Source: Escherichia coli | GTDB taxonomy: Bacteria; Pseudomonadota; Gammaproteobacteria; Enterobacterales; Enterobacteriaceae | DNA: 64,000 nt | Direction: 5' to 3' (one strand) | Assembly: GCF_044324875.1 (NCBI RefSeq) | Contig: NZ_CP172185.1 | Shown here: in pieces, positions 1-64,000 of the stretch | Numbering within the stretch: the first letter of the stretch is position 1 | Layout: the number at the start of each line of letters is the position of its first letter | Translations under genes and position numbers: made by a program | The notes under the pieces: generated by a model | The model's database searches: none | Seen by the model: the letters and a program-made list of their open reading frames with translations, nothing else | Told to the model about the DNA's origin: nothing

Positions 1-1150
1 ATAAGCGTGTAGAAACGGGATACTGCGACAACTGTGCGAGGATCTCTTTCATCGGACGGTTAAGGTCAACGCGCACCGCTTCGCCTTCTCCCGCTTTGCG
101 CAGCTCTTCCGGGATATATTTGCCTGGATTATGTTCCAGTTTTTCGATCCAAATCCCCTGACGGTTGATCTTTGCTTTGATATTACGGTCAGCAGAACAA
201 GAGACGCCCATACCGACCGGGCAGGATGCGCCGTGACGTGGCAGGCGAATCACGCGGATGTCGTGAGCGAAGTATTTACCGCCAAACTGCGCACCCAGAC
301 CAAGATTTTGCGCTTCGATCAGCAATTCTTTTTCCAGTTCCACATCGCGGAACGCCTGTCCGTGCTCATTCCCTTCCGTTGGCAGTTCATCATAGTATTT
401 AGCGGAAGCCAGTTTCACCGTTTTAAGGTTCGTTTCTGCAGAAGTTCCACCAATAACGAACGCAATATGATACGGAGGACAGGCCGCCGTACCCAGCGTG
501 CGCATCTTCTCAACCAGGTAATTTTTCAGTTTCCCCGGCGTTAGTAACGCTTTGGTTTCCTGATAGAGATACGTCTTGTTTGCCGAACCGCCACCTTTGG
601 CGATACAGAGGAATTTGTACTCGTCGCCATCAACGGCATAAAGATCGATCTGCGCTGGTAGATTGGTGCCGGTATTCACCTCTTTATACATATCCAGCGG
701 CGCGTTTTGCGAGTAGCGCAGATTATCTTCGATATAAGTGTTATAGACACCGCGTGCCAGCGCCGCTTCATCACCGCCACCGGTCCATACACGCTGCCCT
801 TTTTTACCAACAATAATCGCGGTGCCGGTATCCTGACAGGTTGGCAGAACGCCTTTCGCCGCGATGTCGGAGTTGCGCAGGAATTGCAGCGCCACATATT
901 TATCATTTTCGCTGGCTTCCGGGTCACGCAGAATGTCGGCCACCTGTTGTTGGTGAGCCGGACGCAGCATAAATGACGCATCATGAAACGCCTGACGCGC
1001 CAACAAAGTTAACGCTTCGGGTGCGACTTTCAAAATCTCCTGCCCTTCAAATTCAGATACGCTAACGTGTTCGCTGGTTAGCAGGTAATACTCAGTATCA
1101 TCTTTTTTGAGTGGAAAAGGAGCCTGATAATGAAAGGGTTTGTTTGACAT
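1..1150 (-). CDS. fumA: Fumarate hydratase class I (5' portion; 3' end lies beyond window start)
   Basis: Reverse-strand translation from ATG at 1150 ([22 protein letters not shown]...) stays open to the window edge and matches class I fumarase; divergent from manA as in K-12. Confidence 0.85.
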
Positions 1151-1348
1151 TGTTCTCTCACTTACTGCCTGGTTTGGTTATGCTCTGGGCGGGTGTTCCG
1201 TTGCCCTGTTAAAAGCGAGTAACAATATCCTACACACTTTTTTAACAAAAACTGAGACTAGTACGACTTTTTGCGGCTCCAGGTTACTTCCCGTAGGATT
1301 CTTGCTTTAATAGCGGGATTAATTTCCACATATAAACAGGGATTGATC

Positions 1349-2524
1349 ATGCAAAAACTCATTAACTCAGTGCAAAACTATGCCTGGGGCAGCAAAACGG
1401 CGTTGACTGAACTTTATGGTATGGAAAATCCGTCCAGCCAGCCGATGGCCGAGCTGTGGATGGGCGCACATCCAAAAAGCAGTTCACGAGTGCAGAATGC
1501 CGCCGGAGATATCGTTTCACTGCGTGATGTGATTGAGAGTAATAAATCGACTCTGCTCGGAGAGGCCGTTGCCAAACGCTTTGGCGAACTGCCTTTCCTG
1601 TTCAAAGTATTATGCGCAGCACAGCCGCTCTCCATTCAGGTTCATCCAAACAAACGCAATTCTGAAATCGGTTTTGCCAAAGAAAATGCCGCAGGTATTC
1701 CGATGGATGCCGCCGAGCGTAACTATAAAGATCCTAACCACAAGCCGGAGCTGGTTTTTGCGCTGACGCCTTTCCTTGCGATGAACGCGTTTCGTGAATT
1801 TTCCGAGATTGTCTCCCTACTCCAGCCAGTCGCAGGTGCACATCCGGCGATTGCTCACTTTTTACAACAGCCTGATGCCGAACGTTTAAGCGAACTGTTC
1901 GCCAGCCTGCTGAATATGCAGGGGGAAGAAAAATCCCGCGCGCTGGCGATTTTAAAATCGGCCCTTGACAGTCAGCAGGGTGAACCGTGGCAAACGATTC
2001 GTTTAATTTCTGAATTTTACCCGGATGACAGCGGTCTGTTCTCCCCGCTGTTGCTGAATGTGGTGAAATTGAATCCTGGCGAAGCGATGTTCCTGTTCGC
2101 TGAAACGCCGCACGCTTACCTGCAAGGCGTGGCGCTGGAAGTGATGGCGAACTCCGATAACGTGCTGCGTGCGGGTCTGACGCCTAAATACATTGATATT
2201 CCGGAACTGGTTGCCAATGTGAAGTTCGAAGCCAAACCGGCTAACCAGTTGTTGACCCAGCCGGTGAAACAAGGTGCAGAACTGGACTTCCCGATTCCTG
2301 TGGATGATTTTGCCTTCTCGCTGCATGACCTTAGTGATAAAGAAACCACCATCAGCCAGCAGAGTGCCGCCATTTTGTTCTGCGTCGAAGGCGATGCAAC
2401 GCTGTGGAAAGGTTCTCAGCAGTTACAGCTTAAACCGGGTGAATCAGCGTTTATTGCCGCCAACGAATCACCGGTGACTGTCAAAGGCCACGGCCGTTTA
2501 GCGCGTGTTTACAACAAGCTGTAA
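1349..2524 (+). CDS. manA: Mannose-6-phosphate isomerase
   Basis: Start taken at internal ATG giving MQKLINSVQNYAWGSK..., 391 aa; the upstream in-frame extension in the ORF track is unlikely to be real. Confidence 0.95.
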   Translation: MQKLINSVQNYAWGSKTALTELYGMENPSSQPMAELWMGAHPKSSSRVQNAAGDIVSLRDVIESNKSTLLGEAVAKRFGELPFLFKVLCAAQPLSIQVHPNKRNSEIGFAKENAAGIPMDAAERNYKDPNHKPELVFALTPFLAMNAFREFSEIVSLLQPVAGAHPAIAHFLQQPDAERLSELFASLLNMQGEEKSRALAILKSALDSQQGEPWQTIRLISEFYPDDSGLFSPLLLNVVKLNPGEAMFLFAETPHAYLQGVALEVMANSDNVLRAGLTPKYIDIPELVANVKFEAKPANQLLTQPVKQGAELDFPIPVDDFAFSLHDLSDKETTISQQSAAILFCVEGDATLWKGSQQLQLKPGESAFIAANESPVTVKGHGRLARVYNKL

Positions 2525-2582
2525 GAGCTTACTGAAAAAATTAACATCTCTTGCTAAGCTTATTAAAGGCTTATAACACCTT

Positions 2583-2612
2583 CAGGCGGCCAGTCCGCCT
2601 GATTTCATTTTA
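2583..2612 (+). terminator. Rho-independent terminator after manA
   Basis: GC stem CAGGCGG..CCGCCTG followed by a T-rich tract. Confidence 0.5.
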
Positions 2613-2624
2613 TGGATAATCATT

Positions 2625-4133
2625 ATGAATAAATCGCTGGTAGCGGTAGGCGTCATTGTTGCGCTAGGCGTAGTCTGGACAGGCGGCGCATGGTATACAG
2701 GCAAGAAGATTGAAACCCATCTCGAAGACATGGTCGCGCAGGCGAACGCGCAACTCAAACTGACCGCTCCTGAATCCAACCTGGAAGTGAGTTATCAAAA
2801 CTATCATCGCGGCGTATTCAGCAGTCAGCTGCAACTGTTGGTGAAACCCATTGCCGGGAAAGAAAATCCGTGGATTAAAAGCGGTCAGAGCGTCATCTTC
2901 AACGAATCGGTTGATCATGGTCCCTTCCCCCTTGCCCAGCTTAAAAAACTGAACCTGATCCCGTCGATGGCATCAATTCAAACCACGCTGGTTAATAACG
3001 AAGTTAGCAAGCCACTGTTTGATATGGCAAAAGGTGAAACGCCTTTTGAGATTAACTCCCGCATTGGTTACAGCGGAGATTCCAGTTCCGATATTTCGCT
3101 CAAGCCACTGAATTACGAGCAAAAGGATGAAAAAGTCGCCTTTAGCGGCGGCGAGTTCCAGTTAAATGCAGACAGAGACGGCAAAGCTATCTCCCTTTCC
3201 GGGGAGGCGCAAAGTGGTCGGATAGACGCGGTTAACGAATATAACCAGAAAGTACAGTTGACCTTTAATAATCTGAAAACCGACGGTTCCAGCACGCTGG
3301 CAAGTTTTGGTGAGCGCGTAGGAAATCAAAAACTGTCACTGGAAAAAATGACCATTTCAGTGGAAGGCAAAGAACTGGCACTGCTGGAAGGCATGGAGAT
3401 CAGCGGTAAATCGGATCTGGTCAATGACGGTAAAACGATCAATAGCCAACTGGATTACTCGCTAAGCAGCCTGAAGGTACAGAATCAGGATCTGGGCAGC
3501 GGCAAGCTGACTTTAAAAGTCGGCCAGATTGATGGTGAAGCCTGGCATCAGTTTAGCCAGCAATATAACGCGCAAACTCAGGCGCTGCTGGCACAGCCAG
3601 AAATTGCCAACAATCCCGAACTTTATCAGGAGAAAGTGACGGAAGCCTTCTTTAGCGCCCTGCCGCTGATGTTGAAAGGCGATCCGGTGATTACTATCGC
3701 GCCGCTAAGCTGGAAAAACAGTCAGGGTGAAAGTGCGCTGAATCTGTCGCTGTTCCTGAAAGATCCGGCAACGACTAAAGAAGCGCCGCAAACGCTGGCG
3801 CAGGAAGTAGATCGTTCGGTTAAATCTCTGGATGCGAAACTGACCATTCCGGTGGATATGGCAACTGAGTTTATGACTCAAGTAGCGAAGCTGGAAGGTT
3901 ATCAGGAAGATCAAGCAAAAAAACTGGCGAAACAGCAAGTTGAAGGTGCGTCAGCAATGGGGCAGATGTTCCGTCTGACCACCTTGCAGGACAATACCAT
4001 CACCACCAGCCTGCAATATGCTAACGGTCAGATCACGTTAAACGGGCAGAAAATGCCACTGGAAGATTTCGTTGGTATGTTTGCAATGCCGGCATTAAAC
4101 GTTCCGGTCGTACCCGCTCTTCCGCAGCAGTAA
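2625..4133 (+). CDS. ydgA: DUF945 family protein YdgA
   Basis: 502-aa ORF with N-terminal signal/anchor; matches YdgA and its position after manA. Confidence 0.9.
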   Translation: MNKSLVAVGVIVALGVVWTGGAWYTGKKIETHLEDMVAQANAQLKLTAPESNLEVSYQNYHRGVFSSQLQLLVKPIAGKENPWIKSGQSVIFNESVDHGPFPLAQLKKLNLIPSMASIQTTLVNNEVSKPLFDMAKGETPFEINSRIGYSGDSSSDISLKPLNYEQKDEKVAFSGGEFQLNADRDGKAISLSGEAQSGRIDAVNEYNQKVQLTFNNLKTDGSSTLASFGERVGNQKLSLEKMTISVEGKELALLEGMEISGKSDLVNDGKTINSQLDYSLSSLKVQNQDLGSGKLTLKVGQIDGEAWHQFSQQYNAQTQALLAQPEIANNPELYQEKVTEAFFSALPLMLKGDPVITIAPLSWKNSQGESALNLSLFLKDPATTKEAPQTLAQEVDRSVKSLDAKLTIPVDMATEFMTQVAKLEGYQEDQAKKLAKQQVEGASAMGQMFRLTTLQDNTITTSLQYANGQITLNGQKMPLEDFVGMFAMPALNVPVVPALPQQ

Positions 4134-4143
4134 TTCACAGCCA

Positions 4144-4176
4144 AAACGCCGGAGGTTTTTCTCTCCGGCGTTATTT
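4144..4176. terminator. Bidirectional terminator between ydgA and uidC
   Basis: Inverted repeat AACGCCGGAG/CTCCGGCGTT with T-run between convergent genes. Confidence 0.5.
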
Positions 4177-4177
4177 C

Positions 4178-5443
4178 TTACTTCAGCATAAAGTCATACT
4201 GAATACTCATTTTCACATCCCAGTAATTCAGGCGATCGCCCAGCGCACTGCCATCGCGCTTTTCCCGCCCTTTATCGGCAGCAAGAAAGAAATTCATCCC
4301 TTGTAACGGCCCTTCGCTGACCCGATAGTTCATACCACCTAAGATACCCGCGCCTTCAATCCGCACATCTCGTTTACTGGATTCATAGCCGCGAGTCACA
4401 ATCGGTGCAAATGTCAGCGTAAATTGCGGCGTTAAACGATAGTTGACACCCAATTGCCAGGACTGCATTCCTTCACGGTTACGATCAAGACTTAATGAAA
4501 AGGGATAGCCAATGTCGGTATCCACCACGGCACCATTCATTGCATGGCGCAAATAACCACCACTGCCAAATACGCTTCCCCACGGCGCATTCCAGGTCAA
4601 TTGTCCACTAACCAATGCCGTTTCATTGGGCTGGCTGGTATTACGACTTAAACCTTCGAGTTGCGCGTAAAAGCCGAGCAACTCCCCTTTCAACGTATAA
4701 TTCGGGTCAAGCGGTATGCTTTTCTCGAGAATACTTTGTATCTGATTGGATACATCTTTCTGTACCGATGCCCCCAGAGAATAGCGACTGGTATCATCAT
4801 GCCAACTGGCGGCTAAAAAAGAACGTGCGCGGTGTTTATCGTATTTTCCCGTCTGGCTGTTATACACCCCTTCATCACGAATACCGGTTGTTGAATCGGT
4901 CCATAAAAATACTCGTGAACGCCACATTCCCCACAGATCAATATTTGGCGTTAAAGCCCAATAACCTAATGCTCCTTCAGAAACTGTCGGTAATGTACGT
5001 TGCGAACTGCCAGCCATTAACGGAATACGATAAGGTAAGCTACCATAACTATAATCCGTCCCGAAGCGACCTAATTTAAGCAGACTATTTTCACTGGGTT
5101 TTATTTTTACTGCCCCCAGGGCAAAGCCAAAACTTTTATCACCATCAAGATACCACCGGGTACTCATATCAGCACGAGCACCTAATTTATAAACATAATA
5201 CGCTCCGCCTTCAACGCCAATAATATTGGAATAATAACCACTATTGAAATCGAGCAATCCTCCCTGTACCCATGCGTAAATATCTCTTCCCGCGCCAGCA
5301 CTGGGCTTATCAGCCCTGCGCAATTCGTTTTTCAGTCTGATGCGTAGTCCCGCTTCATCGTCAGCCAGTTGCGCCGCGTAAGCAGAGGTAAGGCCAGAGG
5401 CAGCCGTCAGGCAAATAACGGCCATGGCCACTATTTTTCTCAT
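4178..5443 (-). CDS. uidC: Outer membrane porin for glucuronides
   Basis: 421-aa ORF with signal peptide and C-terminal aromatic residue typical of beta-barrel proteins; last gene of uidABC. Confidence 0.9.
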   Translation of the reverse strand: MRKIVAMAVICLTAASGLTSAYAAQLADDEAGLRIRLKNELRRADKPSAGAGRDIYAWVQGGLLDFNSGYYSNIIGVEGGAYYVYKLGARADMSTRWYLDGDKSFGFALGAVKIKPSENSLLKLGRFGTDYSYGSLPYRIPLMAGSSQRTLPTVSEGALGYWALTPNIDLWGMWRSRVFLWTDSTTGIRDEGVYNSQTGKYDKHRARSFLAASWHDDTSRYSLGASVQKDVSNQIQSILEKSIPLDPNYTLKGELLGFYAQLEGLSRNTSQPNETALVSGQLTWNAPWGSVFGSGGYLRHAMNGAVVDTDIGYPFSLSLDRNREGMQSWQLGVNYRLTPQFTLTFAPIVTRGYESSKRDVRIEGAGILGGMNYRVSEGPLQGMNFFLAADKGREKRDGSALGDRLNYWDVKMSIQYDFMLK

Positions 5444-5481
5444 AGTTGCACCTTTGATGTTCTGATTATTTTTATTGAATA

Positions 5482-8714
<3,233 letters not shown>

Positions 8715-9052
8715 TTAACCAATTCTGTATTGCACACAGTTATCTGTGAGAAACCCATGGAAGAGAAATGGAAATAAAAAGAACTGACACCGCGATCAAA
8801 AAACCAAAAACTGCAATACCCACAGCGTGATATAGATCGCATTAATCTTTAAAACAGCGTTGACATAAGCCACAAAATAAGCAATCGAACGTTCGTTCGA
8901 GCATATTGGGAACGATAAACTCTCATGACATATGGCTACAGTGAATATTTGGGGGGAATTCTCCGAACCCAGGAAGGATATTTTTTGCACAGAGAAATTA
9001 CGATATGAAACGCGGGCTCAGTTGTCACCAGCCCGCGGAAAGAGAGAGAGGA

Positions 9053-9643
9053 TCAGGATGCGGTTAAGATACCGCCAATCATCGCGCGTAATCCCTGAGC
9101 AAACGACGCTTCACGCGCCAGATCTTCCGCTTCGATATCGGCCAGTACACCGTAGGTCAGATCCAGCAGTAAACGTGAAGTCATTGCCGTGTTGATGTCT
9201 GGGCTTATCTCGCCTTTTTGCTGGGCATCACGCATCCGCTGGGCAACAAATTCCGTGATCGTCATATGCTTATTTTTAAGCATGGCGGCGACCTGTGGGT
9301 TACGCATCCCTTCCGCCATAATTTCGACCACCAGCGCCCGTTGTCCAAAGGCTTCATGGGTGAGAGAGACAATAGACTCGACCATATAGTCAACGAAATG
9401 AATCCCTTCAATCGGTTCCCGGAAACGGGCCAGCGCCCTCTCCTGGTCCTGTAAGATAATCGCCTGAATCAGGGCTTCTTTGGAGATGAAATGGTGATAG
9501 AGCGTCCCGGGACTAATGGCGCAAGATTTACAGATGGCTTTCATCGAGGCACTGTGAAATCCATTTTCTGAAAAAATCTCTCTGGCAGCATTGAGGATCC
9601 GGGTCCGTGTCGGTTGTGCTTCAGTCTGCATGTTATCCATCAT
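9053..9643 (-). CDS. uidR: TetR-family repressor of the uid operon
   Basis: 196-aa ORF with N-terminal TetR-type HTH; position upstream of uidA. Confidence 0.9.
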   Translation of the reverse strand: MMDNMQTEAQPTRTRILNAAREIFSENGFHSASMKAICKSCAISPGTLYHHFISKEALIQAIILQDQERALARFREPIEGIHFVDYMVESIVSLTHEAFGQRALVVEIMAEGMRNPQVAAMLKNKHMTITEFVAQRMRDAQQKGEISPDINTAMTSRLLLDLTYGVLADIEAEDLAREASFAQGLRAMIGGILTAS

Positions 9644-9863
9644 AAAACCATTATAGTTAGCGTGAATAACTAGTTTACCGCGTTGTCAGGTGAGCGCCTA
9701 TCATTGCTGTTGAATAGTGCGAAGGCACACTCTATTCGTATACTTTTCACTCGGAAATTGGTTAACCAATAGCCGTGATTTGGCTGCCAGTTATTTAGCT
9801 GAGACGTTGATGAGTTTATCCCGGTAAACAACACGCACGGTTGTTTACCGGTCCGTTAGTGTA

Positions 9864-10631
9864 TTAATTGAGCTCCTGTACCCCACCACCGGAGACGGTG
9901 AGAATTTGTCCGCTTACCCAGCTGGCTGCAGGCGAGCAAAGGAACAGCGCCGCGTTAGCAATATCTTGCGGTTGGCCCAGACGTCTAATCGGTGTGTGCT
10001 GTAACATTTTTTGTTCAATTTCAGGTGTAATAACGGATTTCAGGGCATCGGTTAATATTGCCCCCGGCGCAATGCCATTCACCCGAATATTTTTTTCACC
10101 CAGGTCAAACGCCATGTTTCTGACCAGATGACTGGCCGCAGCTTTAGATGATGCATAGGAGGTCATGTTTATATTTTTATTTTCTGCCGCCATAGAAGTA
10201 ATGGTCAGAATAACGCCACCGCCATTTTTTTCCATTTCTGGCGCAACAAGTTGTGACAGATGGAAAAAAGAAAATACATTCAGTTCATAAGCGCGGCGAA
10301 AATCTGCCATTGGCATATCAAACGGTTTAGGCCCACCGCCACCGGCGTTGTTAACCAGGATATCAACTTTACCCAGCTTACTGACGGCAAAGTCTGCCAG
10401 TGCAGAGAGTTCCTGTTCGGAAGTAATATCGCAGCGCCAGGCAAATGCCTGACCACCCAGTTGTTGAATTTCATCTACAACATGATTAGCTGCATCGGCG
10501 TTAATATCACTGACCACCACAGATGCGCCAGCAGTCGCGAATGTAATGGCAATTTCTTTACCAATACCTGCACCGGCACCTGTGATGATGGCACATTTTC
10601 CGTCGAGTCTCAGGTTGTCAGAATTAAACAC
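9864..10631 (-). CDS. hdhA: 7-alpha-hydroxysteroid dehydrogenase (SDR family)
   Basis: 255 aa; GAGAGIG Rossmann motif and YxxxK catalytic motif. Confidence 0.9.
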   Translation of the reverse strand: MFNSDNLRLDGKCAIITGAGAGIGKEIAITFATAGASVVVSDINADAANHVVDEIQQLGGQAFAWRCDITSEQELSALADFAVSKLGKVDILVNNAGGGGPKPFDMPMADFRRAYELNVFSFFHLSQLVAPEMEKNGGGVILTITSMAAENKNINMTSYASSKAAASHLVRNMAFDLGEKNIRVNGIAPGAILTDALKSVITPEIEQKMLQHTPIRRLGQPQDIANAALFLCSPAASWVSGQILTVSGGGVQELN

Positions 10632-10742
10632 ATAAACCTCCTGTGAACTTCAGTAAAAATAAAAGGCACCGCCTGTGTGCCACATTTTTTATCATTAACC
10701 TTGAGGAAAGGACACTACCAGGTATAGCAGATAAAGAGAGGA

Positions 10743-13538
<2,796 letters not shown>

Positions 13539-13547
13539 GGATAAGAT

Positions 13548-14720
13548 ATGTTCGATTTTTCAAAGGTCGTGGATCGTCATGGCACATGGTGTACGCAGTG
13601 GGATTATGTCGCTGACCGTTTCGGCACTGCTGACCTGTTACCGTTCACGATTTCAGACATGGATTTTGCCACTGCCCCCTGCATTATCGAGGCGCTGAAT
13701 CAGCGCCTGATGCACGGCGTGTTTGGCTACAGCCGCTGGAAAAACGATGAGTTTCTCGCGGCTATTGCCCACTGGTTTTCCACCCAGCATTACACCGCCA
13801 TTGATACGCAGTCGGTGGTGTATGGCCCTTCTGTTATCTATATGGTTTCAGAACTGATTCGTCAGTGGTCTGAAACAGGTGAAGGCGTGGTGATCCACAC
13901 ACCCGCCTATGACGCATTTTACAAGGCCATTGAAGGTAACCAGCGCACAGTAATGCCCGTTGCTTTAGAGAAGCAGGCTGACGGCTGGTTTTGCGATATG
14001 GGCAAGCTGGAAGCCGTGTTGGCGAAACCAGAATGTAAAATTATGCTCCTGTGTAGCCCACAGAATCCTACCGGGAAAGTGTGGACGTGCGATGAGCTGG
14101 AGATCATGGCTGACCTGTGCGAGCGTCATGGTGTGCGGGTTATTTCCGATGAAATCCATATGGATATGGTTTGGGGCGAGCAGCCGCATATTCCCTGGAG
14201 TAATGTGGCGCGCGGAGACTGGGCATTGCTAACGTCGGGATCGAAAAGTTTCAATATTCCCGCCCTGACCGGTGCTTACGGGATTATAGAAAATAGCAGC
14301 AGCCGTGATGCCTATTTATCGGCACTGAAAGGACGTGATGGCCTTTCTTCCCCTTCGGTACTGGCGTTAACTGCCCATATCGCCGCCTATCAGCAAGGCG
14401 CGCCGTGGCTGGATGCCTTACGCGTCTATCTGAAAGATAACCTGACGTATATCGCAGATAAAATGAACGCCGCGTTCCCTGAACTCAACTGGCAGATCCC
14501 GCAATCCACTTATCTGGCCTGGATTGATCTACGTCCGTTGAATATTGACGACAACGCGTTGCAAAAAGCGCTTATCGAGCAAGAGAAGGTCGCGATCATG
14601 CCGGGGTATACCTACGGTGAAGAAGGTCGTGGTTTTGTCCGTCTCAATGCCGGGTGCCCGCGTTCGAAACTGGAAAAAGGTGTGGCTGGATTAATTAACG
14701 CCATCCGCGCTGTTCGCTAA
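13548..14720 (+). CDS. malY: Bifunctional cystathionine beta-lyase / MalT-regulon modulator MalY
   Basis: 390-aa PLP aminotransferase-fold protein directly downstream of malX. Confidence 0.9.
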   Translation: MFDFSKVVDRHGTWCTQWDYVADRFGTADLLPFTISDMDFATAPCIIEALNQRLMHGVFGYSRWKNDEFLAAIAHWFSTQHYTAIDTQSVVYGPSVIYMVSELIRQWSETGEGVVIHTPAYDAFYKAIEGNQRTVMPVALEKQADGWFCDMGKLEAVLAKPECKIMLLCSPQNPTGKVWTCDELEIMADLCERHGVRVISDEIHMDMVWGEQPHIPWSNVARGDWALLTSGSKSFNIPALTGAYGIIENSSSRDAYLSALKGRDGLSSPSVLALTAHIAAYQQGAPWLDALRVYLKDNLTYIADKMNAAFPELNWQIPQSTYLAWIDLRPLNIDDNALQKALIEQEKVAIMPGYTYGEEGRGFVRLNAGCPRSKLEKGVAGLINAIRAVR

Positions 14721-14823
14721 CCCCAATTGCGCAACGTAAAAAATCGTTGCGCAATCGTGGATTTTTACCCTGCTTTGTTTTTATAATGGTGCGCACTTTT
14801 ATATCCAGAAAAAGAGTGCGACC

Positions 14824-15825
14824 ATGATTGATACCACCCTGCCATTAACTGATATCCATCGCCACCTTGATGGCAACATTCGTCCCCAGACCATTCTTGA
14901 ACTTGGCCGCCAGTATAATATCTCGCTTCCTGCACAATCCCTGGCAACACTGATTCCCCACGTTCAGGTCATTGCCAACGAACCCGATCTGGTGAGCTTT
15001 CTGACCAAACTTGACTGGGGCGTTAAAGTTCTCGCCTCTCTTGATGCCTGTCGCCGCGTGGCATTTGAAAACATTGAAGATGCATCCCGTAACGGCCTGC
15101 ACTATGTCGAGCTGCGTTTTTCACCGGGCTACATGGCAATGGCTCATCAGCTGCCTGTAGCGGGTGTTGTCGAAGCGGTGATCGATGGCGTATGTGAAGG
15201 TTGCCGTACCTTTGGTGTGCAGGCGAAGCTTATCGGCATTATGAGCCGAACCTTCGGTGAAGCTGCCTGTCAGCAAGAGCTGGAGGCCTTTTTAGCCCAT
15301 CGTGACCAGATTACCGCACTTGATTTAGCCGGTGATGAACTTGGTTTCCCGGGAAGTCTGTTCCTTTCTCACTTCAACCGCGCGCGTGATGCGGGCTGGC
15401 ATATTACCGTCCATGCAGGCGAAGCTGCCGGGCCGGAAAGCATCTGGCAGGCGATTCGTGAACTGGGGGCGGAACGTATTGGACATGGCGTAAAAGCCAT
15501 TGAAGATCGGGCGCTGATGGATTTTCTCGCCGAGCAGCAAATTGGTATTGAATCCTGTCTGACCTCCAATATTCAGACCAGCACCGTGGCAGAGCTGGCG
15601 GCACATCCGCTGAAAACGTTCCTTGAGCATGGCATTCGTGCCAGCATTAACACTGACGATCCCGGCGTACAGGGAGTGGATATCATTCACGAATATACCG
15701 TTGCCGCGCCGGCTGCTGGGTTATCCCGCGAGCAAATCCGCCAGGCGCAGATTAATGGTCTGGAAATGGCTTTCCTCAGCGCAGAGGAAAAACGCGCACT
15801 GCGAGAAAAAGTCGCTGCGAAGTAA
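14824..15825 (+). CDS. add: Adenosine deaminase
   Basis: 333 aa with metal-binding HxH motif near the N-terminus (DIHRHLDGN). Confidence 0.95.
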
Positions 15826-15830
15826 CAAAA

Positions 15831-15860
15831 ATGGATGGTGCTAATTGCACCATCCTCTTT
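15831..15860. terminator. Bidirectional terminator between add and ydgJ
   Basis: Hairpin TGGATGGTGC..GCACCATCC followed by TCTTTT, between convergent genes. Confidence 0.55.
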
Positions 15861-16901
15861 TCACGCAAGGCACAGCGTCGCGCGATGTTTGGCGGATTCG
15901 ATGCCCAGCTCAATCAACTCCATTACCTGGATTGCCTGACTTGCCGGAACCGGATTTTCACCATCGCCATTTAACGCATCACGAATAGCCGCATAGTAAG
16001 CCGGATAATTCCCTGGTACTGTCAACAGCGTTTCTTCGACACGTTCCTCACCTTCCACGCGGGTAAGTACGCCATCACGCATATCGTAGCCCCAGTCTTC
16101 CTGCGGCAGACGCTCGCCATTTTTCAGACGTTCTTCCTGTGGATCGAGGCCATATTTCACATAACTGCCTCGGGATCCATGCACGATATAACGTGCTGAC
16201 TCAGCGGCTGCCAGCATGGTGCCGTGTAAAATGACTCGCCGCTGCGGATAGGACAAGATGGCGTGGAAATAATCAGTCGACTGCGCTCCGGGCCGTAACT
16301 GTGCCAAATCTACCGTCATGCTAACCGGTAAACCAAATAGCGTAATGGCCTGATCAAGAAGATGCGGTGCTAAATCGTACCAGATACCGCTGCCAGGGCC
16401 GCCCTGTTCACGCCAACGATCGCGCACCTGCGGACGGAAGCGGTCAAAATGAGACTCAAAGTAAGCAACTTCACCCAGTACGCCTTCCGCGAGCAAACCT
16501 TTTAGCGTCAGGAAATCGCTATCCCAGCGACGGTTATGGAATACAGACAGCACACGCCCCAGGCTTTTTGCCAGCGCTTCCAGCTCTCGCGCTTGTGACA
16601 GTGTCACGGTAAAGGGTTTATCAACGACCACATGTTTACCCGCCTCAAGCGCCGCTTTGGCTAACGGGAAATGGGTATCGTTGGGTGTAGGAATGACAAT
16701 CAGGTCTATGTTGGGATCGTTAAACAGATGCTTCGGCTCAGAGACAACCGTAACCGTTGGCCAGTCGGCTTTTACTTTTGTTTCATCGCTGCTGGAGATT
16801 ACCGCCAGTTCCAGCCCGGGCGTGCCCGCAATCAGGGGCGCATGGAAGGTTTTGCTCGCATAACCATACCCAATCAACCCAACACGGATGTTGTCGCTCA
16901 T
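15861..16901 (-). CDS. ydgJ: Gfo/Idh/MocA-family oxidoreductase YdgJ
   Basis: Start at internal ATG (MSDNIRVGLIGYGYASKTFHAPLI), 346 aa; Rossmann N-terminus. Confidence 0.85.
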   Translation of the reverse strand: MSDNIRVGLIGYGYASKTFHAPLIAGTPGLELAVISSSDETKVKADWPTVTVVSEPKHLFNDPNIDLIVIPTPNDTHFPLAKAALEAGKHVVVDKPFTVTLSQARELEALAKSLGRVLSVFHNRRWDSDFLTLKGLLAEGVLGEVAYFESHFDRFRPQVRDRWREQGGPGSGIWYDLAPHLLDQAITLFGLPVSMTVDLAQLRPGAQSTDYFHAILSYPQRRVILHGTMLAAAESARYIVHGSRGSYVKYGLDPQEERLKNGERLPQEDWGYDMRDGVLTRVEGEERVEETLLTVPGNYPAYYAAIRDALNGDGENPVPASQAIQVMELIELGIESAKHRATLCLA

Positions 16902-17143
16902 GTCATTGCCTCTCATTGAAGTATGATGGCTATTTGACACTATCCTTTACCCTCGCTCAACAGTTTAATAACCTGCCAGCAATAAGGGATGTTGTTTAAC
17001 TTAAGTCAAAAAAATAGCGAATTTTCCAACGACAAAAGCTAAATATCGCAAAAACCTCAGTAAAAATCTTGCTGGAGCTATTATTGCTAAGTAACATTTA
17101 CCCCCTGAAGTTAATGGATCAATCAACAGAGATGTGGGCTGTA

Positions 17144-17269
17144 ATGAATCGTCTTATTGAATTAACAGGTTGGATCGTTCTTGTCGTTTCAGTCATTCTT
17201 CTTGGCGTGGCGAGTCACATTGACAACTATCAGCCACCTGAACAGAGTACTACGGTACAACACAAGTAA
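17144..17269 (+). CDS. blr: Small membrane protein Blr (41 aa)
   Basis: MNRLIELTGWIVLVVSVILLGVASHIDNYQPPEQSTTVQHK; single TM segment; between ydgJ and cnu. Confidence 0.8.
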   Translation: MNRLIELTGWIVLVVSVILLGVASHIDNYQPPEQSTTVQHK

Positions 17270-17290
17270 GCTCTGCGCTTGTAGAGCGAC

Positions 17291-17383
17291 ATGCTGCCCG
17301 TCCGGGTGCATGTTTTCACTTGTCGGATATTAAACCAGGAATTTATTATCTTGTTCGATGTTGTTGGTGATTGTCAGAGATAG
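17291..17383 (+). CDS. Possible small ORF (30 aa), unverified
   Basis: ATG-initiated ORF MLPVRVHVFTCRILNQEFIILFDVVGDCQR in the blr-cnu intergenic region; no strong SD seen. Confidence 0.2.
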   Translation: MLPVRVHVFTCRILNQEFIILFDVVGDCQR

Positions 17384-17541
17384 TAAAGCGCGTTACTCTT
17401 TTCAGAGCAGTTTTTCATCCCTGAATATTTGCCATCAGCGCATTCTTATTATTGTAATAACACACGCGTTCACTTTTGGTGAAATTTTATCATCACTAAT
17501 AATACCTACCCCTTTGGTATTAATTATTTTATGGACCTTTT

Positions 17542-17757
17542 ATGACTGTTCAGGACTACTTATTAAAATTTCGCAAAATCAGTTCACTCGAAAGTTTGGA
17601 AAAACTCTACGACCATCTTAATTACACCCTGACGGACGATCAGGAACTGATCAATATGTATCGTGCTGCCGATCACCGTCGCGCAGAGCTGGTTTCTGGC
17701 GGGCGTTTGTTTGACCTCGGCCAGGTACCGAAGTCCGTCTGGCACTATGTCCAATAA
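17542..17757 (+). CDS. cnu: Hha/YmoA-family nucleoid-associated protein Cnu (YdgT)
   Basis: 71-aa [53 protein letters not shown]... Confidence 0.9.
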
Positions 17758-17842
17758 AGAAAGTAGCGATCGGTTATAAAAGCCTTATAATAACGCCCCT
17801 AAAATTAGATTTGCCTGTTTGCGTCGCTATTCTGGAGAACCT

Positions 17843-18283
17843 ATGACCACCACAACGCCACAACGTATTGGAGGCTGGTTGCTTGGCCCATTGGCCTGGC
17901 TTTTAGTCGCTCTGTTAAGTACGACGCTGGCGTTGTTGCTGTATACCGCTGCGTTATCTTCTCCGCAAACATTTCAAACGCTCGGCGAACAAGCACTGAC
18001 GACACAAATCTTATGGGGCGTTTCATTTATTACCGCTATCGCCATGTGGTATTACACACTGTGGTTGACCATCGCTTTCTTTAAACGTCGGCGTTGTGTT
18101 CCTAAACACTATATTATCTGGCTGCTTATTTCCGTATTGCTGGCAGTAAAAGCGTTCGCTTTTTCACCCGTGGAAGATGGCATAGCCGTTCGCCAGTTAC
18201 TGTTTACTTTGTTGGCAACCGCATTGATCGTCCCCTATTTTAAACGCTCGTCGCGGGTGAAAGCGACGTTTGTGAATCCGTAA
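17843..18283 (+). CDS. ydgK: Inner membrane protein YdgK
   Basis: Start at internal ATG (MTTTTPQRIGGWLLGP), 146 aa, multiple TM helices; precedes rsxA. Confidence 0.85.
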   Translation: MTTTTPQRIGGWLLGPLAWLLVALLSTTLALLLYTAALSSPQTFQTLGEQALTTQILWGVSFITAIAMWYYTLWLTIAFFKRRRCVPKHYIIWLLISVLLAVKAFAFSPVEDGIAVRQLLFTLLATALIVPYFKRSSRVKATFVNP

Positions 18284-18359
18284 TAACCTTACAGTTAACC
18301 TGTTGTCGCCTGCTCTGGATTAACGGATAATAGGCGGCTTTTTTATTTCAGGCCGAAAA

Positions 18360-18940
18360 ATGACTGACTACCTGTTACTGTTTGTCGGAACTGTACTGGT
18401 CAATAACTTTGTACTGGTCAAGTTTCTCGGTCTCTGTCCGTTTATGGGGGTTTCCAAAAAGCTGGAAACCGCGATGGGCATGGGGCTGGCTACAACGTTT
18501 GTGATGACGCTGGCGTCTATTTGCGCCTGGCTTATCGATACGTGGATTTTGATCCCGCTTAATCTGATTTACCTGCGCACCCTGGCGTTTATTCTGGTGA
18601 TTGCTGTGGTTGTGCAGTTCACCGAGATGGTGGTGCGCAAAACCAGCCCGGTGCTTTACCGTCTGCTGGGGATTTTTTTGCCGCTTATCACCACCAACTG
18701 TGCAGTGCTCGGCGTGGCGTTGCTGAATATCAATCTCGGGCACAATTTCTTGCAGTCGGCGCTGTACGGTTTTTCCGCCGCTGTCGGTTTCTCGCTGGTG
18801 ATGGTGCTTTTCGCCGCCATCCGCGAACGCCTTGCTGTGGCTGATGTCCCGGCACCTTTTCGCGGTAATGCCATTGCGTTAATTACCGCAGGTCTTATGT
18901 CTCTGGCCTTTATGGGCTTTACTGGTTTGGTGAAGTTGTA

Positions 18941-18941
<1 letters not shown>
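18360..18941 (+). CDS. rsxA: Rnf/Rsx electron transport complex subunit A
   Basis: 193-aa polytopic membrane protein; first gene of rsxABCDGE. Confidence 0.9.
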
Positions 18942-21638
<2,697 letters not shown>

Positions 21639-22697
21639 ATGGTATTCAGAATAGCTAGCTCCCCTTATACCCATAACCAGCGCCAAACATCGCGCATTAT
21701 GCTGTTGGTGTTGCTCGCAGCTGTGCCAGGAATCGCAGCGCAACTGTGGTTTTTTGGTTGGGGTACTCTCGTTCAGATCCTGTTGGCGTCGGTCAGTGCT
21801 CTGTTAGCCGAAGCTCTCGTACTCAAACTACGCAAGCAGTCGGTAGCCGCAACGTTGAAAGATAACTCAGCATTGCTGACAGGCTTATTGCTGGCGGTAA
21901 GTATTCCCCCCCTCGCGCCATGGTGGATGGTCGTACTAGGTACGGTGTTTGCGGTGATCATCGCTAAACAGTTGTATGGCGGTCTGGGGCAAAACCCGTT
22001 TAATCCGGCAATGATTGGTTATGTGGTCTTACTGATCTCCTTCCCGGTGCAGATGACCAGCTGGTTACCGCCACATGAAATTGCGGTCAACATCCCTGGT
22101 TTTATCGACGCCATACAGGTTATTTTCAGCGGACATACCACCAGTGGTGGTGATATGAACACGCTACGCTTAGGTATTGATGGCATTAGTCAGGCGACAC
22201 CGTTGGATACATTTAAAACCTCTGTCCGTGCCGGTCATTCGGTTGAACAGATTATGCAATATCCGATCTACAGCGGTATTCTGGCGGGCGCTGGTTGGCA
22301 ATGGGTAAATCTCGCCTGGCTGGCTGGCGGCGTGTGGTTGCTATGGCAGAAAGCGATTCGCTGGCATATTCCCCTCAGCTTCTTAGTAACGCTGGCGTTA
22401 TGCGCAACGTTGGGCTGGTTGTTCTCACCAGAAACACTGGCATCACCGCAAATTCATCTGCTGTCTGGTGCGACTATGCTCGGCGCATTCTTTATTTTGA
22501 CTGACCCGGTTACTGCTTCTACGACCAATCGTGGTCGTCTTATTTTCGGCGCGCTGGCGGGTTTATTAGTCTGGTTGATCCGCAGTTTCGGCGGCTATCC
22601 TGACGGCGTGGCTTTTGCCGTCCTGCTGGCGAACATCACGGTTCCTCTGATCGATTACTACACGCGTCCGCGCGTCTACGGCCATCGCAAAGGGTAA
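21639..22697 (+). CDS. rsxD: Rnf/Rsx complex subunit D
   Basis: 352-aa membrane protein; start overlaps rsxC stop. Confidence 0.9.
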
Positions 22698-22700
22698 ACC

Positions 22701-23321
22701 ATGCTGAAAACTATCCGAAAACACGGCATTACACTGGCACTATTTGCAGCGGGTTCTACAGGGTTAACTGCGGCCATCAACCAGATGACCAAAACGACAA
22801 TTGCTGAACAGGCCAGTCTGCAACAAAAGGCGTTATTTGATCAGGTGCTGCCAGCCGAACGCTATAACAATGCGCTGGCACAGAGTTGCTATCTGGTCAC
22901 TGCGCCAGAGTTAGGTAAAGGTGAGCATCGGGTTTACATCGCCAAACAGGATGACAAACCGGTAGCCGCCGTTCTGGAAACAACCGCGCCAGATGGCTAT
23001 TCTGGTGCGATTCAGCTGCTGGTGGGAGCCGATTTTAACGGCACGGTACTTGGCACGCGCGTGACAGAGCACCACGAAACGCCAGGGCTTGGCGATAAAA
23101 TCGAACTGCGCCTTTCTGACTGGATTACCCATTTTGCGGGTAAAAAAATCAGTGGTGCGGATGATGCGCACTGGGCGGTGAAGAAAGATGGTGGTGATTT
23201 CGACCAGTTCACCGGCGCGACGATTACTCCGCGCGCGGTGGTAAATGCGGTAAAACGCGCCGGATTGTACGCTCAGACGTTACCGGCACAACTTTCTCAA
23301 CTTCCTGCCTGTGGAGAATAA
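22701..23321 (+). CDS. rsxG: Rnf/Rsx complex subunit G
   Basis: 206 aa with N-terminal anchor and FMN-binding-type domain. Confidence 0.9.
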
Positions 23322-23324
23322 AGC

Positions 23325-24020
23325 GTGAGCGAAATTAAAGACGTTATTGTTCAGGGGTTGTGGAAAAACAACTCTGCGCTGGTCCAGTTGCTCGGCCTTT
23401 GTCCGCTGCTGGCGGTCACGTCCACTGCCACCAACGCCCTGGGTTTAGGACTTGCGACTACGCTGGTACTGACGCTGACCAACCTGACCATTTCGACGCT
23501 GCGTCACTGGACGCCAGCCGAGATCCGCATTCCCATTTACGTGATGATCATCGCCTCGGTGGTCAGCGCTGTACAGATGCTGATCAACGCCTACGCCTTT
23601 GGCCTGTATCAATCATTAGGGATTTTTATTCCGCTGATTGTCACTAACTGTATCGTTGTGGGCCGCGCTGAAGCCTTCGCCGCCAAAAAAGGTCCGGCGC
23701 TTTCGGCACTGGACGGTTTTTCAATTGGTATGGGCGCAACCTGCGCCATGTTCGTGCTGGGTTCACTACGCGAAATAATCGGCAATGGCACGTTGTTTGA
23801 CGGTGCAGATGCGCTGTTAGGTAGCTGGGCAAAAGTATTACGCGTGGAGATTTTCCACACCGACTCCCCTTTCCTGCTGGCGATGCTGCCACCAGGTGCA
23901 TTTATTGGCCTGGGACTGATGCTGGCAGGGAAATACCTGATTGATGAAAGAATGAAAAAGCGCCGTACTGAAGCAGCTGCCGAACGTGCATTGCCAAACG
24001 GTGAAACAGGGAGTGTCTGA
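23325..24020 (+). CDS. rsxE: Rnf/Rsx complex subunit E
   Basis: 231-aa membrane protein paralogous to rsxA. Confidence 0.9.
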
Positions 24021-24655
24021 TGAACAAAGCAAAACGCCTGGAGATCCTCACTCGCCTGCGTGAGAACAATCCTCATCCCACCACCGAGCTTAATTTCAGT
24101 TCGCCTTTTGAATTGCTGATTGCCGTACTGCTTTCCGCTCAGGCGACCGATGTCAGTGTTAATAAGGCGACGGCGAAACTCTACCCGGTGGCTAATACAC
24201 CTGCAGCGATGCTTGAACTGGGCGTCGAAGGGGTGAAAACCTATATCAAAACCATTGGGCTTTATAACAGCAAAGCAGAAAATATCATCAAAACCTGCCG
24301 TATCTTACTGGAACAGCATAATGGCGAGGTTCCGGAAGATCGTGCTGCGCTTGAAGCCCTGCCTGGTGTAGGTCGTAAAACAGCCAACGTCGTATTAAAC
24401 ACTGCATTCGGCTGGCCGACTATTGCTGTCGACACGCACATTTTCCGCGTTTGTAATCGTACTCAATTTGCGCCGGGGAAAAACGTCGAACAGGTAGAAG
24501 AAAAGCTACTGAAAGTGGTTCCGGCAGAGTTTAAAGTCGACTGCCACCATTGGTTGATCCTGCACGGGCGTTATACCTGTATTGCCCGCAAGCCTCGCTG
24601 TGGCTCTTGTATTATTGAAGATCTTTGTGAATACAAAGAGAAAGTTGACATCTGA
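24020..24655 (+). CDS. nth: Endonuclease III (DNA glycosylase/AP lyase)
   Basis: 211 aa; helix-hairpin-helix and C-terminal CxxxxxxCxxCxxxxxC Fe-S cluster. Confidence 0.95.
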   Translation: MNKAKRLEILTRLRENNPHPTTELNFSSPFELLIAVLLSAQATDVSVNKATAKLYPVANTPAAMLELGVEGVKTYIKTIGLYNSKAENIIKTCRILLEQHNGEVPEDRAALEALPGVGRKTANVVLNTAFGWPTIAVDTHIFRVCNRTQFAPGKNVEQVEEKLLKVVPAEFKVDCHHWLILHGRYTCIARKPRCGSCIIEDLCEYKEKVDI

Positions 24656-25265
24656 AGAAAAGGGGTAACACCGATTACCCCATTGATAACCTTTCTTTAT
24701 CCTCTTTTAAAACATCTTTTTAACGTCAATGATGCCATTGCTTAGCGTTATCATCAGGTAATCCGTTTGCGGATAACCAAAAATGCAGGTTAATTGTTTT
24801 TTTAATAGCGAAATTTTCTATTCATTCGTGATCAAGATCACGATGCTGTGGCAATGTAAAAACATTGCAAGAACTAGGTTAAAATCATTTAAATTTACAC
24901 ACGCAACAAATATTGACCTACAAAACATTACACTGGCTATTTTTCAGAAACTGGACTATCTCACTAGGAAAAACGCTAAATAGCAGAACATATCGCCGTT
25001 AAGCCATCATCCCCCTCTCAGGGTAGTGAAAAAATCTGCCGTTACGTTTTTTGAAAAATTTAACGCTGGATAACATTTCCCGGAATGGTTGAATTCCCCG
25101 CCTCAGTTATATGTAACAGATTATTACAAAGGACTTGTCTGAAAGTGCAAGATAGTGAACATTACCTGCCGTTTCCCCTCCCACTATAACAATTGCGCGT
25201 ATGTTTTTTAGGCATAACGCGAGAAAGCACCCCCGTTAATATGGGATGTAAAAAAAGAGGTAAAA

Positions 25266-26768
25266 GTGTCCACTGCAAACCAAAAACCAACTGAAAGCGT
25301 CAGTTTGAACGCTTTCAAACAACCGAAGGCGTTCTATCTCATCTTCTCGATTGAGTTATGGGAACGTTTTGGTTATTACGGCCTACAAGGAATTATGGCT
25401 GTTTACCTGGTTAAACAACTGGGTATGTCTGAAGCGGATTCAATCACCCTTTTCTCTTCCTTTAGTGCCCTGGTTTATGGTCTGGTCGCTATCGGCGGCT
25501 GGTTAGGTGACAAGGTACTGGGTACTAAACGCGTAATTATGCTTGGCGCTATTGTGCTGGCGATTGGTTATGCTCTGGTTGCCTGGTCTGGTCACGACGC
25601 CGGTATCGTTTATATGGGTATGGCGGCTATTGCGGTCGGTAACGGCCTGTTTAAAGCTAACCCGTCTTCTCTGCTTTCTACATGCTATGAGAAAAACGAC
25701 CCGCGTCTGGACGGTGCATTCACCATGTACTACATGTCCGTCAACATCGGCTCTTTCTTCTCTATGATCGCCACCCCGTGGCTGGCCGCGAAATACGGCT
25801 GGAGTGTTGCGTTTGCGTTGAGCGTTGTAGGCCTGCTGATCACTATCGTTAACTTCGCCTTCTGCCAACGCTGGGTTAAACAGTACGGTTCAAAACCAGA
25901 CTTCGAGCCTATCAACTACCGTAACCTGCTGCTGACCATTATTGGTGTTGTGGCACTGATCGCTATCGCCACCTGGCTGCTGCACAATCAGGAAGTTGCG
26001 CGTATGGCGCTGGGCGTTGTTGCCTTCGGTATTGTGGTTATCTTCGGTAAAGAAGCCTTCGCGATGAAAGGTGCTGCGCGTCGTAAAATGATCGTTGCCT
26101 TCATCCTGATGCTCGAAGCCATTATCTTCTTCGTGCTGTACAGCCAGATGCCAACGTCACTGAACTTCTTTGCGATTCGTAACGTTGAACACACCATTCT
26201 GGGCCTGGCCGTAGAACCTGAGCAGTATCAGGCACTGAACCCGTTCTGGATCATCATTGGTAGCCCGATTCTGGCCGCTATCTATAACAAGATGGGCGAT
26301 ACCCTGCCGATGCCAACTAAGTTTGCAATCGGTATGGTGATGTGTTCTGGTGCGTTCCTGATTCTGCCGCTGGGTGCAAAATTCGCGTCTGACGCAGGTA
26401 TCGTGTCTGTAAGCTGGCTGGTCGCAAGCTATGGCCTGCAGAGTATCGGGGAACTTATGATCTCTGGTCTGGGTCTGGCAATGGTTGCACAACTCGTTCC
26501 GCAGCGTCTGATGGGCTTCATTATGGGTAGCTGGTTCCTGACCACTGCCGGTGCAAACCTGATTGGTGGTTATGTTGCGGGTATGATGGCTGTGCCGGAT
26601 AACGTTACCGATCCGCTGATGTCACTGGAAGTCTATGGTCGCGTATTCTTGCAGATTGGTGTCGCTACTGCCGTTATTGCTGTACTGATGCTGCTGACCG
26701 CGCCGAAACTGCACCGCATGACGCAGGATGACGCTGCAGACAAAGCGGCGAAAGCTGCTGTAGCGTAA
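25266..26768 (+). CDS. dtpA: Proton-dependent di/tripeptide permease
   Basis: 500-aa MFS/POT transporter ([15 protein letters not shown]); long AT-rich leader upstream. Confidence 0.9.
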
Positions 26769-26789
26769 AATTCAGGGAAACTCTTTTAC

Positions 26790-26825
26790 AAGCCGCTAAC
26801 TTTTCGTTAGCGGCTTTTTTTTTGT
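26790..26825 (+). terminator. Rho-independent terminator after dtpA
   Basis: AAGCCGCTAAC-TTTTC-GTTAGCGGCTT followed by a T-run. Confidence 0.7.
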
Positions 26826-26873
26826 TCAGCAACGCACTACCATACTTTAAACCACAGACAAAAGGAGTTACCG

Positions 26874-27479
26874 ATGAAATTGTTCTACAAACCGGGTGCC
26901 TGCTCTCTCGCTTCCCATATCACCCTGCGTGAGAGCGGAAAGGATTTTACGCTCGTCAGTGTGGATTTAATGAAAAAACGTCTCGAAAACGGTGACGATT
27001 ACTTTGCCGTTAACCCTAAGGGACAGGTGCCTGCATTGCTGCTGGACGATGGTACTTTGCTGACGGAAGGCGTAGCAATTATGCAGTATCTTGCCGACAG
27101 CGTCCCCGACCGCCAGTTGCTGGCACCGGTAAACAGTATTTCCCGCTATAAAACCATCGAATGGCTGAATTACATCGCCACCGAGCTGCATAAAGGTTTC
27201 ACACCTCTGTTTCGCCCTGATACACCGGAAGAGTACAAACCGACAGTTCGCGCGCAGCTGGAGAAGAAGCTGCAATATGTGAACGAGGCACTGAAGGATG
27301 AGCACTGGATCTGCGGGCAACGATTCACAATTGCTGATGCCTATCTGTTTACGGTTATGCGCTGGGCATACGCGGTGAAACTGAATCTGGAAGGGTTAGA
27401 GCACATTGCGGCATTTATGCAACGTATGGCTGAACGTCCGGAAGTACAAGACGCGCTGTCAGCGGAAGGCTTAAAGTAA
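26874..27479 (+). CDS. gstA: Glutathione S-transferase
   Basis: 201 aa with thioredoxin-like N-terminal and helical C-terminal GST domains. Confidence 0.9.
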
Positions 27480-27522
27480 TAGCCATCGGCCCACAGGTCG
27501 TTGTGGGCCGAAATGAGATATT

Positions 27523-28386
27523 TCAGAGCTTTGTTGCGCTGAAATAATGTTCTGGATTGGCAATACGATCCTGAGCAGCAACCACTTGCAGCTCATATTC
27601 CTGCATTGCTTTGGTGGTCACCATGATTTCGTATACTGCAGCGGTCACATGTTCCAGGGCCTCCTGCAGCGTTGCCCCCTGAAGCAGTTTCACCAGCAGT
27701 AAACCGCTCGTCACATCACCAACACCTACCGGCTGGCGCATACCAAAATCCACCAGCGGACGGCTGATATGCCAGGCTTCATCGGCGGTAACCAGCAGCA
27801 TTTCAAAACGGTCACGGCTGTAGCCAGCTCGCGCCAGGTGTTTAACCAACACAATTTGTGGCCCTTGCGCAATGAGTTCGCGCGCTGCCAGAACCGCTTC
27901 TTCGACGTTATTTACTGGATGCTCACAGAGTATTTCCAGCTCAACCAGATTCGGCGCAATGATATCGCTGGCAGGCAAACCGTGACGCACATGAAACTCT
28001 GCGACACCCGGTGCAACGATACAGCCTTTTTCCGGATGACCCATTACCGGATCGCAAAAATATTTCGCCTGCGGATTTGCTGCTTTCACCTGACGAACGA
28101 TACCGAGAATATGTTCCCCCTGCTCCGCCGAACCCAGATAGCCACTTAATACGGCATCACAGGTGTGTAATTTATCAATGGCGGCAATGCCTTGCACAAT
28201 TTCGGTTAAATGGCTGGGCGGCATCACGCAGCCAGTCCATTTGCCGTATTGGGTGTGATTAGAAAATTGAACGGTGTTCAGCGGCCAGACGTTCGCGCCC
28301 AGGCGGCGCATCGGAAACTCTGCCGCACTGTTACCCGCATGACCATAAACAACGTGAGACTGGATAGCGAGAATATTTTTCATCAT
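27523..28386 (-). CDS. pdxY: Pyridoxal kinase 2
   Basis: 287-aa ribokinase-fold kinase; cotranscribed downstream of tyrS/pdxH. Confidence 0.9.
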
Positions 28387-28444
28387 GTTCCCTGTATAAA
28401 AACCAGGGGGAGTGATTTCTCACTCCCCCTTTCCACTTAATGCA

Positions 28445-29719
28445 TTATTTCCAGCAAATCAGACAGTAATTCTTTTTGCCGCGACGCAGTAAGGTAAAAC
28501 GACCAAACAGACGATCTTCTTCTTTAAAGAAGTATTCAGGATCGGACTGTTTTTCACCGTTAATGGTGATGGCATTGGAGGCGATGGTTTTACGCGCCTG
28601 ACCACGGGAAGGTTGCAGTTCAGAATCGACCAGCGCCTGCATCAGGTCTGCGCCCTTTTCCATCTCAACCATCGGTACGCCGTCCTGCGCCAGCTGTTCG
28701 AAGTCCGCTTCACTCAGCGCACTCAAGGAACCGCTGAACAGGCATTCGGTAATACGTTTTGCCGCCTGTAAACCTTCTTCACCGTGAACCAGACGAGTCA
28801 CCTGCTCCGCCAGTACATACTGGGCGCGCGGTGCTTTACCGCTGTTTTTATCTTCTTCTTCCAGGGCGTTGATCTCTTCAATGCTCATAAAGGTGAAGAA
28901 CTTCAGGAAGCGGTAAACGTCGGCATCCGCAGTGTTGATCCAGAACTGGTAGAATTTGTACGGGCTGGTTTTCTTCGGATCCAACCAGACTGCGCCGCCT
29001 TCAGTTTTACCAAATTTGGTGCCGTCTGCTTTGGTGATCAGCGGAACGGTCAGGCCAAACACCTGATTCTGATGCAGACGACGGGTCAGGTCGATACCAG
29101 AAGTGATGTTACCCCACTGGTCAGAACCACCAATTTGCAGCACCACACCGTACTGTTTGTTCAGACAGGCGAAGTCATAACCCTGCAACAGGTTGTAGGA
29201 AAACTCAGTGAACGAAATCCCCTGATCTTCACGGTTGAGACGCTGCTTAACCGCTTCTTTGTTGATCATCTGGTTAACGGAGAAGTGTTTGCCAATATCG
29301 CGCAGGAAGGTCAGCACATTCATATTGCCGAACCAGTCATAGTTGTTCGCCGCGATAGCAGAGTTTTCTCCACAGTCGAAATCGAGGAACGGGGCAACCT
29401 GCTTGCGGATTTTGTCCACCCATTCCTGAACAGTTTCTTCGGTGTTCAGCTTACGCTCAGCAGCTTTGAAGCTCGGGTCGCCAATCAGACCCGTCGCGCC
29501 GCCTACCAGCGCAACCGGCTTGTGGCCCGCCTGCTGGAAGCGTTTCAGGCATAACAATGGAACAAGATGCCCCAAATGCAAGCTGTCAGCGGTAGGATCG
29601 AAGCCGCAATAGAGCGCGATCGGGCCTTGCGCCAGTCGCTCTGCTAACGCTTCCTCGTCCGTCACCTGGGCTACCAGCCCCCGCTCTTGCAATTGTTTAA
29701 TCAAGTTACTGCTTGCCAT
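28445..29719 (-). CDS. tyrS: Tyrosyl-tRNA synthetase
   Basis: Start at internal ATG ([16 protein letters not shown]), 424 aa; HLGH and KFGKT class I motifs. Confidence 0.95.
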
Positions 29720-29847
29720 CAAAATCTCCATGTATATAACGACTGCACCTTTGCCGGTACACGACTTTTCGCCAGATGCGAAAGAGACATAGAATAAAGT
29801 GCCAGAATCAGGAGTACCAGCGATTAAAGCAAGATTTTTGCATCTTT

Positions 29848-30504
29848 TCAGGGGGCAAGACGATCAATCTTCCACGCATCATTTTCACGCTGGTACAAAA
29901 AGCGGTCATGCAGGCGATGCTCACCGCCCTGCCAGAACTCAATCTGTTCAAGGCTGACGCGAAAACCGCCCCAAAAACTCGGCAATGGCACTTCGCCCTG
30001 TTGAAACTTCTGCTTCAGCTCCAGGAATTTACTTTCAAGGATACCGCGGGCAGAAATGCGACTGGACTGCTTCGAAACCCATGCACCAATCTGGCTATCA
30101 CGCGGGCGGCTATGAAAATATTTCATCACTTCGAGAGTCGAAAGTCGTTCCGCTTTACCGATCACCATCACCTGGCGCTCAAGGGTATGCCACGGGAACA
30201 GCAGGCTAACGCGCGGATTATTTTCGATTTGATGTGCTTTACGGCTGCCGAGGTTGGTGTAAAACACCATGCCTTTTTCGTCGTAATGTTTGAGTAAAAC
30301 GATGCGCTGATAAGGCTGACCATGTTCATCCACGGTAGCGACCACCATCGCGGTAGGGTCCGCCAGTTTGGCTTCACACGCCTGAGAGAGCCAGCGTTCA
30401 AAAAGGGTTAATGGATCGGCGGGAAGATCGCGGCGGCGTAATCCGCCTTTGGTGTATTCACGGCGCAGATGCGCGATTTGCTGCAATTCGTCGTTATCAG
30501 ACAT
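29848..30504 (-). CDS. pdxH: Pyridoxine/pyridoxamine 5'-phosphate oxidase
   Basis: 218-aa FMN-binding split-barrel protein. Confidence 0.9.
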
Positions 30505-30562
30505 GGTTTTCTTTACGGATTGTCAGTGGGTGACGCTATTGTGCGCCGCCCCTGGAAAAATC

Positions 30563-30892
30563 TCAACGCTGTGGATTTTGTAACTGACAGTTATTCAAGA
30601 CGATGCGGTCGCGTTTATAGACAGTCGCTTCCTCGCCTTTCGACCAGAAAACATAGATCCCGTCGGTGTAACGTGCACCAGACGCAGAAATGCCCTGTTT
30701 GAGATGCAGTAGTTGATTATCGTAAACAAAACTGACTTCCTGGCGCGGATTATTCAGTTTGACCGTCAACGGTTTTTCATCACACTGGTATTCCAGCGTA
30801 TCGGTTTGCATGCGCTCAACCAGTTGATTGAACGCGCTACAGCCGGTGAGAAGGACCGGCAAACAGATCAGTAACAGTTTTTTCATAGACAT
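30563..30892 (-). CDS. mliC: Membrane-bound lysozyme inhibitor of C-type lysozyme (lipoprotein)
   Basis: 109 aa; lipoprotein signal with LTGC lipobox. Confidence 0.85.
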
Positions 30893-30989
30893 ATCCCGAA
30901 GACTTTCCTGGTCTGGAGGGCAATACGCCCTCCCTAACGTTCCAAGTGTAACGGCAGACGCGGTAAGAAAAATTCAGTTAACTCTGATA

Positions 30990-32099
30990 TCACGGGTTAG
31001 CGGGGAAAATAGCCCCGAGTACCGTCTCCTGGCTTGCGCCAGTGACGGAAGGCAGATTTCCTGGTAATCCCGCCAGCGTCCGCCAGGCAAGCCAGGCGAA
31101 AGCCAATGCTTCCATGTCATCGCCACTAATGCCAACGGCATCGGTGGTGGTGACTTCTGTGCCTGGCAGTAATGCCGCCAGACGCGCCATGAGTAGCGGA
31201 TTACGACTTCCTCCACCACATACCATCAATCGTTCGCAGCCACCGCTCAACAAAACTTGTTCAGAAATGGTCACGGCGGTGAGTTCTGCCAGTGTCGCCT
31301 GTACATCTCGGGGATCAACACCCGGAAAATGGCGCAAATGGCGCTCCAGCCAGCCGTAGTTAAAGTATTCGCGTCCGGTACTTTTCGGTGCAGGTTGCGA
31401 GAAATACGGGTCGCTAAGCATATTTTGCAGCAGTGGGAGAATGACTTTACCCGCCCGTGCCCACTCGGCATCTTTATCGTAAGGTTTACCTGCCTGACGC
31501 CAGATCCAGGCATCCATCAGCATGTTACCAGGACCGGTATCGTAGCCCCCTACCGGCTGCCCAGGAATGAGCAGTGACAGATTGGCGATGCCACCAATAT
31601 TGAGCACCATTCGTCGCTCGGTTGGGTGAGCCAGCAGCGCATGATGGAACGCAGGTACCAGCGGTGCGCCTTGTCCTCCTAAGGCAATATCGCGACGGCG
31701 AAAATCACCGACAACCGTAATTCCGGTGCGTGCCACAATTTGATTGTTATCGCCAATCTGTAAAGTGTGTGGTGCCACGCCCGTCGGTTCATGCCAGACG
31801 GTTTGACCGTGACAGCCGATCGCAACGATATCTCTCGCCTGCAGGTTTTGTTCCTTAAGCAAGGCATTGACCGCATCAGCAAAAAGTCGCCCGAGTTGAG
31901 TATCAAGCTGTCCAAACTGAGAAAGTGTAAGCTGCTGGCCCTGGCAAATATCCAGTACAGCCTGTTTCAGAGACACCGGGATCGGCCAGCTCAAACTTGC
32001 CAGCTGTGCGACCCGGTGTTCATCAATTGTCGCCAACACAACATCAACACCATCAAGGCTGGTGCCTGACATAACGCCAATAAAGCGGCCCGATTTCAT
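30990..32099 (-). CDS. anmK: Anhydro-N-acetylmuramic acid kinase
   Basis: 369-aa ORF ([22 protein letters not shown]...). Confidence 0.9.
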
Positions 32100-32232
32100 A
32101 GTTCATCCTTTTTCAATCTGACGTTTGCGCACCACTCAAACATAAACTTTTCGTGAATACCATGCGGAATGACCGATTTTTACCGTTGGTAGTAAAACAT
32201 TATCTTCAAATCAATAATCATCATGAATGTTT

Positions 32233-32249
32233 TGTTTATAATTGGTTGA
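32233..32249 (+). promoter_or_regulatory. Putative PhoP box upstream of slyB
   Basis: Direct repeat TGTTTA-TAATT-GGTTGA about 125 bp upstream of the slyB start; slyB is a known PhoP-regulated gene. Confidence 0.35.
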
Positions 32250-32372
32250 TCCTACTTTCATTATGATTTGCTCATATTTGGTAGAACATGTAACCATGGA
32301 TTCACATATGCCATATACTTTGACCATGAGGGATGCTTGCGTGGCGTTTCATGGTGAACAGGAGATTTTTCA

Positions 32373-32840
32373 ATGATTAAACGCGTATTGGTTGTTTCAA
32401 TGGTAGGTCTGTCTCTTGTCGGTTGTGTTAATAACGACACCCTGTCAGGGGATGTTTATACCGCTTCTGAAGCGAAACAAGTACAGAATGTCAGCTATGG
32501 CACCATCGTTAACGTACGTCCGGTACAGATTCAGGGCGGTGATGATTCCAACGTTATCGGCGCAATTGGCGGTGCTGTTCTTGGTGGTTTCCTGGGGAAT
32601 ACTGTTGGTGGCGGAACCGGGCGTTCTCTGGCTACTGCAGCAGGCGCTGTTGCAGGTGGCGTAGCCGGTCAGGGCGTACAGAGTGCAATGAACAAAACGC
32701 AGGGTGTCGAGCTGGAAATTCGTAAAGACGATGGTAATACCATCATGGTGGTACAGAAACAAGGCAACACTCGTTTCTCTCCGGGCCAACGTGTCGTACT
32801 GGCCAGCAATGGCAGTCAGGTGACCGTTTCTCCGCGCTAA
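32373..32840 (+). CDS. slyB: Outer membrane lipoprotein SlyB
   Basis: 155 aa; lipobox LVGC and glycine-rich region. Confidence 0.9.
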   Translation: MIKRVLVVSMVGLSLVGCVNNDTLSGDVYTASEAKQVQNVSYGTIVNVRPVQIQGGDDSNVIGAIGGAVLGGFLGNTVGGGTGRSLATAAGAVAGGVAGQGVQSAMNKTQGVELEIRKDDGNTIMVVQKQGNTRFSPGQRVVLASNGSQVTVSPR

Positions 32841-32848
32841 ATAGTTTG

Positions 32849-32876
32849 CGTGTGGTCAGGTTACTGACCACACGCC
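32849..32876. terminator. Bidirectional terminator between slyB and slyA
   Basis: Hairpin GCGTGTGGTCAG..CTGACCACACGC between convergent genes. Confidence 0.55.
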
Positions 32877-32885
32877 TCCTTCATT

Positions 32886-33320
32886 TCACCCTTTGGCCTG
32901 TAACTCAATGATATTATGCTCAAGTTTTGCGATGAGCTTAATCAGTTGTTCCAGTTCCTCTGCGGAGATGCCATGTAAAATTTCCGCGCGGGTTTTGTTA
33001 ATAACAGCTTCCATTTCGCTGATCAGCGGCTCTGCCTTTTCCGTCAGTTTAATACGTTTAGCCCGACGATCGCTGGCACAAGTTTGACGCGAAATTAACC
33101 CTTTTTCTTCCAGTTGGTCCAGAGTACGGACCAGTGATGGCTGCTCGATGCCAATCGCTTTTGCCAGTTGAATTTGCGACTGGTCTGGAGGTAACTGATG
33201 GATATTGTGTAACGTAACCCAATGGGTTTGTGTTAACTCCAGCGGTTTCAGGCGATGGTCTATCAGAGCACGCCATATGCGCACCAACCGTGCCAGATCA
33301 GAACCTAGTGGCGATTCCAA
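32886..33320 (-). CDS. slyA: MarR-family transcriptional regulator SlyA
   Basis: Winged-helix MarR fold; start placed at the TTG used in the K-12 annotation (144 aa); an in-frame ATG lies two codons upstream at 33326. Confidence 0.85.
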
Positions 33321-33520
33321 TTTCATCTCCTTATAATTAGCTTGCTAAGATATTATGCGGCTTTTAGAATAGTGTGCAGCAATTGTATTGCTAAAACAAA
33401 TGTATTGCTGCATTTGGTTACCGTCAGACATATTTTTCAGAAATTGCGCGTAAATTTTTCGCACTTAAAGAATATTTATTAATCTAACGCAATATATTCG
33501 GTCGTAAAGGAATCTACTTT

Positions 33521-33757
33521 GTGAAGTTTATGCTCAATGCAACAGGATTGCCCTTACAAGATCTGGTGTTCGGTGCGTCCGTCTACTTTCCTCCGTTTTT
33601 CAAAGCCTTCGCGTTTGGATTCGTCATCTGGCTTGTCGTACACCGCCTGCTTCGTGGCTGGATCTACGCCGGTGACATCTGGCATCCCTTGTTAATGGAT
33701 TTATCGCTGTTTGCGATTTGCGTTTGCCTTGCCCTGGCAATACTGATTGCGTGGTAA
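33521..33757 (+). CDS. ydhI: Small inner membrane protein YdhI (DUF1656)
   Basis: 78 aa, two TM helices; precedes ydhJ. Confidence 0.8.
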
Positions 33758-33759
33758 CT

Positions 33760-34617
33760 ATGTCAATTAAAACAATTAAGTATTTCTCAACAATCATTGT
33801 AGCGGTAGTTGCGGTTCTTGCCGGATGGTGGCTGTGGAATTATTACATGCAATCTCCGTGGACACGCGACGGGAAAATACGCGCAGAACAGGTTTCTATC
33901 ACCCCTCAGGTGTCGGGACGTATTGTTGAGCTGAATATAAAAGACAACCAACTGGTTAACGCGGGGGATCTTCTGCTCACGATCGATAAAACGCCCTTTC
34001 AGATCGCCGAGCTGAACGCACAGGCTCAGCTGGCGAAAGCGCAATCTGACCTCGCAAAAGCCAATAACGAAGCGAATCGTCGTCGTCATCTCTCACAAAA
34101 TTTTATTTCTGCCGAAGAACTCGATACCGCTAACCTCAATGTTAAAGCGATGCAGGCCAGTGTTGATGCCGCACAGGCGACGCTGAAACAGGCACAATGG
34201 CAACTGGCGCAAACGGAAATTCGCGCCCCGGTGAGTGGATGGGTGACTAACCTCACTACCCGCATCGGCGATTACGCTGACACCGGGAAACCGCTGTTTG
34301 CCCTTGTCGACAGCCACTCGTTTTACGTCATTGGTTATTTTGAAGAAACCAAGTTGCGCCATATCCGCGAAGGTGCACCAGCACAAATTACCCTCTATAG
34401 TGATAACAAAACGTTACAGGGTCACGTTTCCAGTATCGGTCGGGCGATTTATGATCAGAGCGTTGAAAGTGACTCAAGCCTTATTCCGGATGTGAAACCT
34501 AACGTCCCCTGGGTTCGACTTGCCCAACGCGTTCCCGTCCGCTTTGCGCTGGATAAAGTCCCAGGCGATGTCACGCTGGTGTCGGGCACCACCTGTAGCA
34601 TTGCCGTAGGTCAATAA
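33760..34617 (+). CDS. ydhJ: HlyD-family membrane fusion protein YdhJ
   Basis: Start at internal ATG ([26 protein letters not shown]), 285 aa; coiled-coil periplasmic adaptor. Confidence 0.85.
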
Positions 34618-36629
34618 TGAACGCATCGTCATGGTCCTTGCGCAATTTGCCCTGGTTCAGGGCCACGCTGGCGCAATGGCGTTATGCGTTACGCAATACC
34701 ATTGCCATGTGTCTGGCGCTGACGGTTGCCTATTATTTAAATCTGGATGAACCCTATTGGGCGATGACCTCGGCTGCCGTGGTTAGCTTTCCCACCGTTG
34801 GCGGTGTCATCAGCAAAAGCCTCGGACGCATCGCTGGCAGTTTGCTCGGAGCCATTGCGGCACTGCTTCTTGCCGGACATACGCTCAATGAGCCGTGGTT
34901 TTTTCTTTTGAGCATGGCGGCGTGGCTTGGCTTTTGTACCTGGGCCTGTGCGCACTTCACGAATAATGTCGCGTATGCATTTCAACTGGCGGGCTACACG
35001 GCTGCCATCATCGCCTTTCCGATGGTTAATATTACTGAGGCCAGCCAGCTGTGGGATATCGCTCAGGCGCGCGTTTGCGAGGTGATTGTCGGTATTTTGT
35101 GCGGCGGCATGATGATGATGATCCTGCCGAGCAGTTCCGATGCTACTGCCCTTTTAACCGCATTGAAAAACATGCACGCCCGATTACTGGAACATGCCAG
35201 TTTACTCTGGCAGCCTGAAACAACCGATGCCATTCGTGCAGCACATGAGGGGGTGATTGGACAGATACTGACCATGAATTTGCTCCGTATCCAGGCTTTC
35301 TGGAGCCACTATCGTTTTCGCCAGCAAAACGCACGCCTTAATGCGCTGCTCCACCAGCAATTACGTATGACCAGTGTCATCTCCAGCCTGCGACGTATGT
35401 TGCTCAACTGGCCCTCACCGCCATGTGCCACACGAGAAATTCTCGAACAGCTGCTGACGGCGCTCGCCAGTTCGCAAACAGATGTTTACACCGTCGCACG
35501 TATTATCGCCCCGCTACGCCCGACCAACGTCGCCGACTACCGGCACGTCGCCTTCTGGCAGCGACTACGTTATTTTTGCCGCCTTTATCTGCAAAGTAGT
35601 CAGGAATTACATCGTCTGCAAAGCGGTGTGGATGATCATACCAGACTCCCACGGACATCCGGCCTGGCTCGTCATACCGATAACGCCGAAGCTATGTGGA
35701 GCGGACTGCGTACATTTTGTACGTTGATGATGATTGGCGCATGGAGTATTGCTTCGCAATGGGATGCCGGTGCCAATGCATTAACGCTGGCAGCAATTAG
35801 CTGCGTACTCTACTCCGCCGTCGCAGCACCGTTTAAGTCGTTGTCACTGCTGATGCGCACGCTGGTGTTACTTTCGCTATTCAGCTTTGTGGTCAAATTT
35901 GGCCTGATGGTCCAGATTAGCGATCTGTGGCAATTTTTACTGTTTCTCTTTCCACTGCTGGCGACGATGCAGCTTCTTAAATTGCAGATGCCCAAATTTG
36001 CCGCACTGTGGGGGCAACTGATTGTTTTTATGGGTTCGTTTATCGCTGTCACTAATCCCCCGGTGTATGATTTTGCTGATTTTCTTAACGATAATTTGGC
36101 AAAAATCGTTGGCGTCGCGTTGGCGTGGTTAGCGTTCGCCATTTTGCGTCCAGGGTCGGATGCTCGTAAAAGCCGTCGTCATATTCGCGCGCTGCGCCGG
36201 GATTTTGTCGATCAACTAAGCCGCCATCCAACACTGAGTGAAAGCGAATTTGAATCGCTCACTTATCATCACGTCAGTCAGTTGAGTAACAGCCAGGATG
36301 CGCTGGCTCGCCGTTGGTTATTACGCTGGGGTGTAGTGCTGCTGAACTGTTCTCATGTTGTCTGGCAATTACGCGACTGGGAATCGCGTTCCGATCCGTT
36401 ATCGCGAGTACGGGATAACTGTATTTCACTGTTGCGGGGAGTGATGAGTGAGCGTGGCGTTCAGCAAAAATCACTGGCGACCACACTTGAAGAATTACAG
36501 CGGATTTGTGACAGCCTTGCCCGTCATCATCAACCTGCTGCCCGTGAGCTGGCGGCAATTGTCTGGCGGCTGTACTGCTCGCTTTCGCAACTTGAGCAAG
36601 CACCGCCACAAGGTACGCTGGCCTCTTAA
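34617..36629 (+). CDS. ydhK: FUSC-family (aromatic acid exporter-like) inner membrane protein YdhK
   Basis: 670 aa with two hydrophobic blocks; start overlaps ydhJ stop. Confidence 0.85.
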
Positions 36630-37151
36630 TTACTTAATTACACCACAGGCATAGCGTTCACCGCCACCGCCCAGCGGTTTAGGTTGATCGGACATATTAT
36701 CGCCGCCAACGTGGACCATCAGTGCTTTGTCTTTGACTTCATCCAGTGATTTCAGACGAGGTGCGATGACGGCATCGGTAGCTTTGCCGTCATTATTGAC
36801 GACCAGTGCAGGCAGATCGCCTAAATGCCCGGCACCTTCTGGCCCTTCATGTTTACCGGTATTTTGTGGATCAAGATGCCCGCCTGCGGATTCCGCGGCG
36901 CTGGCTTTGCCATCTTTGGTGGCTGGCTGGCAGCTTCCTTTGGCATGAATATGGAAGCCATGTTCACCGGGGGGTAATGCTTTCAGATCGGGCGAAAACT
37001 CCAGACCTTTATCGGTTTCAGTAATGGTGACGCTACCAATTGACTGCCCAACCCCTTGCGACGTGACGAGGTTCATCTCGACTTTTTCACTGGCAGCTTG
37101 TGCGCCGGTCGCAACAACCAGCGCCAGAATGGCCAGACTAAAACGTTTCAT
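36630..37151 (-). CDS. sodC: Periplasmic Cu,Zn superoxide dismutase
   Basis: Start at internal ATG (MKRFSLAILALVVATGAQA signal peptide), 173 aa; Cu/Zn-binding His cluster. Confidence 0.9.
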   Translation of the reverse strand: MKRFSLAILALVVATGAQAASEKVEMNLVTSQGVGQSIGSVTITETDKGLEFSPDLKALPPGEHGFHIHAKGSCQPATKDGKASAAESAGGHLDPQNTGKHEGPEGAGHLGDLPALVVNNDGKATDAVIAPRLKSLDEVKDKALMVHVGGDNMSDQPKPLGGGGERYACGVIK

Positions 37152-37231
37152 AGGACCTCCGTTCATTGTGCATTCCTGAATAAGTGTAAACCAGTGACAC
37201 ATTTTTGAACGGCGGCTATTCCTAAAAGTGC

Positions 37232-38128
37232 TTACGGTACGTCGTAACCCAGTGCCGCTTTACGGATACGGAACCATTGTTGACGGGTCATTTTCAGTGT
37301 TTCTGCTTCGACAGCTGCCCGTACGCGCTCAATTTTACCTGAGCCGATAATTGGCAGCGGCTGCGACGGTAAACGTAATACCCAGGCGTAAACCACCTGT
37401 TCAATCGAGCCCGCGTTTAACTCCTCCGCCACCACAGCCAGTTCATCACGCAGCGGCTGGAAATAATCATCATTAAACAGACGACCACCACCAAGGCAGG
37501 ACCACGCCATCGGACGAACACGCAGTTGTTGCAGTTGGTCGAGCGTGCCATCCAGCAGTAACGGCTGATGCACCGGGGATATTTCCACCTGATTAGTGGC
37601 AAGGGTAAACGGCAGACGTGATTGCAACAGGGCAAATTGCGCAGGCGTAAAGTTCGATACGCCAAAATGGCGCACTTTGCCGCTCTGATGCAGATGTTTA
37701 AACGCGTCCGCCACTTCATCGGCATCCATTAACGGGTCTGGTCGGTGGATTAACAGCAGATCCAGATGATCGGTCGCGAGATTAATTAGCGACTGTTCGG
37801 CGCTCTTAATGATGTGATCGCGGTCAGTGATGTAATGACCAATGACGTTTTCTTCACGCGCGGTCGTCGCGATACCGCATTTACTGACGATTTCCATCCG
37901 TTCACGCAGATGAGGTGCAAGTTTCAGCGCCTCGCCAAACGCCGCTTCGCACTGATAGCCACCATAAATATCAGCATGGTCCACGGTGGTCACGCCGAGA
38001 TCCAGATGCTCTTCAATAAAACTGACCAGCTGGCGGGCGGACATATTCCAGTCCATCAATCGCCAGTAGCCCATCACAAAACGGGAAAACTCCGGGCCTT
38101 GCGGCGCAATAGTAATACGCTGAACCAT
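37232..38128 (-). CDS. ydhF: Aldo-keto reductase family oxidoreductase YdhF
   Basis: 298-aa AKR-fold ORF. Confidence 0.85.
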   Translation of the reverse strand: MVQRITIAPQGPEFSRFVMGYWRLMDWNMSARQLVSFIEEHLDLGVTTVDHADIYGGYQCEAAFGEALKLAPHLRERMEIVSKCGIATTAREENVIGHYITDRDHIIKSAEQSLINLATDHLDLLLIHRPDPLMDADEVADAFKHLHQSGKVRHFGVSNFTPAQFALLQSRLPFTLATNQVEISPVHQPLLLDGTLDQLQQLRVRPMAWSCLGGGRLFNDDYFQPLRDELAVVAEELNAGSIEQVVYAWVLRLPSQPLPIIGSGKIERVRAAVEAETLKMTRQQWFRIRKAALGYDVP

Positions 38129-38176
38129 AATCGCTTCCTCTTATCAGATATGAGAGGAGTATACGCAAGATTAGAC

Positions 38177-38416
38177 TCAAAAGAGTGATGGTTGCTCCGG
38201 TTCGTCTGATGACGCTGGCTTATTTGCGCGTAATTTGCGCATTAATCGCTGCCGACAAAGGCGCAGCACCTCTTGTTTTTCGCCATCGCTCATTTTATTC
38301 CAGTTAAAACGCTCATCCCGACTACGAAAACAGCCGCGACAAAACCCGCGTTCGTCAGACTGGCAAATTCCCCGGCACGGGCTCTGTACGGGAAAGAACT
38401 CTAATTGCTCCGCCAC
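38177..38416 (-). CDS. ydhL: DUF1289 family protein YdhL
   Basis: 79 aa with CxxxC...CxGC cysteine motif. Confidence 0.8.
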   Translation of the reverse strand: MAEQLEFFPVQSPCRGICQSDERGFCRGCFRSRDERFNWNKMSDGEKQEVLRLCRQRLMRKLRANKPASSDEPEQPSLF

Positions 38417-38489
38417 TTCGCCCTCCTCAAAATAAGATTATTACCATTATTGAAGCTGTTAATGCCCAAAGTAGCAACTTTGCTTGCAC

Positions 38490-38505
38490 TAGACCGACTG
38501 GTCTA
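38490..38505 (+). promoter_or_regulatory. Putative NemR operator (palindrome)
   Basis: TAGACC-N4-GGTCTA inverted repeat immediately upstream of nemR; this palindrome is the half-site arrangement I recall for the NemR box. Confidence 0.4.
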
Positions 38506-38519
38506 CTACACTCCAACGC

Positions 38520-39119
38520 ATGAACAAACACACCGAACATGATACTCGCGAACATCTCCTGGCAACGGGCGAGCAACTTTGCCTGCAACGTGGATTCACC
38601 GGGATGGGGCTAAGCGAATTACTAAAAACCGCTGAAGTGCCGAAAGGGTCCTTCTATCACTACTTTCGCTCTAAAGAAGCGTTTGGCGTTGCCATGCTTG
38701 AGCGCCATTACGCCGCATATCACCAGCGACTGACTGAGTTGCTGCAATCCGGCGAAGGTAACTACCGCGACCGCATACTGGCTTATTACCAGCAAACACT
38801 GAACCAGTTTTGCCAACATGGAACCATCAGTGGTTGCCTGACAGTAAAACTCTCTGCCGAAGTGTGCGATCTGTCAGAAGATATGCGTAGCGCGATGGAT
38901 AAAGGCGCTCGCGGCGTGATCGTTCTGCTCTCGCAGGCGCTGGAAAATGGCCGTGATAGCCATTGTTTAACCTTTTGTGGCGAACCGCTGCAACAGGCAC
39001 AAGTGCTTTACGCACTATGGCTGGGTGCGAATCTGCAGGCCAAAATTTCGCGCAATTCCGAGCCACTGGAAAACGCGCTGGCACATGTAAAAACCATTAT
39101 TGCGACGCCTGCCGTTTAG
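38520..39119 (+). CDS. nemR: TetR-family electrophile-sensing repressor NemR
   Basis: 199 aa with N-terminal TetR HTH; first gene of nemRA-gloA. Confidence 0.9.
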   Translation: MNKHTEHDTREHLLATGEQLCLQRGFTGMGLSELLKTAEVPKGSFYHYFRSKEAFGVAMLERHYAAYHQRLTELLQSGEGNYRDRILAYYQQTLNQFCQHGTISGCLTVKLSAEVCDLSEDMRSAMDKGARGVIVLLSQALENGRDSHCLTFCGEPLQQAQVLYALWLGANLQAKISRNSEPLENALAHVKTIIATPAV

Positions 39120-39155
39120 CAGGCATTTTTTATCACCAGACGACCGGGAGCCTTT

Positions 39156-40253
39156 ATGTCATCTGAAAAACTGTATTCCCCACTGAAAGTGGGCGCGATC
39201 ACGGCGGCAAACCGTATTTTTATGGCACCGCTGACGCGTCTGCGCAGTATTGAACCGGGTGACATCCCTACCCCGTTGATGGCGGAATACTATCGCCAAC
39301 GTGCCAGTGCCGGTTTGATTATTAGCGAAGCCACGCAAATTTCTGCCCAGGCAAAAGGGTATGCTGGTGCACCTGGCATCCATAGTCCGGAACAAATTGC
39401 CGCATGGAAAAAAATTACCGCTGGCGTTCATGCTGAAAATGGTCATATGGCCGTACAGCTGTGGCACACCGGACGCATTTCTCACGCCAGCCTGCAACCT
39501 GGCGGTCAGGCACCGGTAGCGCCTTCCGCACTTAGCGCGGGAACACGTACTTCTCTGCGCGATGAAAATGGTCAGGCGATCCGTGTTGAAACATCCATGC
39601 CGCGTGCGCTTGAACTGGAAGAGATTCCGGGTATCGTCAATGATTTCCGTCAGGCCATTGCTAACGCGCGTGAAGCCGGTTTTGATCTGGTAGAGCTCCA
39701 CTCTGCTCATGGTTATTTGCTGCATCAGTTCCTTTCTCCTTCTTCAAACCATCGTACCGATCAGTACGGCGGCAGCGTGGAAAATCGCGCACGTCTGGTG
39801 CTGGAAGTGGTCGATGCAGGGATTGAAGAATGGGGGGCCGATCGCATTGGCATTCGCGTTTCGCCAATCGGTACTTTCCAGAACACGGATAACGGCCCGA
39901 ATGAAGAAGCCGATGCACTGTATCTGATTGAACAACTGGGTAAACGCGGCATTGCTTATCTGCATATGTCAGAACCAGATTGGGCGGGAGGTGAACCGTA
40001 TACTGATGCGTTCCGCGAAAAAGTACGCGCCCGTTTCCACGGTCCGATTATCGGCGCAGGTGCATACACGGTAGAAAAAGCCGAAACGCTGATTGGCAAA
40101 GGGTTAATTGATGCGGTGGCATTTGGTCGTGACTGGATTGCGAACCCGGATCTGGTCGCCCGCTTGCAGCGCAAAGCTGAGCTTAACCCACAGCGTGCCG
40201 AAAGTTTTTACGGTGGCGGCGCGGAAGGCTACACTGATTACCCGACGCTATAA
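39156..40253 (+). CDS. nemA: N-ethylmaleimide reductase (Old Yellow Enzyme family)
   Basis: 365-aa OYE-type flavoprotein. Confidence 0.9.
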
Positions 40254-40333
40254 TCCAACATTGCGAGCGGCGCAAAGCCGCCGCTATACTAAAACAACAT
40301 TTTGAATCTGTTAGCCATTTTGAGGATATAAAG

Positions 40334-40741
40334 ATGCGTCTTCTTCATACCATGCTGCGCGTTGGCGATCTGCAACGCTCCATCGATTTTTATACCAAAG
40401 TACTGGGCATGAAACTGCTGCGTACCAGCGAAAACCCGGAATACAAATACTCACTGGCGTTTGTTGGCTACGGCCCGGAAACCGAAGAAGCGGTGATTGA
40501 ACTGACCTACAACTGGGGCGTGGATAAATACGAACTCGGCACTGCTTATGGTCACATCGCGCTTAGCGTTGATAACGCCGCTGAAGCGTGCGAAAAAATC
40601 CGTCAAAACGGGGGTAACGTCACCCGTGAAGCGGGTCCGGTAAAAGGCGGTACTACGGTTATCGCGTTTGTGGAAGATCCGGACGGTTACAAAATTGAGT
40701 TAATCGAAGAGAAAGACGCCGGTCGCGGTCTGGGCAACTAA
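40334..40741 (+). CDS. gloA: Glyoxalase I (lactoylglutathione lyase)
   Basis: 135 aa ([26 protein letters not shown]...). Confidence 0.95.
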
Positions 40742-40843
40742 TCTCCTGCCGGGCGTGAACTCATCGCGCCCGCATCTTTACTGCATCGACAAGTAATATT
40801 TGTCATAATGCGCGCTGCAATTTATCCGTATTAAGAGAATCAG

Positions 40844-41491
40844 ATGTCCGATAACGCTCAACTTACCGGTCTGTGCGACCGTTTTCGTGGTTTTTATCCT
40901 GTTGTGATCGATGTTGAAACAGCCGGATTTAACGCCAAAACCGATGCGCTGCTTGAGATTGCCGCCATCACCCTGAAAATGGATGAACAAGGCTGGCTGA
41001 TGCCGGACACCACATTACATTTCCACGTCGAACCATTTGTCGGCGCAAATTTGCAGCCAGAGGCCCTCGCCTTCAACGGCATTGACCCGAACGATCCCGA
41101 TCGCGGCGCGGTCAGCGAATACGAGGCGCTGCACGAAATTTTTAAAGCTGTACGTAAAGGCATTAAAGCGAGCGGCTGTAACCGCGCCATTATAGTGGCG
41201 CACAACGCCAATTTCGATCACAGCTTTATGATGGCCGCCGCAGAACGCGCCTCACTGAAACGTAACCCGTTCCACCCTTTCGCCACTTTTGACACTGCTG
41301 CACTTGCCGGGCTGGCACTCGGACAAACCGTATTGTCAAAGGCTTGCCAGACCGCTGGCATGGACTTCGACAGCACCCAGGCGCACTCCGCGCTGTACGA
41401 CACCGAACGCACTGCTGTGCTGTTTTGTGAAATCGTCAACCGCTGGAAACGTCTGGGAGGCTGGCCGCTACCTGCCGCCGAAGAGGTGTAA
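40844..41491 (+). CDS. rnt: Ribonuclease T
   Basis: 215-aa DEDDh exonuclease ([10 protein letters not shown]). Confidence 0.95.
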
Positions 41492-41583
41492 TCGAGTCGA
41501 TGCCTGATGACATGCAATGATTCAGGCATCTATAGTGAGGCTATTCCACGCATCATGCATGATATTCACGGGGAATAGCGTTA

Positions 41584-44500
41584 ATGGCAGATAATCCAAA
41601 CCTTTCATCGCCCCTGCCGGACGTGTTTTCACCGGCAACCCGCGACTGGTTTCTTCGCGCCTTTAAACAGCCGACCGCTGTCCAGTCGCAAACCTGGCAT
41701 GTGGCGGCGCGAGGCGAACATGCGCTGGTGATTGCACCGACTGGCTCCGGGAAAACGCTGGCAGCATTTCTCTACGCCCTCGATCAGCTCTTCCGCGAAG
41801 GCGGCGAAGATACCCGCGAGGCGCATAAACGTAAAACCTCACGCATCCTCTATATTTCACCGATCAAAGCTCTGGGCACCGACGTTCAGCGCAACTTGCA
41901 GATCCCGTTACAGGGTATTGCCGATGAACGGCGGCGGCGCGGCGAAACGGAAGTCAATCTTCGCGTGGGGATCCGTACTGGCGATACGCCTGCACAGGAA
42001 CGCAGCAAACTCACCCGTAATCCGCCGGATATTCTGATCACCACACCCGAATCACTCTATCTGATGCTGACCTCCCGCGCGCGCGAAACGCTACGCGGCG
42101 TCGAAACGGTAATTATTGATGAAGTCCACGCGGTAGCGGGCAGTAAACGTGGTGCGCATCTGGCGTTAAGTCTGGAGCGGCTCGATGCGCTGCTCCACAC
42201 CTCAGCACAGCGAATTGGCCTTTCTGCCACTGTACGCTCAGCCAGCGATGTTGCAGCATTTCTTGGTGGCGATCGCCCGGTTACGGTAGTAAACCCGCCC
42301 GCAATGCGCCATCCGCAGATACGGATTGTCGTACCGGTCGCCAATATGGATGATGTCTCATCGGTCGCCAGCGGCACCGGCGAAGACAGCCATGCCGGCC
42401 GAGAAGGCTCCATCTGGCCATATATTGAAACGGGTATCCTTGATGAAGTTTTGCGCCATCGCTCGACCATTGTCTTTACTAATTCACGCGGGCTGGCGGA
42501 AAAACTGACGGCACGATTGAATGAACTTTACGCCGCACGCTTACAGCGTTCCCCGTCTATCGCCGTTGATGCGGTCCATTTCGAGTCGACCTCCGGCGCA
42601 ACCTCTAACCGTGTACAAAATAGCGACATTTTTATTGCCCGCTCACACCACGGCTCCGTCTCTAAAGAACAACGAGCAATCACCGAACAGGCGCTGAAAT
42701 CGGGTGAATTACGCTGCGTGGTCGCAACCTCCAGTCTCGAACTGGGGATTGATATGGGCGCGGTGGATCTGGTGATTCAGGTGGCAACGCCGCTTTCTGT
42801 TGCCAGTGGGTTACAACGCATTGGACGTGCCGGACACCAGGTAGGTGGTATCTCCAAAGGGCTTTTTTTCCCCCGAACCAGGCGTGACTTAGTCGATTCC
42901 GCAGTCATTGTAGAGTGTATGTTCGCAGGCAGGCTGGAAAACCTGACACCGCCGCATAATCCACTCGACGTCCTTGCGCAGCAAACCGTTGCCGCCGCGG
43001 CGATGGATGCATTACAGGTAGACGAATGGTAATCCCGCGTACGCCGTGCCGCACCGTGGAAAGATCTGCCAAGACGTGTTTTTGACGCCACGCTGGATAT
43101 GCTTTCCGGGCGCTATCCCTCTGGCGATTTTTCTGCTTTTCGCCCCAAACTGGTCTGGAACCGGGAGACCGGGATATTGACCGCCCGACCTGGCGCTCAA
43201 TTGTTGGCGGTTACCAGCGGCGGCACCATTCCGGATCGTGGCATGTATAGCGTGTTATTACCCGAAGGTGAAGAACAGGCCGGTTCGCGGCGGGTGGGTG
43301 AACTGGATGAGGAGATGGTATATGAGTCGCGGGTGAACGACATTATCACTCTCGGCGCTACCTCATGGCGGATCCAGCAAATCACCCGCGATCAGGTGAT
43401 TGTGACTCCTGCTCCAGGTCGTTCTGCCCGCCTTCCCTTCTGGCGTGGTGAAGGTAACGGACGTCCGGCAGAATTAGGCGAGATGATCGGCGATTTTCTC
43501 CATTTACTGGCGGATGGCGCGTTCTTTTCCGGGACTATTCCCCCGTGGTTGGCAGAAGAAAATACGATCGCCAATATTCAGGGGTTGATTGACGAGCAGC
43601 GCAACGCGACGGGCATCGTTCCAGGTAGTCGTCATCTGGTCCTCGAACGGTGCCGTGATGAAATTGGTGACTGGCGTATTATTTTGCACTCTCCCTATGG
43701 AAGACGGGTGCATGAACCCTGGGCGCTGGCGATTGCCGGGCGAATACATGCACTATGGGGCGCTGACGCGTCTGTGGTTGCCAGTGATGACGGCATTGTT
43801 GCGCGCATTCCTGACACCGATGGTAAATTGCCTGATGCCGCGATTTTTTTGTTTGAACCAGAAAAGTTGCTGCAAATTGTCCGCGAGGCGGTAGGCAGCT
43901 CGGCACTTTTCGCCGCCCGTTTTCGCGAATGCTCCGCGCGGGCATTATTAATGCCGGGCCGCACGCCGGGCCATCGCACCCCGCTCTGGCAACAACGGCT
44001 GCGCGCCAGTCAGTTGCTGGAAATCGCTCAGGGATATCCGGATTTTCCGGTCATTCTCGAAACACTACGCGAATGTCTGCAAGATGTTTATGATCTTCCC
44101 GCGCTGGAACGTTTGATGCGTCGCCTGAACGGTGGCGAAATTCAAATATCCGATGTAACGACCACTACGCCTTCGCCTTTCGCCGCCAGTTTATTGTTCG
44201 GCTATGTCGCGGAATTTATGTACCAGAGCGACGCCCCGCTGGCAGAGCGCCGGGCATCCGTACTGTCGCTGGACAGCGAGTTACTGCGCAATCTACTCGG
44301 ACAGGTCGATCCGGGGGAATTACTCGACCCGCAGGTCATTCGCCAGGTGGAAGAAGAGTTGCAACGACTGGCTCCTGGCAGAAGAGCGAAAGGTGAAGAA
44401 GGATTGTTCGACCTGCTGCGCGAACTGGGGCCAATGACCGTTGAAGACCTGGCGCAACGACATACAGGCAGCAGTGAAGAGATTGCGTCGTATCTGGAAA

Positions 44501-45297
44501 ATCTTCTTGCAGTAAAACGAATCTTCCCGACCATGATTAGCGGGCAGGAGCGTCTTGCCTGTATGGATGATGCCGCCAGGCTGCGCGATGCTCTCGGCGT
44601 ACGACTACCAGAGTCACTGCCAGAGATTTATTTGCACCGAGTCAGTTACCCGCTTCGCGACCTCTTTCTGCGCTATCTCCGGGCTCATGCTCTGGTCACG
44701 TCTGAACAACTGGCTCATGAGTTTAGTCTCGGTACTGCCATTGTCGAAGAGCAACTTCAGCAACTGCGCGAACAGGGGCTGGTGATGAATCTGCAACAAG
44801 ACATCTGGGTGAGCGATGAAGTATTTCGTCGTCTGCGTTTGCGCTCGCTGCAAGCCGCCAGAGAAGCGACACGTCCCGTTGCGGCCACGACCTATGCGCG
44901 ATTGCTGCTGGAACGTCAGGGCGTATTACCCGCCACCGATGGTAGCCCGGCACTCTTTGCCTCAACATCGCCAGGCGTTTATGAGGGCGTGGATGGCGTG
45001 ATGCGGGTGATCGAACAGCTTGCTGGCGTTGGTTTACCCGCCTCACTCTGGGAAAGCCAGATCCTGCCTGCCCGCGTACGCGACTATTCGCCAGAAATGC
45101 TCGATGAATTACTGGCAACCGGTGCGGTTATCTGGTCGGGGCAAAAAAAGCTGGGTGAAGATGACGGTCTGGTGGCACTGCATCTACAGGAATATGCCGC
45201 AGAATCGTTCACTCCCGCCGAAGCAGATCAGGCGAATCGTTCGGCGCTGCAGCAAGCGATAATCGCTGTTCTGGCTGACGGAGGTGATCAGACATGA
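41584..45297 (+). pseudogene. lhr: ATP-dependent helicase Lhr, inactivated by an in-frame TAA at 43030-43032 and a 3' truncation at the prophage junction
   Basis: ORFs 41584..43032 and 43099..45297 are in the same frame and separated only by TAA; helicase motifs GSGKT and DEVH lie in the first part. The combined length is about 1237 codons against about 1538 expected. Confidence 0.8.
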
Positions 45298-45480
45298 GAT
45301 AAATGAAGGGGGATCCGTGAGATAAATAACGAATTGGAGTGGGTTAACATGGGTTCTGGTGAACAGAACTGAAATTCTTTTCCGCTATACGATAGATAAG
45401 TCGGGCATTGAAATCATCCTTCCTGGCAACTTAGAATCGAGTTTGCTGAAACATGACCCGCAACAAAAAGGATGATTCCA

Positions 45481-45642
45481 ATGACTACTCAAAACAATAA
45501 GCATGATAGCCTGGATTACTCAGAAAAGCCCAAAAGCAAGCACATCGTGACGTTCGAGCGCGATTCCGGTAGAAAAGGAGAATCGTCTTCCTCTGCCAAT
45601 AAAACCACTATGCCGGCAGCCCCTGCCCCAGGGAAAAAATAA
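45481..45642 (+). CDS. Possible small hydrophilic protein (53 aa) at prophage end
   Basis: ATG with AAGGA SD 6 bp upstream; MTTQNNKHDSLDYSEKPKSKHIVTFERDSGRKGESSSSANKTTMPAAPAPGKK. Convergent with the next gene with only 3 bp between stops, so uncertain. Confidence 0.25.
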   Translation: MTTQNNKHDSLDYSEKPKSKHIVTFERDSGRKGESSSSANKTTMPAAPAPGKK

Positions 45643-45645
45643 ACA

Positions 45646-46278
45646 TCATTCATCGTTCGTTGCACGAACGCGCCTGATCTCCACTCTGGCAATCTGATCT
45701 GCTGGAATATAGGTTGCCAGAGCTCCCCAGTACTTATCAACCACGCCTTTATACTCTTCCCATTCGTTACTGCCTGAAGGGCTGCTGTGCGTGACGTAAA
45801 GAACCATATCGCCTTTATTCCCCAGGGTAAACGGACCGTTAGGCCACTCTTCAAAGTTCCCTGGCAGCCGTGACATCATACCGGAACCATCGCGAAGAAT
45901 CACTCTGACCTCGGTAACGCTGAAGCCTGTTTGATCAAACATTGCCTGCCATGCTGAGCTGGTATCGTCAGACCATGAAATATCATTATTCCACAGTAAT
46001 CTGTACATCCATTTGCGACCGTACCTGCGCCACCACGCACCGCATGTAACGGCACACAGAAGTGCTGGTGGTGTTGCCAGCCAGGCATTCAGACCTGCCC
46101 ACATAACAGCCTGGTAAGCCATCATTGCTGTCAGGCCAAAAATCAGCGAAGAAAAAGTCACCTCAATGGGCTTGTGGTGATCCTTCAGTCCCACATTCGC
46201 AATAAAATACCCAATATAGCCACTGGTCAGGGTCACCAGTGTTGCCCATGGCAGATTTAACAACGAAACGTCAAACAT
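45646..46278 (-). CDS. Prophage terminal membrane protein of unknown function (3 predicted TM helices plus about 120-aa soluble domain)
   Basis: Start chosen at MFDVSLLNLPW..., which has a GGGAGA SD; lies downstream of a terminator that follows mor. Confidence 0.6.
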   Translation of the reverse strand: MFDVSLLNLPWATLVTLTSGYIGYFIANVGLKDHHKPIEVTFSSLIFGLTAMMAYQAVMWAGLNAWLATPPALLCAVTCGAWWRRYGRKWMYRLLWNNDISWSDDTSSAWQAMFDQTGFSVTEVRVILRDGSGMMSRLPGNFEEWPNGPFTLGNKGDMVLYVTHSSPSGSNEWEEYKGVVDKYWGALATYIPADQIARVEIRRVRATNDE

Positions 46279-46313
46279 ATTTTCTCCCTGCATCCTGAAT
46301 ACTAAAGAGAGAG

Positions 46314-46349
46314 CATAAAAAAAGCACGGTAAGGGGTCTACCGTGCTTT
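46314..46349 (-). terminator. Rho-independent terminator after mor
   Basis: On the minus strand: GCACGGTA-GACCCCTT-ACCGTGC followed by TTTTTTT. Confidence 0.6.
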
Positions 46350-46392
46350 TATACAATAAGGAGATTTTTGAAAGGACTTTAACAAGCAGGAA

Positions 46393-46791
46393 TTATCTGG
46401 ATTTGTTAACGTCTTTCGTCTCCTCTGGCAGATCTTCATCAAACAACCTGCCCTGCATCCGATCCAGTTCTTCTTTTCTGACCCGCTTAACCACGCTGTA
46501 GACCCACTGAAGCGAAACACCAAACTTGCGGGCCAGTTCGTGGTGGTTGCGTCCGTTAAACTCCCTGAAGATTTCCCGGTCGCGCTGACTGACCTTCCAT
46601 ACCATGCCCATCGGGAAATAAACGTTTTGCCCGCCCCAGACCTGCATCATTCGGTTCGCGACGGCCTGACCAATCTGGTCGGCAATTGCGGGCTCAATAT
46701 CAATAATCTCGCGAACGGTCTCAGAGGTATGCTGTGCCAGCTCCACCAGGAGTTCCGGCCCTTTACTTCGAAACTGATTCAGGTCGCTCAT
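46393..46791 (-). CDS. mor: Mor/C-family transcription activator (Mu middle operon regulator-like)
   Basis: 132 aa with C-terminal HTH (ELARKFGVSLQWVYSVVKR) typical of Mor; last gene of the early operon, after gemA, as in Mu. Confidence 0.75.
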   Translation of the reverse strand: MSDLNQFRSKGPELLVELAQHTSETVREIIDIEPAIADQIGQAVANRMMQVWGGQNVYFPMGMVWKVSQRDREIFREFNGRNHHELARKFGVSLQWVYSVVKRVRKEELDRMQGRLFDEDLPEETKDVNKSR

Positions 46792-47215
46792 GTTTTACTC
46801 CCGCAGCTCTGTGCTGCCACTTCTTCAGTTTCTCAATAACACTGCTTGCCTGTTCAGTATTGAGCCAGCGCAGGGCGCTGATGCCCGTTTCCCGCTTGAT
46901 CCACCGCGCTAATGCATTTTCTGAACGGTCACGAACAATGCCGGCAGCAGCCATTTCAAGCCATAGCGCACGGATTTTCCTGGACTGCGGATGGTTATCC
47001 AGCGGTAAACCGGAGCTGGCTTTTCCGGCAGGCTTAACGCGAAAGCCTTTCCTTTTCATGGATTCCAGCACGCAGTTTAGTTGTGTGGTATCCATTCCTT
47101 TGGTTGAGGCTTTACCGGTCAGCCCCTGTAACATCTGGCGATAGGTGTCTTCATCCATACCCAGTTCATTACGGGCAATATGAATGAGCTGGATAAGACG
47201 TTGTTTAGTCATCAT
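46763..47215 (-). CDS. gemA: GemA-like phage regulatory protein (Mu gp16 family)
   Basis: Core RLIQLIHIARNELGMDEDTYRQML...SRKIRALWLE resembles Mu GemA; start placed at internal Met. Confidence 0.7.
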   Translation of the reverse strand: MMTKQRLIQLIHIARNELGMDEDTYRQMLQGLTGKASTKGMDTTQLNCVLESMKRKGFRVKPAGKASSGLPLDNHPQSRKIRALWLEMAAAGIVRDRSENALARWIKRETGISALRWLNTEQASSVIEKLKKWQHRAAGVKHERPESVSK

Positions 47216-47420
47216 CGTTGCTCCTTTTACCTGCGCCACCGATATAATCGACATATAAAGGAAGCGCCACAGGCCAGCACAGGAACATCACCGACCAGCT
47301 AATCCAGTAGCCGGCACCACTGTAACGTGAATAAAACCCTGAACGGCGGTGCAGTTCAGCAGTACACCAACCGACAAAACAATACCAGAACAGGGCACAT
47401 ACAACAGATTCAGCCGTCAT
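47205..47420 (-). CDS. Small phage membrane protein, hypothetical
   Basis: Hydrophobic 71-aa product from internal Met (MTAESVVCALFWYCFVGW...); the longer upstream extension overlaps the neighbouring gene. Confidence 0.4.
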   Translation of the reverse strand: MTAESVVCALFWYCFVGWCTAELHRRSGFYSRYSGAGYWISWSVMFLCWPVALPLYVDYIGGAGKRSNDDD

Positions 47421-47640
47421 TCTGAATATCCCCCCAACTGATATGAATATTACGGGCAGCAATGACAGGGTCGTTATTCCACCATGCACCTGACATGTAT
47501 TTTTCAACCTGTTCGCGTCCGGCAATAACACCAATTGTGATCCCCGGCCTGACGTTCTTAAAAAAGGCGCGGGCAAAAAGGTATCTGGCAGATATTCGGC
47601 AGGCTTTTAATTTCCGGCTGTTACCTGATAGCGTAATCAT
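47410..47640 (-). CDS. Hypothetical phage early protein
   Basis: 76-aa ORF in an operon-like tandem with overlapping stop/start. Confidence 0.4.
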   Translation of the reverse strand: MITLSGNSRKLKACRISARYLFARAFFKNVRPGITIGVIAGREQVEKYMSGAWWNNDPVIAARNIHISWGDIQNDG

Positions 47641-48320
47641 CTGGCCTCCAGTTTCTGTTGTTCCTGCCCACTGACCGGGCGGTGCAGTCTGACGTTCTGC
47701 CCTTCACGAAACCCCGCATAGCGCGAGGCGTCGCCATTGCGGCTTCTTCCCGGTTTACGCGCCCTGGTGGTTTGCGTCTGCGGGTATTTATGTTCCAGCC
47801 ACTGCTGCATCAGTTCACGCTCATCATCGGTCAGGGCAAAGGACTGTATTTCACTGATAACGGCCAGCACCCAGCCTTCGGCAAACTGGTCTCCACGGCT
47901 GGTGCGGGTGGCGGTTTTTATTCTTTTGTTCTGTGCACTGATATACTGCTGACGCGCCTTTTTCAGCTGACGGGCCAGCACTTCCCAGGTGTATGCAGCC
48001 AGTGCCGCACGTTCCCGGTTGCCGTAGAACCCCACAGACGGATGCGTGCCGGGGTGAATGATGGAGTTAACACCAAATACCTCGCGGATGATGTTCATCA
48101 GGCCTGGCATGTAGCGCGGTGGACGGAGACTGCCTGTCGGCCAGTAGTGACTGATGGTTTCATCAATATCACTCATAGCAATGTCGGAATGTGTGATGCC
48201 GTGAACATCCATCAGTTTACGGGCTCGGCGCAGTGCCAGAGCGGCCTCGTGCGGGTTGCCGGATGCGGCCAGCGCCAGCAACTTTTTCAGTTTCTCAATG
48301 TGTTTATTCTGGTCTGTCAT
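47637..48320 (-). CDS. Hypothetical phage early protein
   Basis: Charged, protein-like composition; start placed at an internal Met to avoid overlap with the upstream gene. Confidence 0.5.
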   Translation of the reverse strand: MTDQNKHIEKLKKLLALAASGNPHEAALALRRARKLMDVHGITHSDIAMSDIDETISHYWPTGSLRPPRYMPGLMNIIREVFGVNSIIHPGTHPSVGFYGNRERAALAAYTWEVLARQLKKARQQYISAQNKRIKTATRTSRGDQFAEGWVLAVISEIQSFALTDDERELMQQWLEHKYPQTQTTRARKPGRSRNGDASRYAGFREGQNVRLHRPVSGQEQQKLEAR

Positions 48321-48532
48321 TGTTCTGTATCTCCGGTATTTTTCTGCCGTTTCCATGCCCGGACAGCGTCGGACAGCTCTTTCAGGCTGTATGCTGCTTT
48401 AAGCTTTTCCCATAACCACTGTGTTGTTATGTGCATCAGCAGGGCAGCCAGGGCTGCCCCCGCACTGAGGCATGTCGCCAGGCCAGTAAGAATCAGTATC
48501 CATGCGGTGATTTCCCTGAGTATGTCAGCCAT
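48317..48532 (-). CDS. Hypothetical small phage membrane protein
   Basis: 71 aa with one hydrophobic helix. Confidence 0.45.
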   Translation of the reverse strand: MADILREITAWILILTGLATCLSAGAALAALLMHITTQWLWEKLKAAYSLKELSDAVRAWKRQKNTGDTEQ

Positions 48533-48546
48533 TGAATGCCTCCCGG

Positions 48547-48843
48547 TTACTCGTTCGTGTAAATCACGCCCAGTCGTGCAGCCAGACGTTCCAGTTTTTT
48601 CTGTTTGTGGAAGTCAATCAGCCGGTCCATCCCCTGAAGGCGCAATTGCTCTGTCATGATTTCCACGTCTGCCAGCTCTGCCGCGAGGTCGCTTTCGCTG
48701 CCCTGTCCGTTCAGATTGCGGGCAGCACTGGCCGCCAGTTCAGCGGCCTCTTCTGTCAGTTTCAGGGCCTGTGCGTCCGGCCCGAAACGCTGCAGGGCCA
48801 GACGGTAGAGGGCGGTGCGGGTGAGTATGGTGTTCCGTGTCAT
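48547..48843 (-). CDS. Hypothetical phage early protein
   Basis: 98-aa ORF in the early operon. Confidence 0.5.
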   Translation of the reverse strand: MTRNTILTRTALYRLALQRFGPDAQALKLTEEAAELAASAARNLNGQGSESDLAAELADVEIMTEQLRLQGMDRLIDFHKQKKLERLAARLGVIYTNE

Positions 48844-48852
48844 GCCGCGCCC

Positions 48853-49125
48853 TCAGTGCTTCCGGCTGACGGTGATGTGCAGGCCGCCTTCTGCAGTGGT
48901 TTCCATCCGGTACGGCACCTCATGCTCTGCCGTGTGGGTGAGTGTGTTCATCAGTACCTGCAGGGCAGCCGCCTTTCCGTTGGTTGCCACAATGGCCTGT
49001 GTGGTCATGCTGATTAGCGCCGTCAGGACGTGCTTCACATCGGTGAGGTCGCGGCATTCACACTCGTTGACATAGTGTTCAACAAGGGTTCGGGTGCGCT
49101 GTCGTGCTTCCTGTGGGGTAATCAT
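48853..49125 (-). CDS. Hypothetical phage early protein
   Basis: 90-aa ORF. Confidence 0.5.
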   Translation of the reverse strand: MITPQEARQRTRTLVEHYVNECECRDLTDVKHVLTALISMTTQAIVATNGKAAALQVLMNTLTHTAEHEVPYRMETTAEGGLHITVSRKH

Positions 49126-49316
49126 TGCGAGTCCTCCCTGTCAGGGCGGGAGAATTCCATGACGGGCACGTCTGCCGAAAAATGCTGGCTGCAGTACGGG
49201 CAGACCAGGGTGACGCGTACCGCAGGGATGTGGTATTTACCGGACATCACGGCGATGGCGCTGTGAAAACGCAGGGCTGTTATATCCCTCTCGCACTGAA
49301 TACATTTAAATATCAT
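49122..49316 (-). CDS. Small zinc-ribbon-like phage protein
   Basis: 64 aa with two CxxC pairs (CIQC ... CPYC). Confidence 0.45.
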   Translation of the reverse strand: MIFKCIQCERDITALRFHSAIAVMSGKYHIPAVRVTLVCPYCSQHFSADVPVMEFSRPDREDSQ

Positions 49317-49413
49317 GATTTAATTCTCCTCTGTTTCCGGCGTGCAGAAGCCCGCGGCGCTGACGCCGGAATAAAAAAGAAAATGTTTTTATTAAATAAT
49401 TAACGTGGTGTGT

Positions 49414-49944
49414 TTACTGCACATCCTGCTCAAAAGGAATTATTGAAAAATCCTCAATGTCGCTTTTAATGGAAATACCGGGAATATTTTTCACGGCCTC
49501 TTTTTCATTCAGGATAGCGTCTTTATTTATTTCCTCTTTTACACGAATAAAGCGCTCAAGCCCCAGACGTCTCAGTAATTCAATAACATTATCCGCCCCA
49601 CGGATACTGACTGATGGCGGACGGTTTCGCCACTGCACCTCGCCGGTGGTAAGGTTAGCGAACTTCACCTTCCCGTTGCCGGTCAGTTCATCACGGTGCG
49701 CCTCACACCATGTCTGGATACCGGACTGCAGTTCGGCCATGCGTTTTTTCAGGCTCTCGGTGAGCGGGGCATAACGTGCGGTGATATCGCCAATGGCGTC
49801 ATTCATTTCTGTTTCAGCCCTGACCAGTTCACGTTGTGCGTCACCGAGTAGTCTGATTCCCTCAATGACCTCTTCGCGTGTCCCTGGTACCCAGAGTGCC
49901 GCTGCGGCCTTGATACGTTTTGCCCCTTTTGTACTTTTTGCCAT
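49414..49944 (-). CDS. gam: Host-nuclease inhibitor protein Gam (Mu Gam family)
   Basis: 176 aa; MAKSTKGAKRIKAAAALWVP...LETEMNDAI...DFSIIPFEQ matches my recollection of Mu Gam along its whole length. Confidence 0.9.
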   Translation of the reverse strand: MAKSTKGAKRIKAAAALWVPGTREEVIEGIRLLGDAQRELVRAETEMNDAIGDITARYAPLTESLKKRMAELQSGIQTWCEAHRDELTGNGKVKFANLTTGEVQWRNRPPSVSIRGADNVIELLRRLGLERFIRVKEEINKDAILNEKEAVKNIPGISIKSDIEDFSIIPFEQDVQ

Positions 49945-49971
49945 ATTTTATGATTTCTCCGGTTGTGCTGA

Positions 49972-50241
49972 TTACCACAAAGATTCCGGCCACACGACGC
50001 GACAGCCGTGCAGTTCGAAAACGCCCTGACGGAAATATCCCCTGTGGTCATGTCCGGTATACAGATAACAGGCCTTTCCCTGCTCAAGCATGCGCATGCA
50101 ATGCGCACTCCGGGAAACGCGGATGACAGGTTTGTTACCCCTGATGGTGATGCTTTGTACATCCGTGTTCGTCGCCTTAAGCGCCATAATGGCTGACTGC
50201 ACTTTGCTGATTTGCTGGTTGATACCTGTGGTGGATTTCAT
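49972..50241 (-). CDS. Hypothetical phage early protein (position of Mu kil)
   Basis: 89-aa ORF directly downstream of the B-like gene. Confidence 0.45.
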   Translation of the reverse strand: MKSTTGINQQISKVQSAIMALKATNTDVQSITIRGNKPVIRVSRSAHCMRMLEQGKACYLYTGHDHRGYFRQGVFELHGCRVVWPESLW

Positions 50242-50243
50242 TA

Positions 50244-51437
50244 TTAAACTCCTTTGACAACGTCAGCGTTGACCTGTGGAACCCCGATTTCAGCGGCCAG
50301 ATTCATGGCGGCTATTACCAGGTTACTGACGGCCAGCGGATACAGCAGGCTGACCATATTTTTACGATGACTTCCCGGATTGCTCAGGCGGGCACGTATG
50401 GCATCCACTGCGCTGGCGTCCATAATGTCCGTCAGTTGTTTACCGGCCCGTTGCAGTTTGAACGTCAGAAATTCTTCAAGGTTATTGTCCAGAGGCAGAA
50501 GTTCGACCACCTCACAGCGCTGAACGACTTCACGGACTTCCATATTGCGTTCAGACAGTTTTGTCGCCAGTTCCGGCTGGCCAATCAGCACGATGGACAG
50601 CAGTTTTTTGAAACCGGACTCCAGCTCAAAAAAGCGTTTGAGGTGTTTCAGTGTCGGAATGGGCAGACTGTGGGCCTCCTCAATCACCAGAACGTGGCTG
50701 AACCCCGCCTGGCTGCTGTCTTTCAGGACGCGATGCAACTGGCGAAAGCGGGCGTCCTGACTGCGTCTGATGCTTTCCAGTGGTGCGATGGTACTGATAA
50801 TGGCTTCGGCAATAGCTGCTGCCTTCAGGGTTTTCCCTTTCACATCGTTGTCTTCCATAGCGATGATGTATGGCTCGATAACAATTACCGGCGCATTCTC
50901 GCGGTTAATACGTTCAGTCAGGTCGCGGCGCAGCGTGGATTTACCCGCACCGGACTCACCGATGACGGCCATAAACCCACCATGACGGGCTGTCTGGTAC
51001 AGCGCCTCACGCACGTAGCGAATGTCCGGGGTGGTGAACACATCATCAGAACCCTGCATGGCTTCATCGGCGAACGGGTCACGGAAAAGACCAAACGCTT
51101 TTTTGGTTGCTGGAAATAACACCTGTTTTTTGAGTAACATATTCTCTTCCTCACTGAGGCTCGTTTTATCTGTGGTACCCGCTGTACGGGGCGTGGCCGC
51201 GCCCTGTACAGCATCAAAACTCTTCGTTGTATCAATCCCCTGACTTTCCAGCCAGGACGCAAGACGCCGGCGCACTTCTCCGGGGCTGGTGCGGGGCCAC
51301 GCGTTATGATTCACAATCTGGGCCAGCGTGGCCTCAGAAACATCGACAGCTCTCGCCGCCACCGCCTGTGGAATACGGGCCTCTTTCAGTTGCTGCTTCA
51401 GTACCAGCATGTTTCCCTCCTCAGTTGCCGTTAACAA
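50244..51437 (-). CDS. Transposition helper ATPase (MuB-like, AAA+)
   Basis: 397 aa; N-terminal HTH-like region then Walker A GESGAGKST and Walker B VLVIEEAH; start overlaps the transposase stop. Confidence 0.8.
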   Translation of the reverse strand: MLTATEEGNMLVLKQQLKEARIPQAVAARAVDVSEATLAQIVNHNAWPRTSPGEVRRRLASWLESQGIDTTKSFDAVQGAATPRTAGTTDKTSLSEEENMLLKKQVLFPATKKAFGLFRDPFADEAMQGSDDVFTTPDIRYVREALYQTARHGGFMAVIGESGAGKSTLRRDLTERINRENAPVIVIEPYIIAMEDNDVKGKTLKAAAIAEAIISTIAPLESIRRSQDARFRQLHRVLKDSSQAGFSHVLVIEEAHSLPIPTLKHLKRFFELESGFKKLLSIVLIGQPELATKLSERNMEVREVVQRCEVVELLPLDNNLEEFLTFKLQRAGKQLTDIMDASAVDAIRARLSNPGSHRKNMVSLLYPLAVSNLVIAAMNLAAEIGVPQVNADVVKGV

Positions 51438-53190
51438 TGCTGATAACGCTGCTGCGGGCCGGCGTGGTCAGCGTGGCCATGACTTCATCCAGTGCGGCTT
51501 CCGGTACGCCGTCCGGGTACTGTGCTGTTAACTGGCGGTAATGTTCCGGCGTCCAGGTCAGGCCGTCGGCGCTGAACTTATCGCGCAGGGCTTTCGCGGC
51601 CTCCACATGAGTCATGGGACGCTGTTCAGTGCGCGGTCCGCGTACGTCAGAGGCCTGACCACGCTTCGGTATACAGGCCGGAAGTGTGGCGTCATCAATA
51701 TGTTTATACGGGTCAAGCCGCCCGCCGAACGGCAGCGCCTTCGCCTTGCGTGCGGCAGCTGCATCTGCGGCGTTGTCTGTACCGGTGACCAGCGCTTCGG
51801 TTTCTTTTGCCGCCATCTGCGCCGGGGTTTCCGGCAGGGCTTTGTAACTTTCGCCAAATACCGCCGCGCCTTCAGCAAAGCCAAACTCGTTCTTTCTGAC
51901 CTCTTCGACCAGGAAGAACGTCTCGTGGCCGTCCTCACCGGTCAGAACCACCTGTGCCACATCGCTGCGCCACGGGTTACGGGTAATCATCAGTTTTTCA
52001 CCGACCAGTACGCCCGGTACCGTTGATACGTCAAATTCAGTGCCCCGGAACGAGACACGAAGTTTTGGCGTGACTTTGCGGAGTTCTGGTGCCGCCACAG
52101 CCAGTTCACGACATACCTCAACGGAAGGCGCTTTTTTCAGCTGCTCAGCAGTAATCTTCAGCCAGATATCCGTGCGGGTTTTACCGTGGCGGCTGTGAAC
52201 AGCCGTGGCGTTAAAGTGGCTGCGCCATTTCGCGGCCAGCGCGTTGAGTTCTTCCAGACTGTGAACCGGCCGGAACTTCAGACCCGGCTCCAGCTTGCGT
52301 TCGATAATGTCACGCGCCTTTTCCACCTGTCCGGTGGCGCGGGCGTTATGCGGCTTGTGCGCTATCAGGTCGATGCCCAGTGAGCGGCACATGTTTTTCG
52401 TCATACCCGCGGTGTTTGCCGAGCCGGGGTCGAGATAGAGTATTTTTGGCACGCCGTGCAGCACGTCTGCGCCGCCACGCTCCTGCATGGCGTTGATAAG
52501 CACAGAACACAGGTTCTCACCGGATTCCGCACCCGTCACATACTCAACGTAAATCCAGCCGCTGGCATGGTCGGTAATCTCGTAACTCCACACGCGGTCA
52601 CTGGCGATACGGGCAAGGTTAGCGGGCTTGTTTTTGTAGAATTTCGCGCTGTCCATCACCTGCAGCCCTTTATGTCCATTGCTCAGGTAGTAAAGCGTGC
52701 AGAGTGAGGCGTCAATCTGCCAGACATGATTGGGGTGCAGACTGGCCACTTCGGTATGCGGTGCAGGGGCATCCAGTTGTTCCGGGTGCAGGCCATAGTT
52801 ACGCAGGGCACGACTGATGGCATCTTCGGACAACGGGAAAAACTCACCGGTGGTTTCATCTGTTCTGCCTGCGGAGATAAAGCCGTTAGCCCGCAGGGTT
52901 TCCACTGCATCCGCGATGGAATAGAGACGCTTACCGTTCTTGCGGGTGGCCTCACGTAGTGTGGCAGATATCAGCGCGGCTTCGTCGCGGGTCAGGGTGC
53001 TGCGTCCGGCATCGGCGCGTTTTTTGCGTTTATCAGTCACAGAGACCTCCTTCAGCCTGCGCAGCAGAGTGGCGCGGGACATGCCAAGTTCAGCACAGGC
53101 AGCGTCGTATATTGCACCGCGTTTACCATGCCCCGCATTACGTGCCGCGCGGGCTGTTTCAACAAGTTTTTCAGTCAGTGCCGGGGTCAT
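51421..53190 (-). CDS. DDE (rve-type) transposase of the transposable phage, TnpA
   Basis: 589 aa; N-terminal HTH then an integrase-core-like region (HVWQIDASL...LYLDPGSANTA); followed by the AAA+ partner as in Mu A-B. Confidence 0.8.
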   Translation of the reverse strand: MTPALTEKLVETARAARNAGHGKRGAIYDAACAELGMSRATLLRRLKEVSVTDKRKKRADAGRSTLTRDEAALISATLREATRKNGKRLYSIADAVETLRANGFISAGRTDETTGEFFPLSEDAISRALRNYGLHPEQLDAPAPHTEVASLHPNHVWQIDASLCTLYYLSNGHKGLQVMDSAKFYKNKPANLARIASDRVWSYEITDHASGWIYVEYVTGAESGENLCSVLINAMQERGGADVLHGVPKILYLDPGSANTAGMTKNMCRSLGIDLIAHKPHNARATGQVEKARDIIERKLEPGLKFRPVHSLEELNALAAKWRSHFNATAVHSRHGKTRTDIWLKITAEQLKKAPSVEVCRELAVAAPELRKVTPKLRVSFRGTEFDVSTVPGVLVGEKLMITRNPWRSDVAQVVLTGEDGHETFFLVEEVRKNEFGFAEGAAVFGESYKALPETPAQMAAKETEALVTGTDNAADAAAARKAKALPFGGRLDPYKHIDDATLPACIPKRGQASDVRGPRTEQRPMTHVEAAKALRDKFSADGLTWTPEHYRQLTAQYPDGVPEAALDEVMATLTTPARSSVISIVNGN

Positions 53191-53205
53191 AGCTTGTCTT
53201 CCCTG

Positions 53206-53523
53206 TTATCCGATTCTGGCGGCAATTTTTCTGGCACGGTCGCGCAGGGTTTCGCCATCGCAGGTTTTCACCACGTTATTTACCGGTTGCGGCGCAACTG
53301 CCGGGCGCAATGCTGACTGATGCTGCAGACGTCTTATCTGCTGCATCAGCATCACTTCCATCGTCAGTACAAACGGATGCGCCTCCTGTGCGGGTACGCA
53401 GATTTCACCGGAAGGTGTCACCACGCGGAAACCCTGCACCATCTCCGGCAGCAGATTACACAGTGCGTGCCCCAGTGCCTCCGGGCTGTCCATCAGGATA
53501 TTTTGTGTGTTATCCGTGTTCAT
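53206..53523 (-). CDS. Hypothetical phage early protein
   Basis: 105-aa ORF between the Ner-like gene and the transposase. Confidence 0.45.
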   Translation of the reverse strand: MNTDNTQNILMDSPEALGHALCNLLPEMVQGFRVVTPSGEICVPAQEAHPFVLTMEVMLMQQIRRLQHQSALRPAVAPQPVNNVVKTCDGETLRDRARKIAARIG

Positions 53524-54440
53524 TACTGCATGCCCTCCGGTCGGTTGATTTCAGGCTCCGGTTCGGTCAGCCATGCGGGGACATCGTTACCCGATGGTGC
53601 GGCATCAAGGTCGAACGTCTCACGCAATGCATGAACACTGCGTTCAATCTGGCAGACCAGACCGGCCATGAAATCTCTGGGGGTATCAATCATGTTTTTA
53701 CTGCAGTATTCACACAGGGTTTCAAAGGCACCGGAGAGCCGGACGGCGATGGCAGATTCCGCCTCAACCGCTAATGCGGTCACTTCCGCCCGCAGCTTCT
53801 TCACCTCTTCATCAGGCTCAGGCGGTTGAATACGGGATTTCTTCTCCAGTTTTGTGGCCAGTTCGTTGATTTTTTCGTCCTTTCCGGCAAGCACCTGTTG
53901 CTGAGCTGCGTTAGTTTCGCGCGCTTCACGCAGGGCCTGGCGAAGTTCACGTACTGACATGCGATCAACATCATCAAGCGTCAGGCCGGCAACTGTGCCG
54001 CCGTCGGCCAGTTCGGCAAGGTCTTCATCGTCTTCAGCAACAAGTTCAAATAATTTTGCCTTACCCAAAAGCGACAACGTTGTCGCTTTTGGCTCTAGTT
54101 TTGGTGAAAGGTATTTCAAAGATGCTTTCATCATTCGTTGTGCTGCGCGCACGTGCAAACCAAGTTGTTCTTCTACAATTCCAACAAAGTCCCCGTGTGG
54201 CTCATTTTCTTTTAAGATGATCAGCCGTTTACCCGCTTCCAGCATAGATTCAGCACTCTGCGCCATATAAAAACGTGCTTCGTGAACGATGCGATCACGT
54301 TCATAAGGCAGTCCATCACCAAACTGCTGCATGATCTCCATGCGATGCTGTGTCATGGCATTCAGGCTGACGTTGAGATCATCCGACAGCGGTACCTCGG
54401 CGTTCAGTTCAGTGTTAACCGGTGATTTGGTGCGTCCCAT
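53523..54440 (-). CDS. Hypothetical acidic, helix-rich phage early protein
   Basis: 305 aa with long charged helical segments; family not recognised. Confidence 0.55.
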   Translation of the reverse strand: MGRTKSPVNTELNAEVPLSDDLNVSLNAMTQHRMEIMQQFGDGLPYERDRIVHEARFYMAQSAESMLEAGKRLIILKENEPHGDFVGIVEEQLGLHVRAAQRMMKASLKYLSPKLEPKATTLSLLGKAKLFELVAEDDEDLAELADGGTVAGLTLDDVDRMSVRELRQALREARETNAAQQQVLAGKDEKINELATKLEKKSRIQPPEPDEEVKKLRAEVTALAVEAESAIAVRLSGAFETLCEYCSKNMIDTPRDFMAGLVCQIERSVHALRETFDLDAAPSGNDVPAWLTEPEPEINRPEGMQ

Positions 54441-54450
54441 TGATTACTCC

Positions 54451-54765
54451 TTACAAACGACTACCTGAAATGACACGTTGGTTGATTTCGTTAATGCGAT
54501 CCTGTGCACGTGCCATCTCGTTACTGTGGGCCATGGCGATCTGCAGCAACTGGATGCCCGGTGCGAAACGCCCGTTTTCCAGTTTCAGGGCCAGTCCTTC
54601 TTCAATGAGGGTGTTGAGTGCCCGGTTGATGTTTGCCGGTGACTCGTGCAGTGCTGCCGCCAGTTCACCATTGGAAATACCGTTCAGGGCATGACCGCGC
54701 AGCGCTTTGAGTACCCGGAGGATGCGACTGCCGGAGCTTGAAACATTCGTCTTACTCATCTGCAT
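54451..54765 (-). CDS. Putative winged-helix DNA-binding protein
   Basis: 104 aa; SRILRVLKAL...GISNGELAAALHESPANINRALNTLIEEGLA resembles IclR/MarR-type HTH regions; AGAGG SD present. Confidence 0.5.
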   Translation of the reverse strand: MQMSKTNVSSSGSRILRVLKALRGHALNGISNGELAAALHESPANINRALNTLIEEGLALKLENGRFAPGIQLLQIAMAHSNEMARAQDRINEINQRVISGSRL

Positions 54766-54811
54766 ACCTCTTTTGCGATATGTGATAACCTTTTACAAAG
54801 AATCAAAATAT

Positions 54812-55000
54812 TCAGGCTGCCTGAGCTGTTGATTTCAGCCCCAGTTTCACGGCGATTTCATGGGATTTACCGTAACGTGCTTTGCTCTGCCCATTGAGAA
54901 CGCGGTATACCTCATTGCGGTTGTAGCCGTTTTCTTCTGCCCAGCGGGTGAAAGTGATCCCGCGCTGGCGGAAGAGAGCTTTGACTTGTTCTGCAGTCAT
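54812..55000 (-). CDS. Ner-like (Cro-analog) DNA-binding protein
   Basis: 62 aa; strong SD AAGGAG 8 bp upstream; spacing of G-T/S, NG, and KxxIAxxLG residues parallels Ner/Nlp; divergent from the repressor. Confidence 0.6.
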   Translation of the reverse strand: MTAEQVKALFRQRGITFTRWAEENGYNRNEVYRVLNGQSKARYGKSHEIAVKLGLKSTAQAA

Positions 55001-55100
55001 CGTTGTCTCCTTTGTTGATGCAATGATGTTTGCCTTATGTGTGATAGATTATGGTGCAGATTATCTCACCAGTCAACTTAAAGAGTGCAGAAAAACTCAC
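55001..55100. promoter_or_regulatory. Divergent promoter/operator region between Ner-like gene and repressor
   Basis: 100-bp intergenic region containing GTGATAGATTAT and an inverted copy AGATTATCTCAC. Confidence 0.45.
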
Positions 55101-55439
55101 ATGATCGGGTTACGTATTAAAGAAGAAAGAGAGCGTCTATCTCTTACACAGCAAGGGTTGGCTGATGCTATCGGTGTGGCAAAGAGAACTTTTATTGATT
55201 GGGAAAAAGATCGCACTTCTCCTACTGCAGTGCAGTTATCTGCACTATCAGAAATCGGTGTAGATGTTTTGTATGTAGTTACTGGGGTGCGGAGTCAGCC
55301 TGTTGTTGCACCTTATATGTCACAAGAAAAGAAAGAGTTAATGGATGCATTCGACGAGATGAGCCCCGAACAACGGAGGGCAATTCTTGAGGTCGGCAAA
55401 GTCTTCATTCAACCCAAACCAAGCAAACTCGCAGGCTGA
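55101..55439 (+). CDS. Phage repressor, HTH_XRE (Cro/C1-type)
   Basis: Start at internal ATG (MIGLRIKEERERLSLTQQGLADAIGVAKRTFIDWEKDRTSP), 112 aa. Confidence 0.7.
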   Translation: MIGLRIKEERERLSLTQQGLADAIGVAKRTFIDWEKDRTSPTAVQLSALSEIGVDVLYVVTGVRSQPVVAPYMSQEKKELMDAFDEMSPEQRRAILEVGKVFIQPKPSKLAG

Positions 55440-55524
55440 TTCTGACCTGGACAGAAAGGACAGGTGGTTGATCTGGATGCTTTCAGAAAACGCCGTCAGT
55501 AGCATGGCAGAAATCGGCGGGCTT

Positions 55525-55560
55525 ACCGGAAAGCACTGTACTTTCCGGTTATGGCTTTTA
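55525..55560. terminator. Terminator between repressor and dam
   Basis: Hairpin ACCGGAAAG..CTTTCCGGT followed by a T-rich tract. Confidence 0.45.
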
Positions 55561-56322
55561 GAAATTGCAGATCACCAGCTCACGGCGTGGAGTTGATTTG
55601 CCTGCCAGACTGTAGTTGATGTTCACTGTCTGTATGTTCAGTCCAGTGAACACCTCGCGCATCTGCGGGATGTCGTTCACCGAAATTATCATCTTTCCTC
55701 TGATGCACCGGGCCAGCTCTGCCAGCCGCGAGTAGTTCCCTTCAGGAAAATCCACACCATAGCCTTCTGTACCCAGATACGGCGGGTCACAGTAGAACAG
55801 CGTGTGCGGACGGTCATAGCGCTCAATGCACTGTTGCCAGTCCATGTGTTCTATCACCGTTCTGGAAAGCCGCAGGTGTGCCGCTGACAGTTCTTCCTCG
55901 ATACGCAGCAGGTTGAAGCGTGGCGGGGATGTGGTGGAGGTGCCGAAGCTGTGCTCTGCCACCTTGCCGCCAAACGCCTGCTTCTGGAGGTAGTAGAACC
56001 GTGCTGCACGCTGGATATCCGTCAGTGTTTCTGTCGGGGTGATCTGCAGCCATTTGTAGATCTGCCGGCTGACCAGCGCCCATTTGAACTGGCGGACAAA
56101 TTCTTCCAGATGATGTTTTACCACCCGATACAGATTTACCAGTTCACCATTGATATCGTTAATGACTTCGAGCTTACCAGGTGTCTTAAGAAAATAGAGC
56201 GCTGCTGCGCCGCAGAACGGCTCCACGTAACATTCATGCGCCGGAAACAGCGGCAGGATGTGTTTTGCCAGGCGACGTTTGCCACCAATCCATGGAACGA
56301 TGGGTAATGTCTGCATTTTCAT
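55558..56322 (-). CDS. dam: DNA adenine methyltransferase (Dam-like, no adjacent restriction gene)
   Basis: 254 aa; SAM motif EPFCGAAALYF and catalytic DPPY. Confidence 0.85.
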   Translation of the reverse strand: MKMQTLPIVPWIGGKRRLAKHILPLFPAHECYVEPFCGAAALYFLKTPGKLEVINDINGELVNLYRVVKHHLEEFVRQFKWALVSRQIYKWLQITPTETLTDIQRAARFYYLQKQAFGGKVAEHSFGTSTTSPPRFNLLRIEEELSAAHLRLSRTVIEHMDWQQCIERYDRPHTLFYCDPPYLGTEGYGVDFPEGNYSRLAELARCIRGKMIISVNDIPQMREVFTGLNIQTVNINYSLAGKSTPRRELVICNF

Positions 56323-56514
56323 AATCTGTAAGCCTTTTACAATTATTAAAAATATGGCAGGCTAGTCTGGTCTCGCGAGACTGACTGAACCCCGGTCGGC
56401 TCACAGCGCATTCCTGTGGGACGATGGCCAGCCCGGTGGGTCCGAAGCACCGGGCTGGTCGTTCTTTCATGATGCGGCAGGGATGAAGTGATTTCTGTTA
56501 ATGTGGTTTAGGGA

Positions 56515-56730
56515 TTATCCGGGGCGATTTTCTGACCTTATCTGGTCCAGGGCATAAGTGATCCCTTCTGCAAAAACAGAAGTATCAAACTGCTTTTGTA
56601 TTTCCTGAAAATGAACAGTGGCACGACAGACACTCAGTTCTCCGCGATGTAACCGGATAATATCTTCCAGAACATTGTTCACTGCTTCGGCACGGCGCTG
56701 ATGTTCTGTTAACGTTAATCGGGGATTCAT
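56515..56730 (-). CDS. Hypothetical 71-aa phage protein
   Basis: Strong SD AAGGAG 6 bp upstream of ATG; no family recognised. Confidence 0.55.
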   Translation of the reverse strand: MNPRLTLTEHQRRAEAVNNVLEDIIRLHRGELSVCRATVHFQEIQKQFDTSVFAEGITYALDQIRSENRPG

Positions 56731-57107
56731 GATGCACTCCTTAAATGATGATTTTTATGTACTCACCGGCAAAATATTCTGCCGATTACTGAACACGCAT
56801 CCGGCTCCTCAGGTTTTGATTTATTCTGGTTTTTTCGATATCCCGGACCAGGTTGATCACGACAGAAAAAGTGCCGGTATTTTATTGATACGCTGATATG
56901 GCTTCGGGATAACAGCTATATTCGTTACTCTCAGTTGCTGGCTGTGGGAGCGGCTGATGTCGTCCTCACGGAAAAAACGCTCTGTCTGCTCAATGCCATG
57001 CCGACCTTTCTGCAGCCCCGGCCCGTACCATTTAAAGAGTCACTTCTGGATGCAGTAAAAACCGGTGAAAATGCAGTCATCGCTGAATGCGTATCCCGGA
57101 TTATGCG

Positions 57108-57656
57108 TTACGTGTTTAATGAACGTAAGTGAGGTTTATCCGCTGTCTGCATAATCCCGATAGCCAGTGCGAGGGGAAGCAATTCCGGGGAAACTCTTTC
57201 AAACAGCGATTCCCATTCTCCTCTCGCCATCACTCTGTCCAGCCCGCCCTCCAGCTGCATTTCAGCAATCTTCCTGATTTCCCGGAACAACGCCGCTTTG
57301 ATCTCTTCATGCTCAGCTTTATTTTCCGGTGTCAGAATGTATTCGTCGAAGAACCGGGGAGGCTGGTTAACGGGGGGCATGTTCACCGGGATGTGTTCCT
57401 GTATCCCGTACTCCGGGGCTGAAAAACATTTTGTTGTCTGACCGGTGAGTTTGCGTAACACCTTCATGAGTTGCTCCTGAAGCAGCTCATTCGTCCGACA
57501 GATACGCTCGTCGTCCACAACTGCGGCATCGACAATGACGCTTTTTCCAAATTCCTTTTTCACCATCTCTTTTATACGCGTCAGAACGTAACTTTTACCG
57601 CTGCCTACAGGCCCGGACACTCTGACGGTGATGGTCGGCTTCGGTGTGACTGTCAT
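57108..57656 (-). CDS. P-loop NTPase-like protein of unknown function (182 aa)
   Basis: Start at internal ATG with SD AAGGAGA 7 bp upstream; Walker A GPVGSGKS at residues 14-21; divergent from the lysis cassette. Confidence 0.6.
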   Translation of the reverse strand: MTVTPKPTITVRVSGPVGSGKSYVLTRIKEMVKKEFGKSVIVDAAVVDDERICRTNELLQEQLMKVLRKLTGQTTKCFSAPEYGIQEHIPVNMPPVNQPPRFFDEYILTPENKAEHEEIKAALFREIRKIAEMQLEGGLDRVMARGEWESLFERVSPELLPLALAIGIMQTADKPHLRSLNT

Positions 57657-57787
57657 TCTGTATCTCCTTTGTGAGTGATCCAGCGTGTATTCTGCATACC
57701 CCGAACACGCCTCTCTCTTAACGCGCTTTAAAATCCTCCGCGCCACGCTTTTGCCATGCTGTCTCCACACAACAAGGAGACATTTTC

Positions 57788-58138
57788 ATGAAACCATTCA
57801 CTTCCCTTATCGTTGACGTACAAAAAACCCGCCTGCGTGGATGGCTTGTTGCGGCCGTGCTGCTGCTCCTCATCATCGCGCTGGTCTCACCCCAGCAGTT
57901 GCCGGTGGTGGTGTACAAGCTCTCTCTCATCTCCCTCGCCGCCGTGCTCGGCTACTGGCTGGACCGCTCACTCTTCCCGAAGGCCCGTCCGGGGCAGTAC
58001 CTGAAGCATGACGAGCGCCTCATGGCTGAGGGGCGCTGGCCCGTACAGACCGGCCTTCACCTGGTGTTTTCTGCTGCGTTAATCCGCCGTGCACTGATTG
58101 TTGCAGCTGTCTGTCTGGCTGTTGCGATGGGGCTTTAA
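57788..58138 (+). CDS. Putative holin (membrane protein, first late/lysis gene)
   Basis: 116 aa with 2-3 hydrophobic helices; AAGGAGA SD; immediately precedes the endolysin. Confidence 0.55.
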   Translation: MKPFTSLIVDVQKTRLRGWLVAAVLLLLIIALVSPQQLPVVVYKLSLISLAAVLGYWLDRSLFPKARPGQYLKHDERLMAEGRWPVQTGLHLVFSAALIRRALIVAAVCLAVAMGL

Positions 58139-58140
58139 TC

Positions 58141-58875
58141 ATGAACTGGCCACAGAGCACCTGGATTGTATGCATGTCCCTGAAACTGGCTTTCGAAGCC
58201 TTTCTGGTCTTCATCAGAACCGAACGCCTGTCAGTCCGTGTCGGGACCTTTCTGGTTCATATGGCATGGGTATTCTTTGTCGCAATGTTGCTCTGGTGTG
58301 GCGGCTTCTTCAGTCAGGCCCGCGCAGCGCAGCCTCCGCAGGCTGCGCTGCAGTATCGCGATGATGTGATCCGTAATGCCCGGCTTGAATGGGGGCTGTC
58401 TGCGCCGGTGGCCGATTTCGCCGCGCAACTGCATCAGGAAAGCGGCTGGCGGACTGATGCGGTCTCGCCGGTGGGCGCTCAGGGGCTGGCGCAGTTTATG
58501 CCCGCCACCGCTGACTGGATAAGCCAGTTGATGCCGGCGTTGAGCAGTCGTGAGCCGTTTAATCCGGCATGGGCCATCCGGGCGCTGGTCAGCTATGACC
58601 GCTGGCTGTGGCAGCGCATCAGCGCCGCCAGTGACTGCGAGCGTATGGCCATGACACTGTCGGGCTATAACGGTGGTCTGGGTTGGGTACAACGGGACAG
58701 GCGGCTCGCATCACAGAAAGGTCTGGACAGCACCCGCTGGTTCGGACATGTCGCCACGGTGAATGCCGGACGCAATGCTGCCAGCTGGCGGGAGAACCGC
58801 CATTATCCGCAGCGCATCCTGCACGAACTGGCCCCCCGTTATCTGACATGGGGGGGCGGCAGCTGTGTGGACTAA
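58141..58875 (+). CDS. Endolysin, lytic transglycosylase (SLT domain), possibly signal-anchored
   Basis: QLHQESGWRTDAVSPVGAQGLAQFMP matches the SLT catalytic E-S...GLxQ motif; hydrophobic N-terminal segment. Start codon uncertain. Confidence 0.75.
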   Translation: MNWPQSTWIVCMSLKLAFEAFLVFIRTERLSVRVGTFLVHMAWVFFVAMLLWCGGFFSQARAAQPPQAALQYRDDVIRNARLEWGLSAPVADFAAQLHQESGWRTDAVSPVGAQGLAQFMPATADWISQLMPALSSREPFNPAWAIRALVSYDRWLWQRISAASDCERMAMTLSGYNGGLGWVQRDRRLASQKGLDSTRWFGHVATVNAGRNAASWRENRHYPQRILHELAPRYLTWGGGSCVD

Positions 58876-59167
58876 CCTGCTAAAAAATCTGCCGTGGCGC
58901 AGTCTGCTGCTGGCAGTGCTCATAAATGCTTTTCTGATTGGACTTTATTACCTGGGCTACAAAAGTGCAAAATGGCATCTGAATCGATCGCAGTTTGGCA
59001 TTCGAATCGATCATGATTTGGCATCCATCTCCGATCACAGTTTGGCATCACAATCGATCACGATTTGGCATGCTTCCGATCATTGATTGGCATCCTGCCA
59101 GTCACTCCGGGAATTAACTCTTTTCACCACAGTCTCCATTGCCGTGTTTAAACCAGTGGAGACGTCA

Positions 59168-60733
59168 ATGTCCAGAAAGAGAAAATCCAGGAGCACTATG
59201 GAAACCTGTTTTAAGATCCTTCAGCTCAAGTTCGACAAGAAGCTGACTAACCGTTGTATCGGACTGACGTTACACATCAGCGCCTCAACCGTTTTTGAGG
59301 TTCTTGCCCGCTTCAAAGCCTCTTCTCTGTCATGGCCATTACCTGCTGATATATCCCATGACACGCTGGAGAAACTCATTTTTCCGCCCAAAGACACCTT
59401 TGCATCAGAGCTTGTAATGCCTGACATGTTGTACTTCGATACGGAAATGAGAAAACCAGGTGTGACGCGGCAACTGTTGTGGATGGAATACAAGGCACAG
59501 GCGGGTAACAAAGCGATGGGATACTCGCACTTCTGCCGTTGCTACCGGGAGTGGAAAAAAACGCGACGTCTCTCCATGCGCCAGGAGCATCGTGCCGGCG
59601 AAAAGCTTTTTATCGACTTCTGTGGTCCTACGGTTCCTGTTATTAATCCGGACACCGGTGAGATACGCCGCGTGGCAATCTTCGTGGCCGTAATGGGGGC
59701 GTCCAACTATACCTACGTTGAAGCGTGCGAAGGTCAGGACATGATGTCATGGTTAAATGCCCACAGCCGTTGCCTGACCTTCCTGGGCGGCGTACCGAAG
59801 CTGCTCATCCCCGATAACCTCAGAAGCGCAGTGAAAAAGGCCGATCGATATGAGCCTGTCATCAACGACAGTTATCAGGCACTGGCTGAGCACTATGGCA
59901 CGGTTATCATCCCGGCCCGACCACGCAAACCTAAAGATAAACCAAAAGCAGAAAACGGCGTCCTCATCGTTGAACGATGGCTTCTTGCCCGCATCCGTAA
60001 TGAAACCTTCCACACGCTCAGGGCGCTGAATGCGCGCCTTAGGGAGTTACTGACAGACATGAATAACCGGCCAATGAAGGGGTACGGCAATCAAACCCGT
60101 GCAGAACGCTTCCGCATACTGGATGCGCCAGCACTCTCTCCGCTGCCTCTGGCACCTTATGAATACACGGAATACAAAGCTGTGAAGGTTGGCCCTGACT
60201 ACCACGTTGAATATGCCCGTCACTGGTACTCCGTTCCACACGAACTGGTCGGTCAGCGTCTGTCACTGAAGGCGGGGCAGTCGGTGGTACAGCTCTGGCA
60301 CAAGGGGCAGTGTGTGGCGCAACATCCGCGCAGCACACATGAATATAAACACACAACCAATCCGCTTCACATGCCAGAGCGCCACCGGCAGCACGGGACA
60401 TGGACACCGGAACGCCTGATCGAGCAGGGAAAACGTACGGGCCCGTCCACAGGCCGGGTGGTTGAATCCATGCTGAAGGCAAAACCCCATCCGGAACTGG
60501 CTTATCGTGCAGTTCTGGGGCTGCTGGCACTTCAGAAAAAATACGGCCCGGAACGGCTGGAAAAGGCCTGTTACGTTGCCCTGCACTATAACGCCCCTGA
60601 CAGACGCTTTATCGACAATCTGCTGCGTCACCATCGGGAGAACCTGGAGCTTCCATTATCCCGCCAGGGCGAACAACATCCGGCATATGCTTCAGAGCAT
60701 GAAAACCTGCGTGGTCCGGGCTACTACCACTGA
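59168..60733 (+). CDS. istA: IS21-family transposase IstA
   Basis: N-terminal HTH, DDE core; alternative start at 59198 (METCF...) has an AGGAG SD. Confidence 0.8.
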   Translation: MSRKRKSRSTMETCFKILQLKFDKKLTNRCIGLTLHISASTVFEVLARFKASSLSWPLPADISHDTLEKLIFPPKDTFASELVMPDMLYFDTEMRKPGVTRQLLWMEYKAQAGNKAMGYSHFCRCYREWKKTRRLSMRQEHRAGEKLFIDFCGPTVPVINPDTGEIRRVAIFVAVMGASNYTYVEACEGQDMMSWLNAHSRCLTFLGGVPKLLIPDNLRSAVKKADRYEPVINDSYQALAEHYGTVIIPARPRKPKDKPKAENGVLIVERWLLARIRNETFHTLRALNARLRELLTDMNNRPMKGYGNQTRAERFRILDAPALSPLPLAPYEYTEYKAVKVGPDYHVEYARHWYSVPHELVGQRLSLKAGQSVVQLWHKGQCVAQHPRSTHEYKHTTNPLHMPERHRQHGTWTPERLIEQGKRTGPSTGRVVESMLKAKPHPELAYRAVLGLLALQKKYGPERLEKACYVALHYNAPDRRFIDNLLRHHRENLELPLSRQGEQHPAYASEHENLRGPGYYH

Positions 60734-60749
60734 CAGAAGGAACAACAGT

Positions 60750-61505
60750 ATGAGTGATAACCTGTTAAACAAACTGACCCAACTGAAACTCCCGGCGATG
60801 GCCGGGAGCCTGATACGGCAGCGGGAAACGCCTCAGACCTACGACGAACTGTCGTTCGAGGAAAGGCTGACGCTGCTGGTTGATGACGAGCTTCTGAGCA
60901 GGGAAAACAGCCGTGTGGCACGGTTGAGAAAAAATGCCGGCCTGAAATACCAGGCAACACCGGAAGGGCTGCGCTATCCGGCCTCAAGAGGTCTGCGGGC
61001 TGAACAGATGAGAGAACTGCTGAACGGCCACTACATAACCCACAGGAAAAACCTGCTGATAACCGGTCCGACAGGATGTGGCAAGAGCTGGATAGCCAAT
61101 GCGCTGGGCGAACAGGCATGTCGACAGAAACACAGCGTCCGGTACTGTAGAACCGGGCGATTACTGGAACAACTGGCTCAGGGACGTGTTGATGGCAGCT
61201 GGCTGAAATATCTGAAACAGTTGCAAAAAATACAGGTTCTAATCCTGGACGATCTGGGGCTGGAACAGTTAAGTAACGCCCAGTGTAATGACCTTCTGGA
61301 GCTCATAGAGGATCGTTACGGACAAAGCAGCACGATAGTGGTAAGCCAGTTCCCGGTAGATAAATGGCATGGTCTGATGGAGAACCCAACAACAGCAGAT
61401 GCCATCCTGGACAGACTGGTACATAACTCACACCGAGTGGTCCTTCAGGGAGAGTCACTGAGGAAAAATCCCCCGGTAGTGGAAAGCAGCGAAAAAACGC
61501 GTTAA
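60750..61505 (+). CDS. istB: IS21-family helper ATPase IstB
   Basis: 251 aa; Walker A GPTGCGKS and Walker B LILDDLG; start at internal ATG (MSDNLLNKLTQLKLPAMAGS). Confidence 0.85.
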   Translation: MSDNLLNKLTQLKLPAMAGSLIRQRETPQTYDELSFEERLTLLVDDELLSRENSRVARLRKNAGLKYQATPEGLRYPASRGLRAEQMRELLNGHYITHRKNLLITGPTGCGKSWIANALGEQACRQKHSVRYCRTGRLLEQLAQGRVDGSWLKYLKQLQKIQVLILDDLGLEQLSNAQCNDLLELIEDRYGQSSTIVVSQFPVDKWHGLMENPTTADAILDRLVHNSHRVVLQGESLRKNPPVVESSEKTR

Positions 61506-61856
61506 AAAGCGGTAGAAAAAGTTAAGTTCCCGGTTGATCGAATGGATGCGAATCGCTGATCGGACTTCGATGCCAATCCGTGATCGAATAGAGCGGAATA
61601 CGCAAAAGCGGGCATGAAAACGCCACGCGCGACGGCGATAAGGCGATCAGTGAGTTGCAGTCAGCATTCGACACATACAAAACGGAGCAGGCAATGCTTG
61701 AGAACGCTGCATTGCGAGCATGGGCAAAACGGTATCAGGAGCAGGTGGCCGCTGGGCAGCAGGCTGAGGCCGGTTATCTTGAGCAGATTGCTCAACTGGA
61801 GAGTCAGAACAAACAACTACAGGGGCAAATTAACGATGTCACACAGCGCTGGATTG

Positions 61857-62123
61857 ATGAAAAAGGTAAGAGCCATCCCATTGAGTGCGTGTTTACTCGC
61901 GGTTTCGTGCGCCAGTACAACGCCGCACTCGGGTATGACAACGCATCCGTCGACACCGGTCATTCAGACTCAGTTGCCGCCACTGGCACCCGCTCTGGCA
62001 CAGCGACCGGGCAACCTGAAACCACTGACACCCGGTTACGCGATTCGGGTGTCTCCCAGCGTGACGTTCTCGCCAACATCATCGACAACGCAGGACAATG
62101 TCGTCGCTGGCGGAACCAGATAA
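61857..62123 (+). CDS. Rz1-like o-spanin lipoprotein, embedded in the +1 frame of Rz
   Basis: MKKVRAIPLSACLLAVSCASTTP (lipobox AVSC) followed by a proline-rich tail; lies entirely within the Rz C-terminal fragment. Confidence 0.65.
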   Translation: MKKVRAIPLSACLLAVSCASTTPHSGMTTHPSTPVIQTQLPPLAPALAQRPGNLKPLTPGYAIRVSPSVTFSPTSSTTQDNVVAGGTR

Positions 62124-62157
62124 ACGCGTTGCTGGATGAACGGGAAGGATTACAGAA

Positions 62158-62484
62158 ATGACACTGCAGGTTGAATTCTGGACGGTGGTGGGCTTTCTCA
62201 TCACCTTCATGAGCTTTGTTGGCGGTATGGCCAAATGGCTGTTCAGTAAAGCGGAGGAACGTCAGGCTGCACGTTTTGCCTCTCTTGAGCAGTCACTGCA
62301 GCAGTCCGCCTCCAGTTGGGGCGAGCTGGAAAAAGAATTGATGCGATTTAAAGCGGATTTACCGCTGAATTATGTCCGTCGCGAGGATTATATCCGTGGC
62401 CAGACAGTCATCGAGGCCAAACTGGACGCGCTTTACAACAAACTGGAAGTGGTACAGCAGTACCGCAATACCGGAGGTCAATAA
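62158..62484 (+). CDS. Hypothetical phage membrane protein
   Basis: 108 aa, N-terminal TM helix; start overlaps Rz stop. Confidence 0.5.
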   Translation: MTLQVEFWTVVGFLITFMSFVGGMAKWLFSKAEERQAARFASLEQSLQQSASSWGELEKELMRFKADLPLNYVRREDYIRGQTVIEAKLDALYNKLEVVQQYRNTGGQ

Positions 62485-62795
62485 TGGTCGATATTACCCG
62501 GGTACGCCGTGAATCCCTGCGCTGGAGTCTGCTGGTTGCCCTTAACAAAACCCGCCCTTACACCGCCAGCGAGACGCTGCTGCTGGAAGTGTCCCGCGCC
62601 ATCTACCCGGACACCACGCAACTGGAACTGCGCCGTGAGCTTGATTACCTGGCAGATCGCAAAATGGTGGAACTGGAGAGGAGACCGTCCGGTGACTGGT
62701 TTGCCGATCTGAGTCGCCTTGGTGTGGATATTGTGGAATACACCGTGGAATGCGGCCCCGGTATTGCCCGCCCGGAAAAATACTGGAGTGAGTGA
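62484..62795 (+). CDS. Hypothetical phage protein
   Basis: 103-aa ORF translationally coupled to its neighbours. Confidence 0.5.
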   Translation: MVDITRVRRESLRWSLLVALNKTRPYTASETLLLEVSRAIYPDTTQLELRRELDYLADRKMVELERRPSGDWFADLSRLGVDIVEYTVECGPGIARPEKYWSE

Positions 62796-63340
62796 TTATG
62801 GGACGTCGCAGCAGCATTGATTCTCTGCCGAAGGAGGTCCGTCGCTGGCTTGAGCGGGCACTGACGGAGAATAATTTCACCGGCTATGCAGAGCTTGAAA
62901 GTCTGTTGAAGGAAAAGGGGTACAGCATCACCCGCTCTTCCCTGCAGCGGTTTGGCTACAAAATGGAGCAGCAACTGGCCCGTGTGCGGGCGGCAACCGA
63001 GGCAGCGCGTCTGCTTGCCCGGGAGGCCGGAGACGATCCTGATGACCGTTCAGCCGGACTGATAACCCTCGTCCAGACCGAAATGACGGATATCCTGATG
63101 CGCCTGCAGGAGTCGCGGGAAAACGACGATCCCTTCGCCCGGGCAAAACTGCTGGCAACGGCTTCAAAAAATATCGCCACACTGACCCGCGCCTCGGTCA
63201 ACCTCAAGCGCTATCAGGCAGAAGTCAGAGAGAGGGTTGAACGTGCTGCCGCTGCCGCCGAGAAAATTGCCCGTAAGGGCGGGCTCTCTGCGGAAGCCGT
63301 ACAGGCACTGCGCCGGGAAATTCTGGGGGTGGCGTCATGA
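62792..63340 (+). CDS. Mu gp27-like protein (putative small terminase subunit)
   Basis: 182 aa; MGRRSSIDSLPKEVRRWLERAL... resembles Mu gp27; directly precedes the large terminase. Confidence 0.7.
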   Translation: MIMGRRSSIDSLPKEVRRWLERALTENNFTGYAELESLLKEKGYSITRSSLQRFGYKMEQQLARVRAATEAARLLAREAGDDPDDRSAGLITLVQTEMTDILMRLQESRENDDPFARAKLLATASKNIATLTRASVNLKRYQAEVRERVERAAAAAEKIARKGGLSAEAVQALRREILGVAS

Positions 63341-64000
63341 CGGAGCTGCCGCCGCACATTCCTGACACCGCGAGTTATGAGACACCGCCGGTTCTGTTGC
63401 CTTACCAGCAGCGCTGGGTGGCAGATACCTCTCCGCTTAAGGTGATGGAAAAGAGCCGTCGTACCGGTATTACATGGGCTGAGGCATCCGATAACGTACT
63501 GACCGCAGCCTCTTCTGCGCCTGCAGGCGGGATGAATGTGTATTACATCGCCTATAACCAGGATATGACCGTCGAATACATTCAGGCGTGTGCGATGTGG
63601 GCGCGGGCATTCAACTATGCGGCCAGTGAAATTGAAGAAGGATTCTGGGAGGAGGACGACGACGATAAACACATCAGGACTTACACCATCAAATTTCCTG
63701 ACTCCGGCTTTCGCATTGTCGCGCTCTCCAGCCGCCCGTCTAACCTGCGTGGCCGTCAGGGTATTATTGTTATCGACGAAGCGGCGTTCCATGAGCAACT
63801 GGACGAACTGCTGAAAGCGGCGCTGGCGATGCTTATCTGGGGGGGCAAGGTACGCGTTATCTCCACCCATGACGGTGACGACAATCCATTCAGTACGCTT
63901 ATCGGAGATATCCGTGCCGGACGTCAGGGAGGCAGCGTACATCGCATCACTTTCCGGGAAGCCGTATCTGAGGGGCTGTTCCAGCGCGTTTGTCTGCGCA
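63337..64000 (+). CDS. Terminase large subunit (5' portion; continues past window end)
   Basis: N-terminus with LPYQQRW motif and ATPase-like region; open to the window end. Confidence 0.8.
   Translation, partial: MTELPPHIPDTASYETPPVLLPYQQRWVADTSPLKVMEKSRRTGITWAEASDNVLTAASSAPAGGMNVYYIAYNQDMTVEYIQACAMWARAFNYAASEIEEGFWEEDDDDKHIRTYTIKFPDSGFRIVALSSRPSNLRGRQGIIVIDEAAFHEQLDELLKAALAMLIWGGKVRVISTHDGDDNPFSTLIGDIRAGRQGGSVHRITFREAVSEGLFQRVCLR

Follow-up and report, generated by a model that had tools for sequence, protein, structure and literature searches.

A 30-codon reading frame between blr and cnu of Escherichia coli is very probably a chance ORF overlying blr 3'-end hairpins and promoter-like DNA

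In the E. coli chromosome, the ATG-initiated frame of 30 codons found between blr and cnu is, with high probability, a chance frame within an AT-rich, Escherichia-specific spacer, and encodes no selected protein. Positions given here are those of the window, the whole 64-kb stretch of DNA that was analysed, unless they are marked as K-12 coordinates. In the explanation that we favor, region 17270-17400 would be the junction of two transcription units, where the hairpins of the blr 3' end, an Escherichia-specific spacer and the cnu promoter region follow one another. The first third of the ORF would then lie over the two tandem hairpins in which the blr transcript ends, with its ATG arising from the self-complementary CAUG in the stem of the second, and the open frame that follows would be a product of chance in AT-rich DNA. 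Its middle part would coincide with a short block conserved in nucleotides within Escherichia, and its last codons with the -35-like hexamer of an element upstream of cnu. Because most blr transcripts would contain no more than the first 5 nt of the ORF, and transcription of cnu is predicted to begin ~20 nt past it, the ORF would fall between the two transcription units and be reached by read-through RNA only. A biologically significant peptide would not be expected from it.

The frame, its neighbors and chance expectation

The order of genes in this part of the chromosome is ydgJ (-), blr (+), cnu/ydgT (+) and ydgK, with the ORF located between the second and third (Table 1). It is indeed present and unannotated at exactly the position for which the original prediction had proposed it, and corresponds to K-12 1704698-1704790 (K-12 coordinate = window + 1687407, a conversion checked against both the K-12 annotation and the alignment; the blr-cnu spacers of the window strain and K-12 align without indels). 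The encoded peptide of 30 aa, MLPVRVHVFTCRILNQEFIILFDVVGDCQR, has seven charged or ionisable residues distributed along its length, and reading of its sequence reveals no obvious transmembrane stretch.

Table 1. Position of the ORF, its neighboring genes and the elements that overlap or flank it (window coordinates).
Feature	Position	Strand	Description	Basis
blr, upstream gene	17144..17269	+	41-aa division-septum / beta-lactam-resistance small protein	
Hairpin 1	17270..17287	+	GCUCUGC-GCUU-GUAGAGC, starts 1 nt after the blr stop	fold
Hairpin 2	17288..17318	+	GACAUGC-U-GCCC-GUCC-GGGU-GCAUGUU (17288-17314), then UUUUCACUU; intrinsic-terminator-like	fold, pattern scan
Candidate 30-codon ORF	17291..17383	+	ATG...TAG; judged very probably a chance ORF, not a gene	
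Published blr 3' end	17295..17295	+	K-12 1704702	Term-seq, PMC7815308
26-nt block	17331..17356	+	TAAACCAGGAATTTATTATCTTGTTC; codons 14-22; first, second and third codon positions all invariant in 6/6 Escherichia sequences	
Promoter-like block	17371..17399	+	TTGTCA (17371-17376)-N17-TACTCT (17394-17399); putative cnu promoter	
Decayed Escherichia version of the covarying hairpin	17401..17425	+	UUCAG...CUGAA	
cnu/ydgT, downstream gene	17542..17757	+	71 aa, H-NS/StpA-binding protein	

Frames of this length are readily obtained by chance. When the 272-nt spacer (39% G+C) was shuffled 5,000 times with its dinucleotide composition preserved, 61% of the shuffled spacers had one or more ATG ORFs of 30 codons or longer, as did 39% when only the + strand was considered, while the 64-kb window as a whole contains 396 such ORFs. 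The presence of this ORF is therefore uninformative by itself. Nor do annotation and database searches single it out. The curated K-12 MG1655 record has zero annotated features between blr and cnu, and no PGAP feature lies under the ORF in any of 60 rows sampled from 5,424 matching complete E. coli genomes. Three versions of the exact peptide were not found among ~15 billion proteins, the peptide had no match to NCBIfam models at E-values up to 10, and neither its sequence string nor epitope-tag or mass-spectrometry data on it were found in the searchable literature. At the RNA level, an Rfam scan of 16000-19000 in E-value mode returned no RNA family. A REP- or MITE-type element was considered as well and rejected, the spacer being without meaningful repeats and the segment being single-copy in E. 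coli genomes.

Two further observations concern annotation and open frames in this spacer. The numbering of PGAP locus tags from blr to ydgT has a gap of one in three strains (NZ_CP031609.1, NZ_CP019777.1 and NZ_AP017617.1; e.g. RS16070 to RS16060) and is continuous in four others, possibly because a feature was annotated here at some time and then withdrawn. An 87-aa ATG ORF (17358-17621, +), also present in K-12, starts inside the candidate ORF and crosses the cnu start out of frame, and is presumably noise.

Tandem hairpins, the blr 3' end and published ribosome profiling

Folding of the RNA directly downstream of blr yields two tandem hairpins with a joint free energy of -28.5 kcal/mol (z = -3.6 versus shuffles). 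The second starts 19 nt past the blr stop, and has a full stem of 11 pairs with one bulge; a terminator pattern scan matched 17295-17308 plus CATGTTTTCA. With a GC-rich stem-loop, a U-tract directly after it, and a location shortly 3' of a co-directional stop codon, hairpin 2 has the makeup of an intrinsic terminator and may act as one, its U-tract being short at 4 U only. Among six Escherichia sequences, four of its five unpaired positions vary versus 4 of its 18 paired ones, and of the paired changes two keep and two break the pairing, the six sequences being too few for statistics. As far as these alignments go, this pattern of variation would be that of an RNA stem rather than that of codons. 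Both hairpins are absent from the syntenic spacers of genera outside Escherichia. A conserved blr terminator was considered and rejected in this respect, since the hairpins found after blr differ in sequence and position across genera and the tandem arrangement is Escherichia-specific.

The start codon of the ORF (17291-17293) is embedded in the 5' arm of hairpin 2, as part of a CAUGC/GCAUG stem. For this codon, the computed probability of an unpaired state is 0.00, as compared to 0.18, 0.55 and 0.68 for the start codons of blr, cnu and ydgK, and the mean over positions -15 to +6 is 0.25. The original prediction had noted the lack of a clear SD, which is correct for the window strain, where the best anti-SD duplex reaches -2.1 kcal/mol; together with the paired ATG, this leaves the ORF without an accessible ribosome-binding site. 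In K-12 a GGAG (-5.6 kcal/mol) does precede the ATG by 4 nt, within the 3' arm of hairpin 1. Because the SDs of blr and cnu are themselves weak, the SD argument by itself carries little weight.

Published Term-seq data place the end of the blr transcript at the very start of the ORF. The only primary 3' end listed for blr, found in two conditions, is K-12 1704702 (+) (Adams et al. 2021, PMC7815308, supplementary file 1), and the 61-nt sequence printed with it places this end at the T of ATGCT, i.e. 5 nt into the ORF. It follows that the ORF is missing from most blr mRNA. The mapped end lies 8 nt past hairpin 1 and within the 5' arm of hairpin 2, and the U-tract (17313-17321) has no 3' end listed; the end at 17295 may be a processed one or a product of non-canonical termination. 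The arrangement thus resembles Rho-independent terminators and 3'-UTR stabilizing hairpins in having two stable, GC-containing hairpins directly after the blr stop and a mapped 3' end in this region, but differs from a Rho-independent terminator in that this end is located inside the 5' arm of hairpin 2 and outside the short U-tract. With blr ending at 17295 and a putative cnu promoter at the 3' end of the ORF, no stable transcript was found to cover it.

The same frame has been catalogued before. Table S4 of 'The Cryptic Bacterial Microproteome' (PMC11188072) contains it as NC_000913.3 1704685-1704787 (+), cluster Escherichia_74476, in a TTG-extended K-12 version of 34 codons (LWSDMLPVRV...CQG). 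The entry has a dN of 0.085, a dS of 0.037 and a dN/dS of 2.30, as well as the number 1264 in an unlabelled column, which we read as the cluster size. Its label 'Intergenic' denotes smORFs that are potentially translated and without predicted coding potential, as opposed to the 'Entero67K' set, and according to that study most of these potentially translated intergenic smORFs show no sign of selection. For the K-12 TTG start, 22 (MG1655) and 14 (BL21) TIS reads are given with retapamulin, with no Onc112 row among the rows listed, and RPF reads amount to 134 and 166 in two strains, covering 93-100% of the ORF (PMC11188072). The string 'blr' does not occur among the rows listed in the SmallProt sheet of this Table S4, and Blr may have failed the combined TIS and RPF filter. 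The supplement of Stringer et al. 2021 does not have the candidate ORF among the entries listed.

Where do these TIS reads come from? An out-of-frame GTG, 2 nt downstream of the TTG, has practically the same number of TIS reads, 20 and 14 (PMC11188072). In smORFer, read midpoints are summed over a three-codon interval centered on the start codon (threshold ~5 reads), so that the midpoints counted here fall at 17276-17286, in the loop and 3' arm of hairpin 1, with no overlap with 17288-17296 around the ATG. Fragments of ~20-38 nt ending at 17295 would have their midpoints in this same interval. We infer that the 'TIS' reads stem from 3'-terminal hairpins of blr mRNA that resist nuclease, and not from initiating ribosomes. 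In the window strain, moreover, the TTG is directly followed by an in-frame TAG and the GTG is a GTA, which means that both starts bearing the signal in K-12 are missing, and that only the 30-codon ATG form exists. Ribosome occupancy had been suggested as a check on the ORF, and the published tables answer it in part: no initiation signal is reported at the ATG, and the weak retapamulin counts that do exist belong to K-12-specific TTG and GTG starts and are centered on the hairpin. The published RPF counts do imply some read-through RNA over the ORF, and a low level of ribosome occupancy is possible.

Conservation of the frame and of the DNA beneath it

Conservation was assessed on 80 cnu loci, one genome per species, across the Enterobacteriaceae, most of which keep the blr-cnu synteny. 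Within E. coli the frame is intact in 8/8 alleles examined. The five variable sites of the ORF in these alleles are N15D, D23G, G26D, R30G (the last being the difference in K-12, where the frame is likewise intact) and a synonymous CGG>AGG change, which affects a first codon position in the loop of hairpin 2; third-position changes are absent altogether. Two sister Escherichia lineages also have an intact frame, with peptide identities of 83% and 72%, in genomes where Blr is 90-93% and Cnu 97-100% identical. The frame is broken elsewhere in the genus, by an in-frame stop at codon 22 in Escherichia sp. E1V33, and in E. albertii by a stop at codon 9 as well as two indels (-1 and +1). Changes at codon positions 1/2/3 in the Escherichia comparisons number 2/4/1, 4/4/3, 4/4/4 and 7/5/5, without third-position excess. 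Outside the genus, none of 51 syntenic spacers has similarity to 17270-17369, and homology with Citrobacter begins only at 17370. This Escherichia-specific 100 nt was also searched with blastn and tblastx as a possible remnant of the gene that is inserted between blr and cnu in Klebsiella and Raoultella, which was rejected as nothing was found below E = 0.2.

Conservation of the reading frame across the Enterobacteriaceae, which had been proposed as a further check, is therefore absent, as is conservation at synonymous sites, given the in-frame stops and frameshifts and the equal substitution of codon positions; neither the purifying selection nor the intact frame of a small-protein gene was found. 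Blr, a validated small protein of at most 50 aa, serves for comparison. The two are alike in size, intergenic position and strand, which is that of their neighbors. Blr, however, is recognizable in syntenic position across at least 10 genera with 46-93% identity, whereas the candidate ORF is already disrupted in some Escherichia and has no detectable counterpart in other genera. Nor does it have the accessible start, annotation or family match of validated small proteins in E. coli.

What is conserved beneath the ORF appears to be nucleotide sequence. The flanks of the 26-nt block that is invariant among the six Escherichia sequences diverge by 15-25%, and the block includes TATTAT (17344-17349), the -10-like half of a sigma70-like match, TTGTCG(17320)-N18-TATTAT. 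Judged by its alignment, the constraint on this block is at the level of nucleotides, not of protein, and the block would putatively be a site of protein binding or else a promoter specific to Escherichia.

The 3' end of the ORF runs into a second, far more widespread element. A promoter-like block with the family consensus TTGCCW-N17-TAAYCT is present in 64/81 cnu loci across the Enterobacteriaceae, with a spacer that is variable in sequence and exactly 17 nt long in 63 of the 64; in the window its -35-like hexamer TTGTCA overlaps codons 27-29 of the ORF. At 8-12 nt 3' of the -10-like hexamer follows a hairpin that covaries across genera (CAGGCGCC/GGCGCCUG, CAGGCAUC/GAUGCCUG, CGGAUGCC/GGCAUCCG, CAGGUGUC/GACACCUG). 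Block and hairpin are located ~170-390 nt upstream of cnu (loci L006-L078 of our set). In Klebsiella, Raoultella and relatives they stay ~245 nt upstream of cnu despite an insertion of 1.3-1.7 kb after blr, and because the block thus stays by cnu, a cnu promoter and leader is favored over a blr 3' UTR. For the same reason, we rejected block and hairpin as a blr 3' UTR or terminator, or as a 3'-UTR sRNA. It is possible that they are the terminator of the inserted gene. The most plausible reading of the comparative data is that the block is the cnu promoter and the covarying hairpin the 5'-terminal stem-loop of cnu mRNA. The hexamer spacing is that of a sigma-70 promoter, and such a promoter followed by a 5' stem-loop is matched in the hexamers, the fixed 17-nt spacing, the variable spacer sequence and the covarying hairpin 8-12 nt on. 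Different from a canonical sigma-70 promoter, the -10-like hexamer matches TATAAT at 3/6 positions (including the key A2 and T6), and in Escherichia the hairpin has decayed. A mapped cnu promoter was not found in the searchable papers, a Cappable-seq supplement being without this locus among the entries listed, and neither was a description of the conserved block or the covarying hairpin in the searchable literature.

Some observations on the surroundings of this element are of separate interest. The insertion in Klebsiella, Raoultella, Superficieibacter, Pluralibacter and relatives (loci L034, L036, L054 and others) is a + strand gene of ~450-465 aa that spans from just after blr to ~250 nt before cnu. 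By eye, its product looks like a glycoside hydrolase of family 1, with FNET and ITENG motifs, and the gene is preceded by a perfect palindrome, TGCAACCGGTTTCTGAAACCGGTTGCA, which is operator-like in appearance. Closer to cnu, the Term-seq data include an 'orphan' 3' end at K-12 1704938, which is window 17531 and 11 nt short of the cnu start codon, and a bicyclomycin-sensitive site at K-12 1704967, inside cnu (PMC7815308). Ahead of the orphan end, within 17498-17531, are a small hairpin with the arms TAATACC (17501-07) and GGTATTA (17517-23), and the sequence ATTATTTTA. Taken together, the orphan end and the bicyclomycin site suggest premature termination or attenuation in the cnu leader.

Other readings of the frame and what it means

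Could the frame nevertheless be translated to some effect? Among the points that weigh against a reading by chance alone are the RPF counts of 134 and 166, the intact frame in eight E. coli alleles and two sister lineages, and the K-12 GGAG, and all of these would fit a young, Escherichia-restricted proto-gene, in which low, pervasive translation from blr read-through RNA yields a peptide without selected function, for instance by ribosomes that, having opened hairpin 1, start anew 22 nt past the stop codon of blr. The retapamulin TIS counts for the extended K-12 frame, and the statement of the source study that most potentially translated intergenic smORFs are without selection (PMC11188072), point in the same direction. 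Against it stand the read midpoints, which lie on hairpin 1 and off the ATG and are common to the out-of-frame GTG, the lack of an Onc112 row and of an entry by Stringer et al. among those listed, the main blr 3' end at 17295, the fully paired ATG, and the destruction of both K-12 alternative starts in the window strain. We therefore see only a small chance for a proto-gene, and a slighter one for the variant in which re-initiation at the ATG on read-through RNA opens hairpin 2, coupling the translation of blr to read-through toward cnu.

Hardly any credence can be given to a genuine, functional small-protein gene comparable to the 41-aa Blr, even though small proteins are known from this region and the ORF is intact in E. 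coli. The disrupted frames of E. albertii and Escherichia sp. E1V33, the absence of a homologue beyond the genus, a dN/dS above 1 without codon-position bias, and the lack of annotation, family match or obvious transmembrane stretch all argue against it, as do the sequestered start and the location past the main transcript end. The unannotated small protein that the original prediction had held possible thus finds no support, while its own caution that the ORF may be noise is borne out by the chance expectation, the lost frame conservation and the absence of coding-type substitution. Least credible of all is a leader peptide or uORF, the translation of which would control read-through of the blr terminator into cnu in the manner of an attenuator. 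A ribosome at an ATG inside a terminator-like hairpin would indeed melt the stem, and cnu does lie downstream on the same strand. However, cnu has its own conserved promoter-like block from the 3' end of the ORF, which it has kept across the gene insertion, and the position of this block would put the ORF upstream of the predicted cnu TSS. Furthermore, at least 10 genera have conserved cnu and the block upstream of it, whereas the ORF and the hairpins are absent outside Escherichia, the ORF being confined to a part of that genus and its peptide not being conserved.

The chance frame remains by far the best explanation for the ORF. The frame is one of a large class of non-conserved intergenic smORFs known from a catalogue of E. 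coli; it is itself an entry of that class in PMC11188072, and the low TIS counts and the dN/dS given there match it. The elements underneath, a terminator-like hairpin and a promoter-like block, are of ordinary kinds. The value of this analysis is mainly negative, in that a plausible, unannotated small ORF beside a real small-protein gene is very probably an accidental frame over ordinary regulatory RNA and DNA, and weak 'TIS' counts in tables of re-analysed Ribo-seq data may stem from nuclease-resistant, 3'-terminal hairpins. The block upstream of cnu and its covarying leader hairpin may, in addition, be of minor use for studies on the regulation of the Hha/Cnu family.

Follow-up and report, generated by a model that had tools for sequence, protein, structure and literature searches.

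The E. coli Lhr protein (b1653) is a 1,538-aa "large helicase-related" protein of helicase superfamily SF2 that functions both as a DNA repair helicase and as a uracil-DNA glycosylase. Its ATPase and translocase activities sit in an 877-aa core (residues 1–877), which has been purified as an active monomer, and its C-terminal domain drives oligomerization; Trp620 of domain 4 (Trp597 in the Mycobacterium smegmatis protein) was shown to matter (PMC8053096). The uracil-DNA glycosylase activity needs Asp1536 and is separable from the helicase activity, and deletion of lhr from K-12 leaves a viable strain with moderate sensitivity to AZT and peroxide (PMC10953399). In M. smegmatis, an Lhr fragment comprising residues 1–562 cannot hydrolyze ATP (PMC5758891).

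The lhr gene studied here lies in a stretch of 64,000 nucleotides from E. coli, referred to below as the window. It has the same rnt-lhr locus as b1653 and the same domain order up to a prophage junction. Unlike b1653, it is broken twice, by a TAA at codon 483 and by a prophage at codon 1234, making a full-length product impossible. The prophage is like the insertions of BcepMu-type Mu-like phages, with which it shares a DDE transposase, a MuB/ExeA-like ATPase, Gam, Mor, GemA and a TG end.

The lhr locus and the prophage within it

The gene from 41584 onward was identified as E. coli lhr based on its 97–100% identity to annotated lhr genes, and a 401-base stretch around the stop matched annotated lhr in 4,381 of the 5,426 complete E. 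coli genomes at 95–99.8% identity. The upstream neighbors are nemR, nemA, gloA and, directly adjacent, rnt (ribonuclease T; 40844..41491, + strand), an ORF that is collinear with the annotated rnt of strains 746 and GN25. In intact genomes the downstream neighbor is grxD; the gene is therefore in its orthologous position between rnt and grxD, with the grxD side displaced past the prophage. Collinearity with strain GN25 extends from window base 3 to 45284.

Two regions outside lhr stood out in the GN25 comparison. In the internal repeat region of rsxC (21168–21591) the alignment was ambiguous, with overlapping alignments and extra matches of 89–91%, a pattern that suggests variation in repeat number. 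Several contigs in Logan, a set of assemblies built independently from the raw reads of public sequencing runs, also seemed to end in this region. In addition, six differences from GN25 were bunched within 470 bases (36215–36682), the rest of 36000–45284 being nearly identical. These six differences are shared by a sister assembly, and the cluster may represent a small recombination tract.

The Pfam families DEAD, Helicase_C, WH_Lhr and DEAD_assoc were all matched by the window lhr. In the intact GN25 protein these domains span residues 31–218, 349–417, 446–616 and 679–867, respectively, and are accompanied by the C-terminal modules WH2 (912–1016), WH3 (1130–1206) and WH4 (1334–1416). The lhr protein also matched the solved M. 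smegmatis Lhr structures 5V9X (E 6e-294) and 7LHL (E 0).

Homology to lhr ends at 45284, and from 45285 (TGATCAGACATGAG...) the sequence is that of an element seen at many chromosomal positions elsewhere. The matches to this element in other E. coli genomes were of up to 100% identity and all started at 45282–45285, so that its end falls at the same base in different chromosomal positions; in strain Ec1117, for example, the same phage adjoins inaA. At least 95 complete genomes carry near-identical copies of the prophage, which sit at differing chromosomal sites. The junction (45285..45297, + strand), located by the comparison to GN25 and by the same-phage matches in other genomes, joins GACGGAGG to TGATCAGACATGAG: the prophage begins with TG within lhr codon 1234, at 45285, and the fused frame continues as Gly-Asp-Gln-Thr before a stop (TGA, 45295–45297). 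These data indicated that a BcepMu/Mu-like transposable prophage is inserted in lhr codon 1234. The earlier note on this DNA had credited lhr with two lesions, of which the stop was held to be separate from the prophage truncation; both points held, the TAA being confirmed and the junction lying 2.25 kb downstream of it.

The window contains the left junction and the left part of the prophage (45285..64000, no strand assigned), which runs off the window end; the right end of the prophage, any 5-bp target-site duplication and the last ~305 lhr codons lie beyond the 64 kb, and the event may have been a simple insertion or one combined with a deletion. The C-terminal domain of Lhr is incomplete here, with WH2 and WH3 present and with WH4 (1334–1416) and Asp1536 beyond the junction and outside the window. 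The leftward early prophage genes encode Mor, GemA/gp16, Gam, an ExeA/MuB-like ATPase, a DDE transposase, a DUF3102 protein and HTH regulators, and the later genes include those for a Dam methylase, a holin and an SLT lysin, followed by the first packaging genes; a DUF3486 protein, a DUF935 portal and a head morphogenesis protein are also encoded. A DDE transposase and an AAA+ target-DNA activator were thus found together with Gam, Mor and GemA (Pfam rve, AAA_22, Phage_Mu_Gam, Mor and GemA), and the annotation of an identical phage in RefSeq agrees with a Mu-like gene set. The early genes (mor, gemA, gam, and the B-like and A-like genes) are oriented toward the near end, an arrangement that we take to resemble that of BcepMu.

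The prophage itself carries an IS21-family insertion sequence (58966..61602, + strand) encoding an IstA-like protein of 548 aa, with rve and Mu-transposase C-terminal domains, and an IstB of 332 aa. It has multiple terminal repeats of the form CGATC..TTTGGCAT and is flanked by the direct repeat CAAAAG. This element breaks the prophage gene directly after the SLT lysin gene and has no part in the lhr lesion; it is missing from the Ec1117 prophage, which is otherwise 99.99% identical.

A nonsense codon at lhr codon 483

The window reads GAC GAA TGG TAA TCC CGC at 43021–43038, with TGG TAA TCC at 43027–43035. Translation of 41584–45297 in one frame, from the ATG at 41584 to the TGA at 45295–45297, revealed a single internal stop, the TAA at 43030–43032 (+ strand), between ...ALQVDEW and SRVRRAAPW. 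The premature in-frame TAA described in the earlier note was therefore correct in its letters, coordinates and frame, as was the statement that the large ORFs on either side, 41584..43032 (482 aa) and 43099..45297 (732 aa), share one frame. The note had placed the stop at about codon 483, and the position is exactly 483 ((43030 − 41584)/3 + 1). TAA is neither a selenocysteine nor a pyrrolysine codon, and TAA followed by T, as is the case here, is a strong terminator in E. coli.

Comparison to GN25 across the 3,701 bases of lhr at 41584–45284 identified one difference, position 43032, which is A in the window and C in GN25. The single-base nonsense change that the note had supposed is thus the only departure from GN25 within this part of lhr. 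It is a C>A transversion at the third codon position, which converts TAC (Tyr483) to TAA. The note's expectation of a sense codon, based on the K-12 protein, was borne out by a K-12-type genome reading ...VDEWYSRVRR..., with Tyr483. In M. smegmatis Lhr the residue aligned to Tyr483, within the winged-helix domain, is Phe.

The distribution of the two alleles was examined with 30-mers centered on the variant site, in which every 28-base seed word includes the variant base. The TAA 30-mer matched none of the 5,426 complete E. coli genomes, and the TAC 30-mer, which served as the positive control, matched 4,332 genomes at 100% identity. Comparison with lhr from other strains, which the note had proposed as a check of the stop, gave TAC in GN25, the K-12-type genome and these 4,332 genomes. 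Based on these findings TAA is a rare, derived allele, with A at 43032 the derived base and TAC the ancestral codon.

The stop divides the gene into two parts. The 5' fragment (41584..43032, + strand; codons 1–482 and the TAA), which was delimited by its ORF, translation and Pfam matches and by the identical product among the Logan contigs, encodes the two RecA-like domains of the SF2 DExH motor (DEAD 31–218, E 3e-33; Helicase_C 349–417) and the first 37 residues of the winged helix (WH_Lhr 446–482 only). The remainder (43033..45284, + strand; codons 484–1233 and 2 nt) is identical to GN25 lhr and encodes the rest of the winged helix, domain 4 (DEAD_assoc) and the C-terminal modules WH2 and WH3, but is cut off from the lhr start. 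Hence, although WH_Lhr and DEAD_assoc are encoded, the TAA parts both from the motor. An in-frame stop is present where orthologues have a sense codon, in flanking sequence that is otherwise undisturbed, and, judged by its sequence, the gene in the window is lhr but qualifies as a pseudogene.

Order of the lesions and their predicted effect on Lhr

To order the two lesions, we rebuilt the product expected of the prophage insertion alone, with Tyr483 restored (1,237 aa), and looked up its exact sequence. Seven NCBI and Logan contigs were found to encode this product, with Tyr483 and the same junction residues. Sister contig SRR21142071, the one retrieved, matches the window in junction and prophage genes and differs from it at only 2 of 19,714 bases, positions 38387 and 43032. 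The former is a G>T change on the + strand within ydhL, which is encoded on the minus strand, and is synonymous (GTC>GTA, Val at codon 10). Because sister contigs with the same junction retain Tyr483, the prophage insertion came first and the nonsense change later; the insertion is common to the wider clone and the stop is confined to a sub-clone. The opposite order, with the stop preceding the prophage, was rejected. One exact sequence for a stop without the prophage, a 1,033-aa product from Met506 to the end of Lhr, was looked up and was not on record; this is weak negative evidence, whereas the positive evidence for the prophage having come first is strong.

The consequences for the protein were considered by analogy with the characterized Lhr proteins. 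The 1,237-aa product is without the last ~305 residues, including the WH4 module and Asp1536, and would have lost the glycosylase activity while keeping the complete helicase core; normal oligomerization was probably lost as well. The 482-aa product is without most of the winged helix and all of domain 4, including Trp620. As an even longer mycobacterial fragment (1–562) is inactive, we infer that helicase activity is lost in the 482-aa product and predict that the strain is entirely null for lhr. Since the prophage left the 877-aa core in place and the stop cuts this core inside the winged-helix domain, the two lesions would not be redundant: the stop would remove the helicase core that the prophage had spared. 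The findings therefore support two refinements to the earlier note, namely that the lesions are sequential and that they are functionally non-redundant.

Origin of the stop and its place in lhr loss

We consider it highly likely that the stop is a genuine, recent, clone-specific nonsense mutation in an lhr gene that had already been split by the Mu-like prophage, and that it most likely reflects neutral decay. A Mu-like prophage entered lhr at codon 1234, which would have given a 1,237-aa product with the helicase core and without the glycosylase end. A C>A change at 43032 in a sub-clone then created the TAA, so that translation would end inside the winged-helix domain. The stop would have persisted by neutral decay, which is favored because E. 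coli can do without lhr and the gene had been broken beforehand, although neutrality is assumed here.

Two of the alternatives are very unlikely. The absence of the TAA allele from all complete genomes (0 of 5,426), together with its being a lone substitution, the kind of change that errors make, might point to a sequencing or assembly error, with C as the true base at 43032 and the prophage as the only lhr lesion. However, three Logan contigs encode exactly the 482-aa product; their runs number at least two and belong to different archives. The two contigs retrieved, from SRR31073000 and ERR14764776, showed 100% identity with the window across 13,449 and 7,653 bases (7.6–14 kb), stop included. 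The 732-aa downstream ORF, ending in the prophage junction, is likewise on two Logan contigs, and position 43032 is outside any homopolymer. With the stop supported by reads in three independent Logan assemblies of public runs, an assembly or polishing error is very unlikely and this explanation was rejected. The note had held that raw reads with a sense codon would refute the stop; these assemblies, the closest available proxy, point the opposite way. All three read sets with the TAA may derive from a single isolate or a very close clone, so that the TAA may have been acquired in culture. The alternative that the gene is a functional split gene, in which the 482-aa motor fragment and a 732-aa product restarted at Met506 form an active enzyme, is the least credible of those considered and was also rejected. 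Both ORFs are long, in frame and called by gene callers, but no clear Shine-Dalgarno motif was found in GACGCCACGCTGGAT, upstream of the ATG at 43099 (Met506). In addition, the 23 winged-helix residues 483–505 would be missing, the prophage cuts the downstream piece short as well, and the allele is limited to one small clone whose sisters have an uninterrupted frame. Even if made, the restart product would be without the motor domains.

The contig from ERR14764776 ends at window position 43236, 204 nt past the stop and short of the prophage junction, with no repeat or other cause visible in the window.

The other alternatives concern the cause of the stop. The stop could have been selected as a second hit that silenced a harmful, prophage-truncated Lhr with an intact core but without the C-terminal end that contributes to oligomerization and glycosylase activity. 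The order of the lesions fits, the 1,237-aa product retains the whole core (PMC8053096), and one of only two substitutions between the window and its sister contig (19.7 kb) is nonsense, when nonsense changes make up 3.4% of the possible single-base changes in this lhr fragment (6.5% of the G:C>T:A changes). Against this, the truncated open allele is present on seven contigs and is thus tolerated, there is no sign of toxicity of a core-only Lhr, the core having been purified as an active monomer (PMC8053096), no parallel second hits to this single event were found, and a nonsense change is expected to survive in a dead gene. We regard selection of this kind as unlikely. Less likely still is a raised rate of G:C>T:A changes in the clone, whether from oxidative damage, a defect of the mutY/mutM type or the loss of the Lhr glycosylase. 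Of the two differences between the window and its sister, 38387 G>T and 43032 C>A, each is a G:C>T:A transversion, and Buckley et al. (PMC10953399) connect the loss of Lhr with sensitivity to oxidative stress and make mention of C-to-A outcomes. There are only two such events, however, the mutY, mutM and mutT genes are outside the window, and this proposal concerns the cause of the mutation and leaves the nature of the lesion unchanged. That the stop was a selected "clean-up" of a harmful truncated Lhr, or a self-inflicted G:C>T:A change through loss of the Lhr glycosylase, is accordingly an improbable pair of accounts, and neutral decay of an already split lhr is the reading that we prefer.

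Other E. coli genomes provide further examples of lhr loss. In about 1,044 of the 5,426 complete genomes (~19%), the match to the lhr query stretch was limited to its first ~111 nt. One such genome, APEC O1 (NC_008563.1 1743475–1757585, locus 7001–7229), was inspected and has remnants of 111 and 126 nt between rnt and grxD; the pattern suggests a large clade in which an lhr deletion of ~4.4 kb has become fixed. In strain Z142-1, lhr is interrupted by IS1. The protein cluster of the 482-aa fragment has 1,052 members, with many other short N-terminal Lhr fragments of varied length, some of which carry the label partial because contig ends cut them. The APEC O1-type deletion and the Z142-1 insertion are, like the lesions described here, inactivating lesions of a dispensable lhr in wild isolates. 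They differ in kind, the former being a deletion and the latter an IS insertion, whereas the stop at Tyr483 is a point change restricted to a small clone and absent from all complete genomes.

The appropriate annotation of lhr in the window is that of a pseudogene carrying two independent lesions, and the TAA sub-clone can be told apart from its sister isolates by the SNP at 43032. Beyond annotation the finding matters little: lhr loss is common, and both the gene and this type of event are known. Its small added value is a dated case of stepwise gene decay, in which a prophage insertion was followed by a point mutation that would have removed the remaining helicase core. The predicted absence of both Lhr activities would, from the K-12 deletion data, give the strain a mild sensitivity to peroxide and AZT.

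Follow-up and report, generated by a model that had tools for sequence, protein, structure and literature searches.

Organization of the locus

The window analyzed here is a 64,000-nt stretch of an Escherichia coli contig (NZ_CP172185.1). From position 45285 onward it is occupied by part of a transposable prophage inserted in the host gene lhr, with the following features (coordinates, strand, description, and supporting matches).

41584 to 45284, +: host lhr, truncated by the prophage (cut at nt 3701 of 4617)
45285 to 45344, +: early-side terminus (the "left" end of BcepMu); starts 5'-TGATCAG, two GAGATAAAT repeats
45472 to 45642, +: small ORF of 56 aa occupying the end-proximal cargo slot; hypothetical in identical copies
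45646 to 46278, -: predicted membrane protein of 210 aa; cargo gene ("moron") lying between Mor and the end of the prophage; phrog_12870 (function unknown)
46393 to 46791, -: Mor/C-family late transcription activator, last regulator of the early operon; phrog_532, 2e-45
46763 to 47212, -: GemA (Mu gp16 family); phrog_286; PGAP "gp16 family protein"
47205 to 49316, -: small early genes, about 8 ORFs; PHROG matches and PGAP annotation of identical copies
47637 to 48320, -: DUF2786 protein, within this run
48547 to 48843, -: MazG-like NTP pyrophosphohydrolase, within this run
49414 to 49944, -: Mu Gam-like DNA-end-protection protein; phrog_491, 5e-73
49972 to 50241, -: small early gene, 89 aa, function unknown; phrog_2041
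50244 to 51410, -: B-like transposition ATPase (ExeA/AAA_22 type); phrog_296 "DNA transposition protein," 5e-93; Pfam AAA_22, 1e-19
51421 to 53190, -: DDE (rve) transposase, BcepMu/B3 type; phrog_310, 8e-147; Pfam rve only
53206 to 54440, -: two conserved early genes (105-aa protein and DUF3102 protein); phrog_5446, phrog_1748
54451 to 54759, -: winged-HTH (IclR-type HTH) regulator; phrog_1368, 9e-45; Pfam HTH_IclR, 6e-6
54812 to 55000, -: first early gene, 62-aa HTH protein of the BcepMu gp16 family, in the Ner/Cro position; TIGR04111; phrog_925
55048 to 55076, -: candidate early promoter, TTGACT-17-CATAAT; consensus scan, 10/12 matches (pattern match only)
55101 to 55439, +: HTH repressor of the XRE family, transcribed divergently to the early operon; PHROG repressor and regulator families
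55525 to 55549, no strand: hairpin resembling a terminator, where the repressor and Dam genes converge; consensus scan, 9-bp stem and then a T-run (pattern match only)
55558 to 56322, -: DNA adenine methyltransferase (Dam-like orphan MTase); phrog_56, 3.5e-100; PADLOC MTase_II, 1e-112
56515 to 57656, -: two leftward genes of unknown function (71-aa ORF and 182-aa P-loop protein); phrog_4490, phrog_3787
57788 to 58138, +: holin, first late gene; phrog_1528, 1e-50; 58% identical to BcepMu gp21
58141 to 58875, +: SLT-type endolysin; phrog_669, 5e-67; 61% identical to BcepMu gp22
58865 to 58965, +: Rz-like i-spanin, 5' fragment, codons 1 to 34 (transmembrane segment), by comparison with the intact 217-aa Ec1117 protein
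58966 to 61604, +: ISSso4-like IS21-family element, 2.6 kb; a gap in the otherwise collinear PhiKM and Ec1117 alignments, with a 6-bp overlap
61605 to 62161, +: Rz-like i-spanin, 3' fragment, codons 35 to 217; phrog_1403 "Rz-like spanin," profile positions 51 to 212 of 212 only
61857 to 62123, +: embedded Rz1-like lipoprotein ORF, intact in translation (MKKVRAIPLSACLLAVSC...)
62158 to 63340, +: homologs of BcepMu gp25 and gp26, and TerS (DUF3486/Mu gp27 type); phrog_462, phrog_436, phrog_426
63337 to 64000, +: TerL, N-terminal part, cut by the window end; phrog_2

Alignment to the empty lhr site of strain GN25 and to dozens of other insertions places the early-side end of the prophage at 45285 (TGATCAG...), 10 bp to the left of the start proposed in the initial annotation (45295). 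The lhr gene of GN25 is intact; across 39000 to 45284 it and its surroundings show just 2 mismatches to the window, and the two sequences diverge exactly after 45284. The window copy of lhr additionally carries a nonsense codon at 43030 to 43032. Homology with other E. coli insertions begins at 45282 to 45285, and the flanking genes differ from genome to genome (i.e., kefF, tdh, flgJ, flgA, clbG, mdfA, and further genes). Since the same end lies next to different genes in different genomes, the insertion site appears to be random. The GAGATAAAT repeats at 45296 to 45304 and 45319 to 45327 are putative transposase-binding sites; G-N-GATAWWT repeats occupy the same positions (nt 12 to 20 and 35 to 43) at the far end of the Ec1117 copy and at both ends of BcepMu. 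The prophage runs past the window end (64000); about 43% of the phage genome, with one of its two ends, falls inside the window. If our reading of the locus is true, the right end (...GCGCGGCGCATCA), followed by CGGAGG and AGCCTGGTTTGC (the continuation of lhr), will lie about 40.4 kb from 45285.

Early and late genes of the prophage

The identification of a Mu-like transposable prophage by the initial annotation is borne out by gene content and order; with family E-values of 1e-33 to 1e-147, the matches are far from anything expected by chance. The early genes run on the minus strand from 55000 to 45646, toward the prophage end, and the late genes run on the plus strand from 57788, so that the two blocks diverge from the central repressor/Dam region as that annotation had described. 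The gp16-like gene and the repressor gene diverge from a 100-bp control region, in which the candidate early promoter lies. The repressor, which is without an S24 peptidase domain, is the analog of BcepMu gp17 (37% identical); its matches to the DicA and RstR repressor families were below threshold. The P-loop protein (57108 to 57656; a weak AAA_35/P-loop match) and the 71-aa ORF are divergent from the late operon.

Most early proteins have counterparts in BcepMu. The transposase is 68% identical to BcepMu gp9 and 56% identical to that of Pseudomonas phage B3, and the B-like ATPase is 59% identical to BcepMu gp8; neither matched its functional namesake in Mu (Mu A and Mu B, respectively). The transposase carries the Pfam rve core alone, with the Mu-specific domains absent, in agreement with the earlier impression that it is not MuA-like. 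The DUF3102 protein (53523 to 54440) and the winged-HTH regulator are homologs of BcepMu gp10 and gp12 (40% and 33% identical, respectively). GemA is 44% identical to BcepMu gp2 and 36% identical to Mu gp16, and Mor is 56% identical to BcepMu gp1 and 31% identical to Mu Mor. Gam is 61.5% identical to Mu Gam and had no BcepMu counterpart in the protein comparison. The first gene had been called Ner-like. This label holds by position but not by family: the protein scores 98 bits against TIGR04111 (BcepMu_gp16; cutoff, 34), its match to the Ner family HTH_35 is below threshold (i-E, 0.005), and tblastn found no match to it in Mu.

Near the prophage end, the 210-aa membrane protein had no match in Pfam, NCBIfam, or PADLOC, and the 56-aa ORF had none in PADLOC; the content of this cargo slot differs in PhiKM, KP12, and BcepMu. 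Among the late proteins, the gp25 to gp27 homologs are 44 to 56% identical to BcepMu gp25 to gp27 (TerS, 53%), and TerL is 58% identical to BcepMu gp28 and likewise to Mu gp28.

Relationship to known transposable phages

The strand layout equals that annotated for BcepMu (NC_005882; Summer et al. 2004, J Mol Biol 340:49, listed among the references of PMC2628397 and PMC7302871), so the BcepMu-type arrangement preferred in the initial annotation was correct. In both genomes, Mor-GemA-...-B-A-gp10-gp12-gp16 run leftward, the repressor runs rightward, and holin-SLT-Rz/Rz1-gp25-gp26-TerS-TerL follow rightward; both have TG...CA ends. The enterobacterial relatives of BcepMu are the SalMu-type prophages, Escherichia phage PhiKM, and KP12_2. 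The present element differs from BcepMu in several respects: gp3 to gp6 of BcepMu are replaced by a Mu-type Gam, DUF2786, and further small early genes; an additional leftward Dam/71-aa/P-loop block separates the repressor from the lysis genes, at the place of the rightward gp18 to gp20 of BcepMu; and the element has the 210-aa cargo gene at its end and the IS21-family insertion. BcepMu also lacks the Gin-like invertase and the invertible tail-fiber segment that are found in full-length copies of the element (PMC2628397). The Pseudomonas B3 group (B3, JBD25, etc.) shares a homologous transposase, encoded close to the left end on the minus strand, but it is more distant than BcepMu and has a different host genus.

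Mu (NC_000929) resembles the element in its transposable lifestyle, TG...CA ends, random insertion, and early gene order (regulator-A-B-...-gam-...-gemA-mor), which the initial annotation had rightly noted, and in Gam, GemA, Mor, and TerL (31 to 61% identical); full-length relatives of the element share with Mu an invertible tail-fiber segment with a Gin-type invertase. In contrast, no counterpart of Mu A, B, Ner, or c was detected here, and Mu has both Mor and C, whereas the prophage has a single Mor/C-family gene. Mu makes 5-bp target duplications, whereas those measured for the Ec1117 and MS1494 copies are 6 bp. All Mu genes except c are codirectional, with c at the extreme left end, and the early arm here is opposite, as had been pointed out. 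This divergent layout is the normal, conserved architecture of the BcepMu/B3-type group and not a rearrangement. An inverted early operon has already been described for the B3/BcepMu group, and the B3 group is described as otherwise Mu-like but with other transposition proteins (PMC5977238). Elements that are related to BcepMu and have the rve core are characterized by TG...CA termini (PMC2628397).

Other copies in E. coli genomes

The closest copy of the visible 18.7 kb, at 99.99% identity, lies in E. coli Ec1117, in a 37,726-bp prophage with which it is collinear up to coordinate 16073 of 37726; the sole mismatch is at position 56065, in the Dam gene. The Ec1117 and MS1494 copies have TGAT...ATCA ends and 6-bp target duplications (ACTAGC and TCCTGT), and they are two independent insertions. 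Members of the family are present in 643 of the 5,426 complete E. coli genomes, where they occupy many different loci, and all but one of their 711 places in complete genomes are chromosomal. These many insertion sites and target duplications are comparative evidence that suggests mobility of the E. coli lineage. The prophage is of a common, already described kind and neither rearranged nor new. The closest deposited relative is PhiKM (DNA 94.5% identical over 70% of the region), which is placed under Bcepmuvirus at NCBI. Under the criterion of 70% genome-wide nucleotide identity, membership of the element in the same genus as BcepMu appears doubtful, because nucleotide similarity to BcepMu is confined to about 69% over the A/B genes.

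An IS21-family insertion in the spanin gene

The element at 58966 to 61604 is non-phage DNA that was absent from the initial annotation. It contains istA (about 59168 to 60733; phrog_1157 transposase) and istB (about 60750 to 61505; DnaC-like IstB), TG...CA ends, and multiple subterminal repeats of about 23 bp, and it is flanked by a target duplication of AAAG (4 bp) or CAAAAG (6 bp), which are indistinguishable. It is 99.8 to 100% identical to elements named "IS21-like element ISSso4 family" by PGAP. In its two genes, ends, repeats, and short target duplication, it is a typical member of the ISSso4 group of the IS21 family; nothing notable differs, and its sole particularity is its site in the prophage Rz gene. 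The gene that it splits, encoding the Rz-like i-spanin, stands at the head of the late genes and immediately upstream of the terminase genes. The reading frame of the 5' fragment enters the IS and then stops. The IS/Rz junction was absent from the 5,426 complete E. coli genomes. The insertion lengthens the phage genome from 37.7 to about 40.4 kb.

Proposed regulation and state of the prophage

We infer the regulatory cascade, the promoter assignment, and the consequences of the IS insertion from these comparisons. By homology to Mu, B3, and BcepMu, the XRE-type repressor (55101 to 55439) would keep the divergent leftward early promoter shut. Upon derepression, the early operon would be transcribed toward the nearby prophage end, yielding in order the gp16-family HTH protein, accessory proteins, the rve DDE transposase, the B-like AAA+ ATPase (predicted to act in target capture), Gam (predicted to protect ends), GemA, and, last, Mor. 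The transposase would bind the paired G-N-GATAAAT sites just inside the TG...CA termini and drive replicative transposition, with 6-bp target duplications. Mor would then activate the rightward late genes from 57788 (lysis, terminase, head, and P2-like tail).

We consider it very probable that 45285 to 64000 holds the early arm, together with the beginning of the late arm, of a transposable myovirus prophage of the BcepMu/B3 type that transposed into lhr and was further hit by the IS. The similarity of Gam, GemA, Mor, and TerL to Mu proteins (61.5%, 36%, 31%, and 58% identity, respectively), together with the shared early order, would also be expected of a true Mu-type (Muvirus) element with an inverted early region, or of an early and a late block from two elements joined in a composite or by an assembly artifact. 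Such origins are extremely improbable, given transposition proteins closest to BcepMu, no detectable similarity to Mu A, B, Ner, or the c repressor, and a contiguous layout that recurs in BcepMu, PhiKM, KP12_2, and hundreds of E. coli genomes. The whole 37.7-kb units, each with one end pair and one 6-bp duplication, and the absent Mu A/B similarity refute the inverted-Mu and two-element readings; the recurrence of this layout in a 99.99% identical prophage in independent genomes leaves the fallback suggestion that the region had been rearranged without support. That the window preserves part of a long-dead remnant whose remainder has been deleted is improbable. The distal 21.6 kb lies beyond the window, and both the host gene (the lhr nonsense codon) and the prophage (the IS) show signs of decay, but the visible 16 kb of phage DNA is 1 base off the apparently intact Ec1117 prophage, which argues for recent acquisition with no accumulated point damage.

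The state of this BcepMu/B3-type prophage turns on the IS. Because the insertion splits the Rz gene and adds 2.6 kb to a genome that is packaged by the headful, the prophage is probably crippled, whether in lysis, late expression, or packaging; the transposition module looks intact. With identity and layout unchanged, the IS may instead be harmless and the prophage fully inducible and productive, a less likely outcome that nevertheless deserves weight. No damage is visible in the early operon, the repressor, holin, endolysin, and terminase genes, or the Rz1-like ORF, and the sequence is 1 nt off the Ec1117 copy. Spanins, as established for lambda Rz/Rz1, are dispensable for lysis under shear, and their loss is often tolerated in shaken laboratory cultures. 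Downstream late genes may also have their own Mor-dependent promoters, as in Mu. However, Rz loses its membrane anchor, and 2.6 kb with two co-oriented genes now separates the lysis promoter region from terS/terL. In Mu, insertions of such size reportedly lead to loss of the distal end in headful packaging (Bukhari and Taylor, 1975).

Prophage boundary and insertion in lhr

A BcepMu-type transposable prophage, inserted in the host gene lhr, extends from position 45285 beyond the end of the window at 64000. The initial annotation, which was made from the sequence alone, had located its start at 45295; the prophage is indeed present, but its true end lies 10 bp further left. The flank (39000 to 45284) differs by 2 mismatches in 6,285 nt from the genome of E. 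coli strain GN25, in which lhr is intact and the site is empty, and the window diverges from GN25 exactly past 45284. In a megablast search of 5,426 complete E. coli genomes, phage homology begins at window positions 45282 to 45285. On the basis of these two observations, we placed the prophage end at 45285, where the terminus reads 5'-TGATCAGACATGAGATAAATG... In the same search, the prophage end was adjoined by a different gene in each genome (kefF, tdh, flgJ, flgA, clbG, mdfA, and others), while the lhr-prophage junction of the window had no match in the 5,426 genomes. The prophage breaks lhr at nt 3701 of 4617 (codon 1234). Compared with the otherwise nearly identical flank of GN25, lhr in the window additionally has a nonsense change at 43030-43032 (TAC to TAA; Tyr483 to stop). 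Thus, lhr has been inactivated twice.

The near end begins with TGATCAG and carries two GAGATAAAT repeats. The far end (...ATCA) is visible only in the 99.99% identical copy of E. coli strain Ec1117 and in the copy of strain MS1494; both of these full-length elements have TGAT...ATCA ends. Both ends of BcepMu and both ends of the E. coli prophage start with TGA and contain G-N-GATAWWT at nt 12-20 and 35-43. The window contains the left junction alone within its 64 kb, and the target duplications were measured in Ec1117 and MS1494, where 6-bp direct repeats flank the element (ACTAGC and TCCTGT, respectively). Two features of BcepMu/B3-type elements were therefore found, i.e., a short target duplication on insertion into numerous unrelated sites and TG...CA termini with repeated subterminal (putative transposase) sites. 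TG...CA termini mark elements that are related to BcepMu and have an rve core (PMC2628397). The combination of TGAT...ATCA ends, paired G-N-GATAAAT sites, and a 6-bp duplication provides a clean operational definition for the automatic delimiting of such prophages. If the right arm is intact, the right end (...GCGCGGCGCATCA) is expected at approximately window coordinate 85,650, followed by CGGAGG and AGCCTGGTTTGCACAAC, where lhr resumes.

The early-side terminus opens with the palindrome TGATCA (45285-45290), and another GATC is found at 45311-45314, between the two terminal repeats. The phage codes for its own Dam-type methylase (55558-56322), and Dam methylation might conceivably be tied to end recognition.

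Gene organization

Transposable-phage gene content and gene order, as well as the divergence of early and late genes from a central repressor/Dam region, had been proposed in the initial annotation. The ORF listing and family searches agree with the former, and the ORF map, with the same strands as in BcepMu, bears out the latter.

Genes of the prophage within the window (position; strand; description)
First gene from 55000, leftward; -; 62-aa HTH protein (TIGR04111 BcepMu_gp16 family, 98 bits against a cut-off of 34)
Second in leftward operon; -; winged-HTH regulator (ORF listing and family searches)
Third in leftward operon; -; DUF3102 protein (ORF listing and family searches)
Fourth, between DUF3102 protein and transposase; -; 105-aa protein (ORF listing and family searches)
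Fifth in leftward operon; -; 589-aa transposase, TnpA (phrog_310, 8e-147; Pfam rve only)
Directly downstream of transposase; -; 388/397-aa ATPase, B (phrog_296 "DNA transposition protein"; AAA_22, 1e-19)
After ATPase in leftward operon; -; Gam (phrog_491, 5e-73)
Between Gam and GemA; -; about eight small proteins (ORF listing)
Before Mor in leftward operon; -; GemA (family searches)
After GemA, leftward; -; Mor (phrog_532)
45646-46278, last of leftward series; -; 210-aa membrane protein (no Pfam, NCBIfam, or PADLOC family)
55101-55439; +; 112-aa XRE-type repressor (divergent from early operon, convergent with Dam block)
55558-57656; -; block of Dam, 71-aa ORF, and P-loop protein (ORF listing and family searches)
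From 57788; +; in this order, holin, SLT endolysin, Rz/Rz1-like spanins, two small genes, TerS, and TerL start

The early operon runs opposite to the late genes, heads for the near end, and closes with GemA-Mor; the repressor is transcribed away from it (ORF map compared with the BcepMu annotation). TerL is interrupted by the window end at 64000. PADLOC classed Dam as a methyltransferase that is either orphan or type II.

Comparison with BcepMu, B3, and Mu

Amino acid identities of window proteins to BcepMu and Mu (NC_000929) by tblastn (E<=1e-3)
TnpA: BcepMu 68%; Mu no hit
B: BcepMu 59%; Mu no hit
Mor: BcepMu 56%; Mu 31%
GemA: BcepMu 44%; Mu 36%
gp10-like (DUF3102): BcepMu 40%; Mu no hit
gp12-like (wHTH): BcepMu 33%; Mu no hit
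gp16-like (62 aa): BcepMu 46%; Mu no hit
Repressor: BcepMu 37%; Mu no hit
Holin: BcepMu 58%; Mu no hit
SLT endolysin: BcepMu 61%; Mu no hit
gp25-like: BcepMu 44%; Mu no hit
gp26-like: BcepMu 56%; Mu no hit
TerS: BcepMu 53%; Mu no hit
TerL (N-terminal part): BcepMu 58%; Mu 58%
Gam: BcepMu no hit; Mu 61.5%

The matching genes of BcepMu agree with those of the window in both order and strand, while the Mu annotation places c at the extreme left with all else co-directional. The transposase had been described as not MuA-like, and its lack of a tblastn match in Mu, its single Pfam domain (rve), and its 68% identity to BcepMu gp9 (over 98% of its length; 56% to the B3 transposase) agree with this view. 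B is 59% identical to BcepMu gp8. An rve-core DDE transposase, an ExeA/AAA_22-type ATPase next downstream, and an inverted early operon are all features of BcepMu/B3-type phages; B3-like phages are known to differ from Mu in having an inverted early operon and different transposition proteins (PMC5977238). The BcepMu-type arrangement that the initial annotation had suggested is thus the one found, and only Gam, GemA, Mor, and TerL match Mu. Neither TnpA nor B matched MuA/MuB in NC_000929 (tblastn, E<=1e-3), Mu-specific Pfam domains were not detected, and the extreme-left repressor and co-directional early and late genes of the Mu annotation are absent from the window ORFs. A true Mu relative is ruled out, since A, B, Ner, and c were all without a tblastn match. 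The label "Ner-like" given to the first early gene holds for its position but not for homology, since its HTH_35 match is sub-threshold and the protein is a member of the BcepMu gp16 family.

Family-level kinship with BcepMu is clear. By convention, ICTV genera are delimited at roughly 70% nucleotide identity or above across the genome. The blastn matches to BcepMu comprised two segments alone (597 and 1,460 nt; 69% identity; in B and A), and high genome-wide identity was not found. Because identity of about 69% covers A/B only, strict same-genus status with BcepMu appears doubtful. The closest deposited phage is Escherichia phage PhiKM (94.5% identical over 70% of the region), which the NCBI taxonomy places in Bcepmuvirus. 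The record "Klebsiella phage KP12 clone KP12_2" shows the same map, and one of its annotation notes refers to Salmonella Typhi CT18 STY1594; this is consistent with a connection with the SalMu-type prophages named in the initial annotation. Published reports place Bcepmuvirus prophages in ST131 E. coli (bioRxiv 10.1101/2022.05.07.487787) and among phages that were induced from isolates of human gut bacteria (PMC12629997).

Unlike BcepMu, the window element has a Mu-type Gam and different small early genes, a Dam/71-aa/P-loop block, oriented leftward, that separates the repressor from the lysis genes, and a variable cargo slot adjoining the end, here occupied by the 210-aa membrane protein. The full-length E. 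coli copies also carry, at their end, a Gin-like recombinase and a tail-fibre segment, which BcepMu lacks (PMC2628397). The tail-fibre/assembly segment, which lies beyond the window end, is oppositely oriented in Ec1117 (locus L004, 3222-6711) and MS1494 (locus L006, 260-3749). These orientations indicate a putatively active Mu-G-like host-range switch.

A single element of a common lineage

A rearrangement of the region was the alternative raised in the initial annotation, whose account would have been refuted by early and late blocks from two elements or by an assembly artefact. Segments 45285-58965 and 61603-64000 are collinear with the Ec1117 prophage, with a sole mismatch at 56065. That prophage (37,726 bp, with a full head and P2-like tail set) is 99.99% identical and has a single pair of ends with a 6-bp duplication, and an insertion sequence in the window copy is the sole exception to collinearity. 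This rules out both a rearrangement, apart from the insertion sequence, and two separate elements; the early and late blocks form one mobile unit, and their layout did not arise from misassembly. The A-B-Gam core region occurs in 643 of the 5,426 complete E. coli genomes (approximately 12%), and 710 of its 711 places are chromosomal. This is an unremarkable prophage from a known, common lineage, and its divergent layout is the standard BcepMu/B3-type architecture of an already known kind of element. The significance beyond correct annotation is small.

IS21-family insertion in the spanin gene

Collinearity with PhiKM and Ec1117 is interrupted between 58965 and 61605 by a 2.6-kb insert (58966-61604), which the initial annotation overlooked in the late region. 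Its ends are TG...CA, and it contains five or six subterminal repeats of approximately 23 bp and istA (DDE transposase) followed by istB (DnaC-like ATPase), with phrog_1157 and DnaC-like matches. It is 99.8 to 100% identical to elements named by PGAP "IS21-like element ISSso4 family." Together with a target duplication of AAAG or CAAAAG, these features (i.e., istA-istB, TG...CA ends, multiple terminal repeats, and a 4-8 bp duplication) identify an IS21-family element. The IS-prophage junction was absent from all 5,426 complete E. coli genomes and is private to the source genome. The 64-kb window contains no second IS copy; in other E. coli, the IS occurs in up to 23 places per genome.

The IS lies past codon 34 (of 217) in the Rz-like i-spanin gene and splits the membrane anchor from the periplasmic domain, while the embedded Rz1-like lipoprotein ORF (61857-62123) is unaffected. 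The insertion probably abolishes spanin function and may lower expression of the downstream terminase genes. It also brings the prophage genome to about 40.4 kb; under Mu-type headful packaging, an enlarged genome risks losing its distal end, as in Mu insertion mutants. We consider it likely that the window prophage is crippled, and that it is still productive despite the IS seems rather unlikely. Induction or transposition experiments on the source strain may thus fail for a trivial reason, i.e., the IS in the spanin gene.

Proposed life cycle

By homology, the repressor would shut the leftward early promoter, for which TTGACT-17-CATAAT at 55076-55048 is a candidate (pattern match only). Derepression would yield the gp16-family regulator, transposase, B-like ATPase, Gam, GemA, and Mor. 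The transposase would then act at the paired terminal sites, leading by analogy to replicative transposition with 6-bp duplications, and Mor would switch on the rightward late genes. RecA-mediated self-cleavage of the repressor is unlikely because family searches detected no S24 peptidase domain in it.

Cargo slot

The 210-aa membrane protein (about three predicted transmembrane segments) neighbours a 56-aa ORF (45472-45642, +), and neither has a family in Pfam, NCBIfam, or PADLOC. As for defence-system cargo, PADLOC returned nothing for these two, the DUF2786 protein, or the small early proteins, and weak P-loop noise only for the 182-aa protein. The content of the slot differs in PhiKM, KP12_2, and BcepMu. 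The 210-aa protein may be the product of a superinfection-exclusion or defence gene.

A broader reading, which we regard as quite improbable, would make the enterobacterial lineage of this prophage a formally undescribed mosaic, in which a transposition core and ends of BcepMu type are joined by a Gam like that of Mu, a Dam/P-loop block of its own, an invertible host-range segment of the Gin type, and, near the end, a variable cargo slot with the family-less membrane protein (possibly a new superinfection-exclusion/defence gene). The IS may, on that reading, have made the phage a non-lytic, transposition-competent 40-kb element locked in the chromosome.

The sole phage match of the 210-aa protein (29% identity) was at the left terminus of a deposit named Synechococcus phage Ssp-JY41. 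BcepMu-type genes occur in deposits with the cyanophage labels Lsp-JY19, Mae-JY22, and Ssp-JY41 (among PP438411, PP438414, PP438431, and OM835952), with transposases 39 to 41% identical in Lsp-JY19 and Mae-JY22. KP12_2, which has a BcepMu-type map, is filed under Vequintavirinae. For these deposits, the assigned host or taxon looks doubtful.

Follow-up and report, generated by a model that had tools for sequence, protein, structure and literature searches.

The window, i.e. the whole 64-kb stretch of Escherichia coli DNA that was analysed, carries the first four-fifths of lhr, directly followed by part of a prophage; the features of both are listed in Table 1. The early genes of the prophage form a leftward operon, which starts from a lysis/lysogeny switch situated ~10 kb inside the element and comprises the genes of the transposase TnpA, of the AAA+ ATPase, of the Gam-family inhibitor and of GemA, mor being the leftmost. 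From ~57.8 kb onward, the late genes are read rightward; they include holin, transglycosylase, Mu-like head and P2-like tail genes.

Between the left end and mor, two ORFs of 53 and 210 aa occupy ~1.1 kb, compared with only 365 bp at this place in BcepMu. Neither of them had a match in NCBIfam or PADLOC, and it is possible that they are morons. As for the 2.6-kb IS21-family element, it is the sole break of collinearity with the NR301 prophage and, by its position in the spanin-like gene, it probably cripples lysis. At the opposite extremity of the phage, as seen in sister prophages, a Gin-like serine recombinase adjoins the right end (L003 11981-13707; L005 36422-38148; L006 36480-38764; L008 6208-8452). 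The tail-fibre and assembly genes are differently arranged or inverted among the sister copies, which points to an invertible host-range segment.

Table 1. Features of the lhr locus and of the prophage part contained in the window (positions are those of the window)
Feature	Position	Strand	Evidence
lhr, 5' four-fifths (nt 1-3701 of 4617), pseudogene	41584..45284	+	Gapless alignment to K-12 and EC17GD31 lhr, translation, synteny
CGGAGG, predicted left copy of the 6-bp target duplication (lhr nt 3696-3701)	45279..45284	.	Inferred from five other insertions
Prophage part inside the window, 18.7 kb	45285..64000	.	99.7-99.9% collinear with the NR301 prophage
Prophage left terminus, 5'-TGATCAGACATGAGATAAATGAAGGGGGATCCGTGAGATAAAT, terminal TG and two direct repeats	45285..45327	+	Six insertions; matching offsets in the right, BcepMu and B3 ends
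Site L1, CATGAGATAAAT	45293-45304	+	
TGA ending the truncated lhr frame, within phage site L1	45295..45297	+	Frame reads ...A D G G/D Q T *
Site L2, CGTGAGATAAAT	45316-45327	+	
Inner conserved left-end part	45366..45452	+	Holds TGAAAT (45370), TGAAAT (45409) and TGAAAC (45447)
53-aa ORF, phrog_15726	45481..45642	+	Hypothetical in related prophages; PHROG match
210-aa ORF, phrog_12870	45646..46278	-	PHROG match
mor, Mor/C-type late transcription activator	46393..46791	-	phrog_532 at 3.7e-45; Pfam Mor; annotation
gemA/gp16-family gene	46763..47212	-	Annotation, PHROG
Gam-family host-nuclease inhibitor	49414..49944	-	Annotation; PF07352
AAA+ transposition ATPase, MuB/TnpB functional analogue (annotated ExeA family)	50244..51410	-	phrog_296 'DNA transposition protein' 5e-93; Pfam AAA_22
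DDE (rve) transposase TnpA, BcepMu/B3 family, 589 aa	51421..53190	-	Pfam rve 3e-8; phrog_310 1e-146
Lysis/lysogeny switch	54812..55439	.	Annotation of collinear prophages, ORFs; position as BcepMu genes 16/17 (PMC2771037)
62-aa DNA-binding protein, leftward, part of the switch	54812-55000	-	
HTH repressor candidate, divergent rightward, part of the switch	55101-55439	+	
IS21-family element (istA/istB, ISSso4-like) in a phage Rz/spanin-like gene	58966..61602	+	99.8% identity to annotated IS21 copies; CAAAAG flanks

The junction between lhr and the prophage

A preliminary description of this DNA had placed a prophage inside lhr and had suggested aligning the gene with intact alleles. Alignment to the lhr of K-12 and EC17GD31 is gapless, with 103 and 50 mismatches, respectively, and with both alleles the similarity ceases at 45284, i.e. 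at lhr nt 3701 of 4617; the same phage end was found at many other loci (see below), so that the placement of a prophage within the gene holds. At the junction, the intact alleles read ...GCTGACGGAGG/AGCCTGGTTTGC (AGCCTGG) vs. ...GCTGACGGAGG/TGATCAGACATG in the window. The prophage begins at 45285 with 5'-TGATCAGACATGAGATAAATG, and the lhr frame extends 10 nt into the phage end, its last four sense codons (G-D-Q-T) and its TGA being phage-derived or straddling the junction. The frame does close at this TGA, as had been stated, and the shortfall of about 300 codons then announced amounts to 305. The boundary itself, formerly put near 45295, at the TGA, has to be moved upstream by 10 nt, to 45285.

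The lhr frame, which had been described as free of stops up to that point, contains a nonsense codon: at codon 483 (43030-43032), TAC of the intact alleles is replaced by TAA (Y483*), independently of the prophage. The Y483* allele is also present in two Logan assemblies, SRR31073000 and ERR14764776. In this genome, lhr is a doubly inactivated pseudogene, through Y483* and through the insertion; the latter cuts Lhr after residue 1233, with loss of the C-terminal winged-helix domain (PF23234 in intact fragments).

When the 44300-46800 segment was compared by megablast with 5,426 complete E. coli genomes, ~4,900 of them matched lhr up to query position 985 (= 45284), and the NR301 prophage matched at 100% from query position 985 onward. 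The lhr half and the phage half were joined in none of the 5,426 genomes, and a scan of the GTDB representative genomes gave no match to the left lhr/phage junction. Since inspection was confined to the 64-kb window, one might think of an assembly chimera, or of an lhr paralogue with an intact lhr elsewhere. The junction is, however, no assembly artefact: it is found again in the independent Logan short-read assembly SRR31073000, 100% identical to window positions 31584-53032 (21.4 kb), a segment that spans both the junction and Y483*. Moreover, the fragment stands in the native gene order (nemR-nemA-gloA-rnt-lhr) and the break matches, to the base, the phage terminus of other genomes, which leaves a chimera or a paralogue with a negligible probability.

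Insertion sites, target duplication and transposase family

The left end of the prophage (45285-45680) is present in 117 records (~117 complete E. coli genomes), at full length and with an identity of 98-100%; the loci are unrelated and include kefF, yfaV, clbG, fadM and hydN-hycI. An 85%-identical variant of this end (DEF2) is inserted in xylR. In six insertions of independent origin, TGATCAG is preceded by G, T, G, A, G and G, respectively; since this base varies, the element starts exactly at the T of 45285. The boundary, which had been thought impossible to fix without the other end, was therefore fixed by comparing independent insertions.

Concerning the right end, it was located in NR301 from the break of homology with genomes devoid of the prophage. 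This copy reads CATATG-TGATCAG...GCGCATCA-CATATG, and the empty site of strain 21AR0275 has a single CATATG. The same termini were found in MS1737, 98194, GIMC1410 and ECAMP047, flanked by TCCTGT, GTTGCG, CCACGA and GCGCGG, respectively. Each of the five resolved copies, with a complete length of 37.7-38.3 kb, is thus bounded by TGATCAG...GCGCATCA and by a different 6-bp direct repeat (5/5). Because the base following ...CATCA differs among the copies, the duplication is of 6 bp and not of 5 bp, the size given in the preliminary description. The termini of the element are 5'-TG...CA-3', the left one lying at 45285 in this genome and the right one being known from the five sister insertions.

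For the lhr copy, the right junction, beyond the window, is predicted to read ...ATTTATCGCGCGGCGCATCA/CGGAGG/AGCCTGGTTTGC..., after which lhr nt 3702-4617 and then grxD should come. The right end would be located ~40.4-41.0 kb after 45285 (~85.6-86.3 kb in window-equivalent positions), a distance obtained by adding the 2.6-kb IS21 to the 37.7-38.3 kb of the phage, and an estimated 21.6-22.3 kb of prophage would remain beyond the window end. An exact-pattern scan of the GTDB representative genomes for this predicted junction (GCGCGGCGCATCA + CGGAGG + AGCCTGG) gave no match, and when the ORF predicted at the right junction served as protein query, the only matches were Lhr fragments resulting from unrelated frameshifts, none of them with a phage-derived leader. 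One candidate for the right junction, P0010, turned out to be a frameshifted lhr without prophage.

The diversity of insertion sites refutes a site-specific entry into lhr mediated by an integrase, in which the terminal repeats would be arm sites of an att site. All that speaks for such an entry is that short repeats are found close to a prophage boundary. Against it, the identical end occupies dozens of loci that have nothing in common, nor do their 6-bp flanks, and no tyrosine or serine integrase was found at the ends, the sole serine recombinase being the Gin-like invertase located beside the tail-fibre genes. The probability left to this explanation is minute.

As for the transposase, tblastn gave 68% identity between TnpA and BcepMu gp09 and 56% with the B3 transposase A, over 97-99% of the length, and TnpA is 98.8% identical to its counterpart in Escherichia phage PhiKM. 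In Pfam, the rve core domain was the only one detected, with none of the Mu-specific domains, and in NCBIfam only sub-threshold IS481 and IS21 matches were obtained. No MuA chain was present among the PDB sequence matches to TnpA at E ≤ 1, and Mu was absent from the 69 phage records having a TnpA homologue. The AAA+ ATPase, whose gene adjoins that of TnpA, is the counterpart of BcepMu gp08.

These data also bear on the view that a true Mu-family prophage ends at 45285, with a MuA-type transposase, MuA sites L1-L3 and a 5-bp duplication. The 5'-TG at the end, the Mor, GemA and Gam homologues and the random transposition agree with it, but it is refuted by the 6-bp duplications found in 5/5 insertions and by the transposase family, i.e. 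an rve domain only, no MuA among the PDB matches, and BcepMu and B3 as best phage relatives. In addition, the early operon is inverted relative to that of Mu, and an 8-kb megablast against the phage collection did not retrieve Mu. A MuA-type end is consequently very unlikely. From the earlier proposal of a Mu-type end beginning with 5'-TG, the transposable phage and the TG are to be retained, and the family is to be changed from Mu to BcepMu/B3.

Position 45285 is thus most probably (with a probability of about 0.93) the exact left end of a 38-kb BcepMu/B3-type transposable myovirus prophage, with an rve transposase of the Tn552-related group, inserted between lhr nt 3701 and 3702. As the element is of the BcepMu/B3 type, and not of the Mu type, the duplication expected in lhr is of 6 bp rather than 5. 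The element is of a known kind, widespread in E. coli, only the lhr insertion site being new, and nothing here challenges current understanding. For annotation purposes, the end of lhr and the start of the prophage are fixed to the base, and the lhr gene of this lineage is dead, having been hit twice.

Terminal repeats and the inner left-end region

The motif TGAGATAAAT is present at 45295-45304 and 45318-45327, on the same strand and 23 bp apart, which, counted from the tip, corresponds to nt 11-20 and 34-43. Its degenerate form, GMGATAWWT, has seven matches in the 64-kb window when both strands are considered, two of which are the L1/L2 pair. Read inward from the tip, the left end is TGATCAGACATGAGATAAATGAAGGGGGATCCGTGAGATAAATAACG and the right end, taken from the sister copies, is TGATGCGCCGCGCGATAAATGCGCTCTATCTTGTGCGATAAATGGCA; GATAAAT cores are found at nt 13-19 and 36-42 in both ends, the right-end copies being inverted. 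In each end, YGMGATAAAT forms two direct sites, one covering nt ~9-20 and the other nt ~32-43. The clear sites are two per end; weak GATAGATAA-like candidates were also detected at left +103 and right +143. In the 85%-identical DEF2 variant, nt 1-43 of the end are kept and nt 44-80 have diverged. A blastn-short search for inverted repeats of the left end, run against a wrong NR301 stretch, returned noise only.

The same layout is found, in register, in two other phages. The BcepMu ends read ...GGTGAGATATTTC...CGCGCGATATTTC on the left and ...GGCGCGATATTTC...CGCGCGATAAATT on the right, and those of B3 ...AGTGAGAAATAC...GCGCGATAAAG and ...GGCGCGAAATTT...GCGCAATAAATG, respectively. Phage phiE255 was left out of this comparison, its record being permuted with a start that is not at the phage termini. 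Mirrored at both tips and kept across phages with 56-68% identical transposases, the TGAGATAAAT pair is a putative set of transposase end sites. The preliminary description had seen that this repeat starts at the TGA stop of lhr and had compared it to reiterated transposase sites; both copies are indeed there, and their identical offsets at the two ends, alike in BcepMu and B3, speak for the proposed role.

The repeats could instead act mainly as a pac signal or, close to the left end, as operators for a regulator of the phage. In Mu, the left end contains pac, the repeats are upstream of the small rightward ORF at 45481, and their proposed role as transposase sites in the E. coli phage comes from sequence comparison. 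Against this, neither a pac signal nor an operator would need mirroring at both tips, and the sites recur at the right tip, at equal distance, in the three phages. A main function of this type appears improbable; it and a role as transposase sites are not mutually exclusive.

For the BcepMu/B3-type transposition favoured here, a course of events can be proposed from what is known of Mu, B3 and Tn552. TnpA would bind L1/L2 and R1/R2, pair the ends and nick 3' of the terminal CA; together with the AAA+ ATPase, acting in target capture, it would then link the ends to phosphates of the target with a stagger of 6 bp, and, after gap repair, a copy of CGGAGG would flank the element on each side. The ends of the E. 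coli, Burkholderia and Pseudomonas phages give YGMGAWAWWT (nt ~9-20 and ~32-43) as consensus of the presumed TnpA sites, which could help the automatic delimiting of such prophages.

GATC (Dam) sites are present at the tip (TGATCA, 45286-45289) and between L1 and L2 (GGATCC, 45312-45315), and the phage encodes a DNA adenine methylase (55558-56322, minus strand). The DEF2 variant, with TGATGAG, has lost the GATC of the tip, which BcepMu does not have either.

A relic of the left end, ~145 bp long and unannotated, was observed in ~140 records, mostly APEC ColV-type plasmids. In one of them (L013 2501-2644; NZ_CP059908.1), it is placed between a LysR-family gene and IS remnants. The plasmid relic is equivalent to window positions 45294-45438, with 89.7% identity, and includes L1, L2 and the TGAAAT region. 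As it is devoid of the last 9 nt of the tip, TGATCAGAC, it probably does not function as an end.

Further inside the left end, the three TGAAAY hexamers are spaced by 39 and 38 bp. Three such hexamers within 90 bp make one of only two clusters of this kind in the window (shuffle mean of 0.05). The first TGAAAT is contained in a 19-nt block (45366-45384, GAACTGAAATTCTTTTCCG; +82 to +100 of the left end), which is found again, as GAAATGTAATTCTTTTTCA, in the sister copies at 69-87 nt from their right end (e.g. L003 11975-11993). The right-end copy has the same genome orientation and is hence inverted relative to the tip. The left end of the DEF2 variant has a TGTAAT version of the block. As the entire stretch of nt 84-170 is kept in this 85% variant, conservation gives the hexamers no special standing.

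The TGAAAT-type repeats, which had been counted among the possible transposase sites, are present as described, but they bear no resemblance to the terminal site consensus, and this comparison provided no evidence for such a function. The region could correspond to an accessory site, to pac or to a region holding the promoter of the 53-aa ORF (45481). A tentative and rather unlikely proposition is that 45366-45452 works, in this group of phages, as an accessory element not described so far, be it pac, a site for a host factor or a transposase site of a third class; if this were true, the ~145-bp relics of the APEC ColV-type plasmids might keep some activity. The second TGAAAY cluster (54837-54865, minus strand; 11-12 bp spacing) was considered as a regulatory link and rejected: it falls within the 3' coding part of the gene of the 62-aa DNA-binding protein (…HEIAVKLGLKS…) and is probably a coincidence.

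Comparison with known transposable phages

Phage PhiKM (PQ738613.1) and the prophages of ~117 genomes (NR301, MS1737, 98194 and ECAMP047 among them) display 98-100% nucleotide identity in both the early region and the left end, and share the gene order and the TGATCAG...GCGCATCA termini, with 6-bp duplications in the prophages. The lhr copy differs from them by its insertion site, occupied in 0/5,426 complete genomes, and by the IS21 in the spanin-like gene. As for the PhiKM record, the initial 1,148 nt of the left end have no match in it.

The genus threshold is ~70% genome-wide nucleotide identity. An 8-kb megablast of the early region retrieved PhiKM, KP12 and Phi06_2974 B, and not BcepMu (NC_005882, Bcepmuvirus), which has no megablast-level nucleotide similarity to the E. 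coli phage. With a TnpA 68% identical at the protein level, the element is best classified, from these comparisons, as a relative of Bcepmuvirus standing outside the genus.

BcepMu, whose gp09 is annotated as a 'Tn552/IS1604 rve transposase', resembles the E. coli element by its leftward early arm, in which GemA and Mor are encoded next to the left tip, and by its rightward late arm with P2-like tail genes. It is described as a two-arm phage with TG...CA ends and a transposase of the Tn552-IS1604 type (PMC2771037, PMC2628397). Two GMGATAWWT sites per end, at nt ~11-20 and ~34-43, are common to both phages. The E. coli phage differs by the ~1.1 kb with two extra ORFs that separates the left end from mor, and by its Gin-like invertase and invertible tail-fibre genes near the right end, where BcepMu has an acyltransferase; BcepMu is reported to be without a tail-fibre inversion system (PMC2771037).

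With B3 (Beetrevirus), the element shares the inverted early operon (PMC5977238), the 6-bp duplication and the TG-CA ends (PMC8705779) and, in register, the layout of two sites per end. The early operon of B3 is inverted relative to that of Mu (PMC5977238). According to PMC8705779, B3/Tn552-family transposases generate 6-bp duplications vs. 5 bp for Mu, TG-CA ends being general. B3 is a siphovirus, whereas the E. coli element has a contractile P2-like tail module.

Finally, the likeness to Mu resides in the transposable lifestyle, the TG...CA ends, the reiterated end sites, the Mor, GemA and Gam homologues, the association of a transposase with an AAA+ partner, the Gin-like invertase and the Mu-like head module. 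The differences are that the E. coli transposase is not MuA, that the duplication is of 6 bp vs. 5 bp in Mu, and that the early operon has the opposite orientation, the left tip of the E. coli phage being occupied by Mor, read outward, and that of Mu by the repressor; Mu also has three sites per end, compared with two clear ones in the E. coli phage.

Follow-up and report, generated by a model that had tools for sequence, protein, structure and literature searches.

Phage morons, in the concept of Hendrix and Juhala, are autonomous pieces of cargo, flanked by their own promoter and terminator and carried by some but not all sister phages, with HK97 gp15 and P22 sieA and sieB as examples. Convergent genes that overlap at their 3′ ends are known from type I toxin-antitoxin systems, among them txpA/RatA and bsrG/SR4 of Bacillus prophages. 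At the level of protein architecture, the Sm/LSm fold consists of a helix followed by a strongly bent five-stranded sheet, and SCOP assigns the middle β-domain of the MscS channel to the Sm-like fold. Effectors that combine transmembrane (TM) helices with a β-barrel also serve in cyclic-nucleotide immunity, namely Cap15 (S-2TMβ) of CBASS and the 2TMβ effector of Panoptes (PMC12657218). Here we analyze a convergent gene pair, gene A and gene B, at the left end of a prophage in a 64,000-nucleotide window of an Escherichia coli chromosome. The pair and its architecture appear to be undescribed, while prophage membrane cargo as a kind is familiar. A literature search on DUF6338, the protein accessions and the PHROG identifiers returned nothing relevant to the pair, and a preprint on an E. 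coli defence screen mentions Mu-like prophages in passing only.

Gene content identifies the element as a BcepMu-like transposable prophage: it comprises gemA/gp16, Gam, an ExeA-family transposition protein B and a DDE transposase, followed by lysis and Mu-type head genes, and the nearest deposited phage, PhiKM, is classed as Bcepmuvirus. The early operon of the BcepMu-like group is transcribed toward the genome end, and mor is the final gene of the leftward early operon here. The prophage/host junction lies at 45284/45285 within host lhr, homology to which reaches 45284, and DNA identical from 45282-45285 onward adjoins, in other complete E. coli genomes, a range of unrelated host genes (otsA, kefF, tdh, flgA, flgJ, clbG and others). 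A repeat scan of the left terminus found two direct TGAGATAAAT repeats (45295-45304 and 45318-45327), which are presumed to be transposase-binding sites. The terminus and its repeats recur at related prophage ends in E. coli, Citrobacter, Serratia and Salmonella.

The first-pass annotation of this region had placed a terminator downstream of mor and, beyond it, a 210-aa gene with its own Shine-Dalgarno sequence. Both are present (Table 1), the terminator hairpin lying ~40 nt 3′ of mor and ~40 nt 5′ of the gene A start codon. That gene had also been taken as the last before the junction, which needs correction: gene B, the gene B promoter and ~195 bp of phage end intervene. Genes A and B stand tail-to-tail with 3 nt between their stop codons, and AAGGA precedes the ATG of gene B by 9 nt.

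Table 1. Features at the left end of the prophage, in window coordinates.
Feature	Position	Strand	Details and basis
mor, Mor/C-family transcription activator	46393-46791	minus	phrog_532 match and RefSeq annotation
Intrinsic terminator-like hairpin 3′ of mor	46350-46320	minus	13 pairs plus T-run, AAAAGCACGGTAGACCCCTTACCGTGCTTTT TTTATGC; consensus scan
Shine-Dalgarno sequence of gene A	46283-46290	minus	AGGGAGAA, 5-6 nt 5′ of ATG; sequence reading
Gene A, 210-aa membrane protein ORF	46278-45646	minus	ATG at 46278; stop codon 45646-45648; C-terminus ...VEIRRVRATNDE
Gene B, small partner, 53 aa	45481-45642	plus	phrog_15726; WP_001571575.1 in RefSeq
Inverted repeat	45406-45483	plus	arms 45406-45421 and 45468-45483, 16 nt, 94% complementary
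Sigma-70-like promoter of gene B	45408-45437	plus	TTGAAA, 18 nt, TAGAAT; 10 of 12 consensus matches
Terminator-like hairpin near phage end	45352-45370	plus	GGTTCTGGTGAACAGAACT; consensus scan; partly conserved in related ends
Prophage left terminus	45285-45330		starts TGATCAGAC; TG at 45285

We asked how constant the cassette is among related elements. We found gene A in 131 of 5426 complete E. coli genomes, on the chromosome in every case and each time annotated as hypothetical. A search with 45285-46900 returned 537 records in the 95-99% identity band, and those listed match gemA to mor only. Homology to these short-ended prophages breaks at ~46433, inside the 3′ end of mor, which thus forms the right-hand limit of the variable end segment, and in the two records examined (L021 and L022) mor is followed by a phage end of ~145 bp and then by host DNA. 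The GC content of the cassette is 0.41-0.50 vs 0.53-0.55 for the rest of the prophage, and in a diverged variant a further 78-aa ORF separates mor from an A homologue of 214 aa. In the prophages of Citrobacter, Serratia and Salmonella that have A, it always follows gemA-mor, and their transposase is only 49-56% identical to that of the window. Phage and plasmid collections contained almost no copies, with one distant match in a cyanophage and one full-length match on a plasmid.

Homologues of the pair also occupy other positions. One viral contig (L073) has the pair between a Mu F-like head-morphogenesis gene and a scaffold gene, another locus (L070) has it between head/protease and terminase genes, and a third (L032) has it between divergent early operons in the prophage switch region of an integrase-bearing element. 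Three further copies lie in recombinase-bounded islands (L006, L026 and L030) whose surroundings, over 8-9 kb, lack phage structural genes; the L030 pair lies 2 kb away from SLATT and TIR genes, and the L006 pair adjoins a T6SS immunity-like Rap1a gene. Known defence genes were nearby in only one of the six annotated contexts outside the Enterobacterales. The pair thus travels together from one accessory slot to another, across different mobile elements. We conclude from these sequence comparisons that the cassette is accessory cargo of the prophage, as the first-pass annotation had surmised. This reading is solid because the cassette is present in some and missing from other prophages that are 97% identical, and because elsewhere it fills other accessory slots, in unrelated phages and islands.

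Gene B had been regarded as an ORF that might not be real, a doubt that the comparison removes. We compared gamma- and alphaproteobacterial loci with A identities of 30-100%, and 25 of the 28 distinct ones have a convergent partner ORF of 40-66 aa beside A, the 28 being the distinct variants among the fetched loci (38 viral contigs included) with enough downstream sequence. Most gaps between the two stop codons fell in the range of -4 to +7 nt, one was ~55 nt, and in three pairs the genes overlap. In the enterobacterial loci an ORF of 46-53 aa converges on A, ends 2-5 nt from its stop and has the motif [DE][YF]SE.PK[GS] in common. Alphaproteobacterial A homologues (30-46% identity) have no mor nearby, yet a convergent ORF of 40-66 aa abuts their stop as well, and these partners carry N[YFH].P.T repeats and end in PPPSPKKK or similar. 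Where synonymous sites were unsaturated, dN/dS for B was 0.15 (two Serratia copies) and 0.16 (Bradyrhizobium vs Afipia), so B, conserved in frame, is a protein-coding gene under purifying selection. Three exceptions (L012, L060 and L065) have an A with every conserved residue and no B, and B is therefore not indispensable. As far as the sequences go, the functional unit is made up of both convergent genes and not of gene A alone.

The gene B protein itself is hydrophilic and predicted to be disordered; it carries the motif DYSEKPK, and its Pro-rich tail, MPAAPAPGKK, closes with KK. It matches phrog_15726 (E 1e-41), is assigned to no family in Pfam or elsewhere, contains no recognisable domain, and its database entries are all hypothetical. 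We considered B as a stalling leader peptide of the poly-proline/lysine type and rejected this, since a Pro-rich or basic tail is missing from several enterobacterial partners (...SSLKDKK in L024 and ...APLDND in L011); purifying selection over the whole peptide also disfavours it.

Both open reading frames are, as sequences, far beyond chance. Gene A matches phrog_12870 end to end (E 6e-134), and its family comprises 392 cluster representatives (50% identity) at E ≤ 1e-3 among 1.84 billion proteins, with almost all members full-length at ~200-215 aa. Gene A found no match in Pfam even at E ≤ 10. DUF6338 (PF19865) was matched at E ≤ 1e-3 by 6 of 57 diverse gene A relatives (best 1.4e-5), some homologues bear a precomputed DUF6338 match, and DUF6338 is probably a distant relative of the family. 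No family among the 5027 models of PADLOC-DB 2.0.0 matched A or B at E ≤ 1, and an NCBIfam scan of the two proteins gave nothing usable, a RhaT match at E 0.18 being noise. The first-pass annotation had called the protein one of unknown function, and that call stands, with no function assigned to the family in Pfam, PADLOC or NCBIfam. Homology to a structural or replication protein, which the same annotation had named as grounds for abandoning its view, was likewise not found for gene A.

We next consider the architecture of the gene A protein. Uncharged helices span residues 9-30, 40-62 and 63-83 in the sequence, AlphaFold2 with family alignments places helices at 11-27, 37-60 and 65-97, and a barrel follows at residues 119-205 (pLDDT 94-97). 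Sm/LSm proteins were the best fold matches of the barrel by structure comparison, and the C-terminal domain is modelled as an Sm/SH3-like β-barrel. A conserved linker, ISWSDxxSSAW, has low AlphaFold2 confidence, and TM1 is the most conserved segment of the protein (entropy 1.62 bits vs 2.3-2.6 elsewhere). A catalytic Ser/His/Asp site was considered and rejected, as the residues vary in the wider alignment. A profile search of PDB sequences with the family gave chance-level matches only (E ≥ 0.045), and Foldseek against AFDB50 retrieved only uncharacterised gene A family members with a few automatic labels. Three of these structural relatives are labelled DUF421 (a YetF-type label), and one is labelled 'SMODS-associating 2TM beta-strand rich effector domain'. 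The searches gave a fold class for the barrel and no solved relative. The earlier picture of three TM helices plus a soluble C-terminal domain holds for the modelled helices and barrel and is weaker on the membrane, since the helices are only moderately hydrophobic (mean Kyte-Doolittle 1.0-1.3); membrane insertion is a well-founded inference, not a certainty. Because basic residues cluster in loop 1 and, as the juxtamembrane stretch RRYGRKWMYR, after helix 3, we infer by the positive-inside rule that the N-terminus is outside and the barrel cytoplasmic.

Such a protein could have a membrane function in the lytic cycle. A would be holin-like or set lysis timing, or it would prevent superinfection or re-adsorption during lytic growth; read-through from the upstream phage operon would express it, with B as an antiholin-like antagonist. 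An inferred N-out/C-in topology with three weakly hydrophobic helices and a basic juxtamembrane region is what class I holins have, and A reads in the same direction as the operon before it, whether it follows mor or, in L073, the head-morphogenesis genes. However, the prophage has a separate lysis cassette (holin, SLT transglycosylase and Rz-like genes) ~12 kb from gene A in the RefSeq annotation, A is twice the size of a class I holin and is missing from most sister prophages, and a terminator stands between the early operon and A. The pair also occurs in the islands described above, away from phage structural genes. We consider a lytic role quite unlikely.

The moron-like anatomy and distribution of the cassette would also suit lysogenic conversion unrelated to phages. 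A could then give immunity to or protection from a membrane-acting bacteriocin or a secreted toxin, serve in envelope stress or ion homeostasis, or act as a sensor whose barrel binds a cytoplasmic ligand. About three TM helices with a soluble barrel are common to families of unknown role, such as the DUF421-labelled relatives and DUF6338, and the Rap1a-like neighbor in L006 is in line with immunity. Still, the pair has no conserved neighbor that could be a cognate toxin, transporter or regulator, the sequence points to no particular ligand or stress, and the constant disordered-peptide partner has no parallel in immunity proteins. We regard this explanation as improbable.

The promoters and the terminator discussed here are consensus matches only, found by scanning the sequence. 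The near-consensus promoter of gene B is also present in L024 and is conserved in the Citrobacter, Serratia and Salmonella loci. The inverted repeat links the -35 region of this promoter to the Shine-Dalgarno sequence and ATG of B; as RNA it has a dG of -22.9 kcal/mol (z -2.5), and it is conserved in four other loci. Folding is expected only in RNA that reads in from beyond the B promoter. Fold-back masking of translation on read-through transcripts has been described for IS10, and by analogy the repeat may mask B translation on read-through from the insertion site, or it may be an operator. The second hairpin, near the phage end, could be a barrier against transcription entering from host DNA. 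An Rfam scan of the region found no known RNA.

For gene A, the consensus scan found no promoter. A terminator stands 35-40 nt 5′ of the A ATG in three cassette variants (L023 and L024 included), and their hairpin sequences are unrelated. In our reading this terminator embeds a weak putative promoter: -35- and -10-like hexamers lie in its loop and T-run (TAGACC, 17 nt, TATGCT), matching the consensus at 8 of 12 positions, which is below the scan threshold, and the 17-nt spacing occurs in two variants. On the plus strand the same hairpin (46320-46350) is followed by TTTTAT and may also stop antisense transcripts from the B promoter. Between gene B and this hairpin the consensus scan found no plus-strand terminator, so that transcripts from the B promoter can be expected to cross the whole of A in antisense. 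Together, the heavy insulation of A and the constitutive-looking antisense promoter suggest that the dose of A matters.

An insulated gene without a strong promoter, opposed by a neighbor whose promoter is near consensus, is also what an addiction or toxin-antitoxin-like module would show. In such a module A would be a membrane toxin that B, as a labile protein or an antisense transcript, neutralises, cells losing the element would be killed and any anti-phage effect would be secondary. The convergent, 3′-abutting layout resembles type I toxin-antitoxin pairs, B is disordered like many antitoxins, and the pair rides many kinds of mobile elements. One member of the A family weakly matches the membrane toxin family Cpta_toxin (E 4e-4), but this lone match probably reflects TM composition. 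Moreover, 3 of the 28 loci have an A with its conserved residues intact and no B, A is a protein of 210 aa, not a small hydrophobic peptide, and B is protein-coding under purifying selection, not plain antisense RNA. In contrast to type II systems, A and B do not form an operon, and B lacks a DNA-binding domain. Transposable prophages do not excise and so have little need of addiction. These points make an addiction module unlikely.

We tentatively suggest, with rather more doubt than conviction, that the pair comprises a tightly controlled membrane effector and a small disordered regulator that serve phage exclusion or abortive infection, an assignment that the first-pass annotation, too, had offered as inference. 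An effector held low or inactive by B is favoured because the insulation and the antisense promoter suggest dose sensitivity. The region would then be a self-contained two-gene 'moron' at the left end of the BcepMu-like prophage. A would be an inner-membrane protein with three weakly hydrophobic helices, its N-terminus out and its Sm/SH3-like barrel cytoplasmic, and it would act as a dose-sensitive membrane effector that either blocks the entry of incoming phage DNA or damages the membrane of the infected cell. B would be a disordered cytoplasmic protein of ~50 aa, rich in Pro, Thr and Lys, made from its own near-consensus sigma-70 promoter. It could restrain or tune A by two routes, through transcription from the B promoter antisense through A, and through binding of its [YFH]-[ST]-[EP]-x-[PT] motifs and Pro-rich basic tail to the A barrel. 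In an AlphaFold2 model of a fused A-linker-B protein, computed without contact information, only the Pro-rich tail of B rose above background (pLDDT 63 vs 40-45). This is a weak hint, from the model, that the tail docks on the barrel, and a pLDDT of 63 in a fused model is no evidence of an A-B complex.

Several observations bear on the two outcomes of this effector model. With the predicted topology, the periplasmic exposure of A amounts to 8 N-terminal residues and a 3-residue loop, which counts against the model; proteins that stop DNA from entering seldom expose so little there. Searches of PADLOC, NCBIfam and Pfam with both proteins gave no homology linking the pair to phage resistance. 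It is also conceivable, if doubtful, that the pair is an undescribed, self-sufficient immunity module that many temperate phages and islands of alpha- and gammaproteobacteria carry as cargo, with a holin-like A held off both by a Pro-rich peptide on its barrel and by antisense transcription until infection releases it. Release could come about when infection cuts the peptide supply or when a phage product displaces the peptide, and would lead to membrane failure or to a block of DNA entry.

Prophage ends and accessory slots are a recurrent source of new defence, exclusion and counter-defence genes. The cassette is ~1.1 kb and sharply bounded, and versions of the same E. coli prophage with and without it occur naturally, so a direct test is cheap. 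The A family has hundreds of diverged members of the same build, and its 392 clusters are now annotated as hypothetical. If the anti-phage effect is true, the pair would be a new membrane-acting system with a 50-aa disordered peptide as its regulator and would provide a function for the 392-cluster family. Should no phenotype emerge, the conserved stop-to-stop convergence and the fold-back repeat would still suit a study of how transposable phages shield cargo from transcription at random insertion sites.

Compared with known systems, A shares with Cap15 and the 2TMβ effectors the arrangement of N-terminal membrane helices and a small, β-rich cytoplasmic domain at the C-terminus. However, Cap15/S-2TMβ proteins have two TM helices and a nucleotide-binding barrel and are encoded beside a CD-NTase or mCpol cyclase, a combination that A does not have. 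MscS-type channels are defined by an MS_channel domain, a pore-lining TM3 and cytoplasmic β and α-β domains, and A is not built in this way. DUF6338 proteins are of similar size, but gene A itself has no match to them at E ≤ 10, and the link explains nothing about function. The characterised exclusion proteins have no sequence or fold relation to A.

With type I toxin-antitoxin systems the pair shares convergent genes, transcripts that necessarily overlap at their 3′ ends, carriage on a prophage, a membrane-targeted product and strong control elements, and antisense overlap of the A and B transcripts is likely from the layout. Those systems pair a hydrophobic toxin of <60 aa with a non-coding antisense RNA, whereas A has 210 aa and a folded domain, B is a conserved protein and the region has no Rfam match. 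Type II systems have a co-transcribed, indispensable and usually DNA-binding antitoxin, whereas here the genes are convergent, B has no recognisable domain and A occurs without B in L012, L060 and L065. The charge pattern and modelled helices of A fit the topology of class I holins (three TM, N-out/C-in, basic C-terminal tail), as far as an inferred topology allows, but those holins have ~70-110 aa and lie in the lysis cassette beside the endolysin, and A has 210 aa with the lysis cassette ~12 kb away. The closest likeness in anatomy is to morons: the cassette is present in or absent from prophages that are 97% identical, has a lower GC content and its own promoter- and terminator-like signals, lies at a genome end or between modules and encodes an inner-membrane product. 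It differs in being a conserved convergent pair, not a single gene, and in encoding a protein almost without periplasmic exposure. We conclude that, by anatomy, the cassette is a moron.

Two breaks interrupt host lhr, namely an in-frame stop at 43030-43032 (...LQVDEW*SRVRR...) and the insertion of the BcepMu-like prophage after 45284, and because of both the gene is a pseudogene in this strain. Homology between long-ended prophages, which carry the membrane gene and its small partner gene after mor, and short-ended prophages, which lack this cassette, stops within the approximately 13 final codons of mor (window about 46393-46433). The Mor proteins of the two variants are therefore predicted to have dissimilar C-terminal tails.

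Unannotated copies of a 144-bp prophage-end piece with ~90% identity were found in many further E. coli records, for the most part plasmids, with three plasmids and three chromosomes included among the records listed. The complete query (45285-46900) matched plasmids in 106 places. In the one record that was opened (L035), IS3 and IS1 remnants adjoin the piece, and one possibility is that it represents the orphaned end of a related transposable phage.

Diverged cassettes can carry additional open reading frames. Two diverged E. coli variants (L023 and L025) have an additional 78-aa ORF, and in L023 the terminator preceding the membrane gene lies downstream of this ORF; a third variant, L024, has a comparable unannotated gap of ~350 bp between mor and the membrane gene. 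The Bradyrhizobium and Afipia-like loci have an ORF of 156-160 aa that is without any family match; it may be a third component specific to that lineage.

Coordinates of features at the insertion site and in related loci
Feature	Locus	Coordinates	Remark
Host lhr (ATP-dependent helicase)	window	41584-45284	two breaks
Prophage-end piece, 144 bp	window; L035	45294-45438; 4001-4144	copies in other records unannotated
Inverted repeat, 16 nt	window	arms 45406-45421 and 45468-45483	joins small-gene promoter -35 to Shine-Dalgarno sequence and ATG
Extra annotated ORF, 78 aa (WP_001610543.1)	L023; L025	3943-4179; 2200-2436	between mor and membrane gene
ORF, 156-160 aa	L003; L026	8802-9272; 8509-8991	directly 5′ of small partner gene, same strand
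Gene pair in viral contig	L073	4637-9005	flanked by Mu F-like head-morphogenesis gene and scaffold gene
SLATT-domain gene, ThsB-type TIR gene and third gene (TIR-effector HMM match)	L030	11715-13687	

The gene pair also occurs in an island (L030) that has serine recombinases and an IS110 element at its boundaries; the SLATT-domain gene, the ThsB-type TIR gene and the third gene lie 2 kb from the pair. In the viral contig L073, the pair occupies the slot in which anti-CRISPR loci are located in Pseudomonas Mu-like phages. The inverted repeat at the start of the small partner gene folds as RNA with a dG of -22.9 kcal/mol (z -2.5) and is kept in Citrobacter, Serratia and Salmonella prophage ends. 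This repeat may mask translation on read-through transcripts coming from the insertion site, as has been described for IS10.

Follow-up and report, generated by a model that had tools for sequence, protein, structure and literature searches.

The Escherichia coli DNA analysed here, a 64-kb stretch that we call the window, carries at 49414-53190 a Gam protein of the Mu family and, nearby, a transposase that is unlike MuA. This combination raises the question of whether the two genes were brought together by recent exchange between transposable phage lineages or belong to an inherited early operon. The original prediction, made from the letters alone, favored exchange of early-region genes.

A BcepMu-type prophage and its early operon

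Position 45285 to beyond 64000 is, with high probability, the left portion of a transposable prophage of BcepMu type (Bcepmuvirus-like, PhiKM-type), whose early operon carries an inherited Gam and a non-MuA transposase. The prophage is visible over its left 18.7 kb in the window, and the interval 49414-53190 is the middle of its early (transposition) operon. The relevant features are as follows.

45285..45327: left (Mor-side) end of the prophage, inside lhr, starting with 5′-TG
46393..46791, minus strand: Mor-type late or middle transcription activator (PF08765, E 1e-43), last conserved gene of the early operon
46763..47254, minus strand: GemA (Mu gp16) homologue (PF06252, E 1.6e-40)
47637..48356, minus strand: DUF2786/DUF7168 protein (PF23771 and PF10979), in the variable 'semi-essential' early region
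49414..49944, minus strand: gam, Mu Gam-family protein of 176 aa (PF07352)
49972..50241, minus strand: orf89, an 89-aa ORF between B and gam (phrog_2041)
50244..51437, minus strand: B-like transposition ATPase (AAA_22; PGAP 'ExeA family'; PF13401, E 4e-20), its true start likely the ATG at 51410
51421..53190, minus strand: BcepMu/B3-type DDE transposase (TnpA) of 589 aa with an rve core
53206-53523, minus strand: orf105, within the DUF3102-orf105-transposase block
53523-54440, minus strand: DUF3102 protein (PF11300)
54451-54765, minus strand: IclR-type HTH protein, among the first early-operon genes
54812-55000, minus strand: Ner-like small DNA-binding protein, also among the first early-operon genes
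55101..55439, plus strand: divergently transcribed HTH_3 repressor (PF01381), with the start of the PGAP model of an identical prophage
55558..56322, minus strand: Dam-type N6-adenine DNA methyltransferase (PF02086, E 1e-28), a prophage gene

Transcription of the early operon, along the minus strand, would start at a promoter adjoining the divergent repressor gene, where a site at 55076-55048 (TTGACT-17-CATAAT, minus strand) is promoter-like by consensus match only. The genes of the operon are, in order, Ner-like, IclR-HTH, DUF3102, orf105, DDE transposase, B-like AAA+ ATPase, orf89 and Gam, followed by several small ORFs, DUF2786, GemA and Mor. The original prediction located the gam and transposase ORFs, both on the minus strand, correctly but had the two side by side, whereas the B-like ATPase and orf89 lie between them. 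The early operon points toward the left end and is followed, beyond the divergent repressor, by lysis and Mu-like head genes on the opposite strand; within the window these include genes for a holin, an SLT endolysin and a Mu gp27-like terminase small subunit, and the tail genes lie past its edge. An rve-type core paired with an AAA+ ATPase is also the arrangement of Tn552, Tn5053 and Tn7, and the locus might on that account be a non-phage Tn552/Tn7-like transposon with gam as cargo. The phage structural and lysis genes rule this out for any practical purpose: Mor, GemA, holin, endolysin and terminase small-subunit genes are all in the window, and three complete phages with head and tail genes, PhiKM, KP12 and BcepMu, are collinear with the element.

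Matches to other E. coli copies of the prophage start at window positions 45282-45285, which marks the left boundary. The left end starts with TG and contains TGAGATAAAT twice, at 45295-45304 and 45318-45327, and the two copies are probably transposase-binding repeats; neither the right end nor the target-site duplication falls within the window. TG...CA ends are characteristic of BcepMu relatives (PMC2628397). BcepMu itself has TG ends laid out alike, with similar terminal repeats (TGAAGAGAGGTGAGATATTT...), and the same repeats are present at the ends of relatives. The window copy is inserted in lhr and an identical prophage in kefF in strain MS1494, as expected for transposition, and among the complete E. 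coli genomes searched none shared the lhr junction. Prophages elsewhere in E. coli were 100% identical over 45285-58000. The transposase gene was present in 638 of 5426 complete E. coli genomes and the gam allele of the window in 620 of the 5426; the prophage type occurs in about 11% of them. It is well populated and already annotated (PGAP names the two products 'host-nuclease inhibitor Gam family protein' and 'DDE-type integrase/transposase/recombinase'), and the finding is an ordinary one.

A 2.6-kb IS21-family element (~58968-61602) was found in the lysis cassette of the window copy but not in PhiKM or L018. Because it breaks the lysis region, the window copy may not complete a lytic cycle. 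This insertion, together with the fact that the visible part is the left 18.7 kb only, would fit a decaying remnant whose early genes no longer form a working transposition and end-protection module. We consider such decay unlikely, since the insertion leaves the early operon untouched, the left end is intact, and the early ORFs are all intact and are matched in the isolated phage PhiKM as well as in hundreds of genomic copies.

Affinities of Gam and of the transposase

Gam matched PF07352 (Phage_Mu_Gam) over profile positions 1-148 of 149 (E 9.9e-41; 139.6 bits against a cut-off of 28.3) and phrog_491 'Mu Gam-like end protection' (E 5.5e-73), and aligned by tblastn with Mu Gam at 61.5% identity from residue 6 to residue 174 of 176, so that the predicted match along the whole length of Mu Gam was borne out. 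The Gam profile also matched a solved Gam-like structure, 2P2U (E 2e-12), and the homology suggests that the protein binds double-strand DNA ends.

In the transposase, the domain search returned PF00665 (rve) only, at residues 152-282 (E 1e-8), with an N-terminal HTH below threshold. No match to PF02316, PF09039, PF02914 or PF09299 was obtained at E ≤ 0.01, whereas MuA, the positive control, matched all four, PF02316 and PF09039 at E 1e-41 and 4e-48. The transposase therefore has a generic rve core and an N-terminus unlike that of MuA, as had been claimed. BLASTP detected no similarity to MuA (E 0.41), and a profile-profile alignment with MuA-type transposases (hhalign) was weak (probability 20%, E 0.0012): it took in only the latter half of the core plus the beta-rich domain that comes next, and left the N-terminus out. 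When the transposase alignment was searched against PDB profiles, neither MuA nor TnsB was matched, and retroviral integrase cores were matched marginally (E 0.04-0.9). Residues D160, D254 and E290 of the rve core, the putative catalytic DDE triad, were invariant in an eight-sequence alignment and aligned with the WQxD, DNG and G-x-V-E motifs of retroviral integrase cores. AlphaFold, given an alignment of eight sequences, did not yield a usable model of the transposase (mean pLDDT 54, catalytic core <50). The gene directly after the transposase encodes an ExeA/AAA_22-type B ATPase rather than MuB: it matched phrog_296 'DNA transposition protein' and showed neither similarity to MuB (E 2.5) nor a MuB C-terminal domain. 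The window prophage lacks each of the following Mu features: the N-terminal DNA-binding domains of MuA, the DDE_2 core model, Mu-transpos_C and the MuB C-terminal domain.

The closest named relative is Escherichia phage PhiKM (PQ738613, Bcepmuvirus), which has the same gene order. The early genes from Mor to Ner-like were 84-100% identical to those of PhiKM, most of them 91-100%, with the exception of one small ORF (64%): Mor 91%, GemA 96%, DUF2786/DUF7168 protein 100%, Gam 100%, B 99%, transposase 99% and DUF3102 84%. With these few exceptions similarity to a single phage was uniform, which largely amounts to the outcome that had been named in advance as refuting the exchange originally predicted. 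Outside the early operon the Dam-type methyltransferase was 98% identical, but orf220 (62%) and the repressor (34%) differed; the low identity of the repressor indicates an immunity type different from that of PhiKM. Prophages of the type of the Klebsiella phage KP12 clone and Escherichia phage Phi06_2974 B were similar in transposase (92%), B (93%), Mor (94%), GemA (86%) and Dam (85%).

The Burkholderia phage BcepMu (NC_005882) and phiE255 share the layout of the window prophage, with an early operon that runs leftward and finishes with GemA and Mor at the genome end, then a divergent repressor, lysis genes and Mu-like head and P2-like tail genes. Identities to BcepMu were 68% for the transposase (gp09, over 98% of its length), 59% for B (gp08), 56% for Mor and 44% for GemA; BcepMu has HU and SSB-like genes, which the window prophage does not. 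Siphoviruses that infect a different host, the Pseudomonas phages B3 and H72 have the same early-operon layout, with transposases 56-57% identical (56% over 100% of the length for B3 A) and B 55% identical over its full length. Their DUF2786/DUF7168 proteins were 34% identical to that of the window prophage, and a gene-by-gene comparison found no counterpart in BcepMu or KP12; the PF23771/PF10979 pair also occurs downstream of gam in the MuA-type prophages L093 and L094. Mu shares Gam, GemA (34%) and Mor (32%) with the window prophage and, presumably, a replicative-transposition lifestyle, but the early operon of Mu reads away from the nearest genome end whereas that of the window prophage reads toward it. 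Pairwise comparison of the early genes, the check that had been proposed, did return a Mu-like Gam with a transposase and B that are not, but BcepMu-type relatives matched the transposase and B too. The transposase differs from MuA because a BcepMu/B3 (Tn552-like) transposase and ATPase are common to the entire lineage; it did not replace another transposase in a Mu backbone.

The pairing could nonetheless mark a recent chimera, formed when a phage of another transposable lineage took up a Mu-lineage gam, or else a foreign transposase, by recombination. Gam stands at 61.5% to its Mu counterpart, whereas for the transposase and B no similarity to MuA and MuB could be detected; a recent transfer, however, should have left an identity far higher than this. 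Gam is also missing from BcepMu, phiE255, KP12 and B3; however, the closest Gams (75-80%) were all found in the same slot of BcepMu-type prophages, those of Salmonella, Klebsiella and Dickeya. A neighbor-joining tree of Gam resolved an enteric BcepMu-type clade (79% bootstrap) and a Mu-type enteric clade (73%), which were joined in none of 500 bootstrap replicates; the tree is distance-based, and its deep nodes were weak (46-58%). There is one clear cross-lineage case elsewhere, in which the Gam of H72 (B3-type) grouped with that of D3112 (MuA-type) at 100% bootstrap, both being 66% identical to the Gam of the window, but the window Gam itself never grouped with the Mu clade. In addition, the early operon matches PhiKM closely and other E. 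coli prophages at 100%. Because the nearest Gams occupy the BcepMu-type slot and the Mu-type Gams form a separate clade, we conclude that Gam was not recently imported from Mu, and a fresh hybrid with Mu is highly improbable.

Modularity of the early region

No Gam was found in BcepMu, phiE255, KP12, Phi06_2974B or B3, which have DUF3164 in the slot instead (gp05 at the equivalent position in BcepMu; PF11363, E 3e-80, in the KP12 and Phi06_2974 B type), and a PHROGs scan detected no cryptic Gam among the small early ORFs of B3, BcepMu and KP12. When 82 complete BcepMu/B3-type early operons were searched by tblastn, the slot held Gam only in 29, DUF3164 only in 47, neither in six and both in none, and an HMM search of 99 sources gave 36 with Gam, 52 with DUF3164 and none with both; these counts do not represent independent events, because many of the 80 IMG/VR loci (the best 80 of at least 498 confirmed) are near-identical. 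Apparent 'Gam' matches in three DUF3164 loci were spurious, being due to the C-terminal extension of the D3112 'gam' annotation (266 aa), and were left out. A 63-aa 'host nuclease inhibitor' adjoining DUF3164 in Mannheimia phage 3927AP2 was not Gam-like.

Clean swaps were observed on three backbones, which are unrelated. In the enteric BcepMu-type backbone, KP12-like prophages with Gam exist (L010 and L081) and are collinear with the DUF3164 form before and after the slot; orf89 is the conserved left flank, and the collinear alignment of L081 with L026 stops just past it. The B3-type backbone carries Gam in H72, which likewise combines a BcepMu/B3-type transposase with a Mu-family Gam, and DUF3164 in B3. 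In the MuA-type Casadabanvirus backbone, the swap is seen between D3112 and Ab30, which were 96% identical in both flanks. Gam and DUF3164 may accordingly be non-homologous interchangeable cassettes, with DUF3164 serving in the RecBCD end protection provided by Gam or in an equivalent early task, a reading that we put forward only tentatively. DUF3164 was found in 209 phage records, and the literature searched (on DUF3164 and on Gam in BcepMu-type phages, with partial coverage) nowhere states the alternation. As a modest side lead, the alternation offers a testable functional hypothesis for DUF3164.

A second kind of exchange involves the transposase gene. Starting at the B gene, L076 was 97-100% identical to the window all the way to the end, whereas its DNA identity was only 33-66% over DUF3102-orf105 and most of the transposase gene; the two transposase alleles are 64% identical. 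The orf105 and DUF3102 genes, which as a pair (53206..54440) matched phrog_5446 and phrog_1748, thus form a single exchangeable block together with the transposase gene. For identity to the window, Gam also tracked B (rho = 0.85) more closely than it tracked the transposase (rho = 0.65). A swap of the transposase block between near-identical prophages that keep their terminal repeats bears on the co-evolution of transposases with end specificity. These results indicate that modularity is real at deeper levels but does not take the form of a local mosaic: exchange of early genes, as predicted, is evident in the Gam/DUF3164 swaps and in the L076 block, but not in the pairing at this locus, given its match to PhiKM. 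Mosaicism of this slot- and block-swap kind is already known in transposable phages.

Proposed working of the module and its meaning

We assign roles to the transposase, B and Gam by homology. By analogy with Mu and BcepMu, the transposase would bind the TGAGATAAAT repeats at the TG...CA ends and, with the ATPase, would integrate the genome and then replicate it by transposition, while Gam, a Ku-like binder of double-strand ends, would shield linear phage DNA from RecBCD. Gam occupies a replaceable slot of the variable early region, where sister lineages hold the unrelated DUF3164.

As the literature on BcepMu and B3 has established (cited in PMC2628397 and PMC8705779), BcepMu/B3-type phages have a pool of Gam, GemA and Mor in common with Mu and a Tn552-like transposition engine. 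The combination of a Mu-family Gam with a non-MuA transposase is, with high probability, the stable inherited make-up of an enterobacterial BcepMu-type sublineage, and finding a Mu-like Gam close to a transposase unlike MuA is no mark of a hybrid.

Early genes of a common BcepMu-type prophage

Four minus-strand ORFs fill 49414-53190, and a divergent repressor lies farther along the window:

49414-49944, minus strand: Gam, 176 aa
49972-50241, minus strand: orf89, an 89-aa ORF
50244-51437, minus strand: B-like ATPase (AAA_22), 397 aa; the start probably differs (PGAP start of the identical gene, 51410)
51421-53190, minus strand: transposase, 589 aa
55101-55439, divergent from the early operon: HTH_3 repressor, with a Dam methylase beyond

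The original prediction placed a Mu-like Gam beside a non-MuA-like transposase; both ORFs are real, but two genes (orf89 and the ATPase) separate them. Gam was Mu Gam-like along its whole length, as predicted, matching PF07352 nearly end to end (E 9.9e-41, profile positions 1-148 of 149) and Mu Gam with 61.5% identity over residues 6-174 (tblastn). The transposase likewise proved to have a generic rve-type core without the MuA N-terminus. The core (residues 152-282) was the only domain above threshold, an N-terminal HTH gave a sub-threshold match, and D160, D254 and E290 are conserved. A domain search found none of HTH_Tnp_Mu_1, HTH_Tnp_Mu_2, DDE_2 and Mu-transpos_C in this protein, all four of which were matched by the MuA positive control. 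No significant similarity was detected between MuA and the transposase by BLASTP (E 0.41), or between MuB and the ATPase (E 2.5). In a profile-profile comparison with six MuA-type transposases the relation was weak (probability 20%, E 0.0012) and confined to the latter half of the core plus the beta-rich domain that comes next.

The early operon runs on the minus strand in the order Ner-like, IclR-type HTH, DUF3102, orf105, transposase, ATPase, orf89, Gam, four small ORFs (one MazG-like), DUF2786/DUF7168, two small ORFs, GemA, Mor and a 236-aa ORF. After the Dam methylase, a holin, an SLT endolysin and a Mu gp27-like terminase small subunit are encoded on the plus strand. Gene order and orientation agree with those of BcepMu, and Escherichia phage PhiKM (Bcepmuvirus) matched 83% of 45300-58000 at 96% identity (megablast). 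Matches to E. coli prophage copies start at 45282-45285, where the end sequence is TGATCAGACATGAGATAAATGAAGGGGGATCCGTGAGATAAAT; the BcepMu ends are of the same design (TGAAGAGAGGTGAGATATTT...). TG...CA termini and an rve-core, Tn552-related transposase are hallmarks of BcepMu relatives (PMC2628397). The prophage is inserted inside lhr; strain MS1494 has an identical one that interrupts kefF, consistent with transposition to different sites. Of 5426 complete E. coli genomes, 638 carried the transposase gene and 620 the window gam allele; the feature at 49414-53190 belongs to a prophage type that is known already and very common. By analogy with Mu and BcepMu biology, the transposase would bind the terminal repeats and, with the ATPase, carry out integration and replicative transposition, while Gam would bind the ends of linear infecting DNA, blocking RecBCD, and Mor would turn on later genes.

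Both the lysis cassette and the host gene are disrupted:

58968-61602: IS21-family element, directly after the SLT endolysin gene
59087-60733: IstA (rve and Mu-transpos_C_2)
60507-61505: IstB (PF01695)
41584-45297: lhr, damaged twice

The comparison locus L018 and PhiKM are collinear across the IS21 gap with a 6-8 bp overlap, the target duplication. Because the gene after the endolysin is interrupted by this element, the window copy may be lysis-defective. An in-frame TAA (43030-43032) divides lhr into 482-aa and 732-aa ORFs. E. coli Lhr is about 1538 codons long; on that basis, some 300 codons at its end are lost to the prophage, whose end lies at 45285.

Relationship to reference phages and origin of Gam

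The pairing had been read as modular exchange between transposable phage lineages, a reading that uniform similarity of the early genes to a single reference phage would refute. Such similarity was found in PhiKM by tblastn: Mor 91%, GemA 96%, DUF2786 100%, MazG-like 98%, Gam 100%, orf89 100%, B (the ATPase) 99%, transposase 99%, orf105 92%, DUF3102 84%, IclR-HTH 99%, Ner-like 98% and Dam 98%, the exceptions being one small ORF (64%), the repressor (34%) and orf220 (62%). The low identity of the repressor, next to an early operon that is 84-100% identical apart from that small ORF, indicates an immunity-region swap between close relatives. Transposase and B were 92 and 93% identical to those of KP12, 68 and 59% to those of BcepMu, and 56 and 55% to those of B3; neither had a tblastn match in Mu or D3112. 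The same search found no Gam in KP12, Phi06_2974B, BcepMu, phiE255 or B3, and found it in H72 (66%), D3112 (66%) and Mu (62%). Having a non-MuA transposase is characteristic of the lineage and does not reflect import.

Beyond the E. coli cluster, the nearest Gams (75-80%) occur in Salmonella, Klebsiella and Dickeya; each of the three contexts examined is a BcepMu-type prophage in which gam occupies the same slot, again following B and an ORF of ~90 aa. Erwinia and Salmonella Gams at 66-68% sit in MuA-type prophages, and a Gilliamella Gam at 65% in a BcepMu-type one. In a neighbor-joining tree (500 bootstraps), the window Gam grouped with the enteric BcepMu-type clade (79%); Gams of Mu, Erwinia and Salmonella formed an enteric MuA-type clade (73%), and the two clades were joined in 0% of bootstraps. 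The Gams of H72 (B3-type) and D3112 (MuA-type) grouped at 100%; this Pseudomonas case was the only clear exchange between lineages. Among 14 BcepMu/B3-type loci with Gam, identity of Gam to the window correlated with that of B (rho 0.85) and of the transposase (rho 0.65). The nearest Gams, the clades and these correlations together argue that the window Gam is a long-standing partner of the transposition module, not a recent arrival from Mu.

The Gilliamella locus (L095, 5693-7474) has a BcepMu-like layout with the transposase at 32% and Gam at 65%; here too, divergence or replacement has affected the transposase much more than Gam. In the Erwinia and Salmonella MuA-type prophages (L093, L094), the same DUF2786/DUF7168 gene as in the window lies downstream of gam, so several accessory early genes beyond gam are common to both transposase types.

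Exchange at the gam slot and the transposase block

KP12, BcepMu and B3 carry DUF3164 in the position equivalent to gam (PF11363, E 1e-80 or better). A tblastn census covered 82 BcepMu/B3-type early operons with transposase, B and Mor all present, drawn from the window, reference phages, three genomic contexts and the best 80 of at least 498 confirmed IMG/VR loci. Gam alone occurred in 29, DUF3164 alone in 47, neither in 6 and both in none, counts that include many near-identical loci and are not independent events. An HMM search of 99 sources gave 36 with Gam, 52 with DUF3164 and none with both. Each state was seen on backbones of every transposase-identity class; among the E. coli genomes, KP12-type DUF3164 was found in 24 and gam in 620.

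Of two enteric BcepMu-type loci, L026 has DUF3164 and L081 has Gam; they align collinearly up to 12206 and again beyond the slot, and the slot itself (12207-12859) is their only difference there. The MuA-type phages D3112 and Ab30 are 96% identical on both flanks of the replacement, and similarity between H72 and B3 breaks exactly where the slot gene ends. Altogether, clean replacement in this slot was seen in MuA-type Casadabanvirus (L006, 7565-8350; L096, 7630-8229), enteric BcepMu-type (L026, L081) and B3-type (L007, L004) phages.

A second exchange involves the transposase. Between about 51600 and 45646, a stretch that holds B, gam and the rest, the window and locus L076 share 97-100% identity. 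Over window 54450-51650, the counterpart of L076 7000-10900, identity is only 33-66%; this part comprises DUF3102, orf105 and the greater part of the transposase gene. The breakpoint is ~230 nt short of the transposase stop codon, and the two transposase proteins are 64% identical. This second allele is paired with KP12-like B genes in four other loci (L079, L080, L083, L085), and the terminal repeats ATTTATCTCA(C/T)G are kept with both alleles.

Mosaicism of this kind in the "semi-essential early region" belongs to the usual account of transposable phages (PMC2628397; PMC8705779), and Gam is reported in 30 of 47 genera (PMC8705779). The original observation is confirmed and its interpretation partly supported: the Gam-transposase pairing is not a recent hybrid, but modularity is real at the gam slot and at the DUF3102-orf105-transposase block.

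Follow-up and report, generated by a model that had tools for sequence, protein, structure and literature searches.

The control region of a BcepMu-type prophage in Escherichia coli: very probably a cI-type immunity switch, with a coincidental match to the phage end

What does a nine-base sequence signify when it occurs both in the control region of a transposable prophage and at the end of the same element? The question is raised by a 64,000-nucleotide stretch of Escherichia coli DNA, referred to here as the window, and in particular by its positions 55001-55100. A sequence-only reading had described this segment as the divergent control region of a transposable prophage, and it is indeed the exact gap between a ner-like gene and an HTH_3 repressor gene. 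Both GTGATAGATTAT (55041-55052) and AGATTATCTCAC (55058-55069) are present in it, as that reading stated. The match itself is equally real: GTGAGATAA occurs exactly at 45317-45325 on the plus strand and at 55061-55069 on the minus strand, with no further copy in the 64-kb window. Two explanations had been proposed, namely a DNA-binding specificity common to operator and end, or chance. Taken together, the evidence makes it very probable that the region is a cI-type immunity switch and that the operator/end match is a coincidence without regulatory meaning.

The element is a BcepMu-type (genus Bcepmuvirus) transposable prophage in the E. coli chromosome, found in about 2% of complete E. coli genomes. 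The window carries its left 18.7 kb, inserted in lhr. An identical prophage occupies another chromosomal site in strain Ec1117, where it measures 37,726 bp and has ACTAGC on both flanks. The termini read TGATCAG... on the left and ...GCGCATCA on the right. They conform to the TG...CA pattern that the KS10 paper describes as typical of BcepMu relatives (PMC2628397), and paired subterminal repeats and a short target duplication are present as well. From 55000, the early operon extends leftward as far as the phage terminus and comprises a ner-like gene, an IclR-type HTH gene, DUF3102, the rve transposase, an ExeA-like ATPase, gam, and mor. It includes a Tn552/IS1604-like transposase with an rve domain and an ATPase with an AAA_22 domain (Pfam), with matches to phrog_310 and phrog_296, in an inverted early region. 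The Ner-like gene matches "Ner-like" genes of B3-type phages. BcepMu displays the same order of repressor, ner-like, transposase, ATPase, gam, and mor genes, and both BcepMu and its enterobacterial relatives (e.g., Escherichia phage PhiKM) transcribe an early region of ~10 kb toward the left end. Coordinates of all features discussed are collected in Table 1.

Table 1. Features of the prophage and its control region (positions refer to the 64-kb window).
Feature	Position	Strand	Sequence	Remarks
Phage left end	45285..45344	+	TGATCAGAC...	Junction with the interrupted host gene lhr
L1 end repeat	45294..45304	+	ATGAGATAAAT	Phage nt 10-20
L2 end repeat	45317..45327	+	GTGAGATAAAT	Phage nt 33-43; holds the end copy of the 9-mer
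DDE (rve) transposase	51421..53190	-		68% identity to BcepMu TnpA; only an rve domain and a sub-threshold HTH_8 match
Ner-like small DNA-binding protein	54812..55000	-		62 aa; first early-operon gene; phrog_925 E = 4e-33; weak HTH_35, HTH_31 (Pfam)
Possible extended -10 of the repressor promoter	55042..55050	+	TGATAGATT (TGaTAGATT)	Back-to-back with the Pe -10; proposed from conservation only
Pe -10	55048..55053	-	CATAAT	Promoter scan; corresponds to the first AGATTAT, within GTGATAGATTAT
O1, proposed main operator of the HTH_3 repressor	55053..55070		GGTGCAGATTATCTCACC	Fills the Pe spacer; GTGCAG-N7-CAC
9-mer, operator copy	55061..55069	-	GTGAGATAA	Conserved O1 right arm (CTCAC, + strand) plus 4 variable central bases (TTAT)
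Pe -35	55071..55076	-	TTGACT	Promoter scan
O2, proposed operator	55085..55100		GTGCAGAAAAACTCAC	31 bp from O1; abuts the repressor start codon
Repressor gene, HTH_3/XRE type	55101..55439	+		112 aa; Pfam HTH_3 E = 1.6e-7; PHROG transcriptional repressor/regulator families
O3, probable third operator	55230..55245		GTGCAGTTATCTGCAC	Perfect-arm palindrome; repressor codons 43-49 (AVQLSAL); 176 bp from O1

The left junction follows from two comparisons, one with an uninterrupted lhr and one with the same prophage inserted elsewhere. The match to host lhr ends at 45284, so the phage starts at 45285. A putative left end had earlier been proposed near 45318; that position does fall within the left-end repeats, but it is not the terminus. 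The same left end adjoins different host DNA in four other strains. The interrupted gene shows a second lesion. Besides being cut by the prophage at nt 3701, lhr (41584-45284) contains an in-frame TAA at 43030-43032 (codon 483), and it therefore appears to have been inactivated twice.

The repeats L1 and L2 are two 11-mers of the form (A/G)TGAGATAAAT. Inverted copies occur at the other end as well: read inward from the right, nt 10-20 hold GCGCGATAAAT and nt 33-43 hold GTGCGATAAAT. BcepMu has TG...CA termini and the same geometry, the two 11-mers at nt 10-20 and 33-43 being GTGAGATATTT and GCGCGATATTT at its left end and GCGCGATATTT and GCGCGATAAAT at its right end, whereas the repeat core reads GATAAAT here and mostly GATATTT in BcepMu. 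Doublets of the form G(T/C)G(A/C)GATA(A/T)(A/T)T, 23 bp apart, are kept in relatives at 58-92% transposase identity. Within the BcepMu group, the paired L1/L2 and R1/R2 repeats are presumed to be TnpA sites (PMC2628397). Because the geometry is common to the right end and to BcepMu, the four 11-mers, two per end, are probable binding sites of the Tn552-like transposase. L2 includes the end copy of the 9-mer, and the 9-mer at 45317 is thus part of a probable transposase site.

Two further sequences resemble these ends. An end-like doublet, CTGAGATAATG and GAGAGATAAAC, lies at nt ~37005-37045 of the Ec1117 prophage (L002 ~1820-1870), with its members 23 bp apart and in right-end orientation. It is located ~690 bp inside the true right end, directly upstream of an invertase-like recombinase gene, and may represent a vestigial older right end or additional transposase sites. 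The second is a ~155-bp copy of the left end (window 45294-45438; L100 2490-2650), found at 90% identity on about 105 E. coli plasmids and a few chromosomes. This copy retains L1 and L2 intact, and has different terminal bases and no phage genes. With a LysR-type gene on one side and IS remnants on the other, it resembles a solo end remnant.

Chance was the second reading proposed for a nine-base match in 64 kb. GTGAGATAA is expected 0.42 times in the window, and two or more copies arose in 7 of 100 shuffles. When the window is divided into 100-bp tiles, 19 of 640 (3%) have some 9-mer in common with the 60-bp phage end, and 9-mers from 55001-55100 are found 48 more times elsewhere in the window. 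The match was noticed post hoc and exceeds chance only marginally; a priori, it is mildly unlikely (~3%). Window counts of GNGATAAAT and GATAAAT reveal no enrichment beyond the two end sites. Chance is the reading favored by these figures, since the motif frequency in the window is consistent with it, an outcome that the sequence-only reading had itself set against a functional link.

The internal structure of the control region also required revision. GTGATAGATTAT and AGATTATCTCAC had been described as inverted, but they match at 8 of 12 bases after reverse complementation, and the repeat search returned direct repeats instead. The inverted-repeat interpretation was consequently dropped. The direct repeats comprise AGATTAT, present twice in 55001-55100 at a distance of 12 bp, and a 16-mer pair, GTGCAGATTATCTCAC and GTGCAGAAAAACTCAC, with a spacing of 31 bp.

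A promoter scan of 54700-55500 returned a sole sigma-70-like match, designated Pe, with 10 of 12 consensus positions and a 17-bp spacer (GTGCAGATTATCTCACC). Pe, a strong early promoter, is directed leftward into ner, the transposase gene, and the remainder of the early operon. Its -35 hexamer, which reads (A/T/C)GTCAA on the plus strand, is kept beside the operator in the closest relatives and in the majority of distant ones, with a weaker hexamer in some heteroimmune types. The -10 hexamer is conserved across immunity types as NATAAT. The same scan, based on the sigma-70 consensus, found no promoter for the repressor gene in 54700-55500. Conservation points to TGATAGATT, which may be the extended -10 element of a repressor promoter whose transcripts would begin within O1: relatives retain TG and TAGATT/TATATT, with any of the four bases in the middle position.

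These elements give the region the layout of a cI/XRE-type switch. An HTH repressor gene stands beside divergent promoters (Pe, recovered by the scan, and the repressor promoter that we infer), and three GTGCAG-type sites supply repeated (quasi-)palindromic operators that change with the repressor. At least five other operator types occur at the same position, each with a different repressor. The operator pattern used for searching was GTGCAGA-N4-CTCAC. In O1 and O2 the right arm is degenerate (CAC only), and we therefore infer from where they lie and from the sites of relatives that they are full dimer sites. All same-immunity relatives retain O2; in heteroimmune ones its place is taken by an own-type half or full site. 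A further candidate at 54982-54998 (TGACTTGTTCTGCAGTC, inverted relative to O2) was considered as a fourth, immunity-specific operator and rejected, as it is 5' ner coding sequence (MTAEQVK) and is kept in heteroimmune phages.

The arrangement suggests a mode of action. Because O1 occupies the Pe spacer, a repressor dimer bound to it should exclude RNA polymerase from Pe, and the transposition genes would remain silent. O2, three helical turns from O1, and O3 would probably add cooperative binding, possibly with looping, and O2 would also serve autoregulation. BcepMu likewise has an operator between the -35 and -10 elements of its early promoter; its repressor, though, is only 37% identical to the one described here, and the operator sequence differs. 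The literature search yielded no relevant account of operators in BcepMu-like prophages of E. coli. The region is an ordinary, uncharacterized cI-type switch of a known phage group.

Comparison among relatives separates the operator from the ends. In PhiKM, the transposase is 98.8% identical and the repressor 34%; the sequence is the same up to about 55039 and divergent thereafter, and the O1 position is occupied by a perfect palindrome, TGCTCATAATTATGAGCA. NRZ14408 has a 99.5% identical transposase, an identical left end, a repressor of 39% identity, and TATACACAAATGTGTATA at the O1 position. Further repressor types present ATCCCATAAATGGGAT, GGTAGAAAATTTTCAACC, GGGTAATTAATTACCC, or GGTTCAGTAAATTGAACC at this place, and in most repressor types the palindrome directly abuts the -35 hexamer (plus strand xGTCAA). 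Distant relatives of the repressor are accompanied by perfect-arm versions of O1, GGTGCAGATATCTGCACC and AGTGCAGATAACTGCACT. These patterns indicate that O1 is specific to the immunity type, and that the end sites go with the transposase and not with the immunity type.

Within the same-repressor group, the operator center varies. The arms, GGTGCAGA..CTCACC, are constant, and the center reads TTAT (the window and L009), TTAC, TTTC, AAAA, or AAAC. A pattern scan of IMG/VR returned 14 contigs with the O1 arms, one of which (L009) has TTAT. The left end of L009, the sole viral contig with this center, was not found in its available DNA. The operator region occurs in 94 E. coli genomes. Over 55020-55110, 21 of them show no difference from the window, and the other 73 lie in a band of 95-99% identity, in which nearly all of those listed differ by a single mismatch. 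All four genomes sampled from this band carry T55064C, which turns GTGAGATAA into GTGAGGTAA and abolishes the 9-mer. Strain elppa5 (L004) also has T55064C, with its left end unchanged.

The relation between operator and end is accordingly not maintained in relatives. The ends stay constant, and the operator is either replaced (NRZ14408, and PhiKM, whose record does not include the end) or point-mutated. No covariation of the O1 center with L2 was seen across the relatives compared, and the BcepMu operator region contains no end-like motif. A DNA-binding specificity common to operator and end is not supported: the match is lost in most relatives that keep the same ends, and the repressor and transposase show no sequence similarity (BLASTP, best E 6.2).

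The exchange of immunity modules has its own geography. Comparison with L003 and L005 delimits a module of operators and repressor gene, from ~55039 to ~55435, that is swapped as a cassette among phages with 98-100% identity in ner, the transposase, and the ends. Its left boundary falls immediately upstream of the Pe -10, and on the right it reaches the repressor gene's 3' end.

In the operator region, the 9-mer makes up the right half of O1, and the second AGATTAT is the non-conserved O1 center. Five conserved arm bases are thus followed in the 9-mer by four unconstrained center bases that happen to read ATAA in the minority allele. Nine bases are shared because the minority-allele center TTAT adjoins the conserved arm CTCAC.

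A functional alternative takes its model from phage Mu. The L2-like sequence in O1 could be an internal transposase site, so that the operator doubles as an enhancer, or transposase and repressor compete at Pe, like MuA at the Mu operator/enhancer. Mu offers a precedent, as its operator/enhancer is used by both proteins (PMC3820752). In addition, GTGAGATAATC, the operator copy, fits GYGMGATAAWY, a loose consensus drawn post hoc from the end sites of several relatives, and the 37.7-kb prophage holds no other internal match to it. About 0.3 such matches are expected in the prophage by chance, however, and GTGAGATAATC ends in C, which among the end sites collected occurs only in L1 of L025 (GTGAGATAAAC). 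It also lacks the GATAAAT core of the four own end sites. The motif is absent in relatives with 98-99.5% identical transposases, both in heteroimmune phages and in the majority T55064C allele, in which the invariant core GATAA is altered to GGTAA. Every end site, and the possibly vestigial internal end too, is a doublet, but no GATAA-type partner is found 23 bp to either side of the O1 copy. Operator and left end are 9.8 kb apart, compared with about 1 kb in Mu. An enhancer of this kind is therefore very unlikely, and weak transposase binding at O1 restricted to this allele deserves equally little credence.

Mu inspires a second alternative, in which the repressor also acts at the phage end. 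Recognition of GTGAGATAA in L2 by the repressor would block the transposase in the lysogen. L2 does hold the conserved operator arm GTGAG and four further matching bases, and Mu Rep has been reported to bind the Mu ends with an affinity below that of MuA (PMC3820752). Yet L2 offers a single arm: where the second (TCTGCAC) would be expected, the sequence reads ATAACGAA, a match of 1/8. The four extra matching bases correspond to the non-conserved operator center, and the same ends serve phages with unrelated repressors. Binding of ends by Mu Rep, moreover, rests on homologous N-terminal domains, and this homology is absent here. Repressor binding at the end is highly improbable on this evidence.

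The comparison with Mu reaches beyond these two proposals. Both elements are transposable phages with a divergent control region between the repressor and the ner-transposase genes. In Mu, the N-terminal domains of Rep and MuA are homologous, the operator doubles as the transposition enhancer, and Rep also binds the ends (PMC3820752). Here, the repressor is of the HTH_3/XRE type and dissimilar to the transposase, which is Tn552-like and not MuA-like; the repressor and the transposase N-terminus do not constitute homologous DNA-binding domains. The distance of the operator from the left end and the lack of conservation of the operator-end match set the two systems further apart.

Attribution of both regions to the Ner-like protein is suggested only by the closeness of its gene to the operator region. 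Among the heteroimmune E. coli types compared, this protein stays 72-98% conserved (98% in PhiKM, 73% in NRZ14408), and its site should be conserved too. The 9-mer falls instead within the immunity-specific part, which begins at about 55039. BLASTP revealed no similarity between the Ner-like protein and the transposase (E 0.76 over 7 residues). Binding of the Ner-like protein to both regions is extremely unlikely.

Coincidence thus remains the preferred reading, and the operator-end link should not be used as evidence that the repressor or Ner shares a specificity with the transposase in BcepMu-type phages. What is gained is a map of the switch, with the exact left end, L1, L2, Pe, and O1 to O3, and a view of immunity modules swapped between phages with near-identical transposition machinery. 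A bolder proposal, to which we assign little probability, is that O1 of the TTAT allele has a dual use as repressor operator and weak L2-like transposase site and, separately, that a three-operator layout with an intragenic operator may be a general, undescribed trait of BcepMu-type immunity regions. If the dual use were true, this lineage would possess a Mu-enhancer-like or autoregulatory contact between transposase and immunity switch, absent from the majority T55064C allele.

The third site, O3, falls within the coding sequence of the repressor. Chance would give about 0.008 sites of this type in the window (12 specified bases, 128 kb for both strands). The site is nearly free of synonymous variation: in relatives down to 49% amino-acid identity, repressor codons 43-46 are invariant, and the only changes in codons 47-49 are TCC and GCG in L030 and a CTA/CTG alternation, against 3-4 synonymous forms in the conserved codons nearby. 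L030 shows matching arm changes in both the upstream operator and the intragenic site. Candidate own-type third sites occur within heteroimmune repressor genes as well, as a close copy in L025 and as weaker or half-sites in NRZ14408 (L005), L026, L031, and PhiKM. O3 thus probably serves as a further operator of high affinity, and it represents a modest lead.

Lambdoid cI/Cro switches combine a small HTH repressor with immunity-specific (quasi-)palindromic operators that overlap a divergent promoter pair. Repressor and operators are exchanged as a module between near-identical phages, and an auxiliary operator acts at a distance. The region analyzed here resembles them in its HTH repressor, proposed operators over divergent promoters, modular exchange, and predicted auxiliary operator at a distance. 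It differs in having three predicted sites with 31-bp and 176-bp spacing, the third of them in repressor coding sequence, and a putative antagonist that is Ner-like.

Annotation of the repressor gene varies among strains. RefSeq lists a 339-bp form (55101-55439) in some strains, including Ec1117, and a 459-bp form (54948-55439) in elppa5, ABU 83972, and an ST131 strain. The longer form starts within ner and reads through the promoter and the operators. The short form agrees with the conservation pattern, and the 459-bp form is thus probably a start-site error.
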